DNA of 64,000 nt. It comes from Mobula hypostoma (taxonomy: Eukaryota). The notes beneath the pieces were generated by a model. The model searched no databases, had not been told where the DNA came from, and saw nothing but the letters and a program-made list of their open reading frames with translations. This document shows positions 1 through 64,000 of the stretch, one piece after another (the first letter of the stretch is position 1; each line of letters starts with the position of its first letter). The translations under genes were made by a program, and so were the position numbers. The stretch is from positions 9,672,001 through 9,736,000 of the forward strand of contig NC_086097.1 of the NCBI RefSeq assembly GCF_963921235.1, in the 5' to 3' direction.

Positions 1-583
1 GGAGTGTGACTAAACCATGGAAGTCAACATGGCCACAGATCTCTTAATGATAAAGCCATGGTACTCTGGCAAGTATTTCTCATTACCTCCCTTAGCAATA
101 TGGTTTAATAAGAAAGTCAAAGATGTTATATTGCAATCATAAAACTGCCAAGTTGATCCAAGGAAGAATGACCTATATCATTAAGGCCACTTTAGTATGG
201 TTAATGTCATAACATTTGAATATCTTTTGAACATGGTTTAAGCATTACTCAAATTTCTACATTTTAGTAAAATTATCTCTTCTCAATTATATGCTGTAAT
301 TTTTGATAACGTTCTTTGCCATCAATGTTTAATAGAAATTTGAACAAAAACTCATTTATTAAGATTTACTTGAACGATGATGTTTAAATGGAATTTTTTC
401 AATCTTTGGCGGAACTAAAGAGCTAGTCAGCTGGAGAGATATATTCTGAATATATTTTAATTCAATATTAACATAATTTTCTTTCCTGACATTTTTACCA
501 CTGCTTCTGAACAATTATCATATTATCTGCCTATAATCCAGTGAACCTACACATTGTTGTATGTCCTTTTCTCCCTATTTCAG

Positions 584-683
584 ATAAGTTGAATTGAAAA
601 ATTCTTTTTACCCGCATGGTGAAGAGATGACCTTTAATGAACAATTGCTTACAGCTATTTTTAAAATGAAATACAGAAAGAAG
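584..683 (+). pseudogene. Pseudo-exon of the plus-strand RGS-like gene
   Basis: Acceptor tgtccttttctccctatttcag and donor AAG|gtaatt. Reads *VELKNSFYPHGEEMTFNEQLLTAIFKMKYRKK. Confidence 0.6.
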
Positions 684-974
684 GTAATTTAAAGCTTGTA
701 TGCATGTCTCTGATGACATCAAACTCTAAAAGGTTAAATTGAATAGAGAGGTTCAAGGAACAGAGAAAGGATTTCAGCATTTCTTTTTAAATAGCCAATT
801 TTACTAAAAATGCAAAGAACAGGATCTGGAGTATGTCACAAAGCCCTTCAATTCTGTCTGCCATTCAGTGAAGTCAATGCAAGCCTCTTTCCTGTCCTCA
901 ATTTCTATTTAATTCCCATAGTCCTTGATTCTCCAAAAGGTTAAAACTCTACATGTGGTGTCTTTGAGTGGCAA

Positions 975-1830
975 ACCATATAGCATTCTTACTGGCAGCA
1001 TCACCATCTGGAACGGGTGGCTACTGCGCCGGATCGAAGTAAGCTGCAAAGAATTGTGAACTTAGTCAGCTCCATCGTGAGCACTAGCCTCAGTAGTATC
1101 CAGGACATCTTCAAGGAGCAATGCTTCAGAAAAGTGGCATTGATCATTAAGGACCCCCATCACATTTCTTCCAACCATTGTGTGAAACACAATAGTACAC
1201 ATAGCATGCACTACACACAATAAGAAAGTTAGGATAAAATCTACAGAAGAGTTATGCATAAATAAACAAATTAAAGTGCATAAGTTAAATATTTTGAGGT
1301 AGAGAGCAGATTACCCTTCGAATTCAATGAAGCAAAGACTCCAGAAGCCTAATGGCTCGGAGGAAGAAACTGTTTCCTATTTTGACCATTCTTGTTTTTA
1401 TGCATTGGTCTCTCCTGCCTGATGGTAGAAAGTCAAAGAGGATGCTGGATGGATGGATGGGATATTTAATAATACTAAGGGCCCCTGTGTATGCAGCGCT
1501 CCTGATAAATATCCTGATAGATGGTAGGGAGACTTCTATGATTCTTTCAGCTGTACTTGCAGTCCTTTGTTGAGATTTCCAGTTTGATGTTGGCTACTCC
1601 CATACCAGGCGGAGATGCAACTTGTCAGGACACTCTCAGTAGTGCTCCTGTAAAATTTAGTTTAGAAGGGGGAAGGGGAATCTCGCCTGCCTGAATCTCT
1701 TTTTGAAGTGGAGGTGTAGCTGTATCTACTTGCTCAGGGAGGTGACATTACGGGACCAGGTGAGCTCATTCATGGTGCGAACTTCTATAAACTCGCTGTA
1801 GTTAACTCACCCTACGGAGCCTTACTGATG
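975..1830. mobile_element. Two degraded Rex1/Babar-type LINE 3' fragments (+ ~975-1180, - ~1190-1830)
   Basis: RSKLQRIVNLVSSIV...IIKDPHH remnant in ORF 1017..1223, and an opposite-strand remnant with a LINE 3' tail. Confidence 0.55.
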
Positions 1831-2498
1831 ACACCAAAATCTTGCAAAACATTTTAAGAGTTTTTTTTTCACCGCCTGTAAAGCCCAGGGTTCAGTTTTA
1901 TTTTTTAAGGCAATTACTTGATAGTTACTTTAGAGTTCAGCTAAAATGCTCTTTCTTGTAACTTGTTTTGGAAAAATAACCCTAAATCTGTCAAGCCCAA
2001 GCTTCCTGAAGAATTCAGATTGTCACTGTACCCTGTCAGTTGATGTGTGCAAATGAATTATTAGATTCTCAAATCTGAGCTTCTAACTTTGCTTCTTGGA
2101 ACTTCAAGACAGTAATGCCATCTGCATTTAAAATAAACTGTATCCATTATAGCTCTGCATAGTTACCCAAGGGGTTGAAACATCTCTGTAGGAATGTATT
2201 CACTCTTGTCATTTTGAAACTTTCACCCTAATTTCTCTTTAACTCTTAAATTTATAATGAGCAAATTCTTCAAGTCGCAAATTCAAGTTAATCATAATGG
2301 CTAGCTTTTATTGTGTGGAAATCTTACATTCAGAACCAGAGATTTTCCAATAATCCTTAACATAAATGGGAATTGTGCACAAACATTGCAAGGTAACTCA
2401 CTGCATTGATTATTACAGAATATTTGTTTTTTTTAATTACAAGAAAGTAAACAAAATGTGCTTACAACTAAAAAAAAGGTTTATGTGTCTTTTTCCAG

Positions 2499-2926
2499 GA
2501 AGCTTGCAAATAATTTAGAAAAAAACGTTAAATTCCAAATGAATTAAAACTTTGACACTCATGCTATAGATAAAAGGGGAAAAAACGGAAGCCTCAGATT
2601 ATTCTCACTTCATGGATTTTTTAAGGTGACACTGCTTTGTCAAATAAGAGATCCTGCAACTTTATTTTGCATTAAATAATGCCAAATTTATCCCTTAGTT
2701 ACTTTCTATTTACTAGTATGAAATTAGTTTAGACAGAACAGAATTAATTCAAATCTCCTCCCAGCACAGATTTAACATCTAATGGCTCTTTCACTTCTTC
2801 CCTGTCACACGCTCTCTTCGATCTTCTCCTTGTGTGAATCAAAGAGAACTCAAAAGCTGACAACTCTCATATGCAACATTTTGAATCTCACAGATCACTG
2901 AAAAAAATTAAATCAGAAACAAAATA
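2499..2926 (+). pseudogene. Two pseudo-exons (2499-2625 and 2765-~2926) joined in phase 2
   Basis: Acceptors ttttccag and ctcctcccag, donor AG|gt at 2626. The joined reading is ...IKTLTLML*IKGEKTEASDYSHFMDFLSTDLTSNGSFTSSLSHALFDLLLV*IKE..., like RGS helices 3-4. Confidence 0.6.
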
Positions 2927-3081
2927 AGAGTTATACCAGCACTGCAACTTGACATATATTCATGTACAATTCCCGCAGATTTATTAAAGTTAAGGCTTTA
3001 AACTAAAGTGTTATTTTGTTATTGATCACACAATATGAACTGTACATTCAAACACCAACAAGTCAACTAGAACTCCAACAA

Positions 3082-3319
3082 CAGGAATTCTGCAGATGCT
3101 GGAAATTCAAGCAACATACATCAAAGTTGCTGGTGAACGCAGCAGGCCAAGCAGCATCTATAGGAAGAGGCGCAGTCGACGTTTCAGGCCGAGACCCTTC
3201 GTCAGGACTAACTGAAGGAAGTTAGTCCTGACGAAGGGTCTCGGCCTGAAACGTCGACTGCGCCTCTTCCTATAGATGCTGCTTGGCCTGCTGCGTTCAC
3301 CAACAACTTTGATGTATGT
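3082..3319. mobile_element. Penelope-like pLTR fold-back insertion with hammerhead ribozymes
   Basis: 100-bp inverted arms at 3114-3213 and 3220-3319 (one mismatch, 6-nt loop). 17-bp TSD aactagaactccaacaa at 3065-3081 and 3320-3336. Confidence 0.9.
3224..3259 (+). ncRNA. Minimal type I hammerhead ribozyme (mirror copy on the minus strand at 3174-3209)
   Basis: AGTC-CTGACGA-AGG(GTCTCGG)CCT-GAAA-C-GTC-GACT: stem I AGTC/GACT, conserved CUGANGA and GAAA cores, GUC cleavage triplet and a palindromic vestigial stem III. This is the type known from PLEs. Confidence 0.85.
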
Positions 3320-4866
3320 AACTAGAACTCCAACAAGCTTCCAAAGCCTTCTCATTTTCTAATCTCTGATCTATGACAGATGTTAAAGTGTATAACCCTT
3401 CCAATACATTCAATGTTGCCATGACTAAAAGACTTGCTCCCAGGAGCATTTCGTTTGCCTCCGAGAGGCTAATGCGTTGCAAGCGCTGCCGTCTTACCAC
3501 CTGATGTGGGAAGGATAAGGAACTTTCAATAATGCCGCTGTACCATTAGGAGATAACAGTACCGACAGCAGAGCAATAGATGAGGTTTACATGAACCTCA
3601 ATAAGGATTTCAATTAGGTCCCAATTGTGGAATGGCGGATTAAACTCCATGGGCTGAATGTCCTAATTCTGTTCCTATGACAAATCGCACAAATGGCAAG
3701 AAGAACATCAATTCCCAAACCCCCTCCCCTCCCCCCCGCTGTCATTTGCATGATTTGTTTTTTAGCACAGCTGCGATTTGATGTTTTCCTTTGAACAGCT
3801 TCGATGAATTTATTTTTGTTTCATGGCTGTCTGGAAAAGACGAATCTCAGAGTTGTATACAGCATACATTCTTTGATAATAAATGTACTGTGAACTTTGA
3901 ACTTTGGTCTTATGAACGAATGACCTAAAATGTTAGGCTCATAGATCCAGGGTTATTTGGCAATTTGAATCCAAAATTGGCTCAGCAATAGATGGTAGAG
4001 GGTAAGGGTACAGGATTTCGTTTTTGTAAATGGTTGCCTGTGACTAGTGATGTACCACAGGGGTTCCACAGGGATTGGTGCTGGGACTTTTGCTGTTAGT
4101 AATACTTTTAAATGACTTGGAAGTAGGTGGTATGATCAGTCAGTTCATAAGTGACACAAAGATTGTTGGATTGTTGAAAGTGGAGATGTAGTCTTAGGCC
4201 TCAGGATGATATGATGTGTTTGTGAAATCAAATCAAATCAAATTTAATTATCATGCTATGTTTTGTAAGTTCAAAACATTAATCTAATTCAAAGGATTTT
4301 GTATTTCATGGCGTATTTCGAAATATATAAATAAGTAGATCGAAGCAAGGAGAGGCAGGGATGAAATGCAAACCATAATAATAAAATCTATAATTTATAC
4401 TAAGAAGTAAATATAAATTTAAATGAGAAAGTGAATTTAAATATGCAGTACAAAAGGAGATAAAAGAAAGTAGTGAGGTAGTGCTCATGGGTTCAATGTC
4501 CATTCAGAAATCAGATGGCAGAGTGGAAGAAGCTGTTCCTGAATTATTGGGTCTGTGTCTTCAGGCTCCTGTACATTCTCCTTAATGGTAACAATTAGAA
4601 GACAGCATGTCCTGGGTGATGAAGGTCCTTAATGATGGATACCACCGAGCAAGCAACAGGCATTAACAGAGGTGGCAAACAATTGCTATGTTTAATACTG
4701 GCACATCCGTCGGGAGGGAATAGATGGATATGAATCACGTTCATGAATTTAATTTGACGATATGACCATTGTAGGCCAAACGGGCCATTTCTGTGCTTTT
4801 TTTTGTTCAATGTCTGAAACGTGATTCCACATGGTGCAGTGCAGATGTAAGCAGTTGGTGGATTGA

Positions 4867-5188
4867 TCAAGCCTCAGTAAAAAACATCCCACTGCCATAA
4901 TAATCCAAATCTCTACACCTGCTCCTGAGTACCCAGTATCACTGTTGGTAAATGAAATCTGTCACATAGTTTTCAAGAATCTTGATGGTGGTATGCAGCG
5001 CAACGTCTCGCCCAGCGCTCAGAGAGATGCCATCACACTTCTGGTAAGAATGCAAAATCCATGGAGAACTAAAATCGGTCAAGAATGAAATCCTTATTCC
5101 AGAATGCAGCAGGGAACCCATTGTCTGTTGTAAACGTTACAACAGAACATAAACTGAAAGGAAAACTTGAAGAACCTGCTTGTGCAAT
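4867..5188 (+). pseudogene. Pseudo-exon encoding the C-terminal half of an RGS-like domain
   Basis: SSLSKKHPTAIIIQISTPAPEYPVSLLVNEICHIVFKNLDGGMQRNVSPSAQRDAITLLVRMQNPW matches the RGS P..V.L...I...L......AQ..I..LL pattern. Frameshift near 5085, possible donor at 5189. Confidence 0.65.
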
Positions 5189-5299
5189 GTACGTTTTATT
5201 TTATTGTTTTATTTTCCATGACACTCTGCTGTGCAGCAATGTCACTATAATATTTCTTTGCCTGGATAAGAAGATCAATTAAGCTTGTTCAATCAGTCA

Positions 5300-5730
5300 A
5301 TCAATCAAGATTGTTTAATGTCATTTCCAGCACACAATTGTAAAGCAGAGCAAAATAATTATTACTTTGGATCTGATTTAGCACAAAAAAAACACAAGAA
5401 GATGAAGAACACAATGATAAACAAAACACAATAAATATAAATACATAGAATAACTTATATACATAGATTGATTGTATGTCCATAAAGTTTCAGTTGGTAG
5501 AGGAGTGTTTGTACATAAGGTGACTCTGACAGGAAATGATAAAGTAGTGATGGTGGCTCGGTAAGTGGAAGTGTTGATCAGACTTACTGCATTGGAAACG
5601 TAACTGTTTTTGAGTCTGGTGGTCCTGGTGTGGATGTTACGTAGTCTCCTCCCTGATGGGAGTGGAATAAACAGTCCATGAGCAGGGTGGATGATGCTAC
5701 TGATCATCTTCCGGCACCTTTCTGTATAGC
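5300..5730 (-). mobile_element. Rex1/Babar-type LINE 3' end
   Basis: ORF 5378..5764 HPAHGLFIPLPSGRRLRNIHTRTTRLKNSY plus a 3' tail. Related copies at 61850-62660 and 42640-43980. Confidence 0.7.
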
Positions 5731-6339
5731 CTCGTGCCGGAGAAGCATCAGGCAGCTTTGACAACCGGTGAACTCCAGTGTGGAGGAGTCAGTCCGCAAG
5801 ATGCAATTTAATATGTAATCTTCAGGAGAAAATCTTGATAACATCTTTTCGAATGCTGATGAAGTCGAGCCATTACCTCCATCAAAGCATTATTGTTGTG
5901 TTGAAGATGGAACATGAAACAGACCTACAGCAGGTAATTCATGGTCTTGTAGCAAGAGTGCAGGTGAAATTACCAAAATGGAGCATTACATCAATACATT
6001 GTCATGAGTGTGATTTTTAGATCATAGAGTAAGCAAGCATCAGAGAAGATTAGAGCAATTTGGAAGGTGCCACAGCTGAGAGTGTTGCACATCTGAATAG
6101 TCGCCAAGGTGAGTATTGTCTCATCCTTTTTACGAGTGGTGTTGGGGCTTTCTAAATAGTGTCATCAATTAAATGCATTCTATTAATATAATAGAAGATA
6201 AGTACTGATTGTACAATACTGTAATAATTTTATGTTTTTTCACTACTTATTTAATTTAACTCAATATAATGCACAGTTTTTTCTACATTATCATTTATTG
6301 CATTGTACTGCTGCCAGTAATATTAAAGCTGATTCTGAT

Positions 6340-6809
6340 TCTGCGCTATAATGCTGCCGCAAAAATAAACAACACATTTCATCTCGTATGTGAGTGATGA
6401 TAGATCTGATTCTGATATGGGTCTCTATAGTGGACTGAAAGTGGGAAGGGGACAGGGAGAGGGAAATCATGGTTGGGAAAAGGGGAAGGGAAGGAGGGAG
6501 CGGGAATCACCAGAGAGACATTCTGTAATGATCAATAAGTAAATTATTTGGAATCAAATAAATTAATTGGTGAGTCAGGGCTGGCTGTGTCTCCACCTGC
6601 GCCACTCCCCTGACCCTGGCATTCCTTCTCTGCAACTTCTCCCACATCTCTCCCGCAATGCCCCACCCTTGCCATCCCCAACATCTTTTGCTACTGCTTA
6701 ATTTACAAACTCACTCTCCCCTCCACTCCACATTGACAAATACAGTGCTGTGGAAAAGTCTTGGGCACCCTAGGTATATATATGTGCTGAAGACCTTTGC
6801 ACAGTACTA
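6340..6809. mobile_element. Partial copy of the composite Tc1-ended non-autonomous element
   Basis: Shared ~420-bp body plus a palindromic Tc1-TIR mini-element at 6743-6809. Confidence 0.7.
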
Positions 6810-6833
6810 TGCTTCCTGTATGCATTTTTATAG

Positions 6834-6997
6834 GAATTAAATCTGCTTTTGAAATTAGAGCAAAATATAGGATTAAACAGAATGAAGAATATTTGATTTT
6901 TTAAGAGTAGTTTGCAAGGAAACTGCAAAGAGAAGGAAGGAGATGGTGCTTGTATGCCTTTGGCATGACTTATTTGCAAGTGTTAAAGGGAAATGAG
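6834..6997 (+). pseudogene. Pseudo-exon encoding the N-terminal half of an RGS-like domain
   Basis: Acceptor gcatttttatag and donor GAG|gtacag. Reads IKSAFEIRAKYRIKQNEEYL/FFKSSLQ/...VCLWHDL with frameshifts. Confidence 0.6.
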
Positions 6998-7061
6998 GTA
7001 CAGGGACAGAATCGTATCAGAGGATGACAATTAACTTCATTTTACATCATACCTTTAACTA

Positions 7062-7861
7062 CCGTGGTTTCCAGTTAATTGGGAGATATTTTGACCCAAT
7101 TAGTCAGCTGTCCCAATTAGCTAAAGTTTCGTGGAAATACTGTAGCTAAGAAGGTATTTTTAAAAAAAGTCGAAGTGCCATTTAAGTGAGTAACAAATTA
7201 CATATTAAAATTAAATATAGAACAAATTAAAACACTGGCAATACAGTACTGTCAAAGTGTGTATGAGTTTCTAACAATTATTGACAGAGGAATTCATTCA
7301 GTGTACACTGCCATATTATTTTGATTGATTGTAAATGAAAATCAGCATTGACACCTGTGTAGATAAAGAACTGCCTTCATACAATGCTATCAATGATTCC
7401 ATTCTGCAAATCTTCATCTTCATTGTAACATTCAAGATGATTGTCAATACTTTCAAATTCTTTGTAGTTTCTAACTTGTTGAAGTAGTGAAATTATTTCA
7501 TTTTCACTCCTGGTCGTCTCTGGCATCTCCAAGCCTGAATGCTTGAAACCACAGTGAGCAAAGTAGTTCTGAATTTCTGCTAATTTCTCAATTAATGACT
7601 AAAATTAATGATTTTTGAACAGAAAAAAAACACCTGATGCTATTTGAAAACTTTGCTCTAAACATGGTGCAGTGTCTAATGGTCACACAAATGCATCAAA
7701 CTAATGCTAGTCTGCAACTGTTTCCCATCCCAATTAAATGGCATGGTGTCCCAAATAAGGAGCACCTGGCTATATTCCTTGATTAGATTTTGTTCTCTAA
7801 GAGTTGTCCCAATTATGCAGTTACTCCGATTAACGGATGGCCAATTAAATATAATCCATTG
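7062..7861 (-). mobile_element. Tigger/pogo-like DNA transposon, internally deleted
   Basis: Degenerate TIRs ccgtggtttccagttaattgg / ccaattaaatataatccattg, TA on both flanks, and an acidic transposase C-terminal remnant (EFESIDNHLECYNEDEDL). Confidence 0.7.
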
Positions 7862-8009
7862 TAATTCATGTCCTCTTATGCTAAATTATTTTAACATGAA
7901 TTTTTTTTGTATTTCGACAATAAAGAGTATTGAGTCACAGAATAGTACAGCACAGTACTTTTATTGTTATTAAAATGTATTACTATTATTAAACACAATT
8001 ACATAATTA

Positions 8010-9438
8010 CTCATCCCCTTCAAGTCAGTGTTTAGTGGATACAACTGTGGCAAGAATTACAGCCTTGAGTCTGTGCGGACAGGTCTCTATCAGCTTTGCG
8101 AATCTGGATACAGCAATCTTTCACATTCTTCTTTACCAAACTGCTCAAGCTCTGCCAGATTGCTTGAGGGATTGTTTGTGAACAGTACTTTTCAAGTCCA
8201 TCCACAAATTCTCAATTAGAACGGGAAGGTAGATTATTATCTAAATGGAGTCAAGTTCGAAAGGGGGAAGTACAACGAGATCTAGGTGTTCTTGTACATC
8301 AGTCACTGAAAGCAAGCATGCAGGTACAGCAGGTAGTGAAGAAAGCTAATGGCATGCTGGCCTTCATAACAAGGGGAATTGAGTATAGGAGCAAAGAGGT
8401 CCTTCTGCAGCTGTACAGGGCCCTGTTGAGACCACACCTGGAGTACTGTGTGCAGTTTTGGTCTCCAGATTTGAGGAAGGACATTCTTGTTATTGAGGGA
8501 GTGCAGCATAGGTTCATAAGGTTAATTCCCAGGATGGCAGGACTGTCATATGTTGAATGATTGGAGCGACTTGGGCTTGTATACACTGGAATTTAGAAGG
8601 ATGAGAGGGGATCTGATTGAAACATATAAGATTGTTAAGGGATTGGACATGGTGGAGGCAGGAAGCATGTTCCCGCTGATGGGTGAGTCCAGAACCAGAG
8701 GCTACAGATTAAGAATAAGGCGTAGGCCATTTAGAACGGAGTTGAGGAAAACCTTTTTCACCCAGAGAGTGGTGGATATGTGGAATGCTCTGCCCTGAAG
8801 GCAGTGGAGGCCAAGTCTCTGGATGCTTTCAAGAAAGAGATGGATAGAGCTCTTAAAGATAGCGGAATCAAAGGTTATGGGGATAAGGCAGGAACTGGAT
8901 ACTGATTGTGGATGATCAGCCATGATCACAGTGAATGACTCAAAGGGCCGAATGGCCTACTCCTGCACCTATTGTCTATTGATTGAGATCTTGACTCTGA
9001 CTTGGCCACTCCAGGACATTAAATTTGTTGTTTTTAAGCCATTCTTGTGTAGCTTTGGCTTTATGCCTGGGGTCATTTTCTTGCTGGAAGACAAATCTTC
9101 TCCCAAATCGCAGATCTCTTGCAGACTGCATCAGTTTTCCTCCAGGATTTCCCTGTATTTTGCTGCATTCATTTTACCCTCTATCTTCACAAACCTTCCA
9201 GAGTCTGCAGTAGTGTAGCATCTCCACAACATGGCACAGACACCACCATGCTTCACAGTAGGGATGGTATACTTTGATGATGTGCAGTGTTTGGCTTACT
9301 CCAAACATAGCATTTAGTCTGATGGCCAAAAAGCTCAATTTTGGTTTAATCAGACCATAGAACCTTCTTCCAGCTGACTTCAGAGTCTCTCACATGCCTT
9401 CAGGCAAACTCTAGCTGAGATGTGATGTGAGTTTTCTT
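8010..9438 (-). mobile_element. Tc1-family transposase remnant interrupted by CR1
   Basis: Minus strand carries Tc1 motifs ([25 protein letters not shown]). The sequence is continuous across the CR1 insertion at 8221-8980. Confidence 0.8.
8221..8980 (+). mobile_element. CR1 LINE, 5'-truncated, little diverged
   Basis: ORFs 8318..8560 and 8550..8798 (LYRALLRPHLEYCVQFWSP, RMRGDLIETYKI, FFTQRVVDMWNALP) and a CR1 3' tail. Confidence 0.95.
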
Positions 9439-9439
9439 C

Positions 9440-10460
9440 GGGACTGGGAAAAAAGAGATGAGAAGTCAGAGCAAGAAGACGAGGGGAGGGAATGAAGAAG
9501 TACAAAATAGTAGGTCATAGGTGAAACCAGATGAGGGGGAAGGGATGAAGCAAAGAGCTGGGAAGTTGATTGGTGGAATAAATAAAGGGCTGGAGAAGGG
9601 TGAATCCGATAAGAGAAGATCATGGACGAAGGGGAAGGAGGAGGAGCACCAGAGAGAGGTGATGGGCAGGTAAGGAGATAAGACGAGAGAGGGAAACAGC
9701 AATGGGGAATGTTGAGTGGGGAGGGTAATTACCAGAATTTCAAGAAGTCAGTGTTCATGCCATCAGGTTGGAGGCTACCCGTATAAGAAGTTGCTCCTCC
9801 AACCTAAATGTGGCCTCTTCACGGCAGTAGAGGAGGCCACGGACTGACATGTCAGAATGGGAATGGGAAGTAGAGTTGAAATGAGTGGCTATCAGGAGAT
9901 CTTGCTTTTTCTGGTGGACGGAGTGTAGGTGCTCAGTGAAACGGTCTCCCAATCTACATCAAGTTTCACTGATACACAGGAGGCCACACTGGGAGCACCG
10001 GACACATTAGATCAGTGGTCCACAACCTCCGGGTTCTGGACTGATACCGGACCGCGAAGAATGCAGGGGTGCAGCGGTGGCCGGGACGCACCCAGCACAT
10101 CTTTAAGAAAAAAGCCGAAATGAACGAGCTAATTAATTAGGTGCCGCCCGGCACGTAAATGTTGGCCCAGATCGGAGGCGATTGCCAATTGCGTTGCCTC
10201 TGATCTGGGTCGACATTTACGTGCCGGGTGGCACCTAATTAATTAGCTCGTTTATTTCGGCTTTTTTCTTAAAGATGTGCTGGGTGCGTTCCGGCCACCG
10301 CTGCACCCCTGCATTCCTCGCGGCAATGTGTCGGTTCGCGGCCCAGAGGTTGGGGACCACGGCAGTAGATGACCCCAACAGACTCGCAGGTGAAGTGCTG
10401 CCTCACCTGGAAGGACTGTTTGGGGCCCTGAATAGTAGTGAGGGAGGAGGTGTAAGGCGT
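9440..10460 (-). mobile_element. Penelope-like element fragment (GIY-YIG C-terminus plus part of the pLTR)
   Basis: ORF 9755..9952 GDRFTEHL...ATHFNSTSHSHSDM, homologous to 13856..14182. Confidence 0.85.
10013..10362. mobile_element. hAT (Buster/Charlie-type) palindromic MITE inserted in a PLE
   Basis: Ends cagtggtccacaacctc / gaggttggggaccacgg, nearly the whole 350 bp is an inverted repeat, and the 8-bp TSD cattagat/cagtagat fits nnnTAnnn. Confidence 0.9.
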
Positions 10461-11667
10461 GAGAGAGAGAAAAACAGAGGTGAATTGTTACTGGAAATTA
10501 GAAAAATCAGTGTTATTTTCTCAAGAGATGATTGAAATGAATTGAGCTGAACTGAATATGCCTGGACCCTTGATTTTGTGTTTTATATTCTGTGTTTTTG
10601 CTCATTCTTCTTCTTTGCTGTTTGCTTTTCTTTCCTGCAGGTTGGGGTAGAGAGGTTGGTGTTATTCTTTAAACTGGTTCCAGGGTTTTCTTTGTTTTGT
10701 GGCTAACTGTGGGGAGACAAATTTCAGGGTGTTCTATATCCTGCATACATGCCTTGATAATAAATGTACTTTGATTCAAGATTTCCAGCGTCTGCAGAGT
10801 CTCGCTTCTCCATTTTGCAAAGTTCACCTAGGGTCATAGAAAAGTACAGCGCAGAAACAGGCCCTTCAGCCCATCTAGCTGAACCATTTAAATTGCCTTG
10901 TCTCATCGAACTGCACCTGGACCATAGCCCTGCACGGCCCTCCCATTCTATTTTAATGAGCTCTGGTCTTTAAAAGTGCAACGGATCACTGAACACCCCA
11001 GATGATATTTTTGTACCCAATGCAAACACAAAAGGCAGGTATCACTGCAAATGCTCAGCAGGTCCAGCAGTGTCTGTGGAATGTTAATATTGCAGATCTG
11101 GGGCCCTTCATTCGATGAAAAGTGTGAATGTGTGTTAGGGTAGGTTGGATAAGTGCAACAAATGGGGGCTTAATGATTAAAATGGCCATGGTGAGCTGAC
11201 GGGCTTGTGTGGTGTATTTAGTATTTGAGAAATCTCATAAAGATGTTGTGGATTTAGCATTCTTGTTCATTTAAATAATTCACTCCAGGTTATATGTAAA
11301 AAATTATGAATTACATGTATCATAATGCTACGTACATGCCTCGCTTAAAGTAAACAGGAAGTTAGACTCACATTTTAGACTCCCATGTCTTCCTTTGATT
11401 TAGTTTAATGTTTTGAAGTTACAAAACATAACATTGGAGATGACAGATTTTTAAAATGATCCTGAGACGACTATTGACCAGAAGAAGTACAGTGGGATGT
11501 TCAAACTAAAAAACAATGAATGAAACAAGGAACAGCGAGTTAAAAAACAGCCCATCACATTCAGAGATGGACGTTAAGAAAAGCAGTGTAGCACATGTTC
11601 TTCAGAAGGGAAGACATGATTGAATATTTTTTAAAAAGTCAAAAAACAGAATAATTTATGGGTTCAC

Positions 11668-11892
11668 AAACAAGAGAAAATCTGCAGGTGCTGGAAATCC
11701 AAGCAACACACACAAAATGCTGGAGGAACTCTGCAGGCCAGGCAGCATCTATGGTAAAGAGTACAGTCGACATTTCGGGCTGAAACCTGCCTGAAGAGTC
11801 CTGCCAAAGGGTTTCGGCCTGAAGCCTCAACTGTACTCTTTTCCATAGTTGCTGCCTGGCCTGCTGACTTCCTTTAGCATTTTGTCTGTGTT
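11668..11892. mobile_element. Older PLE pLTR fold-back inside the Gypsy 5' region
   Basis: Imperfect inverted arms of pLTR sequence with degenerate hammerhead cores. Confidence 0.75.
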
Positions 11893-12378
11893 TCCCTATT
11901 TCACAGGTTCATAAAGAATGAGTATCAGGTGATAATAATCATTAAGGAAAAAACCAGGAATGGCAGGTTATGTCAGAATAATTGAACCGTTGATTACGAA
12001 AAAGATAACTGGAATATATATACTGAGCAAACTGAATAGTAAATTGAAGCAAGTGAAATAACCAATAAGAAACAAGTACCAATTTTGCAGAGTACATTGG
12101 GTTTAAAGGCATACAGTTTGCTTCAAAGTTTAACTCCTCCAACCAAACCATCAGAAATGAACTTAATGATATTGTAAAAGTAATGCAGAAACATTTTGAA
12201 GCAAAACCTAAAGCAGAATGCTTTAGGTTTCATAAGCGGAATCAAAAGGAACAGGAGTCCACTTCAGCATATGTGGCTGAATTAAAGAGATCATCTGAGC
12301 ATTGTGATGGCCTTAAATATCTACTGAGAGATCGTTTAGTTGTTGGAATCTTACAAGAAAGCGTTCAAAAATGGCTCC

Positions 12379-13037
12379 TCAAAGCTGCTGTGCAGGTTGA
12401 CAGTGTGTTAAGAAGGTGTGTGGTGTGTTAGCATTCATCAACCGTAGGATTGAGTCCAAGAGCTGTGAGGTAATGTTACAGCTATATAGGACCTCGGTCA
12501 GGCTCTATTTGGAGTACTGTGTTCAGTTCTGGTCACCTCGCTACAGGAAGGAAGTGGAGGACGTATCTTATGAGAATAGGCTGACTGTACTTGGCCTTTT
12601 CTCCTTGGAGCGACAGACGATGAGATGTGACCTGATAGATGTGTATAAGATGATGAGGGACATTGATCATTGATCATGTGGATAGCCAGAGACCTTTTCC
12701 CAGGCTAAAATGGCTAACGGTGGGGGGCGGGGGGCATAGTTTTAAGATGCTTGGATATAGGTACCGAGGGTATGTCAGGGGTAAGTTTTTCCACACAGAC
12801 AGTGGTGGGTGTGCGGAATGCACTGCTGGTGTTGGTGGTGAAAGCAGATACAATACGGTCTTTAAGATCCTCTTAGGTAGGTACATGGAGCTTAGAAAAT
12901 TAGAGGGCAATGTGCTAGGGAAATTCTAGGCAGTTTCTAGAGTAGGTTACATGGTCGGCACAACATTGTGGGCCGACGGGCCTGTAATGTGCTGCAGGTT
13001 TCTAAGTTCTATGTTCTATGTTTGATGTTCTATGTTC
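12379..13037 (+). mobile_element. CR1 LINE 3' fragment inserted in Gypsy gag
   Basis: LEYCVQFWSP in ORF 12416..12673 and a (ttctatg)n tail. Gag resumes after it. Confidence 0.9.
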
Positions 13038-13467
13038 CTAATTGAAATGCAGCAAATTTAGAAGAGCAGTTGAAATTGCTGTATCAAACAGAGACACAAC
13101 TGAGCTGCAGTCAGGAATGAAAGTGAACGTGAACCAAATTGCAGCGTCTAAACAGAAAGCTGCCTGGCCAAGAAAAATTGTGTTACCATTGTGGCAGGGG
13201 CTCGCATAAACCAGACCAATGCAGATATAAAGCTTAACTTGTAACAAAGAAATGTAACAAAGTCAGACACATACAAATAGCATGTTGGGCAGACACAAAT
13301 AAATAGACTGCACAGGGAGGAGAAAAAGCTAAAAAGTCAAGTTGCAGTTTCAACAAGAGCATTAATCTGCATGTTGTTGATGAAAAATGTGATCTTGATG
13401 AGAGTGACACAGGACTGAGTACCCTTGAGATTTACACTGCGAAAACTAACAAGAGACAAGCAACATA

Positions 13468-14420
13468 CATCAAAGTTGCTGGTGAACGCAGCAGGCCAAG
13501 CAGCATCTATTGGAAGAGGTGCAGTCGACGTTTCAGGCCGAGACCCTTCGTCAGGACTAACTGAAGGAAGAGTGAGTAAAGGATTTGAAAGTTGGAGGGG
13601 GAGGGGGAGATCCAAAATGATAGGAGAAGACAGGAGGGGGAGGGATAGAGCCAAGAGCTGGACAGTTGATTGGCAAAGGGGATATGAGAGGATCATGGGA
13701 CAGGAGGTCCGGGAAGAAAGACAAGGGGGGGGGGGTTGACCCAGAGGATGGGCAAGAGGTATATTCAGAGGGACAGAGGGAGAAAAAGGAGAGTGAGAGA
13801 AAGAATGTGTACATAAAAATGAGTAACAGATGGGGTACGAGGGGGAGGTGGGGCCTTAGCGGAAGTTAGAGAAGTCAATGTTCATGCCATCAGGTTGGAG
13901 GCTACCCAGACGGAATATAAGGTGTTGTTCCTCCAACCTGAGTGTGGCTTCATCTTTACAGTAGAGGAGGCCGTGGATAGACATGTCAGAATGGGAATGG
14001 GATGTGGAATTAAAATGTGTGGCCACTGGGAGATCCTGCTTCCTCTGGCGGAAAGAGCGTAGATGTTCAGCAAAGCGGTCTCCCAGTCTGCATCGGGTCT
14101 CACCAATATATAAAAGGCCACATCGGGAGCACCGGACGCAGTATATCACCCCAGTCGACTCACAGGTGAAGTGATGCCTCACCTGGAAGGACTGTTTGGG
14201 GCCCTGAATGGTGGTAAGGGAGGAAGTGTAAGGGCATGTGTAGCACTTGTTCCGCTTACACGGATAAGTGCCAGGAGGGAGATCAGTGGGAAGGATGGAT
14301 CAGGGGGGGGCGAATGGACAAGGGAGTTGTGTAGGAAGCGATCCCTGCGGAATGCAGGGGGGGGGGAGGGAAAGATGTGCTTAGTGGTGGGATCCCGTTG
14401 GAGGTGGTTGTTTGCGTTTA
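13468..14420 (-). mobile_element. Penelope-like element: GIY-YIG endonuclease plus pLTR with hammerhead
   Basis: ORF 13856..14182 FTCESTGVIYCVRCSRCGLLYIGETRCRLGDRFAEH...RLEEQHLIFRLGSLQPDGMN. Hammerhead on the minus strand at 13523-13558. 17-bp TSD aagagacaagcaacata at 13451-13467 and 14421-14437. Confidence 0.93.
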
Positions 14421-16044
14421 AAGAGACAAGCAACATAGCTTACACCAGAAGTGAGCAGCAAATTAATTAAAATGGAATTAGTAAGTGGTTCAGCTGTTTC
14501 AGTCATTCAATAAAACGAGTTTCAATGGCATTTCAGAGAAATCCAAATAAGTACTTATACTTGAGTAAAGATAACATCTGTAACAGTGAAATACAACAAC
14601 CAACAAGCCACATTGAGGTTGTATGTTGTAAAAACAGGAGGACCAGCATTGAAGGGACGTGAGTGGCTGAGACAACTACAGCTTGATTGGAGATCCATCC
14701 CCTATTAGCACGCTATATTTCCAGCAAAGAAGCCAGCTGAAAGTGAATTAAGGAAGTTACTGGATGATGTCACAACTGTCTCCATGCCAAACATCATGAA
14801 CTGGTACCCAACAGAGGACAAACGGGTGTTGATGCCAACCTCTGCACTTCTGGTTGGAAAGCATTTTGGGACCAAGAAAAGACCATGCTATTCAGAGGAA
14901 TAACGAAAGTTGCAAAAGCAGTGGTCTGACTATAACAGTTTTTGTAGGTAACACGTATGAGAAAGCTTCTGATATGTTAATCAGCTAGATACTTGTGAAA
15001 TGTGGCTTGGTTTTAAGCTGAAAGAGAGTTCAGGGACCTTCAAAAAAAGTTGTAAGCGTTCAGCTTTTATGAGACTGCAGAACCAAAATCTACTTTGTGT
15101 GCATGAGCTTCCAGTGGGAGACAGAAAGCTGCTTGTAAAAGTAGATGCAAGGACTAAGTCCCAGCTGGATGTATGGAAGGCCAAAAATACAGGAGTCAAT
15201 GGGGATATGAAAACAGAGGTTTTATTAGATGATGTGTGGACGAGGAAACCAAGAGGAGGGATTAGATTGTTAAGGGAGAAATAGAAGGATTAATAAGAGA
15301 ATACTCCAGTGAACTAAGTGGACCTTCAGAAGATCAAGTGCACAACCTAGAAGAAGAAAAAAAAGTAGCTACCACTATCAGAACCACTTCCTGAAGTCTC
15401 AGATTCAACTCCTACAACCACCAGAGAGGACGCCCCAGAACCTGAGGTTGTTTCACAGCCACAAGTCTCACTAGCTAAGCAGAATGATCTTGCTTGTCAG
15501 GAAAGATTTTATCCCACAGGAGTAAAAAATTCTCCACCGCAATTAAAAGTTTAGGCCTGAATGGGATAATTAAAAAGTTACTATGCTGTGGATGTCTGTA
15601 TGAAGTAGTTGCTTTCTATATGTACTATGTATATGGTTGAGATGCATTCTGTATTGAGTTAGAGTTCATAACTAATCAGGGAAGAGTGTTGTGCATTTAG
15701 TCTTGCAGATATGTTGTTGCTTAAGCATTTTTGTTTATTTAAATAATTCGCTACTGATTACATGTAAAACCATGTGAATTGCATACGTTATGATACTACC
15801 AGGTGATACGTGTGCGCCTCCTTAAAGTAAGCACAAAGTTAAGACTTTCACTTAGAACTCTCCGCATCTTTCTTTGAATTAGCTTAAAGTTTTGAAGTTA
15901 CAAAACACAATTGCCTGTTTCCATGCTGTATCTCTTTGAATCTGTTACTCGATGCTAAATGTTTCTCTTTGCCCCGATTCTGTCTGACCCATTAAGTTTT
16001 TACAGCACTTTCTGTTTTTTTTTTAACTCAATAGTAGTTGGTCA

Positions 16045-16665
16045 TCAGAACACAAAACTTACAACAGTACTGCACAGGAACAAACCCTTCGGCTCACAAT
16101 GTTGTGCTGAACCAATAAATTAGTAATCAAATGGTCAACTAAACCAAACTAATCCTTTATGCCTACACAATGTCCATTTCCTTCCACTTATCTCACATTC
16201 ATGTGCCTATCGAAACCTCCCTTTAAAGACTCTAATGTATCTGCCTCCATCACCAACCCAGGCAGAATATTCCAGGCACCCACCACTATCTGTATAAAAT
16301 TCTTGCCCCTAATATCTCCTTTGAAATTACCTCTCTCACCTTTAATGCTTGCCCTCTGATATTAGAACCCTGGATAGAGTCTCTTTATTCTATCTATGCC
16401 TCTTATAATCTTAAAAACCTCAATAAAATCTCCCCTCAGCCTCTGCCGCTCCAGAGAAAACAACCCAAGTGGGTCCAATCTCTCGTTACAGCACATGCCT
16501 TCCAAACCAGGCAGCTTCCTGGTAAATCTCTTCTGCACTCTTTCCAAAGCCTTGATATCTTTCCTATAATGGGCTGACCAGAACTGTATGCATTACTCCA
16601 GGTGAGGCCTGACTAGAGTTTTATGAAGCTGCAACACAACTTTCTGACTTTATAACCCCATGCCT
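16045..16665 (-). mobile_element. CR1 LINE 3' fragment
   Basis: ORF 16362..16547 ERVQKRFTRKLPGL...RLRGDFIEVFKI and a CR1 tail. Confidence 0.88.
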
Positions 16666-17090
16666 CAAAATTGCTTTAATATTATTTCCTGTATTCACAT
16701 TTGTTCCTATACCATTCTCATGAATAATTGCTCGCATTGCCTTGTCCCTGCAATGCTTAATGAGTGTACAGATTTGGTCTGGCTCCACTTGTTTGCAATT
16801 AACTCCAAATAATAAATAAAGAACTGGTTGCACAAGAGGTAACTGCATAGAAAAAGCTATTTCAAGGAAGAGGCATTTACACCTTATCAGTTCTGCAACA
16901 TCTCCTCAGGTAATTTCAAATCAAAAACTATTTTTAGTTAACAGAAACAGGTATGGTTTATATATTACTGCACCACCTTTTAAAACTTAAATAAGCTAAC
17001 ATTTTCATTATGTCTTACAATTACTGCTTGGTTACAGTTCCCAAATAAAAGATCGAGTGATTTCTTCAATGCGATGCAATTATCCTTTGC

Positions 17091-17334
17091 AACACACACG
17101 AAATGCTGGTGGAACTTAGCAGATCAGGCAGCACTGGTGGACGTGAATAATTCACAATCTACGTTTTGGGCTGAGGCCCTTCACTGGTCACATGAGACCT
17201 GATAAAGGGTCTTGTCCTAAATCATCGACTGTTTATTCACCTCCATAGTCACTGCCTGACCTGCTGAGTTCCTCTGCACTTTACATGCATTGTTCTGGAT
17301 TTGCAGCATCTGCAGAATCTTTTGTGTCTACTTG
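17091..17334. mobile_element. Old PLE pLTR fold-back
   Basis: Imperfect inverted arms and a 10-bp TSD tatcctttgc at 17081-17090 and 17335-17344. Confidence 0.75.
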
Positions 17335-18539
17335 TATCCTTTGCTTAGTGTCAGAACATTCAGATATGGCCCAACTGTGGAGAGAGAGAGAGGGAGAGAC
17401 ACTGAAGGAGGTCAGCAGTTCACTGACTTTAATGAGAACTGCTGCAGAATTTAAAGGAAAAGAAAAACAATAAGCACTAGGCCAACAAGGCCTTTAACCA
17501 AAACCCTCAAACTAAAAGTTGAATGCTAACACTGTGGCAGGAACCAATATGTAAATATTAAATGACAGCGTCTGTTGAAATGATTGTCTTCTTTCCCAGA
17601 TAAGGACAAGAGTAAGCAGGGAGCGTGAATGTTGTAGGTGAAACTGGGAGAGGGGGATGGGGTGAAGTAAAGAACTGGGAAGTTGATTGGTGAACCAGAA
17701 GGGGGTATCTGACAGAAGACCATGAAAGAAAGGGAAGGGGGAGGAGCACCAGAGGGAGGTGATGGGTAGGTAAGAAGAGAACGTGAGAGAGGGAAGCAAG
17801 AATGGGAAATAGTGAAGGAGGGGGTGCAATTACCGCCCTTCGATGTTCATGCTATCAGGTTGGAGGCTACCCAGATGGAATATAAGAAAAAAGGAATAAA
17901 GCGAATTAGATCAATTTCACATTGTGTTTGCTACCCAAATTGTGGACTGGCCCTGTACTCTGTTCTTCTATAGGTGGTTAAAACCTAGAAATAACCACCA
18001 TGAAGGCCAAGATGATCATCATTCCATTGATTCTGTTGCCTGTGCTGCCCCGTAAATCAGAAAGTCATTGAACCTTGCTGACTTGCCTTTGTAAACTAAT
18101 TATATCAATTAATCATTCTGACTCCTGAATTAATCTTATCTGGTAAGCAATCAAACTGCAATCCTGTTTATTTACAGAAAACACCACTGCTTATCTTGTT
18201 TCTGTCTTCCAACCTCAGCTTTACTGTTTAATTACAATGACTAACAACTTTTTGTATTTTCACTGAAAATCACTTGACTTCAGTTAATTAATTACAGAGG
18301 AATTTTTATATCAATTGAGGGGATTAGAGAAAATGAGAATGTGAAGTTCAGAGAAGTAAGGGAAGGTGTCTCTGAGTTTCCAATGTTATCTTGCGTAGTT
18401 TTAGCCAATGACCTTTGAAAAGGTGTGATGTAGATTTACCAACTCAAGGATTAAAAATGGAACTGTTTTTTTTAATTTAAAAGGTTGAGATTAACCTGGT
18501 TGAGATCTTTAAATTGATGGGAGAGTGTTGGGTCACAAG

Positions 18540-19175
18540 ACAAAATCTATAGATGCTGTAAATCTCCTGTGTATTGGTGAGAGCTGACATGAACTGGAAC
18601 ATCGCTTTGCTGAGTACCTATGCTCTCTCCACCAAAAGAAGCAGGATCTCCCAGTAGCCACCCATTTTAATTCCCCTTCCCATTCCGATATGCCTATACA
18701 TGACCTCCACTACTGCCAAAATGCAGCCACACTTAGGCTGGAGGAACAACACCTTGTATTCCATTTGCATAGCCTCCAACCTGATGGCATGAACATCAAT
18801 TTCTCAAATTTCCAGTAATGCCCCCACACCCTCCTTCACCATTCCCCAGCCCCTTTTCCCTCTTTCACCTTTTCTCCTTGCCTGCCCATTGCCGCTGTCT
18901 GACGCTCCTTCCCTCTTTTTCTTTCTTTCATGGCCTTCTATCCTCTCTTATGAGATTCCCCCTTCTCCAGCCCCATTATCTCTTCCACGAATCCACTTCC
19001 TAGCTCTTTACTTCACCCCTCCCCATTTCACCTATCTCCTTATGTTTCTCCCTCTCCTCCCTCCCACCTTTAAAAATTACTCCTCATACTTTTTTCTCCA
19101 GTCCTGCTCAGTCTGAAATGTTGACTGTACTCTCTTCCGTAAATGCTGCCTGACCTTCTGAGTTCCTCCGGCAAT
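18540..19175 (+). mobile_element. Penelope-like fragment (GIY-YIG C-terminus plus pLTR)
   Basis: QDLPVATHFN...RLEEQHLVF..SLQPDGMNINFSNF remnant followed by a pyrimidine-rich pLTR. Confidence 0.8.
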
Positions 19176-19339
19176 CTGGAGCTTGTTGGGTGCCTGGAAT
19201 ATACTGCCTGGGTTGTGCTAGAGACAGGAACATCAGGGACTTTTAAGAGTGTTAGATAGTTATGTGAATATGAGGAAATTCAAAGGACTTGGACATATAT
19301 AAACACGTAATATAGTAACTAATCACACAATTTGTGGAA

Positions 19340-20203
19340 TTGATTTGACTTTATCACTTACATCCTTCATAGACATGAGGAGTAAAAATATTTATGTTAT
19401 GTCTCTGTCCAAATGTGCAATGCGCAATTTATAGTAATTTATAATGAATAGTATGTACAACAGGATCATCAATATAACTTAGAAATACAGTTGTGTCAAC
19501 ATGAGTTAAGCAATCTGATGGCCTGGTGGTAGAAGCTCCCCCGAAGCCTGTCGGTCCTGGGTTTCATGCTGCGGTACTGTTTCCTGGATGGTAGCTGCTG
19601 GAACAGTTTGTGGTTGGGGTGACTCAGGTCCCCAATGATCCTTTGGGTCCTTTTTGCATACCTGTCTTTGTAAATGTCCTGAAGAGTGGGAAGTTCACAT
19701 CTACGGATGTGCTGGGCTGTCCACACCACTCTCTGTAGGGTCCTGCGATTGAGGGAAGTACAGTTCCCATACCAGGGAGTGGTGCAGCCAGTCAGGATGC
19801 TCTTAATTGTGCCCCTGTAGAATGTTCTTAAGATATGGGGGCCCATACCAAACTTCTTCAACTGTCTGAGGTGAAAGAGATGCTGTTGTGCCTTTTTCAC
19901 CACTAAGCGTGTATGTACAGACCACGTGAGATCTTCGGTGATGTTTATGCCAGGAACTTAAAGCTATTCACCCTCTCAACCCCCAATGCATTGATGTCAA
20001 TAGGGGTGAGCCTGTCCCCATTCCACCTGCAGTCAACAACCAGCTCGTCTGTTTTTGCAATATTGAGGGAGAGGCTGTTATCTTGACACAATTGTGTCAG
20101 GGTGATGACTTCTTCTCTGTAGGCTGCTTTATTATTATTTGAGATTAGACCAATTAGTGTAGTGTTGTCAGCAAATTTAATTAGCAGATTGGAGCTGTGG
20201 GTG
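19340..20203 (-). mobile_element. Rex1/Babar-type LINE 3' part
   Basis: ORF 19496..19903 VKKAQQHLFHLRQLKKFGM..TFYRGTIKSILTGC..WYGNC, with FADNT RT remnant upstream. Confidence 0.85.
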
Positions 20204-21104
20204 TGAGTATTAAAAGTAAAGAAAATTAGTTGCGTGCCCTTGCTTTGTTCTGGGCAGTTTGGAGCTGGATGTCATATTTTTTGTTGTCAGCTTATTTAGC
20301 TTTGCGTCAAGACTGCATGTTTTGCTAGTTGCCAGTAAGTATAAGATACGTTTCTTTAACTCTGTGGACCATCATTACTGGAGTGATCAGAGGGTGTGTC
20401 ATATAGGGATAACATTCTATGCCGGTTGCTAGCAGAGGCTATTGGCTTGTTCGAACTGACGGCTACAAGCCATTTGATGACTAATTTAATTGATTTAGCA
20501 GAACTTTGTGAGCCAAAGTGTTGTGTGTTTCTGTGCTGAACTGTTTTTATGTTGTATGTTCTATAACAAAAGGATTTGACGGAGGAAAAGTAGAGAAACT
20601 CAATTCTCTTGTGATGGAATCAGCAGGGAAAATCCTAAAATTGTAACTTGATTACTTATGGGTGAAATCGTGAAACATTTGTTCTGGACGCAAATGGCTG
20701 TCAAAATCTGTGAAGGCTGCAGATGGTAGATTAACACAAAAATTCTGCAGATGCTGGAAATCTATAGCAACATACACAAAATGCAGGTCGGACAGTAGCT
20801 ACAGAAATGAATAAACAGTCGACATTTCAGTCTGAGACCATTCATTAGGACACAGTGGATTAATAGATATCTTTGTTTTAATGGGATATGGAGGAACACA
20901 GCAAATAGCAAGCAAATATATTTGACATAAAGGCCAGGTATGTTCTTATTGAATGGTGGAAGAGCTTAAGGGGATAAATTACCTGTTTCTGTTCCTATGT
21001 TCAATCATAGCAGTTCTCTCTCTATTAGAAGCTTGAAGGAATACACTTCACTTTCCTTGATGTAGGCACCACCAATATTCAACATATCCAACTCTATCCA
21101 GTTC

Positions 21105-21555
21105 ATTCATTAGTTATGTGCTGTGTCATATGATGTGGGTGATTATGGTCTTTCCAAGACCATGATTATACTTAACAAATGTTTCTACAGAAGTGGTTTC
21201 CCATTGCTACCTTCTGGGCAGTGTCTTTACAAGATGGGTGACCCCAGCCATTATGAATACTCTTTAGAGATTGTCTGCCTGGTGTCAGTGGTCACATAAC
21301 CAGGACTTGCGATATGCACCAGCTGATCATACGACCATCCACCACCTGCTCCCAAGGCTTCACGAGACCCGATTTGAATTGAATTGAATTGACTTTACTT
21401 CTTACATCCTTCACATATATGAGGAGTAAACATCTTTACGTTATGTCTCTATCTGAACAGGTGCTACATCTTGCTCAAGGATGACCTGCAGGCTAGTGGA
21501 GGGAAGGAGGGCCTCACACCTCCTTTGGCAGAGATGTATCTCCACCCCACTATCC
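21105..21555 (-). mobile_element. SINE with RTE-type tail (second copy ~34255-34610)
   Basis: Two dispersed homologous copies sharing ttctacagaagtggt..ccatt. The RTE association is an inference. Confidence 0.6.
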
Positions 21556-22293
21556 AGTAATTAGTTTGATTGGCAACTGAATCCTATACATTCATTTTCT
21601 CCATTGGCAGTGGCTATGGAGAGTACTATTTATGAAAGGGATTGTTGTTAGTCATTTGAGCTACTCTGACAGCATCTTCTAAATCTTAGACCTCAACCAC
21701 TAAGAATGGCAAGTGAGTTCTGCATGCAAAGTCACTGTCTGCATATTCCACTCCAGGCTTCACACCATCCAAATTTCATTATCATTCATTGTTGCTATAT
21801 CTAAATTCTGGAACTTCCTTTTCAATACCCCAGCAAGGATGACTTCAGGTAAAAGAACAGCAGCACTTTTAAAAATGTCTCACTACCATCTTCTCAAGGT
21901 CTCCTCATGGGCAATAAATACCCATCTGTAGTACCTTGAGAAAATGGTGGTGAGGTACCTTTGCTACAATACCCTCACACCAAAATGTTAATAAATAAAC
22001 AAATAATAAATGTCATATCAATAGACCTAAGAATTTAGGGTAATTTATAGGAGGACAAGTGAGTTTAAATTTACGTCTGGTCAAGTGATTGCAGTATAGA
22101 AGTCTGGAAATGGCCCAGGGAGAGCACAGGTGGGTGGTTAGCTTGACAGAGAGATGTTGTCATCTTTCCAATGAAAACTGATAGCTGGGCAGGGAACAAT
22201 ATTTTAGCTTTAGTCATTTTCAGAATTAAATATTGGCACCTCAAAACATCTGAGCCAGCGACCTGGGTTCAATACCATCATTGTCTGTAAGAA

Positions 22294-22694
22294 TGCAAAC
22301 ACGAGGAAATCTGCAGATGCGGGAATTTCAAGCAACACACACAAAAAATGCCGGTGAACGCAGCAGACCAGTCAGAATCTATGGGAAGAGACCAGTCAGA
22401 ATCTATGGGAAGAGACGTTTCAGGCTGAGACCCTTCATCAGGACTAACTGAAAGAAGAGATAGTAAGAGATTTGAAAGTGCAAGGGGGAGAGGGAGGAGA
22501 AGATCCGAAATGATAAAACCATCCCTCCCCCTCCTGTCTTCTCCTATCATTTCGGATCTCCCCCTCCCCCTCCCACTTTCAAAACTCTTACTATCTCTTC
22601 CTTCAGTTATTCCTTGACGAAGGGTCTCGGCCCGACACGTCGACTGTACCTCTTCCTATAGATGCTGCCTGGCCTGCTGCGTTTACCAGCATTT
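22294..22694. mobile_element. PLE pLTR fold-back inserted in a V-SINE
   Basis: Inverted arms of about 170 bp, 14-bp TSD attgtctgtaagaa at 22280-22293 and 22695-22708, and an internal 24-bp tandem duplication at 22365-22412. Confidence 0.88.
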
Positions 22695-24107
22695 ATTGTC
22701 TGTAAGAAGTTAGTCATTTTATTTTGTGGAACAGGCCCTTCCAGCCCAATGAGCCACACCACCCAACAACCCACCTATTTAATCACAGGACAATTTTCAA
22801 TGGCCAACCAGCACATCTTGGGGCTGTGAGAGGAAACTGGAGCACCCGGAAGAAATCCAGGTGGCTCAGAGGAAGGATGTAGGAACTCCTTACACAACAC
22901 TGGAATAGAACTCCGAACTGTAATTCCATCATACTGACCATTGTGCTATGTGGCAGTGTTTTGTCACATTCTCCCTGTAACAGTGTGTGTTTGCTCCTGA
23001 TGCTGCAGATTTCTTCTGTGCTCCAGAGAAGGACTGAATGGCTTAGTAGGTTAATTGGTTATATTGCGTCAGAATGGCCTGATACTGTGCTGTATCTCTA
23101 AATAAATAAATAAGTATCATGAGGGATTCAGGAGGCCTGGAAAAGTCAAAATCAGGGAATATTGACACCTGCACAAGAATGTTGGGCAGGTGAGGCTCGT
23201 TATCCTTGGATGGCAGCCCGCCTACGAGATGGAAAACTCTGATTTTACACCTCCGCTGCCTCGTGGCCATACCCACCCATGGGAAAGGCTTCGGGAGTAA
23301 ACCCCGAGGAAGAAATCCAGAGCCGGGGACCCTAAGGCAGTTTGATGTTGTTTACAACTTCACTCTGGCAGCCTCTGCGACGACACTGATGCCAAGGTGT
23401 ATCAGCACTTGCCCTTCCCTTGGACTACGTCAGTGACGTGGAGAGGGGGGACCCACTGCATGGGCAACAGCCAGTTCTTCAAATATTCCCACCCAGGCTA
23501 ATGCCCTGGAGAGGACACCGTCCACTAGAGGCGCAAACCCATGATCCCCTGGGATCGACGGCTGCCTACAACACAAGAATGGACAGTTTATTGAAATGAT
23601 GTGTTTTGAAAAGTAGGAAAGGAGTGAAGGCGCATAGGTTGTCAGATGAGGGAACAAAAATGGTGAGGTAAGGTGTCCCTTCAAATGTCATGTCATCATC
23701 TTTCACTGGTGGCAGACAGCTAATAGAAGTTGTGATTTTGCTTTAAGCCTGAGAAAGAAAAATATTTCATGCTACCATCGATAAATTAGCATAATCATGG
23801 CATTGTTAGCCATACAAGAATGTGTGGACAGGGTCTCCACCTTCAAGTAGACCAGCACAATGTAATAGCAGTCAGATTTTCTTTTTGATGTGGGGAGTTA
23901 TGAGGGTGTGGTCATTAAAAATTACTTGCTTCTTGTGAGATTCCTGTCTCTAGTAAGGATGTGCCTTGTGTTATCATATTGTTCTTTCAGAATTTTTTTA
24001 TGGTGAGGCTGCTTTTCTATGCTTTCATTAAGGAAGATTTAAAAATTAGAATCAGGTTTAATATTACTGGCTCACTTTATGAGATTTGTTGTTTTGCAGC
24101 AGCAAAA

Positions 24108-24660
24108 CATTGTGCAAAAGTCTTACGCACATATATATACCTAGTCTGCCTAAGACTTTTACACAGTACTGTGTTTGTCAATGTGGAGTAGACAGTGAGT
24201 TTGTAAACTGGCGGGAGTAAAGGATGTTGGGAATGGCAAGGATGGAGTACTGTGGGAGGGTTCTGGAACAGGTGGCAGAAAAGGAGTGCCAAGGGCAGCT
24301 GGGGAGAGGGGGGAGTGGCGTGGGTGCAGACACACCCAGACCTGAAATACCAGGCAAGGTAATTTCATTCCAAGTAATTGGTTTCTGATCATTACAACAT
24401 GTCTCTCTGGTGCTTCATACTCCCTCTTCTCTCACTTCCCCTTTTCCCAACCGTGATTCCCCTCTCCCGGCCCCCTTCCCACTCTCAGCCCACAATAGAG
24501 ACCCATATCAAAATCAGGTTTATCATCACTCACATATGTCATGAAATTTGATTTTTTTATGTTAGTTGTACAGTGCAATACATAAAATTACTACGGTAAG
24601 GTGCAGAAGTCTTAGGTACCCTAGATATACATATGTGCCTAAGAACTTTGCATGGTACTG
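24108..24660. mobile_element. Complete composite Tc1-ended element (two inverted ~65-bp palindromic mini-elements around a ~420-bp body)
   Basis: Mini-elements at ~24108-24171 and 24594-24660 followed by TA. The body is shared with the copies at 6340, 37218, 41948, 54451 and 58015. Confidence 0.75.
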
Positions 24661-26314
24661 TACAAAATAATACAAACCATCAATTACAGTAAGAAGTATA
24701 TATAAAAGAGAAAATTAAATATAATATTTAATTCCGGGAGAAGGCTCAGGAGCTTGAAGACTCGTACGGCCAGATTTGGGAACAGCTTCATTCCAACTGT
24801 GATAAGACTGCTGAACGGATCCTGACCTGGATCTGGGCCGTACCCTCCAAATAACCGGACCTGCCTCTCGGTTTTTTTGCACTACCTTACTTCCCAATTT
24901 TCTATTTTCTATTTATGATTTATAATTTAAATTTTTAATATTTACTAATTTTACTATTTTTAATATTTAATATTTGTAATCTAGGGAGTGGGAAGCACAG
25001 AATCAAATATCGCTGTGATGATTGTACGTTCTAGTATCAATTGTTTGGCGACAATAAAGTATAAAGTATATCATGCAAAAAGAGAGGGGGAGGAAATACT
25101 GAGGTAGTGTTCATGGACTCATTGTCCATTCAGAAATCTGTTGGCAGAGGGATAGAAGCTATTCCTGAAATGTTGAGTGTGTGTCTTCATGTTCTTGTAC
25201 CACCTTCTTGATGGCAGTATAGGGAAGAGGGCATATCCTGAGTGATGGGGTTCTTAATGATGGATACTGCCTTTTGAAGATGTCCTAAATGCTGGGGAGG
25301 CTTGTGCCCATGATGGTTTTTTCAATTCTATACAGTGGCCCCTCCATACCAGACGGTGATACAACCAGTTAGAATAGCGTAGTAGAGAAAGGTACAGAAA
25401 AAACTATGCAATTAGGTCACTTTGATGCCCATTTTAGAAGGATTTAATTTGGAAGGATTAAAACAGAGATCAGAGCCAGGAAGTTATGTTGAACCTTTAC
25501 AAAGCAGTGGTTCTCCACTGGAATAAAAACAGAAATAGGTCTTCAACAGGCAATGTTTCCAGCTGATGCAAATGTCTCTGCAAGCCATGATGGCCTTCCT
25601 CACTGTCAACTATACCCCCATCTTGGAGTCTTCTGCAGATTTGCTGCTCCAGTAACCACACTATCATCCAGATCATTGATATAAATGACAAACAACAAAG
25701 CATCCAGCACTGACCTGTGTGGCACAGCACAAGTCACAGGCCTGTAGTCAGAGAGGCAACCCTTTACTACCACTCCTGGCTTCTCCCACAAAACCAATCC
25801 CTAAACTCTGTGTTTTGATGTTTTGTATTCTGTGTTTTTCTCACTCCTTTTTGCCGTTTGTGCGATTTGTTATTTTTGCATATTGGGGGTTTCATGTTTT
25901 TCTTTGAATGGGTTCCTTGGATTTCTTTAGAAAAACATAGAAACATAGAAAACCTACAGCATAATACAGGCCCTTCGGCCCACAATGTTGTGCTGAAAAT
26001 GTACTTACTTTAGAAATTACCTAGGGTAATTAGGGTAAATAGCCCTCTATTTTTCCTGTATCTCTGAAAAAAAAGACCAACCACGATTTTGAAAACATTG
26101 GAATGACAATATTGCAATCTAGATTTTCTGACCTCATTGATTATAATGGTGCAGACAAAATGTCAGGTTCAATTGTGACTTGCAATAGAAATAGACTTAA
26201 CAGATGCTGAGCAGAATCTGTCAGGACAGTCAGTTCAGTAATTGACAGTTTATATTGCATACCTTAATACTACGGTGCTCCCAGAAGGAAAGTAAGTGCA
26301 AATTGTGTGACCCT

Positions 26315-27330
26315 ACACTCTCAGTGGGGTTATACACTCATGAGTAAATACGCAGATGCTGGAAATCCAAAGCAAACCACACCTGCCGAACGATGCTGAG
26401 GATGTTCTACGAGTCTGTGGTGGCCAGTGTGATTTTGTTTACTGTTGTGTGCTGGGGCAGCAGGCTGAGGGTAGCAGACACCAACAGAATCAATAAACTC
26501 ATTCGTATGGCCAGTGATGTTGTGGGGATGGAACTGGACTCTCTGACGGTGGTGTCTGAAAAGAGGATGCTGTCTAAGTTGCATGCCATCTTGGACAATG
26601 TCTCCCATCCACTACATAATGTACTGGTTGGGCACAGGAGCACATTCAGCCAGAGACTCATTCCACCGAGATGCAACACAGAGCGTCATAGGAAGTCATT
26701 CCTTCCTGTGGCTATCAAACTTTACAACTCCTCCCTTGGAGGGTCAGACACCCTGAGCCAATAGGCTGGTCCTGGACTTATTTCCTGGCATAATCTACAT
26801 ATTACTATTTAACTATTTATGGTTTTATTACTATTTAATTATTTACAGTGCAACTTTAACGAAAACCAATTTCCCCCAGGATCAATAAAGTATGACTATG
26901 ACTATGACTATGACTATGACAAAATGCTGGCGGAACTCAGCAGGCCAGGCAGCATCTATGAAAAAGAGTACACAGTCAATGTTTTGGGCCAAGACCCTTC
27001 ATTAGGAGGGTCCATAGATGCTGCTTGGCCTGCTGAGTTCTCCAGTATTTTGTGTGTGTTGCTTTGATTTATACACTCAATGGCTCTACACCTGCTCACT
27101 CATGCAAATATCTAATCAGCCAATCATATGGCAGCAACTCAATACACAAAATCATGCAGACATGGTTAAGAGGTTCATTTGTTTAGACCCAGCATCAGAA
27201 TGGGGAAATATGTGATCCAGGTGATCTGCGTTCACCAGCAACTTTGATGTGTGTTCCTTGAATTTCCAGCATCTGCAGAATTCCTCGTGTTTGCATTTTT
27301 AAATATGTGATCCAAGTGACTTTGACCGTG
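26315..27330 (+). mobile_element. Tc1-like left-end fragment with nested PLE fold-back, Rex/Babar LINE and a second PLE fragment
   Basis: Tc1-like leader (tacactc.cagtgg ... atgcaaatatctaatcagccaatc ... ATGGGGAAA). PLE TSD ttatacactca at 26330-26340 and 27069-27079. Second TSD aaatatgtgatccaNgtga at 27206-27224 and 27301-27319. Confidence 0.75.
26379..26918 (+). mobile_element. Young Rex1/Babar LINE 3' end
   Basis: ORF 26393..26764 MLRMFYESVVAS...RCNTERHRKSFLPVAIKLYN with an aataaag(tatgac)n tail. Nearly identical to copies at 40110 and 49722. Confidence 0.9.
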
Positions 27331-27667
27331 CTGCCCTCTAGTGATCACTCAATGGAAGAACAAGCTGGACAGGATAATCTGCAGCCATGCCACTCAGGGG
27401 CTTGGGCTATATATTTTTTTCCTTTGTGACTGTATGATTTTCTGAAATCATAACTATATATGCTATTTGTGCTATGTGCCGTTGGTAATGTGTTTTGCAC
27501 CTTGGCCCCAGAGGAATATTGTTTTGATTAGTTATTCACGTTTGGTTCAATGATAATTAAACCAGAAGTTGAACTTGAACTTGAGATTTGGCTAATTGTC
27601 TGGTAAACTTAAGTGTGTTGCTAACTTTGAGCCTTGGATTTTAATGTGATGCGTAATTTCTGCTTAC

Positions 27668-28113
27668 CTTTGCAAGGATCTTATCCATAGCCTAAAGTTT
27701 GGAAAGGTGATAATGTGGTGTTCAGTGGGTAGTGTTTATCTCAGAGTGCTGGAAGAAAGTAGGGAAGAGATTTGTAAAGCAATAACTATTATATTAATAT
27801 GAACATTAGTTATGTGATTCCCACACACTGACAACATAATAAAACAATATTACAAGTTAGCTACAACCTATATTATGTGCAGATTTCCATCATTGTTTCA
27901 CAAGCTATATTGTTGTAATCAGAGTCAGAATACAACCAAGCATGTGGTTACATGTTTTAAACTAACACTTTTATAAAGATGACATATCAGTGATTATACC
28001 CACACATTTGTTTGAGCAACTTAACCTGAAAAAAGACATCCCGCCTACAGAGAGTCATTATTGGTATTCATTCTGTGCCACTACTATCTACGAACACTTC
28101 CTTTTTCATGATG
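27668..28113 (-). pseudogene. Two pseudo-exons (28113-28026, 88 nt; 27748-27668, 81 nt) with strong splice signals
   Basis: Acceptors tttctgtttctttag and tctcttccctactttcttccag; donors CAG|gttaag and AAG|gtaagc. The phase-0 join reads IMKKEVFVDSSGTE*IPIMTLCRRDVFFQHSEINTTH*TPHYHLSKL*AMDKILAK. Confidence 0.55.
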
Positions 28114-28555
28114 CTAAAGAAACAGAAAATTACAAAACCACTGTGTCTCAGAGGGGTCGATACACAGAAAAGGTGGGAGATACTCAACTCTTTAGTCCTG
28201 ATGAAGGGACTCTGTCTGAAAAGTCGACTTCCCTTCGTGGGTGCTGCCTGACCCATTGAGATCCTCCAGCATTTTGTGTGTGTTGATCCGGATCCCAAGC
28301 ATCTGCAGGACATCTTGTGTCTCTCTATAGCCATTTGACCTATGGAGTCCATTTAATTAACAGAGAACAGTACAGCACTGTACTTGTCACCTTCTCTGTA
28401 TCAATTTCCTAATACAAGAGGGCATACATGATGGGCCCCTCCTATGTATCAGCCATTTCCCTCCATTGCTTTCACATTATTGTGTCCATCTCAAAGCCTT
28501 TTAAATTCCATCAAATTTGCTGCTTTTGAGAATGACCAGAACAGCAAGCAATACA

Positions 28556-30462
28556 TTCTTCTGCTTCTTCTGCTTCTTCTTCTTCTGGCTGTTTAGACGC
28601 ATCTGGGTGTATTACAGCCATCCTCAGGATGTATAATTAATGATAGAACTTCAAGGAACTCAAATTCTCGAATACGACCTAGTCTCACATATAAACTGAA
28701 CAACAGACTCTTCAATCAGATATCAATTCTCTTGATGGCCAAACAAAGATTTAATAGAAAACCAAAATAAATTTAAGCCAGATAGCCTCTTGAACGACAT
28801 GCTTCTTTCAATTTTGTATCGATTACAGCTCAGCAAAACATGCTGGACTGTCTCTGGACCACCACAGTCACATAATCCAGTAGGGTGTTTTCCTATTATT
28901 TTTAAGTAACAGTTTAGCCCACAATGCCCCAACCTAAGTCCTGTAAATTTCACCATATCTCTACGACTTAAAAGGCAACAGTCTGAGACCTTTTTAACTA
29001 GTGGGTGACTAGAAAAATAATGCCTGCCCCTTAATTCATTTTCCAATCCTCCTGCCACTTCTTCTCTATACCTTTTTTAATCCTACTTCTCAATTCTGCT
29101 CTGCCTAGGGGAACTCTAATTTCTACTTGCCTGCTCTGTAAGAAAGACTTTGCAATGCCAACCACAATTTCATTTCCCTCCACCCCAGCATGCCCAGGTA
29201 TCCATGAAAATCTAACTGCACAACCCATCTTCCCTACTCTAAACAACACTAAGAGAATCTCAATAGCTATGTCAGGACGAGCTTTTGATTTACTCCCTTT
29301 TATAGACTCTGAGGCAGCAGCAGAATCCGAACAGATGATAACCCTACGTGGTCGAGAATCTTCTATCCACCATAAGACCCAGAGGATTGCTAATAATTCT
29401 GTTGCAAAGACAGAAACACCATCTGAAACCCGGTGATCAATCTTAACTCCAAGTTGAGACACATACATCCCAAATCCTGCCCTACTGCTCTCTGGGTCCA
29501 CTGAGCCATCAGTAAAAATCTTCAGATAAGATCCCCATTTGTTATTTAAATATTCATTTGTGATCAACGCTGATGAAATTGCACTGCTTCCTTTAAGCTG
29601 AAAAAGGAGGAATAGGTCTACTTCTGCTTCTGGAAAGAGCCAAAAAGGGATGGGTGGGAAGCAAATTTGGTCAACTTCCTCAGTCAGTTTCAATTTCACA
29701 GCCCAGTTATCAACCAAATCTAAAAATGGGTATCTTTTAATTTTACTTTGACGCTCCAACTTCCCCTGCAAAAGACACTTTGATGGACAGCTGTGATTGA
29801 ATCCGTTTAGTTTTACCCAACACTGCAGGCCCAACTGAATTTGTCTTAAATGCAAAGGCAGTTCTCCCATCTCCACACATAATGCCGGGACTGATGTTGT
29901 TCTAAAAGCTCCACAACAGAGTCTAAGTGCTTTGGACTGCACAGTGTCTAGTTTTCCAAGCACTGCCATAGCAGTGGAACCATAAGCAATACAACCATGA
30001 TCTATAGCTGATCTAATCATAGCTAGATATATTAAGTACATAGTTTCCCACCCTGCTCCCCAGTCGCATCCAACAATACTTCTCATAACATTTAAAACTT
30101 TCTCACACTTTCCAATTGTTTCATCTATATGAGCCCTCCAAGTAAGTCTTTCATCAAACCAGACACCTAAAAACTTGCATACCTTGACTTTTTCTAATGG
30201 AGAGTCATATAGACACAATTCACAATCAGGAATCTCTCTTCTAAAGCCAAAAATCATGTATTTGGACTTAGAAGCAGAAATCCTGAAACCGCATTTATTA
30301 GCCGAGTTTTCAACTGATCTTAAAGCCTTTTGTACCTGCCTTAATATATACTTGATGTTTCTTCCTCTTTTCCAGATTGCACCATCGTCTGCAAACAATG
30401 ATTTGCCAAATCCTGCCCCTACCTGATCAAAGATATCATTTATCATGACATTAAAAAGAACA
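28556..30462 (-). mobile_element. Nimb/I-clade LINE, 5'-truncated, with RT C-terminus, RNase H and C-terminal zinc knuckle
   Basis: ORF 29031..30446 (FADD, FLGVWFD, FTDGS, ELLAI, SDS, WIPGH, GNE). Frameshifted continuation 28723..29058 (RLGHCGLN..CDCGGPETVQHVLLSC). (GAA)n 3' tail at 28556-28585. Confidence 0.92.
29031..30446 (-). CDS. Partial LINE ORF2 (RT thumb plus RNase H), 471 aa open frame; TE-derived
   Basis: Longest ORF in the window. RNase H acidic residues D, E and D are present, and the fourth is altered (GNEIVV rather than GNExAD). Confidence 0.85.
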   Translation of the reverse strand: MINDIFDQVGAGFGKSLFADDGAIWKRGRNIKYILRQVQKALRSVENSANKCGFRISASKSKYMIFGFRREIPDCELCLYDSPLEKVKVCKFLGVWFDERLTWRAHIDETIGKCEKVLNVMRSIVGCDWGAGWETMYLIYLAMIRSAIDHGCIAYGSTAMAVLGKLDTVQSKALRLCCGAFRTTSVPALCVEMGELPLHLRQIQLGLQCWVKLNGFNHSCPSKCLLQGKLERQSKIKRYPFLDLVDNWAVKLKLTEEVDQICFPPIPFWLFPEAEVDLFLLFQLKGSSAISSALITNEYLNNKWGSYLKIFTDGSVDPESSRAGFGMYVSQLGVKIDHRVSDGVSVFATELLAILWVLWWIEDSRPRRVIICSDSAAASESIKGSKSKARPDIAIEILLVLFRVGKMGCAVRFSWIPGHAGVEGNEIVVGIAKSFLQSRQVEIRVPLGRAELRSRIKKGIEKKWQEDWKMN

Positions 30463-30985
30463 GTCTGAATTGATGCACAAAGGCAATGTGCATTCTAACA
30501 GTGAGTGATTGTTTTAGTCACGTTTCTTGAGGTCACAGGACCCTGTTGACTTTGGTAATGTGGAATACTGCAAGTCCAGTTGACTGGTTTACTAGGGAAT
30601 GGTGGGGCTGGATGGCATTGGTGCTCCAGTGTTAACTTGGCTGAATACAAAGCCATATTGTGTTTGACTGCGGACTGCTGCAACACTAATAGGTTCAGGT
30701 ACTTGGACTATATATATTTTTTGAGTGACTGTATTTTACTGCTGAACTTTATGTGCCTTGTGCTGCTTGTGACTGTTGGTACTCTGTCTTATACCTTGGC
30801 CCCAGACTACACCTAAGTGCAGTCTAACTAAGGTTTTATATAACTGCAGTATGTCTTCCTTCCTCTTATCCTCAAAACACTTACCAATGAAGGCAAGGAT
30901 TTCATATGACTTCTTTACGACCACCTCCACTGCAGTGCCATATTCAGTGAAGCCCAACGTCGTTCTGTACCATAGTGTTACTATG

Positions 30986-31830
30986 GGATAGATAGATAGA
31001 TAGATATACTTTATTGATCCCGAGGGAAATTGGGTTTCGTTACAGCTGCACCAACCAAGAATAGAACATAAATATAGCAATACAAAAACCATAAACAATC
31101 AAACAACAAAATGCATACTATGCCAGATGGAAAAAAGTCCAGGACCAGTCTATTGGCTCAGGGTGTCTGACCCTCCATGGGAGGAGCTGCAAATTCGATG
31201 GTCACAGGCAGGAATGACCTCCCGTGCTGTCCAGTGTTGAATCTCAGTGGAATGTGGCCGAAGTCCAACAGTAAAAAGTTCAATGTCCGGTCTACAAACA
31301 CGTTCCTCGATCGTAATATGACCCAGATTGTACCAGAACCGTAAGCCCCCAACTCCTTTACGCTTACCACTCTCAGTGCACTTCCAGTCAGCCCAAACGG
31401 TCTGGAAGCCGTCCATGGAGAAGTTTTGATCGGGTATGTCCTCGTGCAGCCCAATTCCAGTGAAACACATAACACTGCACTCCCGAAATGTTCTCTGACG
31501 CCTGGCTAGCACTGTGTGGTAAACCATGTATATATGTTGTAACTGGGTTAACTGTCTGGACACGCCCCTCTGCTGACTGCCCCTGTGGCTCCTCCCACAG
31601 AGTCCTGTATAAAGGATTTTGCCTTGCCCCTCCCCCTCAGTCCGGGGGCAGACACTCACCGTGGAGGTCGTATTGTACAGCGAATAAAAGCCTTTCAGTA
31701 TTTTACCAAACCTCAGTCTTTTGGAGTTATTGAAGGTGCTTCACACTGTGAACTCGTCCTTTTTATTACCCACCAAACTCCTCTTCTCCATAAGTCTCTG
31801 TTGTCTCGACCCGGTCCTCTTTCCTCACCA
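30986..31830 (-). mobile_element. Internally deleted Rex1/Babar element (APE remnant fused to the 3' end)
   Basis: FRECSVMCFT..WLHEDIPD-like endonuclease remnant, the GGSDTLSQ end and a (tatc)n tail. Confidence 0.75.
31515..31743 (+). mobile_element. Solo LTR
   Basis: TG...CA ends, 5-bp TSD cactg at 31510-31514 and 31744-31748, internal tataaa and aataaa. Confidence 0.85.
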
Positions 31831-32004
31831 TTAAATAGATCTACCATTAAATAGGTAGTTCCTCCTTTCAAATAACCTCTCAATACGTCAAACTTGCCCA
31901 GATTAAACTCCAACCACGGTTCTATTTTCACACCTTTCTATATCACTTGTGAGTCACCAAATTCCACTGTCTTAATAAAAAATATTATCCATATTTCCCT
32001 TAAC

Positions 32005-32700
32005 ACCTGCTGAATATTGAAAGGCCTAGATAGAATAGACGTGGTGAGGATGTTTCCAAAAGTGAGAGAATCTAGCGCAGCTTGGTATAGAAGGACATCC
32101 CTTTAGAACAGAGATGAGGATTAATTTCTTTAGCCAGAGGGTGGTGAATCTGTGGAATTCATTGCCACAGACAGCTGTGGAAGCAAATTCAGTAGGTATA
32201 CTTAAAGCAGAGGTTCATAGTTCCTTGATTAAAATGGGTATCAAAGATTGTAGGGAGAAGGCAGAAGGGTAGGTTTGAGAGCAAAGTCCCTTCTGAATTT
32301 TGTTTACAGCTGCTCAGACCAAACATTGCATTGAGCAGGAAATGCTTATACAGCCTGAAAACTGTGCAACACTTTAAACTTTTTTTTTGTAACGTGGATA
32401 CTATGAATATTTAGAATGAAAATTGAAAAATCGCGTGCTTTTGATTTCATTCATTAATTAAAATGGTGTAGTGAAGTACAGTGCAACAAAGAAAATCTTT
32501 CATATTTCATAACCTTTTTTTTTAGCTGCGTCAATTCCAGTGCGTAGCAACGAAGGCTTTTTGTGTGGGAGCATTTCAGTTTCCACGTGGCTGCACACCT
32601 GAGCAGCTTAGAGGGAAAAATAAATCAGTCAGAATCAAACAGTGGAGCAGACTCAATGGGCTGAATGATCAAATTCTACTCATATATCTTGTAGTCTCAT
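32005..32700 (+). mobile_element. CR1 3' fragment interrupted by a probable hAT MITE (~32283-32620)
   Basis: FFSQRVVNLWNSLP motif. The insert has ccctt/ttagaggga-type ends. Confidence 0.6.
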
Positions 32701-35324
32701 GGTTTTAGTTACATACTCCGTTTATTTAGTCACTTTAATATGGCAAAGCTCACCTAAGGTGCATCACATGAGCAATATCAAACAGAAAATGGTGCCAAGC
32801 CATATAGAGAGATATAAAGGTAGACGATAAAAGATTCATCAGAGAGAGATTGATTTTTAAGGACTGATTCAAAGGCAGAAATACAGCAAGAGAAAGTTTG
32901 CAGTTGGGAGAAATTCCAAAGCTTAGTGCCTTGAAAACTTAAGAACAGCTTAAATTCAGAGATAACGAAGGAGCCAGAATAGGAGAAGCATAGATATCTC
33001 AGGGGATGGAGGGATTATAGAAATAGGGGAAAGCAACACCATGGAAAGAATTGTAAGCAAGGATGAGTATTTTAAAACCCAGATGAATGTATGTGAGAGC
33101 AACTTTTAAAATAAATAAAGTAGGTTTTCAGTCATTATTGAAATTATCTTTGACCATATTTGTGAGGAAATTGACTGCTGTGTCCACTATAGAGTTTCAA
33201 GTTTTAAGTTCAATTTTAATTGTCATTCAAACATACATGAATACAGTCAAATGAAACTGTGTTACTCTGGGGCCAAGGTGTAAAACACAGTCCCAACAGG
33301 CGCAAACAGCACAAGGCACATACAGTTCAGCAGTAAAATACAGTCACTCAAAAAATATATATAGTCCAAGTACTTGAGTCCATTAGTGTTGCAGCAGTCC
33401 GCAGTCAAACACAATATGGCTTTGTATTCTGCCAAGTCAACTGGAGCACCAATGCCATCCAGCCCCACCATTCACCAGTAAACCAGTGAGCTGGACTTGC
33501 AGTATTCCACGTTACCAAAGTCAACAGGGTCCTGTGATCTCAAGAAACGTGACTAAGGCAATCACTCACTGTTAGAATGCACACTGCCTTTGTGCACCAA
33601 TTCAGACGTCCCTCTGTTGCAGGAAGCAACACCAAGTCCAGCTTCTTCAGTTTCTCCACTAATAAGTAACTTGCTGATGGGATAGACCAGCAGTGCTTCA
33701 AGTTCTTAAAATCCAGCAGGGTCTTGCGATTGTAAGAAAATGTTTTTTTTTAAAAGACAATAAGACCTTTGGTTGGCTCTGTAGGAGCTGCTGAGTCTGA
33801 GAGTAGTGTCAAATAATAAAGAAATGGACTGCTGTTCATTCTGACCTAATTTTGTCTATTTATATCAGACTCACTTGCCAGCATTAGGACCATATCCTCC
33901 TATAACTACATCTCTATCTTAATGCTTGATAATCACGTTAAATGTACCTGATTCATCCAGTAGCACATTCAGATATCAACTACCCACTACTTAGGGTTAA
34001 AGATCATTCTCAGATCCTCTTTAAAACACCTTCCTCACACCTTAGACCTAAGCTGTCGAGTTAAAAATGATTTTGTCTATCTACCTTATCTATTTCTCTC
34101 ATAATCTAATATACTTCTGTCAACCTCTTTGGTTTCATGGAAAACAAGTCCAGATTATCTAATTTCTCTCTCTGACTAAAGTCCTTCAATCCAAGCAGTA
34201 TCCTCAAGAATCTCCACTGCATACCCTCCAGCACAATTTCATCCTTCCTATCTATTGTTCGTTATGTGCCGTGTCATCTGACATGGGTGATCATGATCTT
34301 TTGGTGGCATTGGCAAATTTTTCTACAGAAGTGGTCTGCCATTACCTTCTGAGCAGTGTCTTACAAGACAGGTGACCCCAGCCATTAACAGTACAATTCA
34401 GAGGTCGTCTGCTTGGCGTCGGTGGTCGCATAACCAGGAGTTGTGATGTGCACCAGCTGCTCATACGACCATTCATCACCTGCTCCTGTGGCTTCACGTG
34501 ACCCTGATCCGGCAGGGGCGGGGGGCTAAACACGTGCTACACCTGGCCTGAGGGTGACCTGCTGGCTAGTGGAGGGAAGAAGCACCTTACACCTCCTTTG
34601 GTAGAGACATATCAGAAACATTACATACGCAGGGCTTAGTATTATCAATGACTCCACACATCCATCCAGCATCCTCTTTTGCTTTCTACCATCAGGCAGG
34701 AGCCTCAGATACATAACAACAAGAGTGGTCCGGATGGGAACACAGGCTGTTAAGCTTCTAAACTCCCTGCCACATCGCATTCGAAGTGTCACTGTTTGAT
34801 TTACTCGTAAATGATTCACTTGTTTATTCATTATTATTATTATTATCATTTTTTATTTTATTTAGTATTTTTTGTTCTCTGCCAGATTATGTATTGCATG
34901 GAACTGCTGCTGCTAAATTAACAAATTTCACGTCACATGCCGGTGATAATAAACCTGATTCTGATTGATCAGTTCTGTACCTTACAATATTTAATTTATT
35001 CACTTTATTTATGCGTAATTCATCTGTAGATTTTATCCTTACTTTCATAAGTTATATCCGTGTTGTGTGTACTACCATGCTTTATACTCTGGTCCAGAGA
35101 AATGTTGTCTTGTTTGACAGTATACATACATATAGTTAAATGACAATAAACTTGACTTGATTTGACTTGACGCGTCTCCACCTCATCACCCATCCATTCT
35201 ATAATGCTTCTTTAAAAGAAACAGAAGGAGAAGCTGATCAGTCAGGTTATTGTGCCTGATCATTGAAAATAAACAATAAGACCATAAGATATAGGAGCAT
35301 GGCAAAATCATAGTTTTTTTTACT

Positions 35325-35849
35325 TGTTGCGGATCTGGCCTGAACACTGGGTTGAAGGGCCTCTGCTGGTAGCTCTGGATCACGACAGTCTTCAATTTCT
35401 GTTTTCTTTCACCTGGCCATGTGGGTTCTGACCCAGCCCCTTTCCTTTTTGGACTTCCTCCAATTACCTGCTTTGTCTTCTCATTTGCACCCATCTGTTT
35501 CTAATTTTCACTCATTACCCTGTCCATTTAAACCCTACCTTGACTAGCATTCTCTGCCAGTTTGTTCCAGTTCTGACCCGTGTTGTTCTAGCCTGTCATT
35601 GCGACTTCTGCCAACTGATTTTGCCTGATTCTGTGTTTTGGATTTTGCCCGTTCTTGGACCTGATTTTTGCCTGTGCGCTCTGGATTGTCTGCCCTTGCC
35701 TGACTGCTTTTCCTGGTAAGACCTCAGCCTGCCATTTTGGATTTGTGCCGGCCTTCTGTTTTTGAAAGGCTGTCGCCTTTGTGCTCCCTAATAAATCCTG
35801 GTGAAAAACTATTCATTGGTCTGCACTTGAGTCGCACCGAAACCCGACA
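35325..35849 (+). mobile_element. Solo LTR
   Basis: tgttg...cgaca ends, 5-bp TSD ttact at 35320-35324 and 35850-35854, aataaa near the 3' end. Confidence 0.85.
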
Positions 35850-36452
35850 TTACTCCAGCACCATTGTCTTGCACGAGCCCCATTTTCCTTGAGTCTTCTT
35901 GAATCTAAATATCTATTGATCTCCACTCTCTATCCAAATTCTAAATACTTGCTACCCTTGTGGCAAATTTCTTCCCATCTCTGTCTGGAGTGGCCAAACA
36001 TGAATTTTGAAACTCTGTACCCTGGTTTTAGTCACATCAGCCAAAGGAAACATCACTTCCACATCTACCTGATCAAATCTAATCAAAATCCCTTTTCGCT
36101 TCCTTTGTTTTATCTTTCTATTTCAATACATCTTTCCTTCATTCGTTCATTCTTTTTAATTTTCCTCTGTTTCTCTTCCATGTATTATCTTCACAACAGA
36201 TTTATAAGTATTAGTAACTCTGCCGTGGGCAATCTTAAGCTGGGATCTGAAAAGAGGAGCCTGGACATGGGGCTAGCAATCCCATCCCATAAATACCCAG
36301 AGCTACAGGAACACCAACAGAATCTCCAAATACCTTCTCCCTCAGTGAGGAATAATATCCACTTAGATGGGCTACACACGGGGAAAATGTGAAAGAATGG
36401 CCCAGGACAGGGGACTCTGGTCAGCTGCTGCTGGCAGCCTATGTCCCGGTAA

Positions 36453-37205
36453 AGGCTGATTTATACTTGTGCATCAAATATACGCCATAGGTACAGCGTA
36501 GCCACGAACCCTACGCAGTACCTACGCCGATCCCTACGCAGTAGCCTAAAGTGCATCTCTCCCAAAATGTACCTATGCTTCGCGGTGACGCAGACTGAGC
36601 AACTGTGATTGGTCCACTTGGTAGCATCACATTTCCTCCTACGCTGCAATAGCTTCCCATTGGCCGACTGAAGGGCAGGGAAGGAGCTCTGGCTGCAATG
36701 CTTTCCATAAAGCTTTACAGACCTCCGAAATTATGGAGGACCCTGTGCTGGACGCCAATTTGTAGCTAGCTGCTACGGCCTGTTGACTTCCACCTGAAGC
36801 TAAAACTCGAATGGTTATTGGCAGTCTCTGAGTATACTGTGCGTACACTGATGCGACATAAATGGTTGGAGATGATGAACCAAATTGTCAAATCTACCTG
36901 CCGACATCCGAAAATATTTGAAATGCATTTCCTCGTCCATGTCTCTCAGTGGCCAGACAAGCACAGAAAATTCACCCTCCTTCAGTTTCAGTCGCCATTG
37001 TTTGAAGTTTGAGTTTCTTCGTGTTGCGTTTCAACACGAAGAAACTCAACACAGTAGCATAGAAACCCCACCGCCAACTAGCGTTTTGGCGGTGAATTGC
37101 AGAGCAACACAGACACACTAACGCATAAGTATAAATGCTTACAACGGCGTAGCCCACTTGCATAGGCTACGGCGTAAGCTAGTACGCACAAGTAGAAATC
37201 AGCCT
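36453..37205 (-). mobile_element. PIF/Harbinger non-autonomous deletion derivative
   Basis: TIRs aggctgatttatacttgtgc / gcacaagtagaaatcagcct with TAA/TGA flanks. Transposase N-terminal remnant [15 protein letters not shown]...[10 protein letters not shown]...[15 protein letters not shown]. Confidence 0.88.
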
Positions 37206-37666
37206 TGAACGTGATGACATAAAGTATAGCTAGGGTTCCGAGGACTTTTGCCAGCATTGTATTTGACAACATGGAATGGAGAATGGGTTTGTACATCTGG
37301 CGGGAGCAAAAGATGTTCTGAATGGTGAGGGTGGAGCACCGCGGGAGGGGTGTGGGACAGGTTACAGAGGAAGAGTGCCGGGGTAGAGGGGTGGCATGGG
37401 TGCAGACACACCCAGCCCTGAGATGCCAGGCAAGGTCATCTAATTCCAAACAATTGGTTTATTGGACATTGCAGAGTGTCCCTCTGATGCTTCCCACTCC
37501 TTCCCCTCTCCCTTCCCCTTTTCCCAACAATCATTCCCCTTTCTCTGTCCCCTTCCCATTCTCAGTCCACAATAAAGACCCGTATCAGAATCAGGTTTAC
37601 CATCACTCACATATGTCATGAAATTTGTTTTTATTTGTGGCAGCAGTACAATGCAATACGTAAAAT

Positions 37667-39588
37667 CAGTGGTACCCAACCACTGGGCTGCAGACTGGTA
37701 CCAGGCCGCAAGGAAACGATATGAGTCAGCTGCACCTTTCCTCATTCCCTGTCATGCCCACTGTTGAACTTGGACGCATCGCAAAGTCATCAGTCGGTCG
37801 TTAACCTACAACTACTCGATAAGTGAAAAACAAATGTCACTTGAGAGTTTCTCTGGAAGAGATGGTATGGGACACAAAAGGCCTGATGATGATGATAACG
37901 CAGAGACAGCTGAGGCTGAGACTGCAAAAATAAAGAAAGCTTCCTTCAACAGAAAATAGGACGAGTCATACATAAAATATGGCTTTATTGTGACCGGTGA
38001 CTCGCACGCTCCAAGCCCCCTGTGTGTGATATGTGGAGACAAGCTGTATAATGAGGCAATGAAGCCCTCAAAACTGATTTGGCACCTTGAGCCCAAGCAG
38101 CCTGCACTTAAAGACAAACCCGTTGAGTTTTCTGAGCAGAAAAAACGTGAGCAAGCGGGACAGAAGCCAGTGCTGAGAGCCACAACCTCCACAGATGCTG
38201 CTGCTCTGAGAGCGTCGTACTTAGTGGCTGGCCGTATTGCTAAGGCTAAGAAACCTTTCACTGTTGGTGAAGATTGATTCTGCCTGCTGCCAAGGACATG
38301 TGCCGTGAACTGTTGGGAGAAGCTGCAGCTAACAAGATGGCACCGGTTTCTCTTTCAGCTACCCCAGTTTCAAGAAGAATCGATGACATAGTGGAGGACA
38401 TCGAAGCACAGCTGTTGGAACGGCTTAACGAGTCTGGTTTCACTACCCGAGTCAGAGAGGTTGCTCCTGAACGTCAGTTTACACACTGTGTCACACACAG
38501 GGAAATGCTGGCTAGCTGAAAAATGTCACTTGATCTTAACAGCGTATTGAGTGATGTTGTTGAAGTTATCAATCACATCAAAGCAAAAGCCCTTAACTCG
38601 CATCTGTTTGAGCAGCTTTGCGAGGAAATGGATGCAGAGCACAAACGCCTTCTCTTACACAGTGAGGACAGGTGGCTATCAAGGGTGAGAGCCCTGGCCA
38701 GAGTTTTTGAGTTGAGAGAGCAGCTACAGAGATTTCTTTCAAGAAAAAAGTCATCACTGGCAACACACTTCAGTGACGAGGAGTGGATAGCAAAACTCAT
38801 CCATGTGGCATCTTCAACCTGCTCAATTAACTCAATTTGTCACTTCAGGGGAGAATGACAACTGTCTTCAGGTTGACAGATAAAGCTGCTTTCACAGCTA
38901 AACTGGAACTGTGGGGATGGTGAGTGGACAGGGGCATATTTAACATGTTCCCAACATTAGCTGGGAATTTGGGAGAGACTGAGGCTCACAACTGTCGACA
39001 GAATTCGAGCGTTACTTCCCAAACGCAAATAACCCATGTCGTGCAAAGGAATGGGTCCATGACCCATTTGTGAATGTCCCCAGTGAATCATCCATGTCAG
39101 CGCGGGAAGAAGATCAACTCCTCGAGCTTGACGGCGGGCTGAAAAGTATGTTTGACATAACATCTCTGCTGGCATTCTTGATCAAAGTCAAGGCTGAATA
39201 TCCTGAGATAGCCACAAAAGCACTGAAAATGTTGCTTCCATTTCCAACATCATATCTCTGTGAAGCGGAGTTTTCTGCAATGAATGCAATGAAAACTAAA
39301 TTGCAGAATAGACTGGACATAAGGAAGCCCCTTATGACTTATAATTGACTTATCATTACATTCATGCGAGGAAAATATGCGCTGTGTGTTTAATATTAAA
39401 TTCATCAGATAAACCCTTTTAGAAATGAAATTGAGTGTATTAGCTACTGATAAATGACTTATAGTTGACTTATCACCTATATTCAGGTCGTGATTACCCC
39501 CCCCCCCACCCCACCCCGGTCGGCCGGTCCACAAGAGTATTGCCAATATTAAACCGGTCCACAGTGCAAGCAACGTTGGGGACCCTTG
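37667..39588 (+). mobile_element. hAT Buster/Charlie-type transposon with a fragmented, internally deleted transposase
   Basis: TIRs cagtggtacccaac / gttggggacccttg and 8-bp TSD cgtaaaat/cataaaat. Motifs: BED-like PLCVICG..NEAMKPSKL, THCVTHREML, RWLSR, LLPFPTSYLCEA.FS. The segment with the first catalytic Asp appears deleted near 38430. Confidence 0.92.
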
Positions 39589-39675
39589 CATAAAATTACT
39601 GTAGTACTGTTTAAGAGTCTTAGGCACCCTAGGTGCCCAAGACTTCTGTACAGCACTGTACACGTTTAAAAGCAC

Positions 39676-41371
39676 CTTTATCATTATCTTATTACAACTA
39701 ATATTAGCTAATAATGCAGCCACATGTTATTACAGTTGATAAAATAATGCATCATTTCATTGCAGAGTTAAATGATATTTCCGTTCAGTAGTTGAGTACT
39801 ATTGATCACCAAGAGGGAACAGGGCAGTTTCATTTCCAAAATGGATCCACACAGTTCAAAGATTTAAAGTACATTTATTATTGAAGTATGCATGCAGTAT
39901 ACAACTCTTCCCCACCAACAGTTGTAAAACAAAGAAAATCATTGATTTTTTTTTCAAAGAAAAACATCAAAACTCTACCTTTCAAAAAAAAAAGACCAAG
40001 TCATACTAATTGCAAAAGAAAACAAGTGAAAAGCACAGAATGTAAAACATCAAACCACAAAGTCATGGGAACCCTCCAGGCTTGTTCAGTCAGCTCAGTT
40101 CAGTTCAAATAGTCATAGTCATAGTCAAACTTTATTGATCCCGGGAGAAATTGGTTTTCGTTACAGTTGCATCATAGATAATAAATAGTAATAAAACCAT
40201 AAATAGTTAAATAGTAATATGTAAATTATGCCAGGAAATAAGTCCAGGACCAGCCTATTGGCTCAGGGTGTATGACCCTCCAAGGGAGGAGTTGTAAAGT
40301 TTGATGGCCACAGGCAGGAATGACTTCCTATGATACTCTGTGTTGCATCTTGGTGGAATGAGTCTCTGGCTGAATGTACTCCTGTGCCCACCCAGTACAT
40401 TATGTAGTGGATGGGAGACATTGTCCAAGATGGCATGCAACTTGGAGAGCATCCTCTTTCAGACACCACTGTCAGAGAGTCCAGTTCCATCCCTACAACA
40501 TCACTGGCCTTACGAATGAGTTTGTTGATTCTGTTGGTGTCTGTTACTCTCAGCCTGCTGCCCCAGCACACAACAGCAAACATGATAGCACTGGCCACCA
40601 CAGACTCGTAGAACATCCTCAGCATCGTCCGGCAGATGTTAAAGGACCTCAGTCTCCTCAGGAAATAGAGACGGCTCTGACCCTTCTTGTAGACAGCCTC
40701 AGTGTTCTTTGACCAGTCCAGTTTATTGTCAATTCGTATCCCCAAATATATGTAATCCTCCACCATGTCCACACTGCCCCCTGGATGGAAACAGGGGTCA
40801 CTGGTACCTTAGCTCTCCTCAGGTCTACCACCAGCTCCTTAGTCTTTTTCACATTAAGCTGCAGATAATTCTGCTCACACCATGTGACAAAGTTTCCTAC
40901 TGTAGCCCTGTACTCAGCCTCATCTCCCTTGCTGATGCATCTAACTACGGCAGAGTCATCAGAAATCTTCTGAAGATGACAAGACTCTGTGCAGTAGTTG
41001 AAGTCCGAGGTGTAAATGGTGAAGAGAAATGGAGACAAGACAGTCTCCTGTGGAGCCCCAGTGCTGCTGATCACTCTGTCGGACCCACAGTGTTGCAAGC
41101 ACACGTACTGTGGTCTGCCAGTCAGGTGTTATAGACACCTGTGTTCAATCAAATGTTATTGACACCGGATGCTTTTATAAACCCAGTGGTTGTCTCACAG
41201 CTTTAATACAAACAGAGATACTGCTCAGTTGATCAAATTTAATGATACACACTGTTTGACGGAAATAGTGCATATCACTTTCAGCAGTGCATTAAGGAGA
41301 AATTACATAACTCATCCCATTTGTGTTGGATTTGAAAGTTATATTGTTAAAATGGTGAAGATAATTTCGAA
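39676..41371 (-). pseudogene. Large RGS-like pseudo-exon split by LINE insertions (~39855-41127)
   Basis: 41371-41128 reads RNYLHHFNN...DMHYFRQTV. ~39850-39676 reads HFGNETALFPLGDQ*YSTTERKYHLTLQ*NDALFYQL**HVAALLANI..., ending at donor AAG|gt. Confidence 0.55.
40110..41127 (-). mobile_element. Rex1/Babar LINE 3' part (RT)
   Basis: ORFs 40658..41104 (GAPQ.TVLSPFLFTIYT, KISDDSA) and 40263..40772, with a (tatgac)n tail. Confidence 0.93.
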
Positions 41372-42639
41372 CTAATTGTAATGAACAAAGACAGAGCAGG
41401 TGCAGTTTTCTCCTAACTTTCATTCTTTTTAAACCTTGGAATTTCATTCTTGGCATGAGGGTCAATGGTAAAGCAACCCATTTCAGGGAACAGTTAAATG
41501 CCTACCATATGTGTCACATGCAAACTATTTATTTCCTGAAAGGATGTTAAAGAACTACAATTAGTTTATTTTTCAACAATCTTGTAGGTTCATGGTAATG
41601 ATTACTGATATTAAGTTTATTTATTTAACTAAATTTAATTACGTGCAATGGCCATAAAAGGGCTTTGAGCTCATCCGTCTAAGTCGCCAGAGCACTAGCC
41701 CAGTAAAATAACCATTATTCTACCAGGCACAGTAAAAGCCCTGAAGGACAGTATGCCATAAAGATAATGCAAAGAGTGAAGCTGGCCTTATTTGTAGTTC
41801 ATGTCACCAGTGGTACTCAGTTGCAGAACAAAAACATAATTTTCTCAAAATAGGAGGTATAAAACTTCCTTGTAATTATGGCTTAAAGGTGAAACTCAAT
41901 ATCATTTAGAAACTTTCTGTCTTTGGAATTGTAAATCTTTGAAAGCACAGTCCTGTGCAGAAGTCTTAGGCACATATATTGTACATAGCTAGGTTGCCTA
42001 TGACTTTTGCACAGCGTTGTAGTAATTTTATGTATTGCACTGTACAACTGCCACAAAAAAATCAAATTTCATGACGTGTGGGTGAAGATAAATTGATTCT
42101 GATATGGGTTTCTAATGTGGATTGAGAGAGGGAATGGGACAGGGAGAGGAAAAGGGGAACAGGAAGCACCAGAGAGACATTCTGAAGTGGATGTTGTCTA
42201 CGTGGACTTTAGCAAGTCACTTGACAAGGTTCTGCTTGGGAGGTTGGTCAAGAAGGTTTATTTGCTCAGCATTCAATGTAAGACAGTAACTTGGATTAGA
42301 CATTAGCTTCGTGGGGGAGGCCAGACAGTGGTCATAGACGGTATCTCTCTGACAGGAGGCCTATGACTAGTGAAGTGCTGTGTCTGTTGTTCTTTGTCAT
42401 CTGTACCAATGATCTGGATGATGATGTGGTTAATTGGATCAGAATATTTGTGGATGACACCAAGATTGGGGATGCAGTGGACAGCAAGGGAGGCTATCAT
42501 GGCTTACAGTGGGATGTGGACCAGCTAGAAACATGGCAGAAGGAATTTAATGCAGACGAGTGTTTGGAATCAAATAGCTTTGCTTGGTGTCTCAAGGCTG
42601 GGTGTGTCTGCACCCATGGTCAACCCCACCATGATCAAT

Positions 42640-43980
42640 CATTCTCGACTATAAACTGCCTAGCATCTTCTATACAGAGCCTTGTCTCCAAGTTTAATAG
42701 ATTTCTTGTCTTGATCTACTAAACATGGGTGGCTCCCAGGACTGTGTGCTGAGCTCACTGCTATACACGCTTCTCACATAGACAAACAGCCAAGCAATCA
42801 TATTATCAATTTTGTCGACGTTGCAACAGTGGTGGGGCTCTTCACCAACAATGATGAGACAGCCTACAGAGAGGAGGTGAAAGAGCTCAAGGCCTGGTGC
42901 CTGGCTATTAACCTCTTCTTTAATATCAACAAGACAAAGGAGATGGCTATCAACTTCAGGAGAACTCACACCACTCACACCCCCCTTTATATCAGCAGTT
43001 TCAGACTTCTGGGAATCCACATCACATACAAACTGTCATGGTTCCAGTACACACTCTACACAGTCAGAAAACCTCATCAAACACTTCGACTGTATGAGGA
43101 AGCTGAAAAGAGCTAGACTTTGCACACTCGCCACGTCATTAAACAGATGTGCGGAAGAGAGCAACCTAACAAACTGCATCACTGCATTGTACGGAAATTG
43201 CACTGCAGTGGACAGGAGATTTCTACAATGGGTAGACAAAACAGACCAATGCATGAGCGATACAACCTACCCACCATCAAGGTCATAAGTACAGAAAGGT
43301 AACAGGGAAAAGAAAGGCTAGCAATATCTTGAAGAATCCCACTCACCCTGCTCAAGGACTGTGTCCCACTCCTCTCAAGGAGGAGGCTACGTAACATCCA
43401 CATGTGGACCTCCAGACTCAAAAACAGTTTCTTTCTCCAAGCAACATACATCAAAGTTGCTGGTGAACGCAGCAGGCCAGGCAGCATCTGTAGGAAGAGG
43501 CGCAGTCGATGTTTCAGGCCGAGACCCTTGGTCAGGACTAACTGAAGGAAGAGTGAGTAAGGGATTTGAAAGTTGGATATAAATCCCTTACTCACTCTTC
43601 CTTCAGTTAGTCCTGACGAGGGGTCTCGGCCTGAAACGTCGACTGCACCTCTTCCTACAGATGCTGCCTGGCCTGCTGCGTTCACCAGCAACTTTGATGT
43701 ATGTTGCTTGAATTTCCAGCATCTGCAGAATTCCTGTTCTTTCTCCAAGCAGCAGGGCTGATCAACACTTCCACCCACTAACTCTACCACTACTTTATCC
43801 TTTCCTGTCAGAGTCAGCTTATGTATGGACATTCCTGTGCCTAGGGTCACTTTGTGGACACACAGTCAATCTATGTATATAAGTGTTGCTACTATTTATA
43901 TTCATTGTGTTTTTTTAAAATTATTGTGTTCTTTATCTTATTATGTTCTTTGGTGATGCTTTGGTTTGAGAGTAACAATT
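42640..43980 (+). mobile_element. Degraded Rex1/Babar-type LINE with nested PLE fold-back
   Basis: NNDETAYREEV...NINKTKEM, CITALYGNC and LLSRRRLRNIH remnants. Confidence 0.75.
43438..43736. mobile_element. PLE pLTR fold-back with hammerhead ribozymes
   Basis: 130-bp inverted arms at 43438-43567 and 43581-43710 with a 13-nt loop. 15-bp TSD ttctttctccaagca at 43429-43443 and 43737-43751. Hammerhead core is intact on + at 43609-43644, while the minus copy has CTGACCA. Confidence 0.92.
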
Positions 43981-43985
43981 ATTTT

Positions 43986-44473
43986 GAATAAACTTTTCTG
44001 AGGCTTCCAGCTGGGTACAGGTATTGATTTTAACTGACATTTCAATGACAAAAGCTCTACCATCTTCATGGTGGAAACCCACATCAAGGAGCACAGGAGG
44101 TGTATCCATTTAGATTACATGGAAAAATCAGCGGGAGCAGAACGTTGCATTCACAATGTCTATAGGATTGACTTCGATGGCATTAAACTGTTGTGCCACA
44201 GCAATGGCTTTGGGCTGGTGAAGGAAGCCATTGAAATAAAACTAGAGAAAAAGTCTTTTAACAAAGGTGAAGGTCTCGCTGGAATTCGATTGTAATCAAG
44301 GTGGGACAGTAGAAAAACCTAATTGGCTGAGAAGATGAGGACTAACCAATCAGGAAGGAAGGACAACAGGAGAACATATACCACTGGAATAGACATCCCG
44401 GAGAAAAATGGCAGAGTTTGTCATCAAAATGTCAGTTAAAATCGAAACCTGGGAGCCTGAGAAGAGTTTATTC
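43986..44473 (+). mobile_element. Second PLE family (Poseidon-like) fragment with inverted termini
   Basis: ORF 44068..44295 IKEHRRC...KSA.AE.C...LVKEAIEI...FNK.EG (GIY-YIG C-terminus), and inverted ends gaataaact... / ...agtttattc. Confidence 0.75.
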
Positions 44474-44486
44474 GTCATATATTGTC

Positions 44487-44832
44487 ATGATAGAGGTGTA
44501 CAAGATAATAAGAGGAATAGATAGAGTGGATAGCCAGTGCCTCTTCCCCAGGGCACCACTGCTCAATACAAGAGGACATGGCTTTAAGGTAAGGGGTGGG
44601 AAGTTCAAGGGGGATATTAGAGGAAGGTTTTTTACTCAGAGAGTGGTTGGTGCGTGGAATGCACTGCCTGAGTCAGTGGTGGAGGCAGATACACTAGTGA
44701 AGTTTAAGAGACTACTAGACAGGTATATGGAGGAATTTAAGGTGGGGGATTATATGGGAGGCAGGGTTTGAGGGTCGGCACAACATTGTGGGCCGAAGGG
44801 CCTGTACTGTGCTGTACTATTCTATGTTCTAT
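44487..44832 (+). mobile_element. Young CR1 3' end
   Basis: MIEVYKII...TRGHGFK...FFTQRVVGAWNALP with a (ttctat) tail. Confidence 0.92.
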
Positions 44833-45469
44833 ATATGCTGGAAAAGCACTAAATCCATTTTAACAATTATTTCATTCTCTGTTACACTTGTGTAGTGGAA
44901 ATGACATAAACTATCTTATGTCATGCAAGATTCAAGATTATTTAAACAAGATTAAGGCTCAAGTTGTTCTGAATCTTATTGCAGCTGTTTAGCTCCTGCA
45001 AAGCTATCCTCAAGAAAATGGGTCAGAAGTGTTCACATCTCCTTATTTCAGTAGCTTGCTCTGAAATCACTGGCACCCTACACTCTGGGAAATCAAACAT
45101 TGATAGATGTACAATACAAGTGTCTCCTATTCTCCCAGCTCCTCGGAGATTAAAGGTTCAATTCACCAGATGAAAATATCAACATTTGCATATCAAAAGT
45201 TGGATGGATTTTTGTTTTATGTGCACTGAGGACATGTGAGATCAGTACAATGAATAATTCTCATGTGCATATGAGTTTCTTGTGAGGATCACTTGGATTC
45301 CTGTTCAATAACATTCATTTTTTTCCCCTGTAACTCTATCATTCAATAAAAACTTAAATCAAAATAGGCACAAGTGTAAAACTTATTCCAATCCATTTTA
45401 CTGCAAAAATGAGTTTTTTGGCTGTATTTAACTATATTATGTATTTAACTTGAGATGGTATTTTGGTTT

Positions 45470-46722
45470 ATGTTTGACAAATCTTATTGAATTTTTTGAA
45501 GCAGTTACAAGGAAAGTTGACAAAGGTAAAGCGGTGGATGTTGTCTATATGGACTTCAGTAAGGCCTTTGGCAAGGTTCCACGCGGAAGGTTAGTTAGGA
45601 AGGCTCAATCGTTAGGTATTAATATTGAAGTAGTAAAATAGCTTCAGCAGTGGCTGGATGGGAGGTGCCAGAGAGTAGTGGTGGATAACTGTTTGTCAGA
45701 TTGGAGGCCGGTGACTAGTGGTGTGCCTCAGGGCTCTGTACTGGGTCCAATGTTTGTCATATACATTAGTGATCTGGATGATGGGGTGGTAAATTGGATA
45801 AGTAAGTATGCAGATGATACTAAGATAGGTGGAGTTGTGGATAATGAAGTAGGTTTTTAAAGCTTGCAGAGAGATTTAGGCCAGTTAGAAGAGTGGGCTG
45901 AAAGATGGCAGATGGAATTTAATGCTGATAAATGTGAGGTGCTAAATTTTGGTAGGACTAATCAAAATAGGACATACGTGGTAAAATGGTAGGGCATTGA
46001 AGAGTGCAGTAGAACACAGGGATCTAGGAATAATGGTGCATAGTTCCCTGAAGGTGGAATCTCACATGGACATGGTGGTGAAGAAAGCTTTTAGTATGCT
46101 GGCCTTTATAAATCAAAGCATTGAGTATAGGAAATTGGGATGTAATGTTGAAATTATACAAGGCATTACTGAGGCCAAATTTGGAGTATTGTGTACAGAT
46201 TTGGTCACTGAATTATAGGAAAGATGTCAACAAAATAGAGACAGTACAGAGAAGATTTACTAGAATGTTACCTGGGTTTCATCACCTAAGTGACAGAGAA
46301 AGGTTGAACAAATTGGGTCTTTATTCTTTGGGACGTAGAAGGTTGAAGGGGGGACTTGATAGAGGTATTTAAAATTATGAGGGGGATAGATAGAGTTGAT
46401 GTGGATAGGCTTTTTCCATTAAGAGTGGGGAAGATTCAAACAAGAGGACATGAGTTGAGAGTTAAAGGGCAAAAGTTTAGGGGTAACATGAGGGGGAACT
46501 TCTTTACTCAGAGAGTGGTAGCTGTGTGGAACGAGCTTCCAGCAGAAGTGGTTGAGGCAGGATCGATGTTGTCATTTAAAGTTAAATTGGACAGCTATAT
46601 GGACAGGAAAGGAATGGAGGGCTATGGGTTGAGTGCAGGTTGGTGGCACTAGGTGAGAGTAAGAGTTCGGCATGGACTAGAAGGGCCGAGATGGCCTGTT
46701 TCCATGCTGTAATTGTTATATG
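45470..46722 (+). mobile_element. CR1 LINE (RT to 3' end), frameshifted
   Basis: [50 protein letters not shown]. Confidence 0.95.
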
Positions 46723-47480
46723 GTTAATTTTCATCACACTTCATGAAACTAATGGCACTTTAGCAATTAAAAAGTCAAAGTTTAATTTTCAAAGCAACTT
46801 TTCCTTGCTTTGTCTGCATATTTTCATATTGGTGAGACAGATGGCTTGGTCAGGGCATCAAAGGATATGGTGAGAAGGCAGATGTATGGGGTTGAGTGGG
46901 ATCCCATTATGGAATGGCAGAGCAGGTGCGAGGGGCTGAATGGCCTAATTCTGCTCCAAAGTCTTATAGACTTATGAATCCCAAGATCATTGCCTTAAGG
47001 CTTTAGCAACTGAGTCTTACTTGTATGAATTTGAAATGGATCAGTGAAATTTAATTAAAGTTCAAAGTTCAAACTTAATTTATTATTGAAGTTCATATAT
47101 ATCAACATATACTACGCTGAGATTCATTTTTTTCAGGTATTCACATCAAAAAGACAAACAAAATAAAATAATAATAAATAAGCAATAAATATAAAAAACT
47201 GGAGATGAAGAGTCTTTGAACGTGAGTCAATTGGGGGAGTGAAGTTATCCACTCTGGTTTTAAAGCCTGATGGTTGAGGGTTAATAACTATACAGTACTG
47301 AACATGGTGGTGTGAGACCTGAGCTTCCTGTACCTTCCTCCTGAACACAGCAGCGAAAAGAGAGCATGGCCTGGATGGTGGGAGTTCTTGATTACCTCTG
47401 GTTAAAAATAGCCTTTTTTTTTTGATCCTAGGTGGATGGGCTTCAAACTAAAATTCTCTGGGTTCTATGATGAAACTTAC

Positions 47481-47612
47481 TAATGGGATGAACATTCAGC
47501 CTTGCTTAATGAACTAATGTACATGAATGAAAATATCCTCATTCAGTTCAAATTTGAGCAGCAAAATTTAGTGTACATTTATCAGTGAACCACTCATTTA
47601 ATGGATGAATTT
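47481..47612 (-). pseudogene. RGS-like pseudo-exon (helices 5-8)
   Basis: cag acceptor and gtaagt donor. One frame reads KFIH*MSGSLINVH*ILLLKFELNEDIFIHVH*FIKQG*MFIPL. Confidence 0.55.
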
Positions 47613-48891
47613 CTGCTTAAATCTAATCATAGAGGTACAGTGTGGAAAGAGACTCCTTAGCTTTGTTCACCATCAGCACCCACTTAGCACTCAGTGTCCT
47701 GCAATAGTAACACTTTATTCCTCTGACAATCACTTCAACTCTTCCCAGATCTGATCATTCATAATCAGAATTACATTTCATATCACCGGCATATGTGAGA
47801 AAACTTGTTGTTTTGTGGCAGCAGTACATTACAATACATAACAATAAAAAACTGTAAATTGCAGTAAGAAGTATATTTATTAGAAAAAATAAATTAAATA
47901 AGTAGTGCAAAAAAGTAGTGACGTAGTGTTCATGGGTTCAATGTCCATTCAGAAAGCTAATGGCACACACAGAAGCAATTCTCAGTGGCCAATTAATTTA
48001 CAAACCTACGTTGGTTGCCCGTCATGTCTGATGATAACAGGAAACCTGTGCAGGAGAGCTTTGAAAGTGGAAAAGCCATTGTACTGGGGCGGTTACACTC
48101 CCTCAGCTTTGGAAACCTGGCTCCAGTGGTTACGAGGAGTCATCACAACTGGAGTCTTCCTTGGTTGCAGTGGATGACTGTGACATCTTCTGTATCTTGT
48201 CATGACCTTCACTTTCCATGGAGTGTTGGAGAACTGCCTTCCTGACCGTCGGATCTCACTGTAGGTCTCATCTGCTCAGTCGTCGACTTCACATGCATCA
48301 CAGCATGACATCACACAGCATGACTTCGCATTCTAGGACAGGCATGTCACTATTTCACTGGGTATGAGGCCTGTTGGCTACCCGCACCTGGTTTGACCTC
48401 CTGTCAAAGCAATGTGCCAGAGTGTATCTTCTATCACATGCAATCTACGACTTGGAGCCACAGAAAGGAGTTGAGAGTCTGCTGGGGCCAAAAGGTGAGT
48501 GAGTTGCCCTTGAATGGACTCAAAACCTCTTTTAGATCACATCCAAAGCAGGCACCTCAGACAGTGCAGCTGTCCCTTGGCACTGCATTGATCAGTCAGC
48601 TAACCCCTTGTCTATGACCAGAGGACAGGCATTTAACATAAAAGGTAGGAGATTTCCAGGAGGATTTGAGGAAGAATTGGGTAGTTGAGATGTGCAACAT
48701 ACTGCCAGAAGGGATGTGTGGGGTCAGGTGCTCTCTCAATATATCAGAACTATTTAATTAAGAACTTTAAAAAGTATGGAATATTAGGTCACAGGCTGGG
48801 TACTAGAAAATACTATCTGTGTAGATAGGTGCTTGATTGCCAGTACTGGGTGGACTTATTTCCACAGATATGACTTTTACATGACTCTATG

Positions 48892-49215
48892 TGTCACAGT
48901 GTGCACTGACAAATGACCGAACACAGGTGCGGAGGAACAACAGAATGTAGAGGCAGAAGCAAGAGTTTATTCACAGCAATTCCAACAGAACATCGATGGC
49001 TTCACTGAGAAACACCACGAGAGGAATTATTCTTGAAACACAAGGACCCCGCAATAACTGCTAATCAGGAGACCCTTTTACATAATGGCAGTATGCAGAA
49101 AACCCATGCCAGTCAAAACAAACTTGACAAGATTAAACAGCAAGCACAAGGGCTTAACGACTCTGGATACAACAGATAACAAATATAGGTGCTCGGGCCC
49201 ACTGGGCTCATGACA
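48892..49215 (-). mobile_element. Solo LTR
   Basis: tgtca...tgaca ends, TSD ctatg/ccatg, aataaa on the minus strand. Confidence 0.75.
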
Positions 49216-49355
49216 CCATGACTCTCTAACTAAAACCCTTGCTGATGTGCTTGGGGACTCATGGTCCTCTGATGAAGTACGTGGATCTTTTGAGTTTGAT
49301 AAAAGAGAGCCATGGTTGTCCCTCAAGTTTAAGCGCAAGTTTATTGTCGTCTGAC

Positions 49356-49500
<145 letters not shown>

Positions 49501-49721
49501 TCAACCGAAATAACATTCCTCCAGACTGTGGTGCACCCACAAAACATATATCACACACAGTACATAAAACAAAATATTACACAAATAAGTTTATAAAATA
49601 CAATTCACAGTGCATGTAGTAAAGCACAGCACAGGCAAACAGTAAACAACTTGCTGCCCTAGTGACAAGACCTCAGAAGTGGCAGGAATTTTATCAGTCT
49701 CTCAGTCTGAGGGAGGAAGCT

Positions 49722-50573
49722 GTTACGTGTGCTTGCAACACTATGAGTCCGACAGAGTGATCAGCAGCACTGGGGCTCCACAGGGGACTGTCTTGTCTCC
49801 CTTTCTCTTCACCATTTACACCTCGGACTTCAACTACTGCACAGAGTCTTGTCATCTTCAGAAGATTTCTAATGACTCTGCCATAGCTGGATGCATCAGC
49901 AATGGAGATGAGGCTGAGTACAGGACTACGGTAGGAAACTTTGTCACATGGTGTGAGCAGAATTATCTGCAGCTTAATGTGAAAAAGACTAAGGAGCTGG
50001 TGGTAGACCTGAGGAGAGCTAAGGTACCGGCGACCCCTTTTTCCTTACATCTGCCAGACGATGCTGAGGATGTTCTACGAGTCTGCGGTGGCCAGTGCGA
50101 TCATATTTGCTGTTGTTTGATGGGGCAGCAGGCTAAGGTTAGCAGACACTAACTGAATCAACAAACTCATTCATAAGGCCAGTGAGGTTGTGGGGATGGA
50201 ACTGGACTCTCTGACGGTGGTGTCTGAAAAGAGGATGCTGTCCAAGTTGCATGCCATCTTGGACAATGTCTCCCATCCACTACATAATGTACTGGGTGGG
50301 CACAGGAGCACATTCAGCCAGAGACTCATTCCACCGAGATGCAACACAGAGCGTCATAGGAAGTCATTCCTGCCTGTGGCCATCAAACTTTACAACTCCT
50401 CCCTTGGAGGGTCAGACACCCTGAGCCAATAGGCTGGTCCTGGACTTATTTCCTGGCATAATTTACATATTACTATTTAACTATTTATGGTTTTATTACT
50501 ATTTATTATTTATGGTGCAACTATAACAAAAACCAATTTCCCCCAGGATCAATAAAGTGTGACTGTGACTATG
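49722..50573 (+). mobile_element. Rex1/Babar LINE 3' part with an internal deletion near 50045
   Basis: ORFs 49679..50152 and 50190..50432 are nearly identical to 40110-41127 but lack the YLG/LDWSKN segment. Confidence 0.92.
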
Positions 50574-50835
50574 ATTCTGGCAGTCCTGATCCTAACTGGT
50601 AGTGAGTCAAAGAGATTGTTGAATGAGTGGTAAGGATCCTCAACAATGCTTTGGGCCCTCTGTATGCAATGCTCCCGGTAAATGTCACAAATGGGAAGAA
50701 GGAGACTCTGGTGATCCTCTTGGTGGTGTTTCTTACCCTCTGCCGGGTATTGTGGCCCGACGCCTTGCAGTTTTGAAGTATTTAGGATGTTTGAGAGATG
50801 TGAGTTGGAAAAGCTTGTGAACTACTCCAGCATTC

Positions 50836-51667
50836 GAAGCAACACACACAAAATGCTAGAGCAACTCAGCAGGTCAGGCAGCATCTATGGAAATGAATAA
50901 ACAGTCGATATTTCAGGCCACAACCCTTCATCAGGACAGTAAAGAAAGGGGGAAGTGCCCAGAATAAAAATGTGAATCTGCTGGGGTCACCTGTTATGTC
51001 TGGTGCTGTCGATGCGGTCTCCTTTACACTGTAAATTGGGGGACCATTTGGTTGAGCATCTCTGCTTCAATCACCAAAAGGGGAACTTTTGAATGGCCAA
51101 ACAACTTAACTCTGATTCCTTTGCCTGTTCCGATTTGTTGGTCTATGGCCCTGCACTTGTGCCGTGATGAGGCCACCATTACGGTTCAGGAAAAATGCCT
51201 TATAGTCATCTGGGTAGCCTCAATCCAGATGGCATGAATATCGATTTCTTCTTCCAGTAAAAACTTTACCCCCCACCAACTCCCCTCTAATTCTGATCCC
51301 CACACTGGTCTCTTATCTCTTCACACCTGCTTATCACTTCCCCCTGGTGATACCCCCCCCCCACACTTCCTGTTCTCCTATGGTCCACTCTCCTTTCCTA
51401 TCAGATTCCCTCCTTTCCAGCCCTTTACCTTTCCAGCCCACCTGGCTTCACCTATCACCTTCTAGCTAGTACTCCTTCCCCTTGCCCCTTGCCCCACCTT
51501 TTCTGGCATCTTCCCCTTTTCCTTTCAATCCTGAAGAAGGGTCTCGAATCGGAACATCCACTCTCTATTCATTTCCATTGATGCAGCCTGACCTGCTGAA
51601 TTACTCCAGAATTTTGTGTGTGTGGCTCTGGATTTCCAGTACTGTAGACTTTCTCGTGCTTATGATT
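50836..51667 (+). mobile_element. Penelope-like element: inverted partial pLTR, GIY-YIG remnant and pLTR
   Basis: 10-bp TSD tccagcattc at 50826-50835 and 51668-51677, C.RCGLLY remnant and degenerate hammerheads at both ends. Confidence 0.82.
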
Positions 51668-51950
51668 TCCAGCATTCTAATCTTATGAATTCTTAAACAG
51701 AGTGGCAAATGTTATTAACTTCAGTAAATACTGATGAAGAGTGAGGCAATATTATTTATGAGGTTTTGTTGGATGTTTCATGCATGTTTTTCCCTTGTCA
51801 TATTAGATGATTAACTAGGTATATGAAGCAGTGCCAGAGAAATCCATCTTAGAGCTTTCTCCTCTCATTATTCTTTGATTATCAAAGAACACACGCCAAG
51901 AAAGACATCCATCTGTCATCCCTTTTCCATTTGCCTCTATAATTACTTAC

Positions 51951-52110
51951 AGTAGTTCAACCAAGTAATTTATTACTGATGGATTTATGTCTGCTGAACA
52001 CATGGTCATGACCACTTCCTGCAGTTCCAACCAGAATGTCAATTTGAAATGGTTCATTTACAAATAAGGTAACAATTTAAGTAAAAATTAGTAGAGATTA
52101 CATTCTTGCT
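51951..52110 (-). pseudogene. RGS-like pseudo-exon with the L-x-FWL-E motif
   Basis: LTFWLELQE at 52042-52016 and a gtaagt donor at 51950-51945. The 5' boundary is approximate. Confidence 0.65.
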
Positions 52111-53419
52111 GCTTTATAAAATGCAGAAGCTTTGAAATGAATTCTGACAGCTCACTTGAAATTATTATTGATAATTATTGTGAAATATGCACACAAAAGA
52201 AATACAGATACCTTAGACATTTATTTCCTACATATGCTGTTCATTTATAATTGGTTGCAACCTTAATCATGGCAACAGGCTAGCAATAAAATGATCATTG
52301 CTCCTTTTATGGTCAAAGGTTGTTTGAGTGCATTTCACAGCTAATTAATTACCTTTGAATTGCAGTTGCTGTTCTGCAAATAATTACTTCATCCAAAAAG
52401 CAGGAAGATAACTTACTCTTATAGCATTATTCCGAAGCACTGTGACAAATTTCTTCAAAGGAAGACTTAGTTGCACTTATCATCTGTAAACTTGCACTCC
52501 ATCCATCCCCGCTTCCTCATTCTAGCTTCTTCCACTCCCTCCAACCAAATCCCTTCCCACCCGCTTTCCAGTTCTGATGAAGAGTCTCAGCCCAAAGCAC
52601 TGACTGTTCATTGCTCTCCGTAGATGCGATCTGACTGCTAAGTTTCTTCAGTGTTTTGTGTATATTGTTCTGGATTATCCACATCTACAGAACCTCTTTA
52701 TGTTTATACATTTGAAAGCCCCTAGAACACACCAACAATGGATTTTTTTTTAAATCATTGAGTTTCTCACACTGCTCTATCTAATTTTGTACACCTCCAT
52801 TCAAGTTCCTTCTCAGTCTCTTCTGTTCCAATGAAAATAAGCCCAAACTGTCAGGTCTGTTGGAGATATTCAGTCATTCAGTACAATGCAATGACTTCAA
52901 AGGTCAAAGTTCCAAGTAAATTTATTATCAAAGTACAAACATGTCACCGTATGCTACCTTGAGATTCATTTTCTTGCAGGCATTCACAAAAGAATCAATG
53001 AGAAACCACATGCAACAAAAGTGGACCAACAACCACATGCAAAAGACGACAAACTGTGCAAATATAAATCAGAAAATAATAATAATAGTTATAAATAAGC
53101 AATAAATATCAAGAGAATGAGATGAAGTGTCCTCGAAAATGAATGCATAGATTGTGGGAACAGTTCAGTGATGGGATGAGTGAAGTTATCCCCTCTGGTT
53201 CAAGAGCCTGATGGTTGAGGATTAATGACTGTTCCTGACCTGGTGGTGTGAGCCTTGAGGTTCCTGCATCTTCTTCCTGATGGCATCAGCAAGAAGAGAG
53301 CACGGCCTGGATTGTGGGGGCTCTTGATGATGGATGCTGCTTTCCTGTGACAGCACTCCTTGTAGATTTGTCAATGATAGGGAGAGCTTTACATTTTGTG
53401 CTGTATCCATTACATTTTG

Positions 53420-56059
53420 TAGGCATTTCCATGCAACTGAACATAACATCCCAGTCGAGGAGTTTGAGTGCCATGGATCAGGAGTCTCTGAACTACTTCA
53501 GCAATATTTTTCCTAAGGTTCATTGAAGATCTATTCCAAAACACGTCAGTTTATAATAATGTTTAAAAAATTAGTCTGTGCCAACAACCACAGCCCTCCA
53601 AGACCTCTTTTTGCTTTCTTTTGAAAGACAAAATCATCTCTTACAAAATAAAGGAGGACATAAAAAATAGAAAACACAACCTTTTGATCAGACCAAACTG
53701 CATTCAAACAGTGAAACAAACTGTTTCTGTTTCAGCTAAGTAATGTGTTCTGATGGATGGTAATCAACCGAGAAATCTATTCGCTCTCCACAGATTCTCC
53801 CCTCTCCTCCTCCCCTATTGTGACATTTACCGGTAGTATTGTATACAAAAGGCTCAAAGTATTGCTGAGGATCCCTAACACCCACCCACAATCTCTTTGA
53901 CCCACTACCATAGGATAGGAGGTACAGGAGCATCAGGGCTAGGACTGGCAGACTGGGTAACAGCTTCTTCCCTCAGGCTGAGAGACTAATGAATACCCTG
54001 CCAACACTGAGGTCTCGTTACTAGGACAGCAAGTTGATTACTTGACTGTTTACTGTTTATCTGATAGAAGTTTATAAGATTATGAGAGGCATAGATAGAG
54101 TAGACTGACGGTTTATTTTTCCAAGGGTTGAAATGTCTAATACCAGAGAGCATACATTGAGGGTGAGAGGGGCTAATTTCAAAGCAGATGTGGGGCAATT
54201 TTTTTTACACAGAGAGTGGTGGGTGCCTGGAATATGCTGCCTGGGGTGGTGGTTGAGGCAGATACATCAGGGACTTTTAAGAGATATTTACGCAGGCACA
54301 GGAATGTGAGGAAGATAGAAGGATATGGACATTGTGTAGGCAAAAGAAATTAGTTTAGTTGGCCATTTTATTACTAATTTAGTTGGTTCAGCACAACATT
54401 GTGGGCTGAAGGGCCTGTTCTCGTGCTGTACTGTTCTACGTTCTCTGTTCTAGTATATAGCTAAGGTGCCTAAGACCTTTGCACAGTACTGCAGTAATTT
54501 TATGTCTTACATTCTACTGCTGCCACAAAAAATACTGACGTGAGGATAAACCTGATTCTAATATGGGTCTCTATTGTGGACTGAGAGTAAGAAGGAGGAA
54601 GGGAGAGGGGAATCACGGTTGTGAAAAGGGAAAGAGAGAGAGAGAGAGGAGGGAGTGGGAAGCACCAGAGATGCATTCTGTAATGATCAATAAACCAATA
54701 GTTTGGAATCAAATGAACTTGCCTGGTGTTTCAGGGCTGGTTGTGTCTGTATCTTCGCCACCCCCCTGCTCCAACACTCATGCTCTGCCACTCATCCTGC
54801 ACCCCTCCCATAAGTGCTCCATTCTCACCAGTCCCAATAAACTTTGCTCCCATCATATTTATAAACTTTGTTTCTGCTCCACATTGACAAATACACACTG
54901 CACAGAAGTGTTAGGCACCCTAGTTATATATATGTCCCTCAGACCTTTGCACAGTACTGTAGAACATAGAATAGCCCAGCACAGGATACAGATCCAAATG
55001 AATTAGTAACCAAATGGCCAACAGAACTAATCTCTTCTGACTACAGAATGTCCATGTCCCTCCATTATCCTCAAAGTCGTGCACCAATCTAAACATCTCT
55101 TAAAAGACTCTATTGTATCTGCCTCTACCACCAGCCCAGGCAGCTCATTCCAGGCACCCACCACTCTGTGTAAGAAAAACTTGCCCCTCACATCTCCTTT
55201 GAATTTACCCTCTTTCATCTTAAACACATGCTCTCTGGTATAGACATCCCAACCCTGGGAAAAAGATACTGTCTGTCCACCCCAGTCATAATTTTATAAA
55301 CCTAATGCAATACTCAAGATGTGACCTATATAGAGCTTCATAAATCTGCAACATAATATCCTGACTTTTGAACTCAATCCCTCAGCTAATAAGGGTAACC
55401 ATACCTTGTGGCTGTAAGCACTTGCCTCTTCAATTCTTTTTTGAAATCATTCCCTGTCACCTTAAATCAGCAGTTTCCAACCTAGGGTCCACAGATCGCT
55501 CAGGAATCCCTGCCTTAAATGCATGCATTCTTGCAGGTTTTAATGATCATCCAGAATTTTGGGTCTTTCCAACTAAGACATAGTCTTCCTCCATCCAACA
55601 TTCGAACACACTGCAAAGCAACAAAAGAGCAGCCAGGTATCTCTGAAAGAGAGCACCATGAGATGATTTTCAGTGTAGGACCTCCTAGTTCCATATCTGA
55701 TGCTCCATTTTCTGCCAGCTCGATCTCCCTACTGAGTGAATGACACTTGCAGCATTTTCTCATCAAAGCACACAGATCAACTGGCTGACTCCCAAGCTTT
55801 GCAGAAATGATGCTTTGGTTTCCTTTGGCTCTGCAAGCTAATAAGGAAGAGAAGAGAAGAAGAACAGCCAAGAAACATTGCTCAGTTTAATTCTGCTCTT
55901 TGTTGATGTTCAACAAGGCTCTTTCTCTGTGAAAATGGAATCAAACAGTCATTTGTTCTTTTGGCTCAGTTTTCTTGGGCTTTGGTTCACCCGCCTTGTA
56001 TGAGTGCCAGCTTATATTTTGTATCTTGGTTGTTCACTTCATGCAGACGTGTTTGACTG
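53420..56059 (-). pseudogene. Pseudo-exons 56059-~55515 and 53639-~53420 forming an RGS22-like domain
   Basis: ORF 55515..55871 ends ...KDPKFWMIIKTCKNACI. The next exon, after a pyrimidine-rich acceptor, begins DDFVFQKKAK. This resembles the FW.EV..YK..C...D..V.QKK motif I recall for RGS22. Confidence 0.6.
54060..55415. mobile_element. CR1 (+, 54060-54451), composite Tc1-ended element (54451-54959) and CR1 (-, 54961-55415)
   Basis: CR1 C-terminal motifs on both strands (ORF 55027..55227) flanking the shared composite body and TIR palindromes. Confidence 0.8.
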
Positions 56060-56398
56060 CTATAGTACAGGCAGCAAAGGATTTTGGCAAAATTATTTAT
56101 TTTAGCATGAGAGAAAAAGAAAATGACTTTATTCAGCAATGGGTTAAATTCTCAAACTCAGGACCAACCTATGCATCATGGACTGGGACAAAGACATGGC
56201 TCAACATTAATTATTAAATCACATTAATATAAAGAAAAAATGTCATTTCCACAACACCCTCACAGCCTTAGGATATTTCATTTCCTTTTACAACCAAATG
56301 AAATAGCTTTTCACTGTAAATCAACAAAATGCTGATGCTGGAAATTTGAAACTGAATGAAGAGTCATGGACCTGAAAAAGTTGACCTTTTCGTATATA

Positions 56399-58014
56399 CG
56401 GTGGCATGCAAAAGTTTGGGCACTCCGGTCAAAATTTCTGTTACTGTGAATAGTTAGGTAAGTAGAAGATGAACTGATCTCCAAAAGGCATAAAGTTAAA
56501 GATGAAATATTCTTTTCAACATCTTAAGCAAGATTAGTGTATTATTTTCGTTTTGTACAATTTTAGAGTGAAAAAAGGAAAGGAGCACCATGCAAAAGTT
56601 TGGGCACCCCAAGAGATTTGAGCTCTCAGATAACTTTTACCAAGGTCTCAGACCTTAATTAGATTGTTAGGGCTATGGCTTGTTCACAGTCATCATTAGG
56701 AAAGGCCAGGTGATGCAAATTTCAAAGCCTTATAAATACCCCGACTCCTCAAACTTTGTCCCGACAATCAGCAACCATAGCCTCCTCTAAGCAGCTGCCT
56801 TGCACTCTAAAAATTAAAATAAATGGTGCCCACAAAGCAGGAGAAGGCTAAAAGAAGATAGCAAAGTGTTTTCAGGTAGCCGTTTCCTCAGTTCGTAATG
56901 TAATTAAGAAATGGCAGTTAACAGGAACAGTGGAGGTCAAGTTGAGGTCTGGAAGACCAAGAAAACTTTCCAAGAGAACTGCTCGTAGCATTGCTAGAAA
57001 GGCAAATCAAAACCCCCGTTTGATTGCAAAAGTCCTTCAGGAAGATTTAGCAGACTCTGGAGTGGTGGTGCACTGTTCTACTGTGCAGTGACCCCTGCAC
57101 AAATATGACCTTCATGGAAGAGTCATCAGAAAAAACCTTTCCTGCATCCTCACCACAAAATTCAGCATCTGATGTTTGCAAAGGAACATCTAAACAAGCC
57201 TGATGCATTTTGGAAACAAGTCCTGTGGACTGATAAAGTTAAAATAGAATTTTTTGGCCACAGTGAGTAAAGGTATGTTTGGAGAAAAAACGGTGCAGAA
57301 TTTCATGAAAAGAACCCCTCTCCAACTGATAAGCACAGGGCTGGATTGAGCATGCTTTAGGCTTGTGTTGCAGCCAGTGGCATGGGGAACATTTACTGGT
57401 AGAGGGAAGAATGAATTCAATTAAATACCAGCAACTTCTGGAAGCAAACATCATATCGTCTGTAAAAAATCTGAAGGTGAAAAGAGGATGGCTTCTACAG
57501 CAGGATAATGATCCTAAACACACCTCAAAATCCACAATGGACTACCTGAAGAGGCGCAAGCTGAAGGTTTTGCCATGGCCCTCACAGTCTGCCGACCTAA
57601 ACATCATCCAAAATACGTGGATAGACCTCAAAAGAGCAGTGCATGCAAGACGGCCCAAGAATCTCACAGAACTAGAAGCTTTTTGCAAGGAAGAATGGGG
57701 GAAAATCCCCCAAACAAGAATTGAAAGACTCTTAGTTGGCTACAGAAAGCGTTTACAATCTGTTATACTTGCCAAAGGGGGTGTTACTAAGTACTGACCA
57801 TGCAGGGTGCTCAAACTTTTGCTTTTGGCCCTTTTCCTTTTTTGTTATTTTGAAACTGTAAAAGATGGAAATAAAAAAAGGTAATCTTGCTTAAAATATT
57901 AAAGAAATGTGTCATCTTTAACTTTATGCCTTTTGGAAATCAGGTCACTTTTTACTCACTTAGCTATTCACAGTAACAGAAATTTTGACCGGGGTGCCAA
58001 ACTTTTGCATGCCA
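56399..58014 (+). mobile_element. Near full-length Tc1 (IR/DR type) transposon with a dead transposase (~56777-57797)
   Basis: About 210-bp TIRs with internal atgcaaaagtttgggcac direct repeats and a left TA. Motifs GRPRK, VLWTD, QQDNDPKH, WPSQSADLNIIQN (catalytic E to Q) and GGVTKY*. Start codon mutated to ATA, with stops and a frameshift. Confidence 0.95.
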
Positions 58015-58363
58015 GGCAAGGGTGAAGCATCACGGCAAGGGTTTGGGACAGGTGGCAGAGAAGGAGTGCCAGGGATGAGGAATGGCATGGGTGAAGCCAC
58101 ATCCAGTTCTGAGACACCAGGCAAGGTCATTTGATCCCAAACAATCGGTTTATTGATCAGTACAGAATGTCTCTCTTGTGCTTTCTGCTCTCTCCCCTCT
58201 CTCTTCCCCTTTTCCCAACGATGATTCCCCTCTCACTGCCCCCTTCCCACTCTCAGTCCACAATAGATGCTCATATCCAAATCAGGTTTATCATCACTCA
58301 CATATGTCATGATATTTGTTTTTTTTTTGCAGCAGCAGTACAGTGCAATACGTAAAATTACTA

Positions 58364-59104
58364 CAATACTGTGCAAAAGTCTTAGGCACATGTAAAAGTT
58401 CTGTAAAGCGAAGATGCTTTCAAAATGATAATATAAAAAAATTCTAAATATCAAAAAATAATATAAAGAGCAGTAAACAGTTAAAAGCTAAATCAAATCA
58501 ATATTTGGTGTAACCATCTTTTGCCTTTAAAACTGCATCAATTCTCTTAGGTACAATTTTGTGCTGTGATAGAAGAAAAGTGGCCAAGTGATTAAGACGT
58601 CGGTCAAGTGATCTGAAGGTCACTAGTTCGAGCCTCAGCTGAGGCAATGTGTTGTGTCCTTGAGCAAGGCACTTAACCACACATTGCTCTGTGACGACAC
58701 CGGTGCCAAGCTGTATCGGCCCTAGTGCCCTTCCCTTGGACACCATCGGTGGCGTGGAGAGGGGAGACTTGCAGCATGGGCAACTGCTGGTCTTCCATAC
58801 AACCTTGCCCAGCCCTGCGCCCTGGAAACCTTCCAAGGTGCAAATCCATGGTCTCACGAGACTAACAGATGCCTATTTATTTATTATTATTATTATAGAA
58901 GAAAATTAGCTGGTAGGTTGTTCTAAGCATCTTGGAGAACTTGCCACAGTTCTTCTGCATACTTTGTCTGTGTTACATGCTTCTCTCTCTCTCTCCAGGC
59001 AATCCCAGACAACCTCAATGATGTTGAGATCAGGGCTCTGTGGAGACATACCATTTGAAACCATATAAAACATATAAGGTGCCTAAGACTTTTGCACAGT
59101 ACTA
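58364..59104 (-). mobile_element. Tc1 deletion derivative carrying the same TIRs as the composite element
   Basis: TA-flanked TIRs caatactgtgcaaaagtcttaggcac / gtgcctaagacttttgcacagtacta. Transposase C-terminus PQSPDLNIIEVVWD, ELWQVLQDA, PKRIDAVLKAKDGYTKY*. Confidence 0.85.
58580..58894 (+). mobile_element. tRNA-headed SINE inserted in the Tc1 derivative
   Basis: A-box tggccaagtg and B-box gttcgagcc, (tat)n tail, 11-bp TSD atagaagaaaa at 58569-58579 and 58895-58905. Confidence 0.82.
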
Positions 59105-59338
59105 TATACTTGTCTTCGAAAAGTAGCAAACTTGACTGACAAGTTCCCACATACGGTTACAGTATGTGAGAACAAAAGTTGTGATCTGGATTGAGAGATG
59201 AAGACTGAGAAAGATGCCAGGGAAAATTCCCTTGATCTTTTTTCCAAATATTGTCTTGAGTTCTTTTATATCCACCTGAAAGGCTAATGGGACGTAGGTT
59301 CAATGTCTCGCCCAAACTGCAGCATATCTGAGAATCCT

Positions 59339-59805
59339 AAACACAAGAAATCTGCAGATGCTGGATATCCAAAGCAACACACATACACAATGCTGGAGGA
59401 ACTAAGCAGGTCAGGCAGCATCTATGGAAATGGGTAAACAGTCGACGTTTCAGGCCAAGACCCTTCTTCAGGACTGGAAAGGAAAGGGGTAGGTGCCAGA
59501 ATAAAAAGGTGGGGGAGAGGATAGAGGCTTGTGAGAAAGTGATGGTGAAGCCAACTGCGTGGGAAAGGTAAAGGGCTAGAGAAAAAGGAATCTGATAGGA
59601 GAGGAGAGAGCACTGTAGGAGAAAGAGTTAGAAGTGGGGTCACGGGGAAAGTGATAGGCAAGAGAGAAAAGGTAAAAAGGCCAGAGTGTTAATAGAGGAA
59701 GAGGTGAGTGTGAGAGATTTTTTTCACCAGAAGGAGAAATCGATATTCATGCCATCACATTGGAGGCTACCCATGGCGGAATATAAGATGTTGCTCCTCC
59801 ACTCT
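59339..59805 (-). mobile_element. PLE 3' end (pLTR) with an intact hammerhead core at 59440-59475
   Basis: Minus strand reads AGTC-CTGAAGA-AGGGTCTTGGCCT-GAAA-CGTC-GACT, preceded by a GIY-YIG C-terminal remnant. Confidence 0.82.
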
Positions 59806-61849
59806 GGACCGAGGTATTTGACAATCTCCTTGCATTGCACTGGAGTGGTGGTCTAGGTTACTGTACTCAAGTTGTTATAACTGAATATGACCAAACTATC
59901 GCTAAAAGAGCAAGGTCCTAAAGCACCACTTTAAAAGGAAAAGAAGGTACTGGAGAAGTAAATAGATTTAGTGTGAAAACTCTTGAGTTTATGAGTAACA
60001 GAAGAGGTTATCATGCATACATCAGGATGTTCTTCATTGTCTACAGCTCTACATTCAATACCATCATCCCCTCAAAACTAATCAATGAGATCCAAGACCT
60101 TGGCCTCAGTATCTATTTGTAAAACAGGATCCTCAATCTCCTCACTTGCAGACCCTAATAAATTTGGATTGGCAACAACGTCTCCTTCTCAATCCTAATC
60201 AGCGCAGGTGCACCACAAGAACTTGTGCTTACTCCCCTGCTCTATTCATTTTATACTTAGCACTGTGAGGCTAGGGACCGCTCCAATGCATATTTAAGTT
60301 TGGTCTTTTTTCTCTTTTTCTGTATTTGCACAGTTTGTTGTCTTTTGCACATTGGTTGTTTGTTCATATTTGTTGTGTGCAAATTTTCTTTGGTTCTATT
60401 GTGTTTCTTTGTATTTACTGTGAATGCCTGAAAAATGAATCTCAACATAATATGTGGTGACACATATGTACTTTGATAATAAACCTACTTACAATATTAA
60501 AGACAATTGCAAGTACCAATGACAGAAATAAAGCAAAGAGAAGTAAATCAAAACTGGAGATATTGATGCAGAGATCTTGGACAGTTTCTGTGGATGGAAA
60601 TGGCACTGAAACAGAAAGGACTGAGACGAGAGAGAGAGAGCTGTCATTGCTCAAGACAACAAGCAATAATGACTGTCCATAAAATAAAACAAAAAACTAT
60701 GTAAGCATCATAAGAAGTTGTGACTTGGGTATGGCATGATTAACCTTTGGCTTGACTAGCAATGTGAAGTTAGTACCCGTTCAGAGGGGTCCATCTGTCT
60801 AGAATACCTGTTTTTTTTTTCCCCCACAAGCAACAGACACAGAACTCTGTATTATCTCAGCAGGTCAGGTATTATCTACGTCCAGTATTTTCCTCTCCAT
60901 AAATGCTACCTGACCTGCCGAATTGCTTCAGCTTTTTTGTGTGTGTTCATCAGGATTTCCAGCATCTGCAGAATCTCTTGTGTTTATTAACTTTTCCTTA
61001 TTCTGATCTTTCTAAAACTTCATATAAGTATAATTTTCAGTTTGACATTCTCTTCTGCTACATACTTTGAAAAGCTAGAATTTAAGACTATCTTCTGATT
61101 TAGTAAGTCATCTTAACCCACAAGTGGGAGGGTGCGTTTTCATCCAGTATCAAATTTTTAGAAATGTTTAAGGCAGGTCTGCAACCCACCAACCTGAGCT
61201 CATCAAAATTCAAAGTTCAAAGGAAATTTATTATCAAAGTACATATATGCACCATATAAAACACTCAGATTCATTTTCTTATGTGCATACTCAAAAATCT
61301 GTAAAATAACAACCATTACAGAATCAATGAAAGACAGCCCAACGTAGGTGATCAGCCTGAGTGCAGGAGTCAAAAAACTGCAAAAACACAAAAATAAAGG
61401 GAAATAATAATAGTGATAAAAATAATAAATAAGCAATAAATATAGAGAACATGAGATGAAGAGTCCTTGAAAGTGAGTCTATTCGTTGTGGAAACATTTC
61501 AATGATGGGACAAGTGTAGTTGAGTGAAGCTATCAGTTAAAATGTCAGTGTTTCCAAGATTCAAGATTTAAGATTGTTTAATGTCCAGATGGGAATAAAT
61601 GAAAATTAGTACCTCATATTCAGCCTGGATAGTCTACAAACTGATGGCATCAACAGTGAATTTTGCATTTTCAAGGAACCTGCTCCCCTTGTATCCCTTT
61701 TCTCTCTCTTCCTGATCTACCAAGATTATCCAGTGCCCACCCTATCACTCATCCCAATCCTCTATCACCATTTATCCTTCCCCTCCTCCACCCACTTCTT
61801 GTCCGTCACCCAGAAAATTCCTACCATTCTAGATTCAGAATCAAAATTG

Positions 61850-62660
61850 CTTAAAGTCTTTTCCAGCACACACGAGTAAAGCAGAATGAAATAATTGTTA
61901 CTCCAATCCAATGCAGCACAAAAAAACACAATACGATAAAGGACATAATGATAATATAAAAACACAGTAAATATAAATACATAAAATAGCTTCTGTACAT
62001 AGATTGATTGTATGTTCATAAAGTGATGCTAGGCACAGAAGTGTCTTTACATAAGGAGGCTGACAGGAAATGGTAAAATAATGGTGTTTGGAGATGTGGA
62101 TGTGTGGGTTAGTTGATGGGGGTGTTGATCAGCCTTACTGCCTGTGGAAAGTAACTGCTTTTGAGTCTGGTAGTTCTGGCATGGATGATATATAGTCTTT
62201 TCCCTGATGGGAGAGGGACAAACTGTCCACGAGCAGGGTGAAAGGGATCCTTTATGATATTCCTGGCCCTTTACCAGTACCATTCTGTATGTACCTCCTT
62301 GATGGCAAGTAGGCTGGCGCTGGTGATGCATTGGGCAATGTTGACTACCTGTTGTAGAGCCTTCCTCTCTGCTGCAGTGATACAGCATGTTATGATTCTC
62401 TGTATTGTGTATCTGTAGAAGCTAATAAGTATAGATGTGCATAGTCCAGATCTCCTCAGCCTCCTTGGAAAGTAGTGACATTGGTGATATGGGATATGTT
62501 CTAGGACCTTGATAGGTCATAAGAGGACAAGCTGTAGGTGATGGTCACTCATAAGAATTTGAAGATCTCAACCTTCTCAATTTCAGAAGTGTTGATGAAG
62601 ACAGGAACATGTGCACAGTCCCCTTTTCTGAGATCAAATGACCAGCTCTTCACAGTTTAA
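61850..62660 (-). mobile_element. Degraded Rex1/Babar-type LINE 3' part
   Basis: Homologous to 5300-5730 and 42640-43980. Confidence 0.7.
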
Positions 62661-62667
62661 ATATCAC

Positions 62668-62940
62668 CTTGCCAGTTGATGATTTAAAAGTATCTTTAAT
62701 TCAATATAATGTGGAATTCTCCGAAATATATTAGGCCGTCTTTTAAGAGCATATTTAGTTGACTCATTTTCCTTAAAAAAGGAACCCTGTGAAGTTTCAT
62801 GGCTGACGTATATGAGACTTCAGATCCACAGCTGCTTTGCCTCATGACCCCCACATGAAGGGTGAAACAGGATGGGCAGAATATGTTGATGAAGATCACA
62901 TTTTTGAATGATTTAAAACATCTAAACATCAAATGAACAG
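62668..62940 (-). pseudogene. RGS-like pseudo-exon
   Basis: Acceptor ...atgcttgcag and donor AAG|gtgata. Reads ...IQKCDLHQHILPILFHPSCGGHEAKQLWI*SLIYVSHETSQGSFFKENESTKYALKRRPNIFRRIPHYIELKILLNHQLA. Confidence 0.6.
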
Positions 62941-63047
62941 CTGCAAGCATATTAAGGAAGCAAAAATGAGCAAGCTCCAACAATTAGCAATCTAAATTCA
63001 TGACCTATTCCTGACATCCGAGTACACTCCATTCTTGTGCCAAGCTC

Positions 63048-63330
63048 GGGGCAGCACAGTAGCATAGTGGTTAGTGTACTTCATAGTACCAGCGACCTGG
63101 ATTCAATTCCTGTCGCTGATTGTAAGGAGTCAGTACGCTCTCTCTGTGACCATGTGGGTTTCCTCCATGTGCTCTGGTTTCCTGCACAGTCCAAAGACGT
63201 ACTGGTTGGTAGGCTAATTGGTCATTGTGAATTGTCCTGTGATTAGGCAAGGATTAAATCAGGGGAGTTACTGGATGGCACTGCTTGAAGGACCAGTAGG
63301 GCCTGTTCTGCACTGTATCTCAATCAATCA
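63048..63330 (+). mobile_element. HE1-like V-SINE (tRNA head, V domain, CR1-type tail)
   Basis: A-box tagcatagtgg, B-box gattcaattcc, V-domain tgggtttcctcc..gtgctc.ggtttcc...cagtccaaagacgt, and tail gggcctgttctgcactgtatctc. Confidence 0.82.
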
Positions 63331-64000
63331 ATTAATCAATAAATAAGTAATGCTTGAACATGCTCGGCCTTTCATGCTGTCCTTTAGGGTCAGTAATGAA
63401 TTATACAGGGATTTGTCCCAATGCACTGTGAAGAAGAGAAGTCCTCAGAGAATTGCAAGGCTGTTTTTATTCCAGCCATAGGCATGCACTATATGGGTCA
63501 AAATCTCCTTTCTCATTAGAAAAGATGTCCAGCTTAGACCCTTTCCGATCTTTAGCTATACAGGCTACAGTAGATATTCCGAGATTTAGTGGAATGCACG
63601 ATCTGATTTCACAAGAGATCCTGCAGATACTGGAAATCCAGAACAACACACACAAAATGTTGGAGGAACTCGGCAAGTCAGGCAGCACCGATGGAGGGAA
63701 ACGAACAGTCAATGTTTGGGGCTGATAGCCTTCATCAGGATGTATTAAATGTCATCTAGGTTTTGGAGATTTTTGTGCGGAGACTGCTTCCAAATTAGGG
63801 AGACTTTTGTCCCCCAGCTCTTCTCATAATTCCTCAGGCCATTAGAATCGCAGTCTGCTCCACTTTACAAGCAAAATCAACGATCGTATTCCAAAAACAC
63901 CTTTAAATCCAGTGATTACATTTATACCTTAACAAGAAAAGCTTGCAATTATATGGCACATCTTGTAAACTCAATATAATCTAATACCGGAGAGTAGTCA

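Follow-up and report, generated by a model that had tools for sequence, protein, structure and literature searches.

The question raised by this locus of Mobula hypostoma is whether the DNA between its transposons is what remains of an RGS gene, and of what kind. A sequence-only reading had proposed a very large locus of the RGS22/RGSL1 type, with 10–12 RGS repeats over about 25 exons, dead in this lineage and possibly intact in others. According to two papers, RGS22 has four RGS domains (PMC13443885) and is a radial spoke component without Gα contact residues (PMC13443885, PMC11779644). Pfam marks 4 RGS stretches on RGS22.

The window, meaning the whole 64,000-nt stretch analysed, is the forward strand of NC_086097.1 (GCF_963921235.1) from 9,672,001 to 9,736,000. 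It is transposon-dense, with remnants of CR1/L2, Penelope, Tc1, and other elements making up most of it and a self-matching share of 37%. When 13 ORFs were scanned with Pfam, 4 gave RT, RNase H, GIY-YIG, or DDE matches and there was one LINE-type ALKBH8_N match, such that the long ORFs with a Pfam match are all transposon-type; an Rfam scan gave 0 matches. The non-repeat DNA was delimited by hand into 45 blocks totalling 19,815 nt, among which 17–199, 584–683, 2499–2625, 4939–5933, and 52483–51951 have no matching repeat copy within the window.

Quoted motifs and their strands

The 11 peptides that had been quoted as RGS helix motifs (12 search strings) are each found exactly once in the window (Table 1). 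They divide by strand, 3 on the plus strand (52–6955) and 8 on the minus strand (63484–26218), a split that the earlier account did not mention. Because motifs occur on both strands, one unbroken gene is impossible, and the proposal of one very large gene conflicts with the strands unless it is supplemented by an inversion. One of the plus-strand motifs, KAMVLWQVFL, is read in a different frame of the same DNA as the candidate first exon.

Counted by class, strand, and side, the motifs reach p < 0.05 against 100 shuffles in 3 of 28 counts, one of these 3 on the unexpected strand; taken together, the motif classes do not rise clearly over shuffles. Of 14 unrelated prokaryote loci matched by a 10-codon RGS motif, not one is RGS (0/14). 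CLWHDL, QKKAK, and DSAQHLLSL lie within blocks that look like repeat copies found at other positions of the window, and from these resemblances transposon remnants appear to underlie at least one, and probably three, of the quoted motifs. For the CLWHDL block, the alignment to its repeat copy runs over 127 columns with a score of 29.7 vs 27.3 for the best of 12 shuffles, which makes a fragment of an old CR1-type reverse transcriptase likelier here than an exon. The near-shuffle counts, the repeat-like settings, and the prokaryote matches all favor the reading that there is no RGS gene here, with non-repeat blocks that descend from old transposons or are neutral DNA, and motifs that are chance six-frame readings. 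We regard that as possible, if doubtful, and as it stands the case illustrates the ease with which debris of old transposons can be mistaken for short helix motifs.

Candidate exons

Table 1. Candidate exons and motif-bearing blocks in the window, with the position of each quoted motif
Feature	Coordinates	Strand	Quoted motif (position)	Observations
Candidate first exon	17–199	+	KAMVLWQVFL (52)	ATG at 17; 61 codons, 2 stops; resembles RGS22 N-terminal ATD..LP motif; weak donor
Candidate exon	584–683	+		Strong acceptor and donor; 5 stops in phase-0 frame, 1 in another
Candidate exon	2499–2625	+		Strong splice signals; frame uncertain
Candidate exon end	4939–5043	+	SAQRDAITLL (5014)	35 stop-free codons; strong phase-0 donor; no acceptor found
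Candidate phase-0/phase-0 exon	5826–5933	+		36 stop-free codons; weak acceptor, strong donor
Candidate exon	6021–6108	+		Very strong donor, weak acceptor
CLWHDL block	6834–7015	+	CLWHDL (6955)	Aligns with CR1-type reverse transcriptase copy 45486–45612
Candidate exon	17974–18142	+		Strong splice signals; all frames broken
Candidate exon start	63790–63927	−		Moderate acceptor at 63927
CLWLE block	63430–63600	−	CLWLE (63484)	Profile z ≤1.5
EAKQLW block	62670–62940	−	EAKQLW (62843)	Profile z ≤2.3
Domain-3-like block	60990–61112	−		Resembles first third of RGS22 domain 3, z 4.1; without conserved tryptophan
KFWMII block	55490–55837	−	KFWMII (55559)	Within 123-codon open frame 55515–55886; no Pfam match
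QKKAK block	53500–53700	−	QKKAK (53623)	Resembles repeat copy 34657–34719; 28.4 vs 22.8 for best of 6 shuffles
Two candidate exons	51951–52483 (52483–52417; ~52156–51951)	−	KLTFWLELQE (52045)	GTAAGT donors
EDIFIHVH block	47481–47620	−	EDIFIHVH (47540)	No profile support
ALFYQL..HVAALL block	39700–39830	−	ALFYQL..HVAALL (39750)	No profile support
Candidate exon, 81 nt	27668–27748	−		Strongest splice pair of the minus strand
DSAQHLLSL block	26130–26290	−	DSAQHLLSL (26218)	Resembles repeat DNA 35787–35880; 29.3 vs 24.4 for best of 6 shuffles

Acceptor–donor pairs in the 45 blocks, taken over both strands, number 20 vs about 14.5 in shuffles. Hence the 25 or so exons are not shown, and for most blocks exon status is not above chance, which again suits transposon debris. 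The description of exon-sized blocks with splice signals does hold for 584–683, 2499–2625, and 17974–18142 on the plus strand and 27748–27668 on the minus strand. Joining in the correct phase is seen for 4939–5043 and 5826–5933, both stop-free and meeting in phase 0, although the acceptor at 5826 is weak. This pair and the several strong splice pairs speak against debris as the whole explanation.

The RGS22-like N-terminal motif (ATD..F..LP) at 17–112 scores 25.1, a value reached by 0 of 40 local and 3 of 150 block-wide shuffles; the score falls to 19.2, the null level, with the alleles of three relatives, and HMMER gives the motif 4.1 bits (E = 6.5). For the second N-terminal motif (W..K..LP), the best register lies at 584 and scores 0.1 bits. 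On the minus strand, the candidate exon with KLTFWLELQE is the top match of that strand for two RGS22 profiles and the second for a third, all within the control range. The domain-3-like block was absent from the sequence-only reading.

Every long reading of the candidate gene DNA carries stops and frameshifts. This fits the proposed death in this lineage, and such lesions are shared by at least one relative, X19, where the two stops at 106–111 are unchanged (39 of 41 substitutions listed). Compared with 584–683, X19 has 1-nt and 3-nt deletions producing a frameshift difference, and 1 of the 39 listed substitutions falls within 560–721.

The count of 10–12 RGS repeats could not be reproduced. 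Mutual similarity among the blocks is absent, with a best block-to-block blastp E of about 0.1 and no pairwise excess, in a comparison of low power for ancient repeats. The predicted paralogous exon pairs gave no alignment above chance, and same-role pieces submitted to MAFFT did not align on their motifs.

Searches for RGS similarity

The short helix motifs of the canonical RGS domain (FW/LW, KA..LW, AQ..LL) are present in the window, but PF00615 matches 0 of 65 candidate frames, scanned as single, unjoined, exon-sized broken pieces and hence at low power; the intact RGS22 control matches at E = 1.4 × 10−35. PDB searches of the candidate frames found no RGS match, and word-index searches of protein databases, covering proteins up to 2000 aa, found RGS for 0 of 567 and 0 of 364 candidates. 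With plus-strand 4939–7050 in one frame, a query missing the 5826–5933 exon, phmmer against 1.84 billion representatives gave one 44-aa match, to a repeat stretch. An atlas search with the ORF at 17–139 gave no usable match, and one with RGS22 returned only RGS22-type clusters. The intact orthologues suggested for other lineages did not turn up in these protein-database searches, which were weak and in two cases limited to 2000 aa.

RGS22 profiles were built from 38 RGS22 proteins, and the homologue set comprised 120 (P0003–P0122). RGS22 HMMs, tblastn, and spliced alignment on the window stayed at control level, with no single match above controls; the best spliced scores are 21–26 vs 18–32 for controls, and no exon model joined by hand exceeds 6.2 bits. 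The collinear protein or profile matches that were to check the proposal thus failed to appear with either RGS22 or PF00615. A codon-level spliced alignment was discarded for composition bias, its controls scoring above the window. Planted RGS22 orthologue domains score 42–178 at 10–20% decay and 19–44 at 30%, while the null does not exceed 28. Since planted fossils are recovered up to 20% decay and none was found, the window does not hold a recent RGS22 orthologue fossil, there being no domain-level similarity to RGS22 domains 1–4 at the scores expected of planted ones. All direct searches being negative is a further point for the absence of any RGS gene, but a distant paralogue would escape these RGS22 profiles, and against one the negatives are powerless.

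What does rise above shuffles is an aggregate. RGS22-segment similarity on the left-plus and right-minus strands, chosen after the motifs were seen, is 60.8 vs 37.8 ± 7.2, with 0 of 24 shuffles as high; with the 29 of 89 repeat-flagged tiles dropped it is 45.0 vs 26.2 ± 5.6, with 0 of 40 as high. Control values are 27.4 for the opposite strands and 26.7 and 29.6 for reversed sequence. The best chains on left-plus and right-minus (14.6 and 13.7) are above all 6 shuffles; those on the other two strand-halves are not. This strand-specific excess, persisting without the flagged repeats, is the main difficulty for debris alone, although old transposon reading frames could raise it: one of the three top-scoring tiles adjoins a repeat remnant. 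Another of the three is presumably an L2 remnant, by its look. The order of the segment matches does not differ significantly from that of permuted tiles (p = 0.13 and 0.73), and with motifs on two strands this rejects an RGS22 orthologue having N and D1–D4 collinear on one strand. The window shares with RGS22 (PDB ID: 9fqr_Ha), which is multi-exon with several divergent RGS-fold domains, a weak N-terminal motif match (17–112) and weak aggregate segment similarity; unlike RGS22, its pieces are broken, on two strands, and without a domain-level match.

A proposed pair of convergent dead genes and other readings

We lean, tentatively, toward two convergent, ordinary-sized, long-dead genes of the RGS22/RGSL1 family. 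They would lie tail to tail, one on the plus strand from 17 to about 18 kb and the other on the minus strand from 63.9 kb to about 39–26 kb. Each would have about 4–6 RGS-fold domains, the sum of which may be the earlier count of 10–12, and several quoted motifs would be chance readings of transposon debris. A pair of ordinary-sized genes accounts for the repeat count, with no new architecture needed. Such an origin is plausible for part of the non-repeat DNA, given the weak aggregate signal, the N-terminal motif match, and a putative RGSL1-like order, but there is no direct match and the order is not significant.

The family identity would most likely be RGSL1-type, going by the weak profile signal and the putative order. 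About a dozen blocks may correspond to segments of human RGSL1, and on each strand they would keep the RGSL1 order, starting from N-terminal motifs that RGSL1 shares with RGS22. Against this reading, two of the putative resemblances fell in blocks later found to be repeat-like. By its resemblance, 63790–63927 on the minus strand would likely lie close to the second gene's 5′ end. RGSL1 is a single gene in human, whereas the window would need two convergent broken copies. By analogy with RGS22, the most likely role of the living proteins would be that of non-catalytic RGS-fold scaffolds in motile cilia or in the flagella of sperm; the locus today would make no such protein. If true, the two-gene reading would mean that an RGSL1/RGS22-type gene was duplicated and both copies lost in a lineage of cartilaginous fishes, as its repeat types suggest, a small addition to the evolutionary history of ciliary and sperm proteins.

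One very large gene with 10–12 RGS repeats, later broken by inversion, or a giant with at least 7 repeats on the minus strand alone, we consider unlikely. Domain-like fragments do recur over 38 kb of the minus strand in an order unlike that of the four RGS22 domains, and proteins over 2000 aa were outside the word-index searches and the RGS22 homologue set. Against this, an extra rearrangement is required, the blocks have no internal repeat similarity, the minus-strand order is no better than permuted, and several of the counted motifs are repeat-like. A giant with 10–12 repeats is unsupported. A giant, if it existed, would give a family that was only lately assigned to the radial spoke an architecture unknown so far. 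Also unlikely is its wider form, an undescribed vertebrate RGS22-family gene encoding a long scaffold of cilia or flagella with 7–12 RGS-fold repeats, broken here by inversion and transposons and intact in sharks or other early-branching fishes. Neither a giant multi-RGS gene in vertebrates nor the loss proposed here is reported in the literature covered, which takes in few subscription papers.

The splice-bounded blocks could instead be exon remains of another gene, one for some other helical protein, their RGS likeness being generic. This would suit the good splice pairs whose open frames match no family and the best frame of 584–683, where the YP motif is not followed by the hydrophobic core that would be expected there. 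We consider it quite improbable: no other family matched either, and the N-terminal motif that was matched belongs specifically to proteins of the RGS22 type.

Possible resemblance to RGS22 and RGSL1

We tentatively favor, as the most economical explanation that still accommodates the weak positive signals, that two convergent, long-dead, ordinary-sized genes of the RGS22/RGSL1 family, most likely RGSL1-type, lie in the window. The reading frame that opens at the ATG at 17 (the ATG-17 frame) aligns to almost all of the RGS22 N-terminal motif, scoring 25.1, more than any of 40 local shuffles; 3 of 150 block-wide shuffles equal or exceed it, and the profile was 1 of 7 tried. The score drops to 19.2 with the alleles carried by three relatives, which may be ancestral or derived. 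Tiles were scored against 14 RGS22 segments. Taking the plus strand on the left and the minus strand on the right, a choice made after the motifs were seen, the summed similarity is 60.8 versus 37.8 ± 7.2 (89 tiles, above all 24 shuffles). Removal of 29 repeat-flagged tiles leaves 45.0 versus 26.2 ± 5.6 (60 tiles, above all 40 shuffles), with 27.4 on the opposite strands. The order of the matches is not significant, and old transposon frames may contribute to the excess. About a dozen blocks may also be similar to pieces of human RGSL1, following the order of that protein once per strand, each series presumably starting with the N-terminal motifs. These similarities are individually short, two lie in blocks that look like repeats, and pairs predicted to be paralogous give no alignment above chance.

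Direct searches and the reach of the RGS22 profiles

Pfam gives no RGS match in any of 65 candidate frames (20 + 2 + 43) spanning most candidate blocks, and window frames find no RGS match in PDB, where both RGS22 (9fqr_Ha) and some two dozen chains with a canonical RGS domain are present. Against these canonical chains intact RGS22 itself scores at most 20.6 bits. Word-matching searches of protein databases from the window (proteins up to 2000 aa, shared exact words needed) returned no relative, nor did a protein database search with one of the window's reading frames.

Of 33 metagenome loci covered by a short motif scan, 13 carry RGS22-type exons, and one of these 13 retrieved 127 homologues, all 120 listed being RGS22-type by name or score. 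With full-length, per-domain and pooled profiles built from 38 RGS22-type homologues, hmmsearch, tblastn and a spliced frameshift-tolerant aligner find nothing in the window above reversed or shuffled controls. The power of this search was measured with held-out sturgeon RGS22 domains, decayed and planted as three exons. They score 88-178 when decayed by 10%, 42-112 by 20% and 19-44 by 30%, whereas the null from 16 shuffles does not exceed 28; using a profile without the domain's own type, the scores are 19-48 at 10% and 19-27 at 20%. Hence the window holds no moderately old fossil of an RGS22 orthologue, while more distant paralogues, RGSL1 among them, are beyond the reach of RGS22 profiles.

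Among the scanned loci outside the window, L012 (203-543) has an RGS22 domain-4 exon followed directly by a partial tandem self-copy with its own donor, and L020 (1186-1527) is an invertebrate-type RGS22 locus without the domain-4-splitting intron present in L006.

Transposon content, motif strands and candidate exons

Chance motifs in transposon debris explain the locus nearly as well, and we regard this as a real possibility. The window is CpG-poor with 41% GC, 37% of it matches itself elsewhere within the window, and Pfam matches occur in 5 of 13 long ORFs tested, the matching ones being transposon-type. Its repeat types presumably resemble those of rays or sharks, and old repeat pieces were later recognised in some of the 45 blocks (19,815 nt) delimited by hand as not obvious repeats. 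Motif counts reach p < 0.05 in 3 of 28 cases (100 dinucleotide shuffles), one of these on the unexpected strand. The block of CLWHDL, a peptide quoted by the sequence-only reading, has a 127-column alignment to a CR1-type RT copy within the window, and those of QKKAK and DSAQHLLSL resemble other repeat copies there (a lead, 6 shuffles each). The quoted KAMVLWQVFL and the ATG-17 motif are different frames of the same DNA, and the two readings cannot both be correct.

One giant gene of 10-12 RGS repeats over about 25 exons, as the sequence-only reading had it, is unlikely and unsupported. The 11 peptides that it quotes all occur in the window, but 3 lie on the plus strand (52-6955) and 8 on the minus strand (63484-26218), and no single uninterrupted gene could encode both groups. 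Fossil exons of another gene are the least probable reading.

Acceptor-donor pairs number 20 versus about 14.5 in shuffles, and the only clear excess (7 versus 1.6) is on the plus strand at 11.9-25.8 kb, where part of the DNA looks to us like LINE tails. Some candidates look like real exons from their sequence.

Features of the window
Feature	Position	Strand	Remarks
RT + RNase H ORF	29031-30494	-	Pfam; 487 codons open; single, fairly intact LINE copy
GIY-YIG ORF (Penelope-type)	13856-14299		Pfam
DDE ORF	57333-57797		Pfam
RT ORF	40658-41128		Pfam
Candidate exon	584-683	+	strong splice sites
Candidate exon	2499-2625	+	strong splice sites
Candidate exon	17974-18142	+	strong splice sites
Candidate exon	27748-27668	-	strong splice sites
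Candidate exon pair	4939-5043 and 5826-5933	+	both stop-free, phase-0 join
Palindromic insertion	3065-3336		two 108-nt arms, 96% complementary; 6-nt spacer; flanked by perfect 17-nt direct repeat
MITE-like inverted repeat	10015-10360		165-nt arms, 88% complementary; 16-nt spacer; within another repeat
LTR-retrotransposon-like element, broken	11243-15910		gag- and integrase-like pieces from sequence; other repeats interrupt; type assumed
DNA transposon, broken, single-copy	37667-39588		no Pfam match in 3 ORFs; presumably hAT-like
DNA transposon, broken, single-copy	56610-57804		DDE_3 match (Pfam)
Stop-free frame, 123 codons	55515-55886	-	non-repeat DNA; no Pfam match; about 1 expected by chance

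The arm sequence of the palindromic insertion recurs across the window, including beside the GIY-YIG ORF.

Possible function by analogy, and age of the proposed loss

RGS22 is described as having four RGS domains without the G-alpha contact residues and as belonging to radial spokes 1 and 2 (PMC13443885), and in sperm it is described as contacting EFCAB5, AK8 and TRiC (PMC11779644). By analogy, RGS22 would be a guide to the role of the living protein. Literature listings show neither a giant multi-RGS vertebrate gene nor the loss proposed here. The two genes we favor would be an unconfirmed pseudogene pair of a known family, of low novelty; a giant gene, if true, would be more novel.

Contigs from four other organisms span 1-960, the stretch over which relatives were compared, at about 3-5% difference. 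In one relative, X19, the pattern fits an old, shared loss: it has no change at the two stops (106-111) among the 39 listed of its 41 substitutions, with 36 substitutions across the four alignments lying beyond those listed. Within 584-683 it also carries two deletions, of 1 nt and 3 nt, after which a 96-nt exon containing a single stop would remain.
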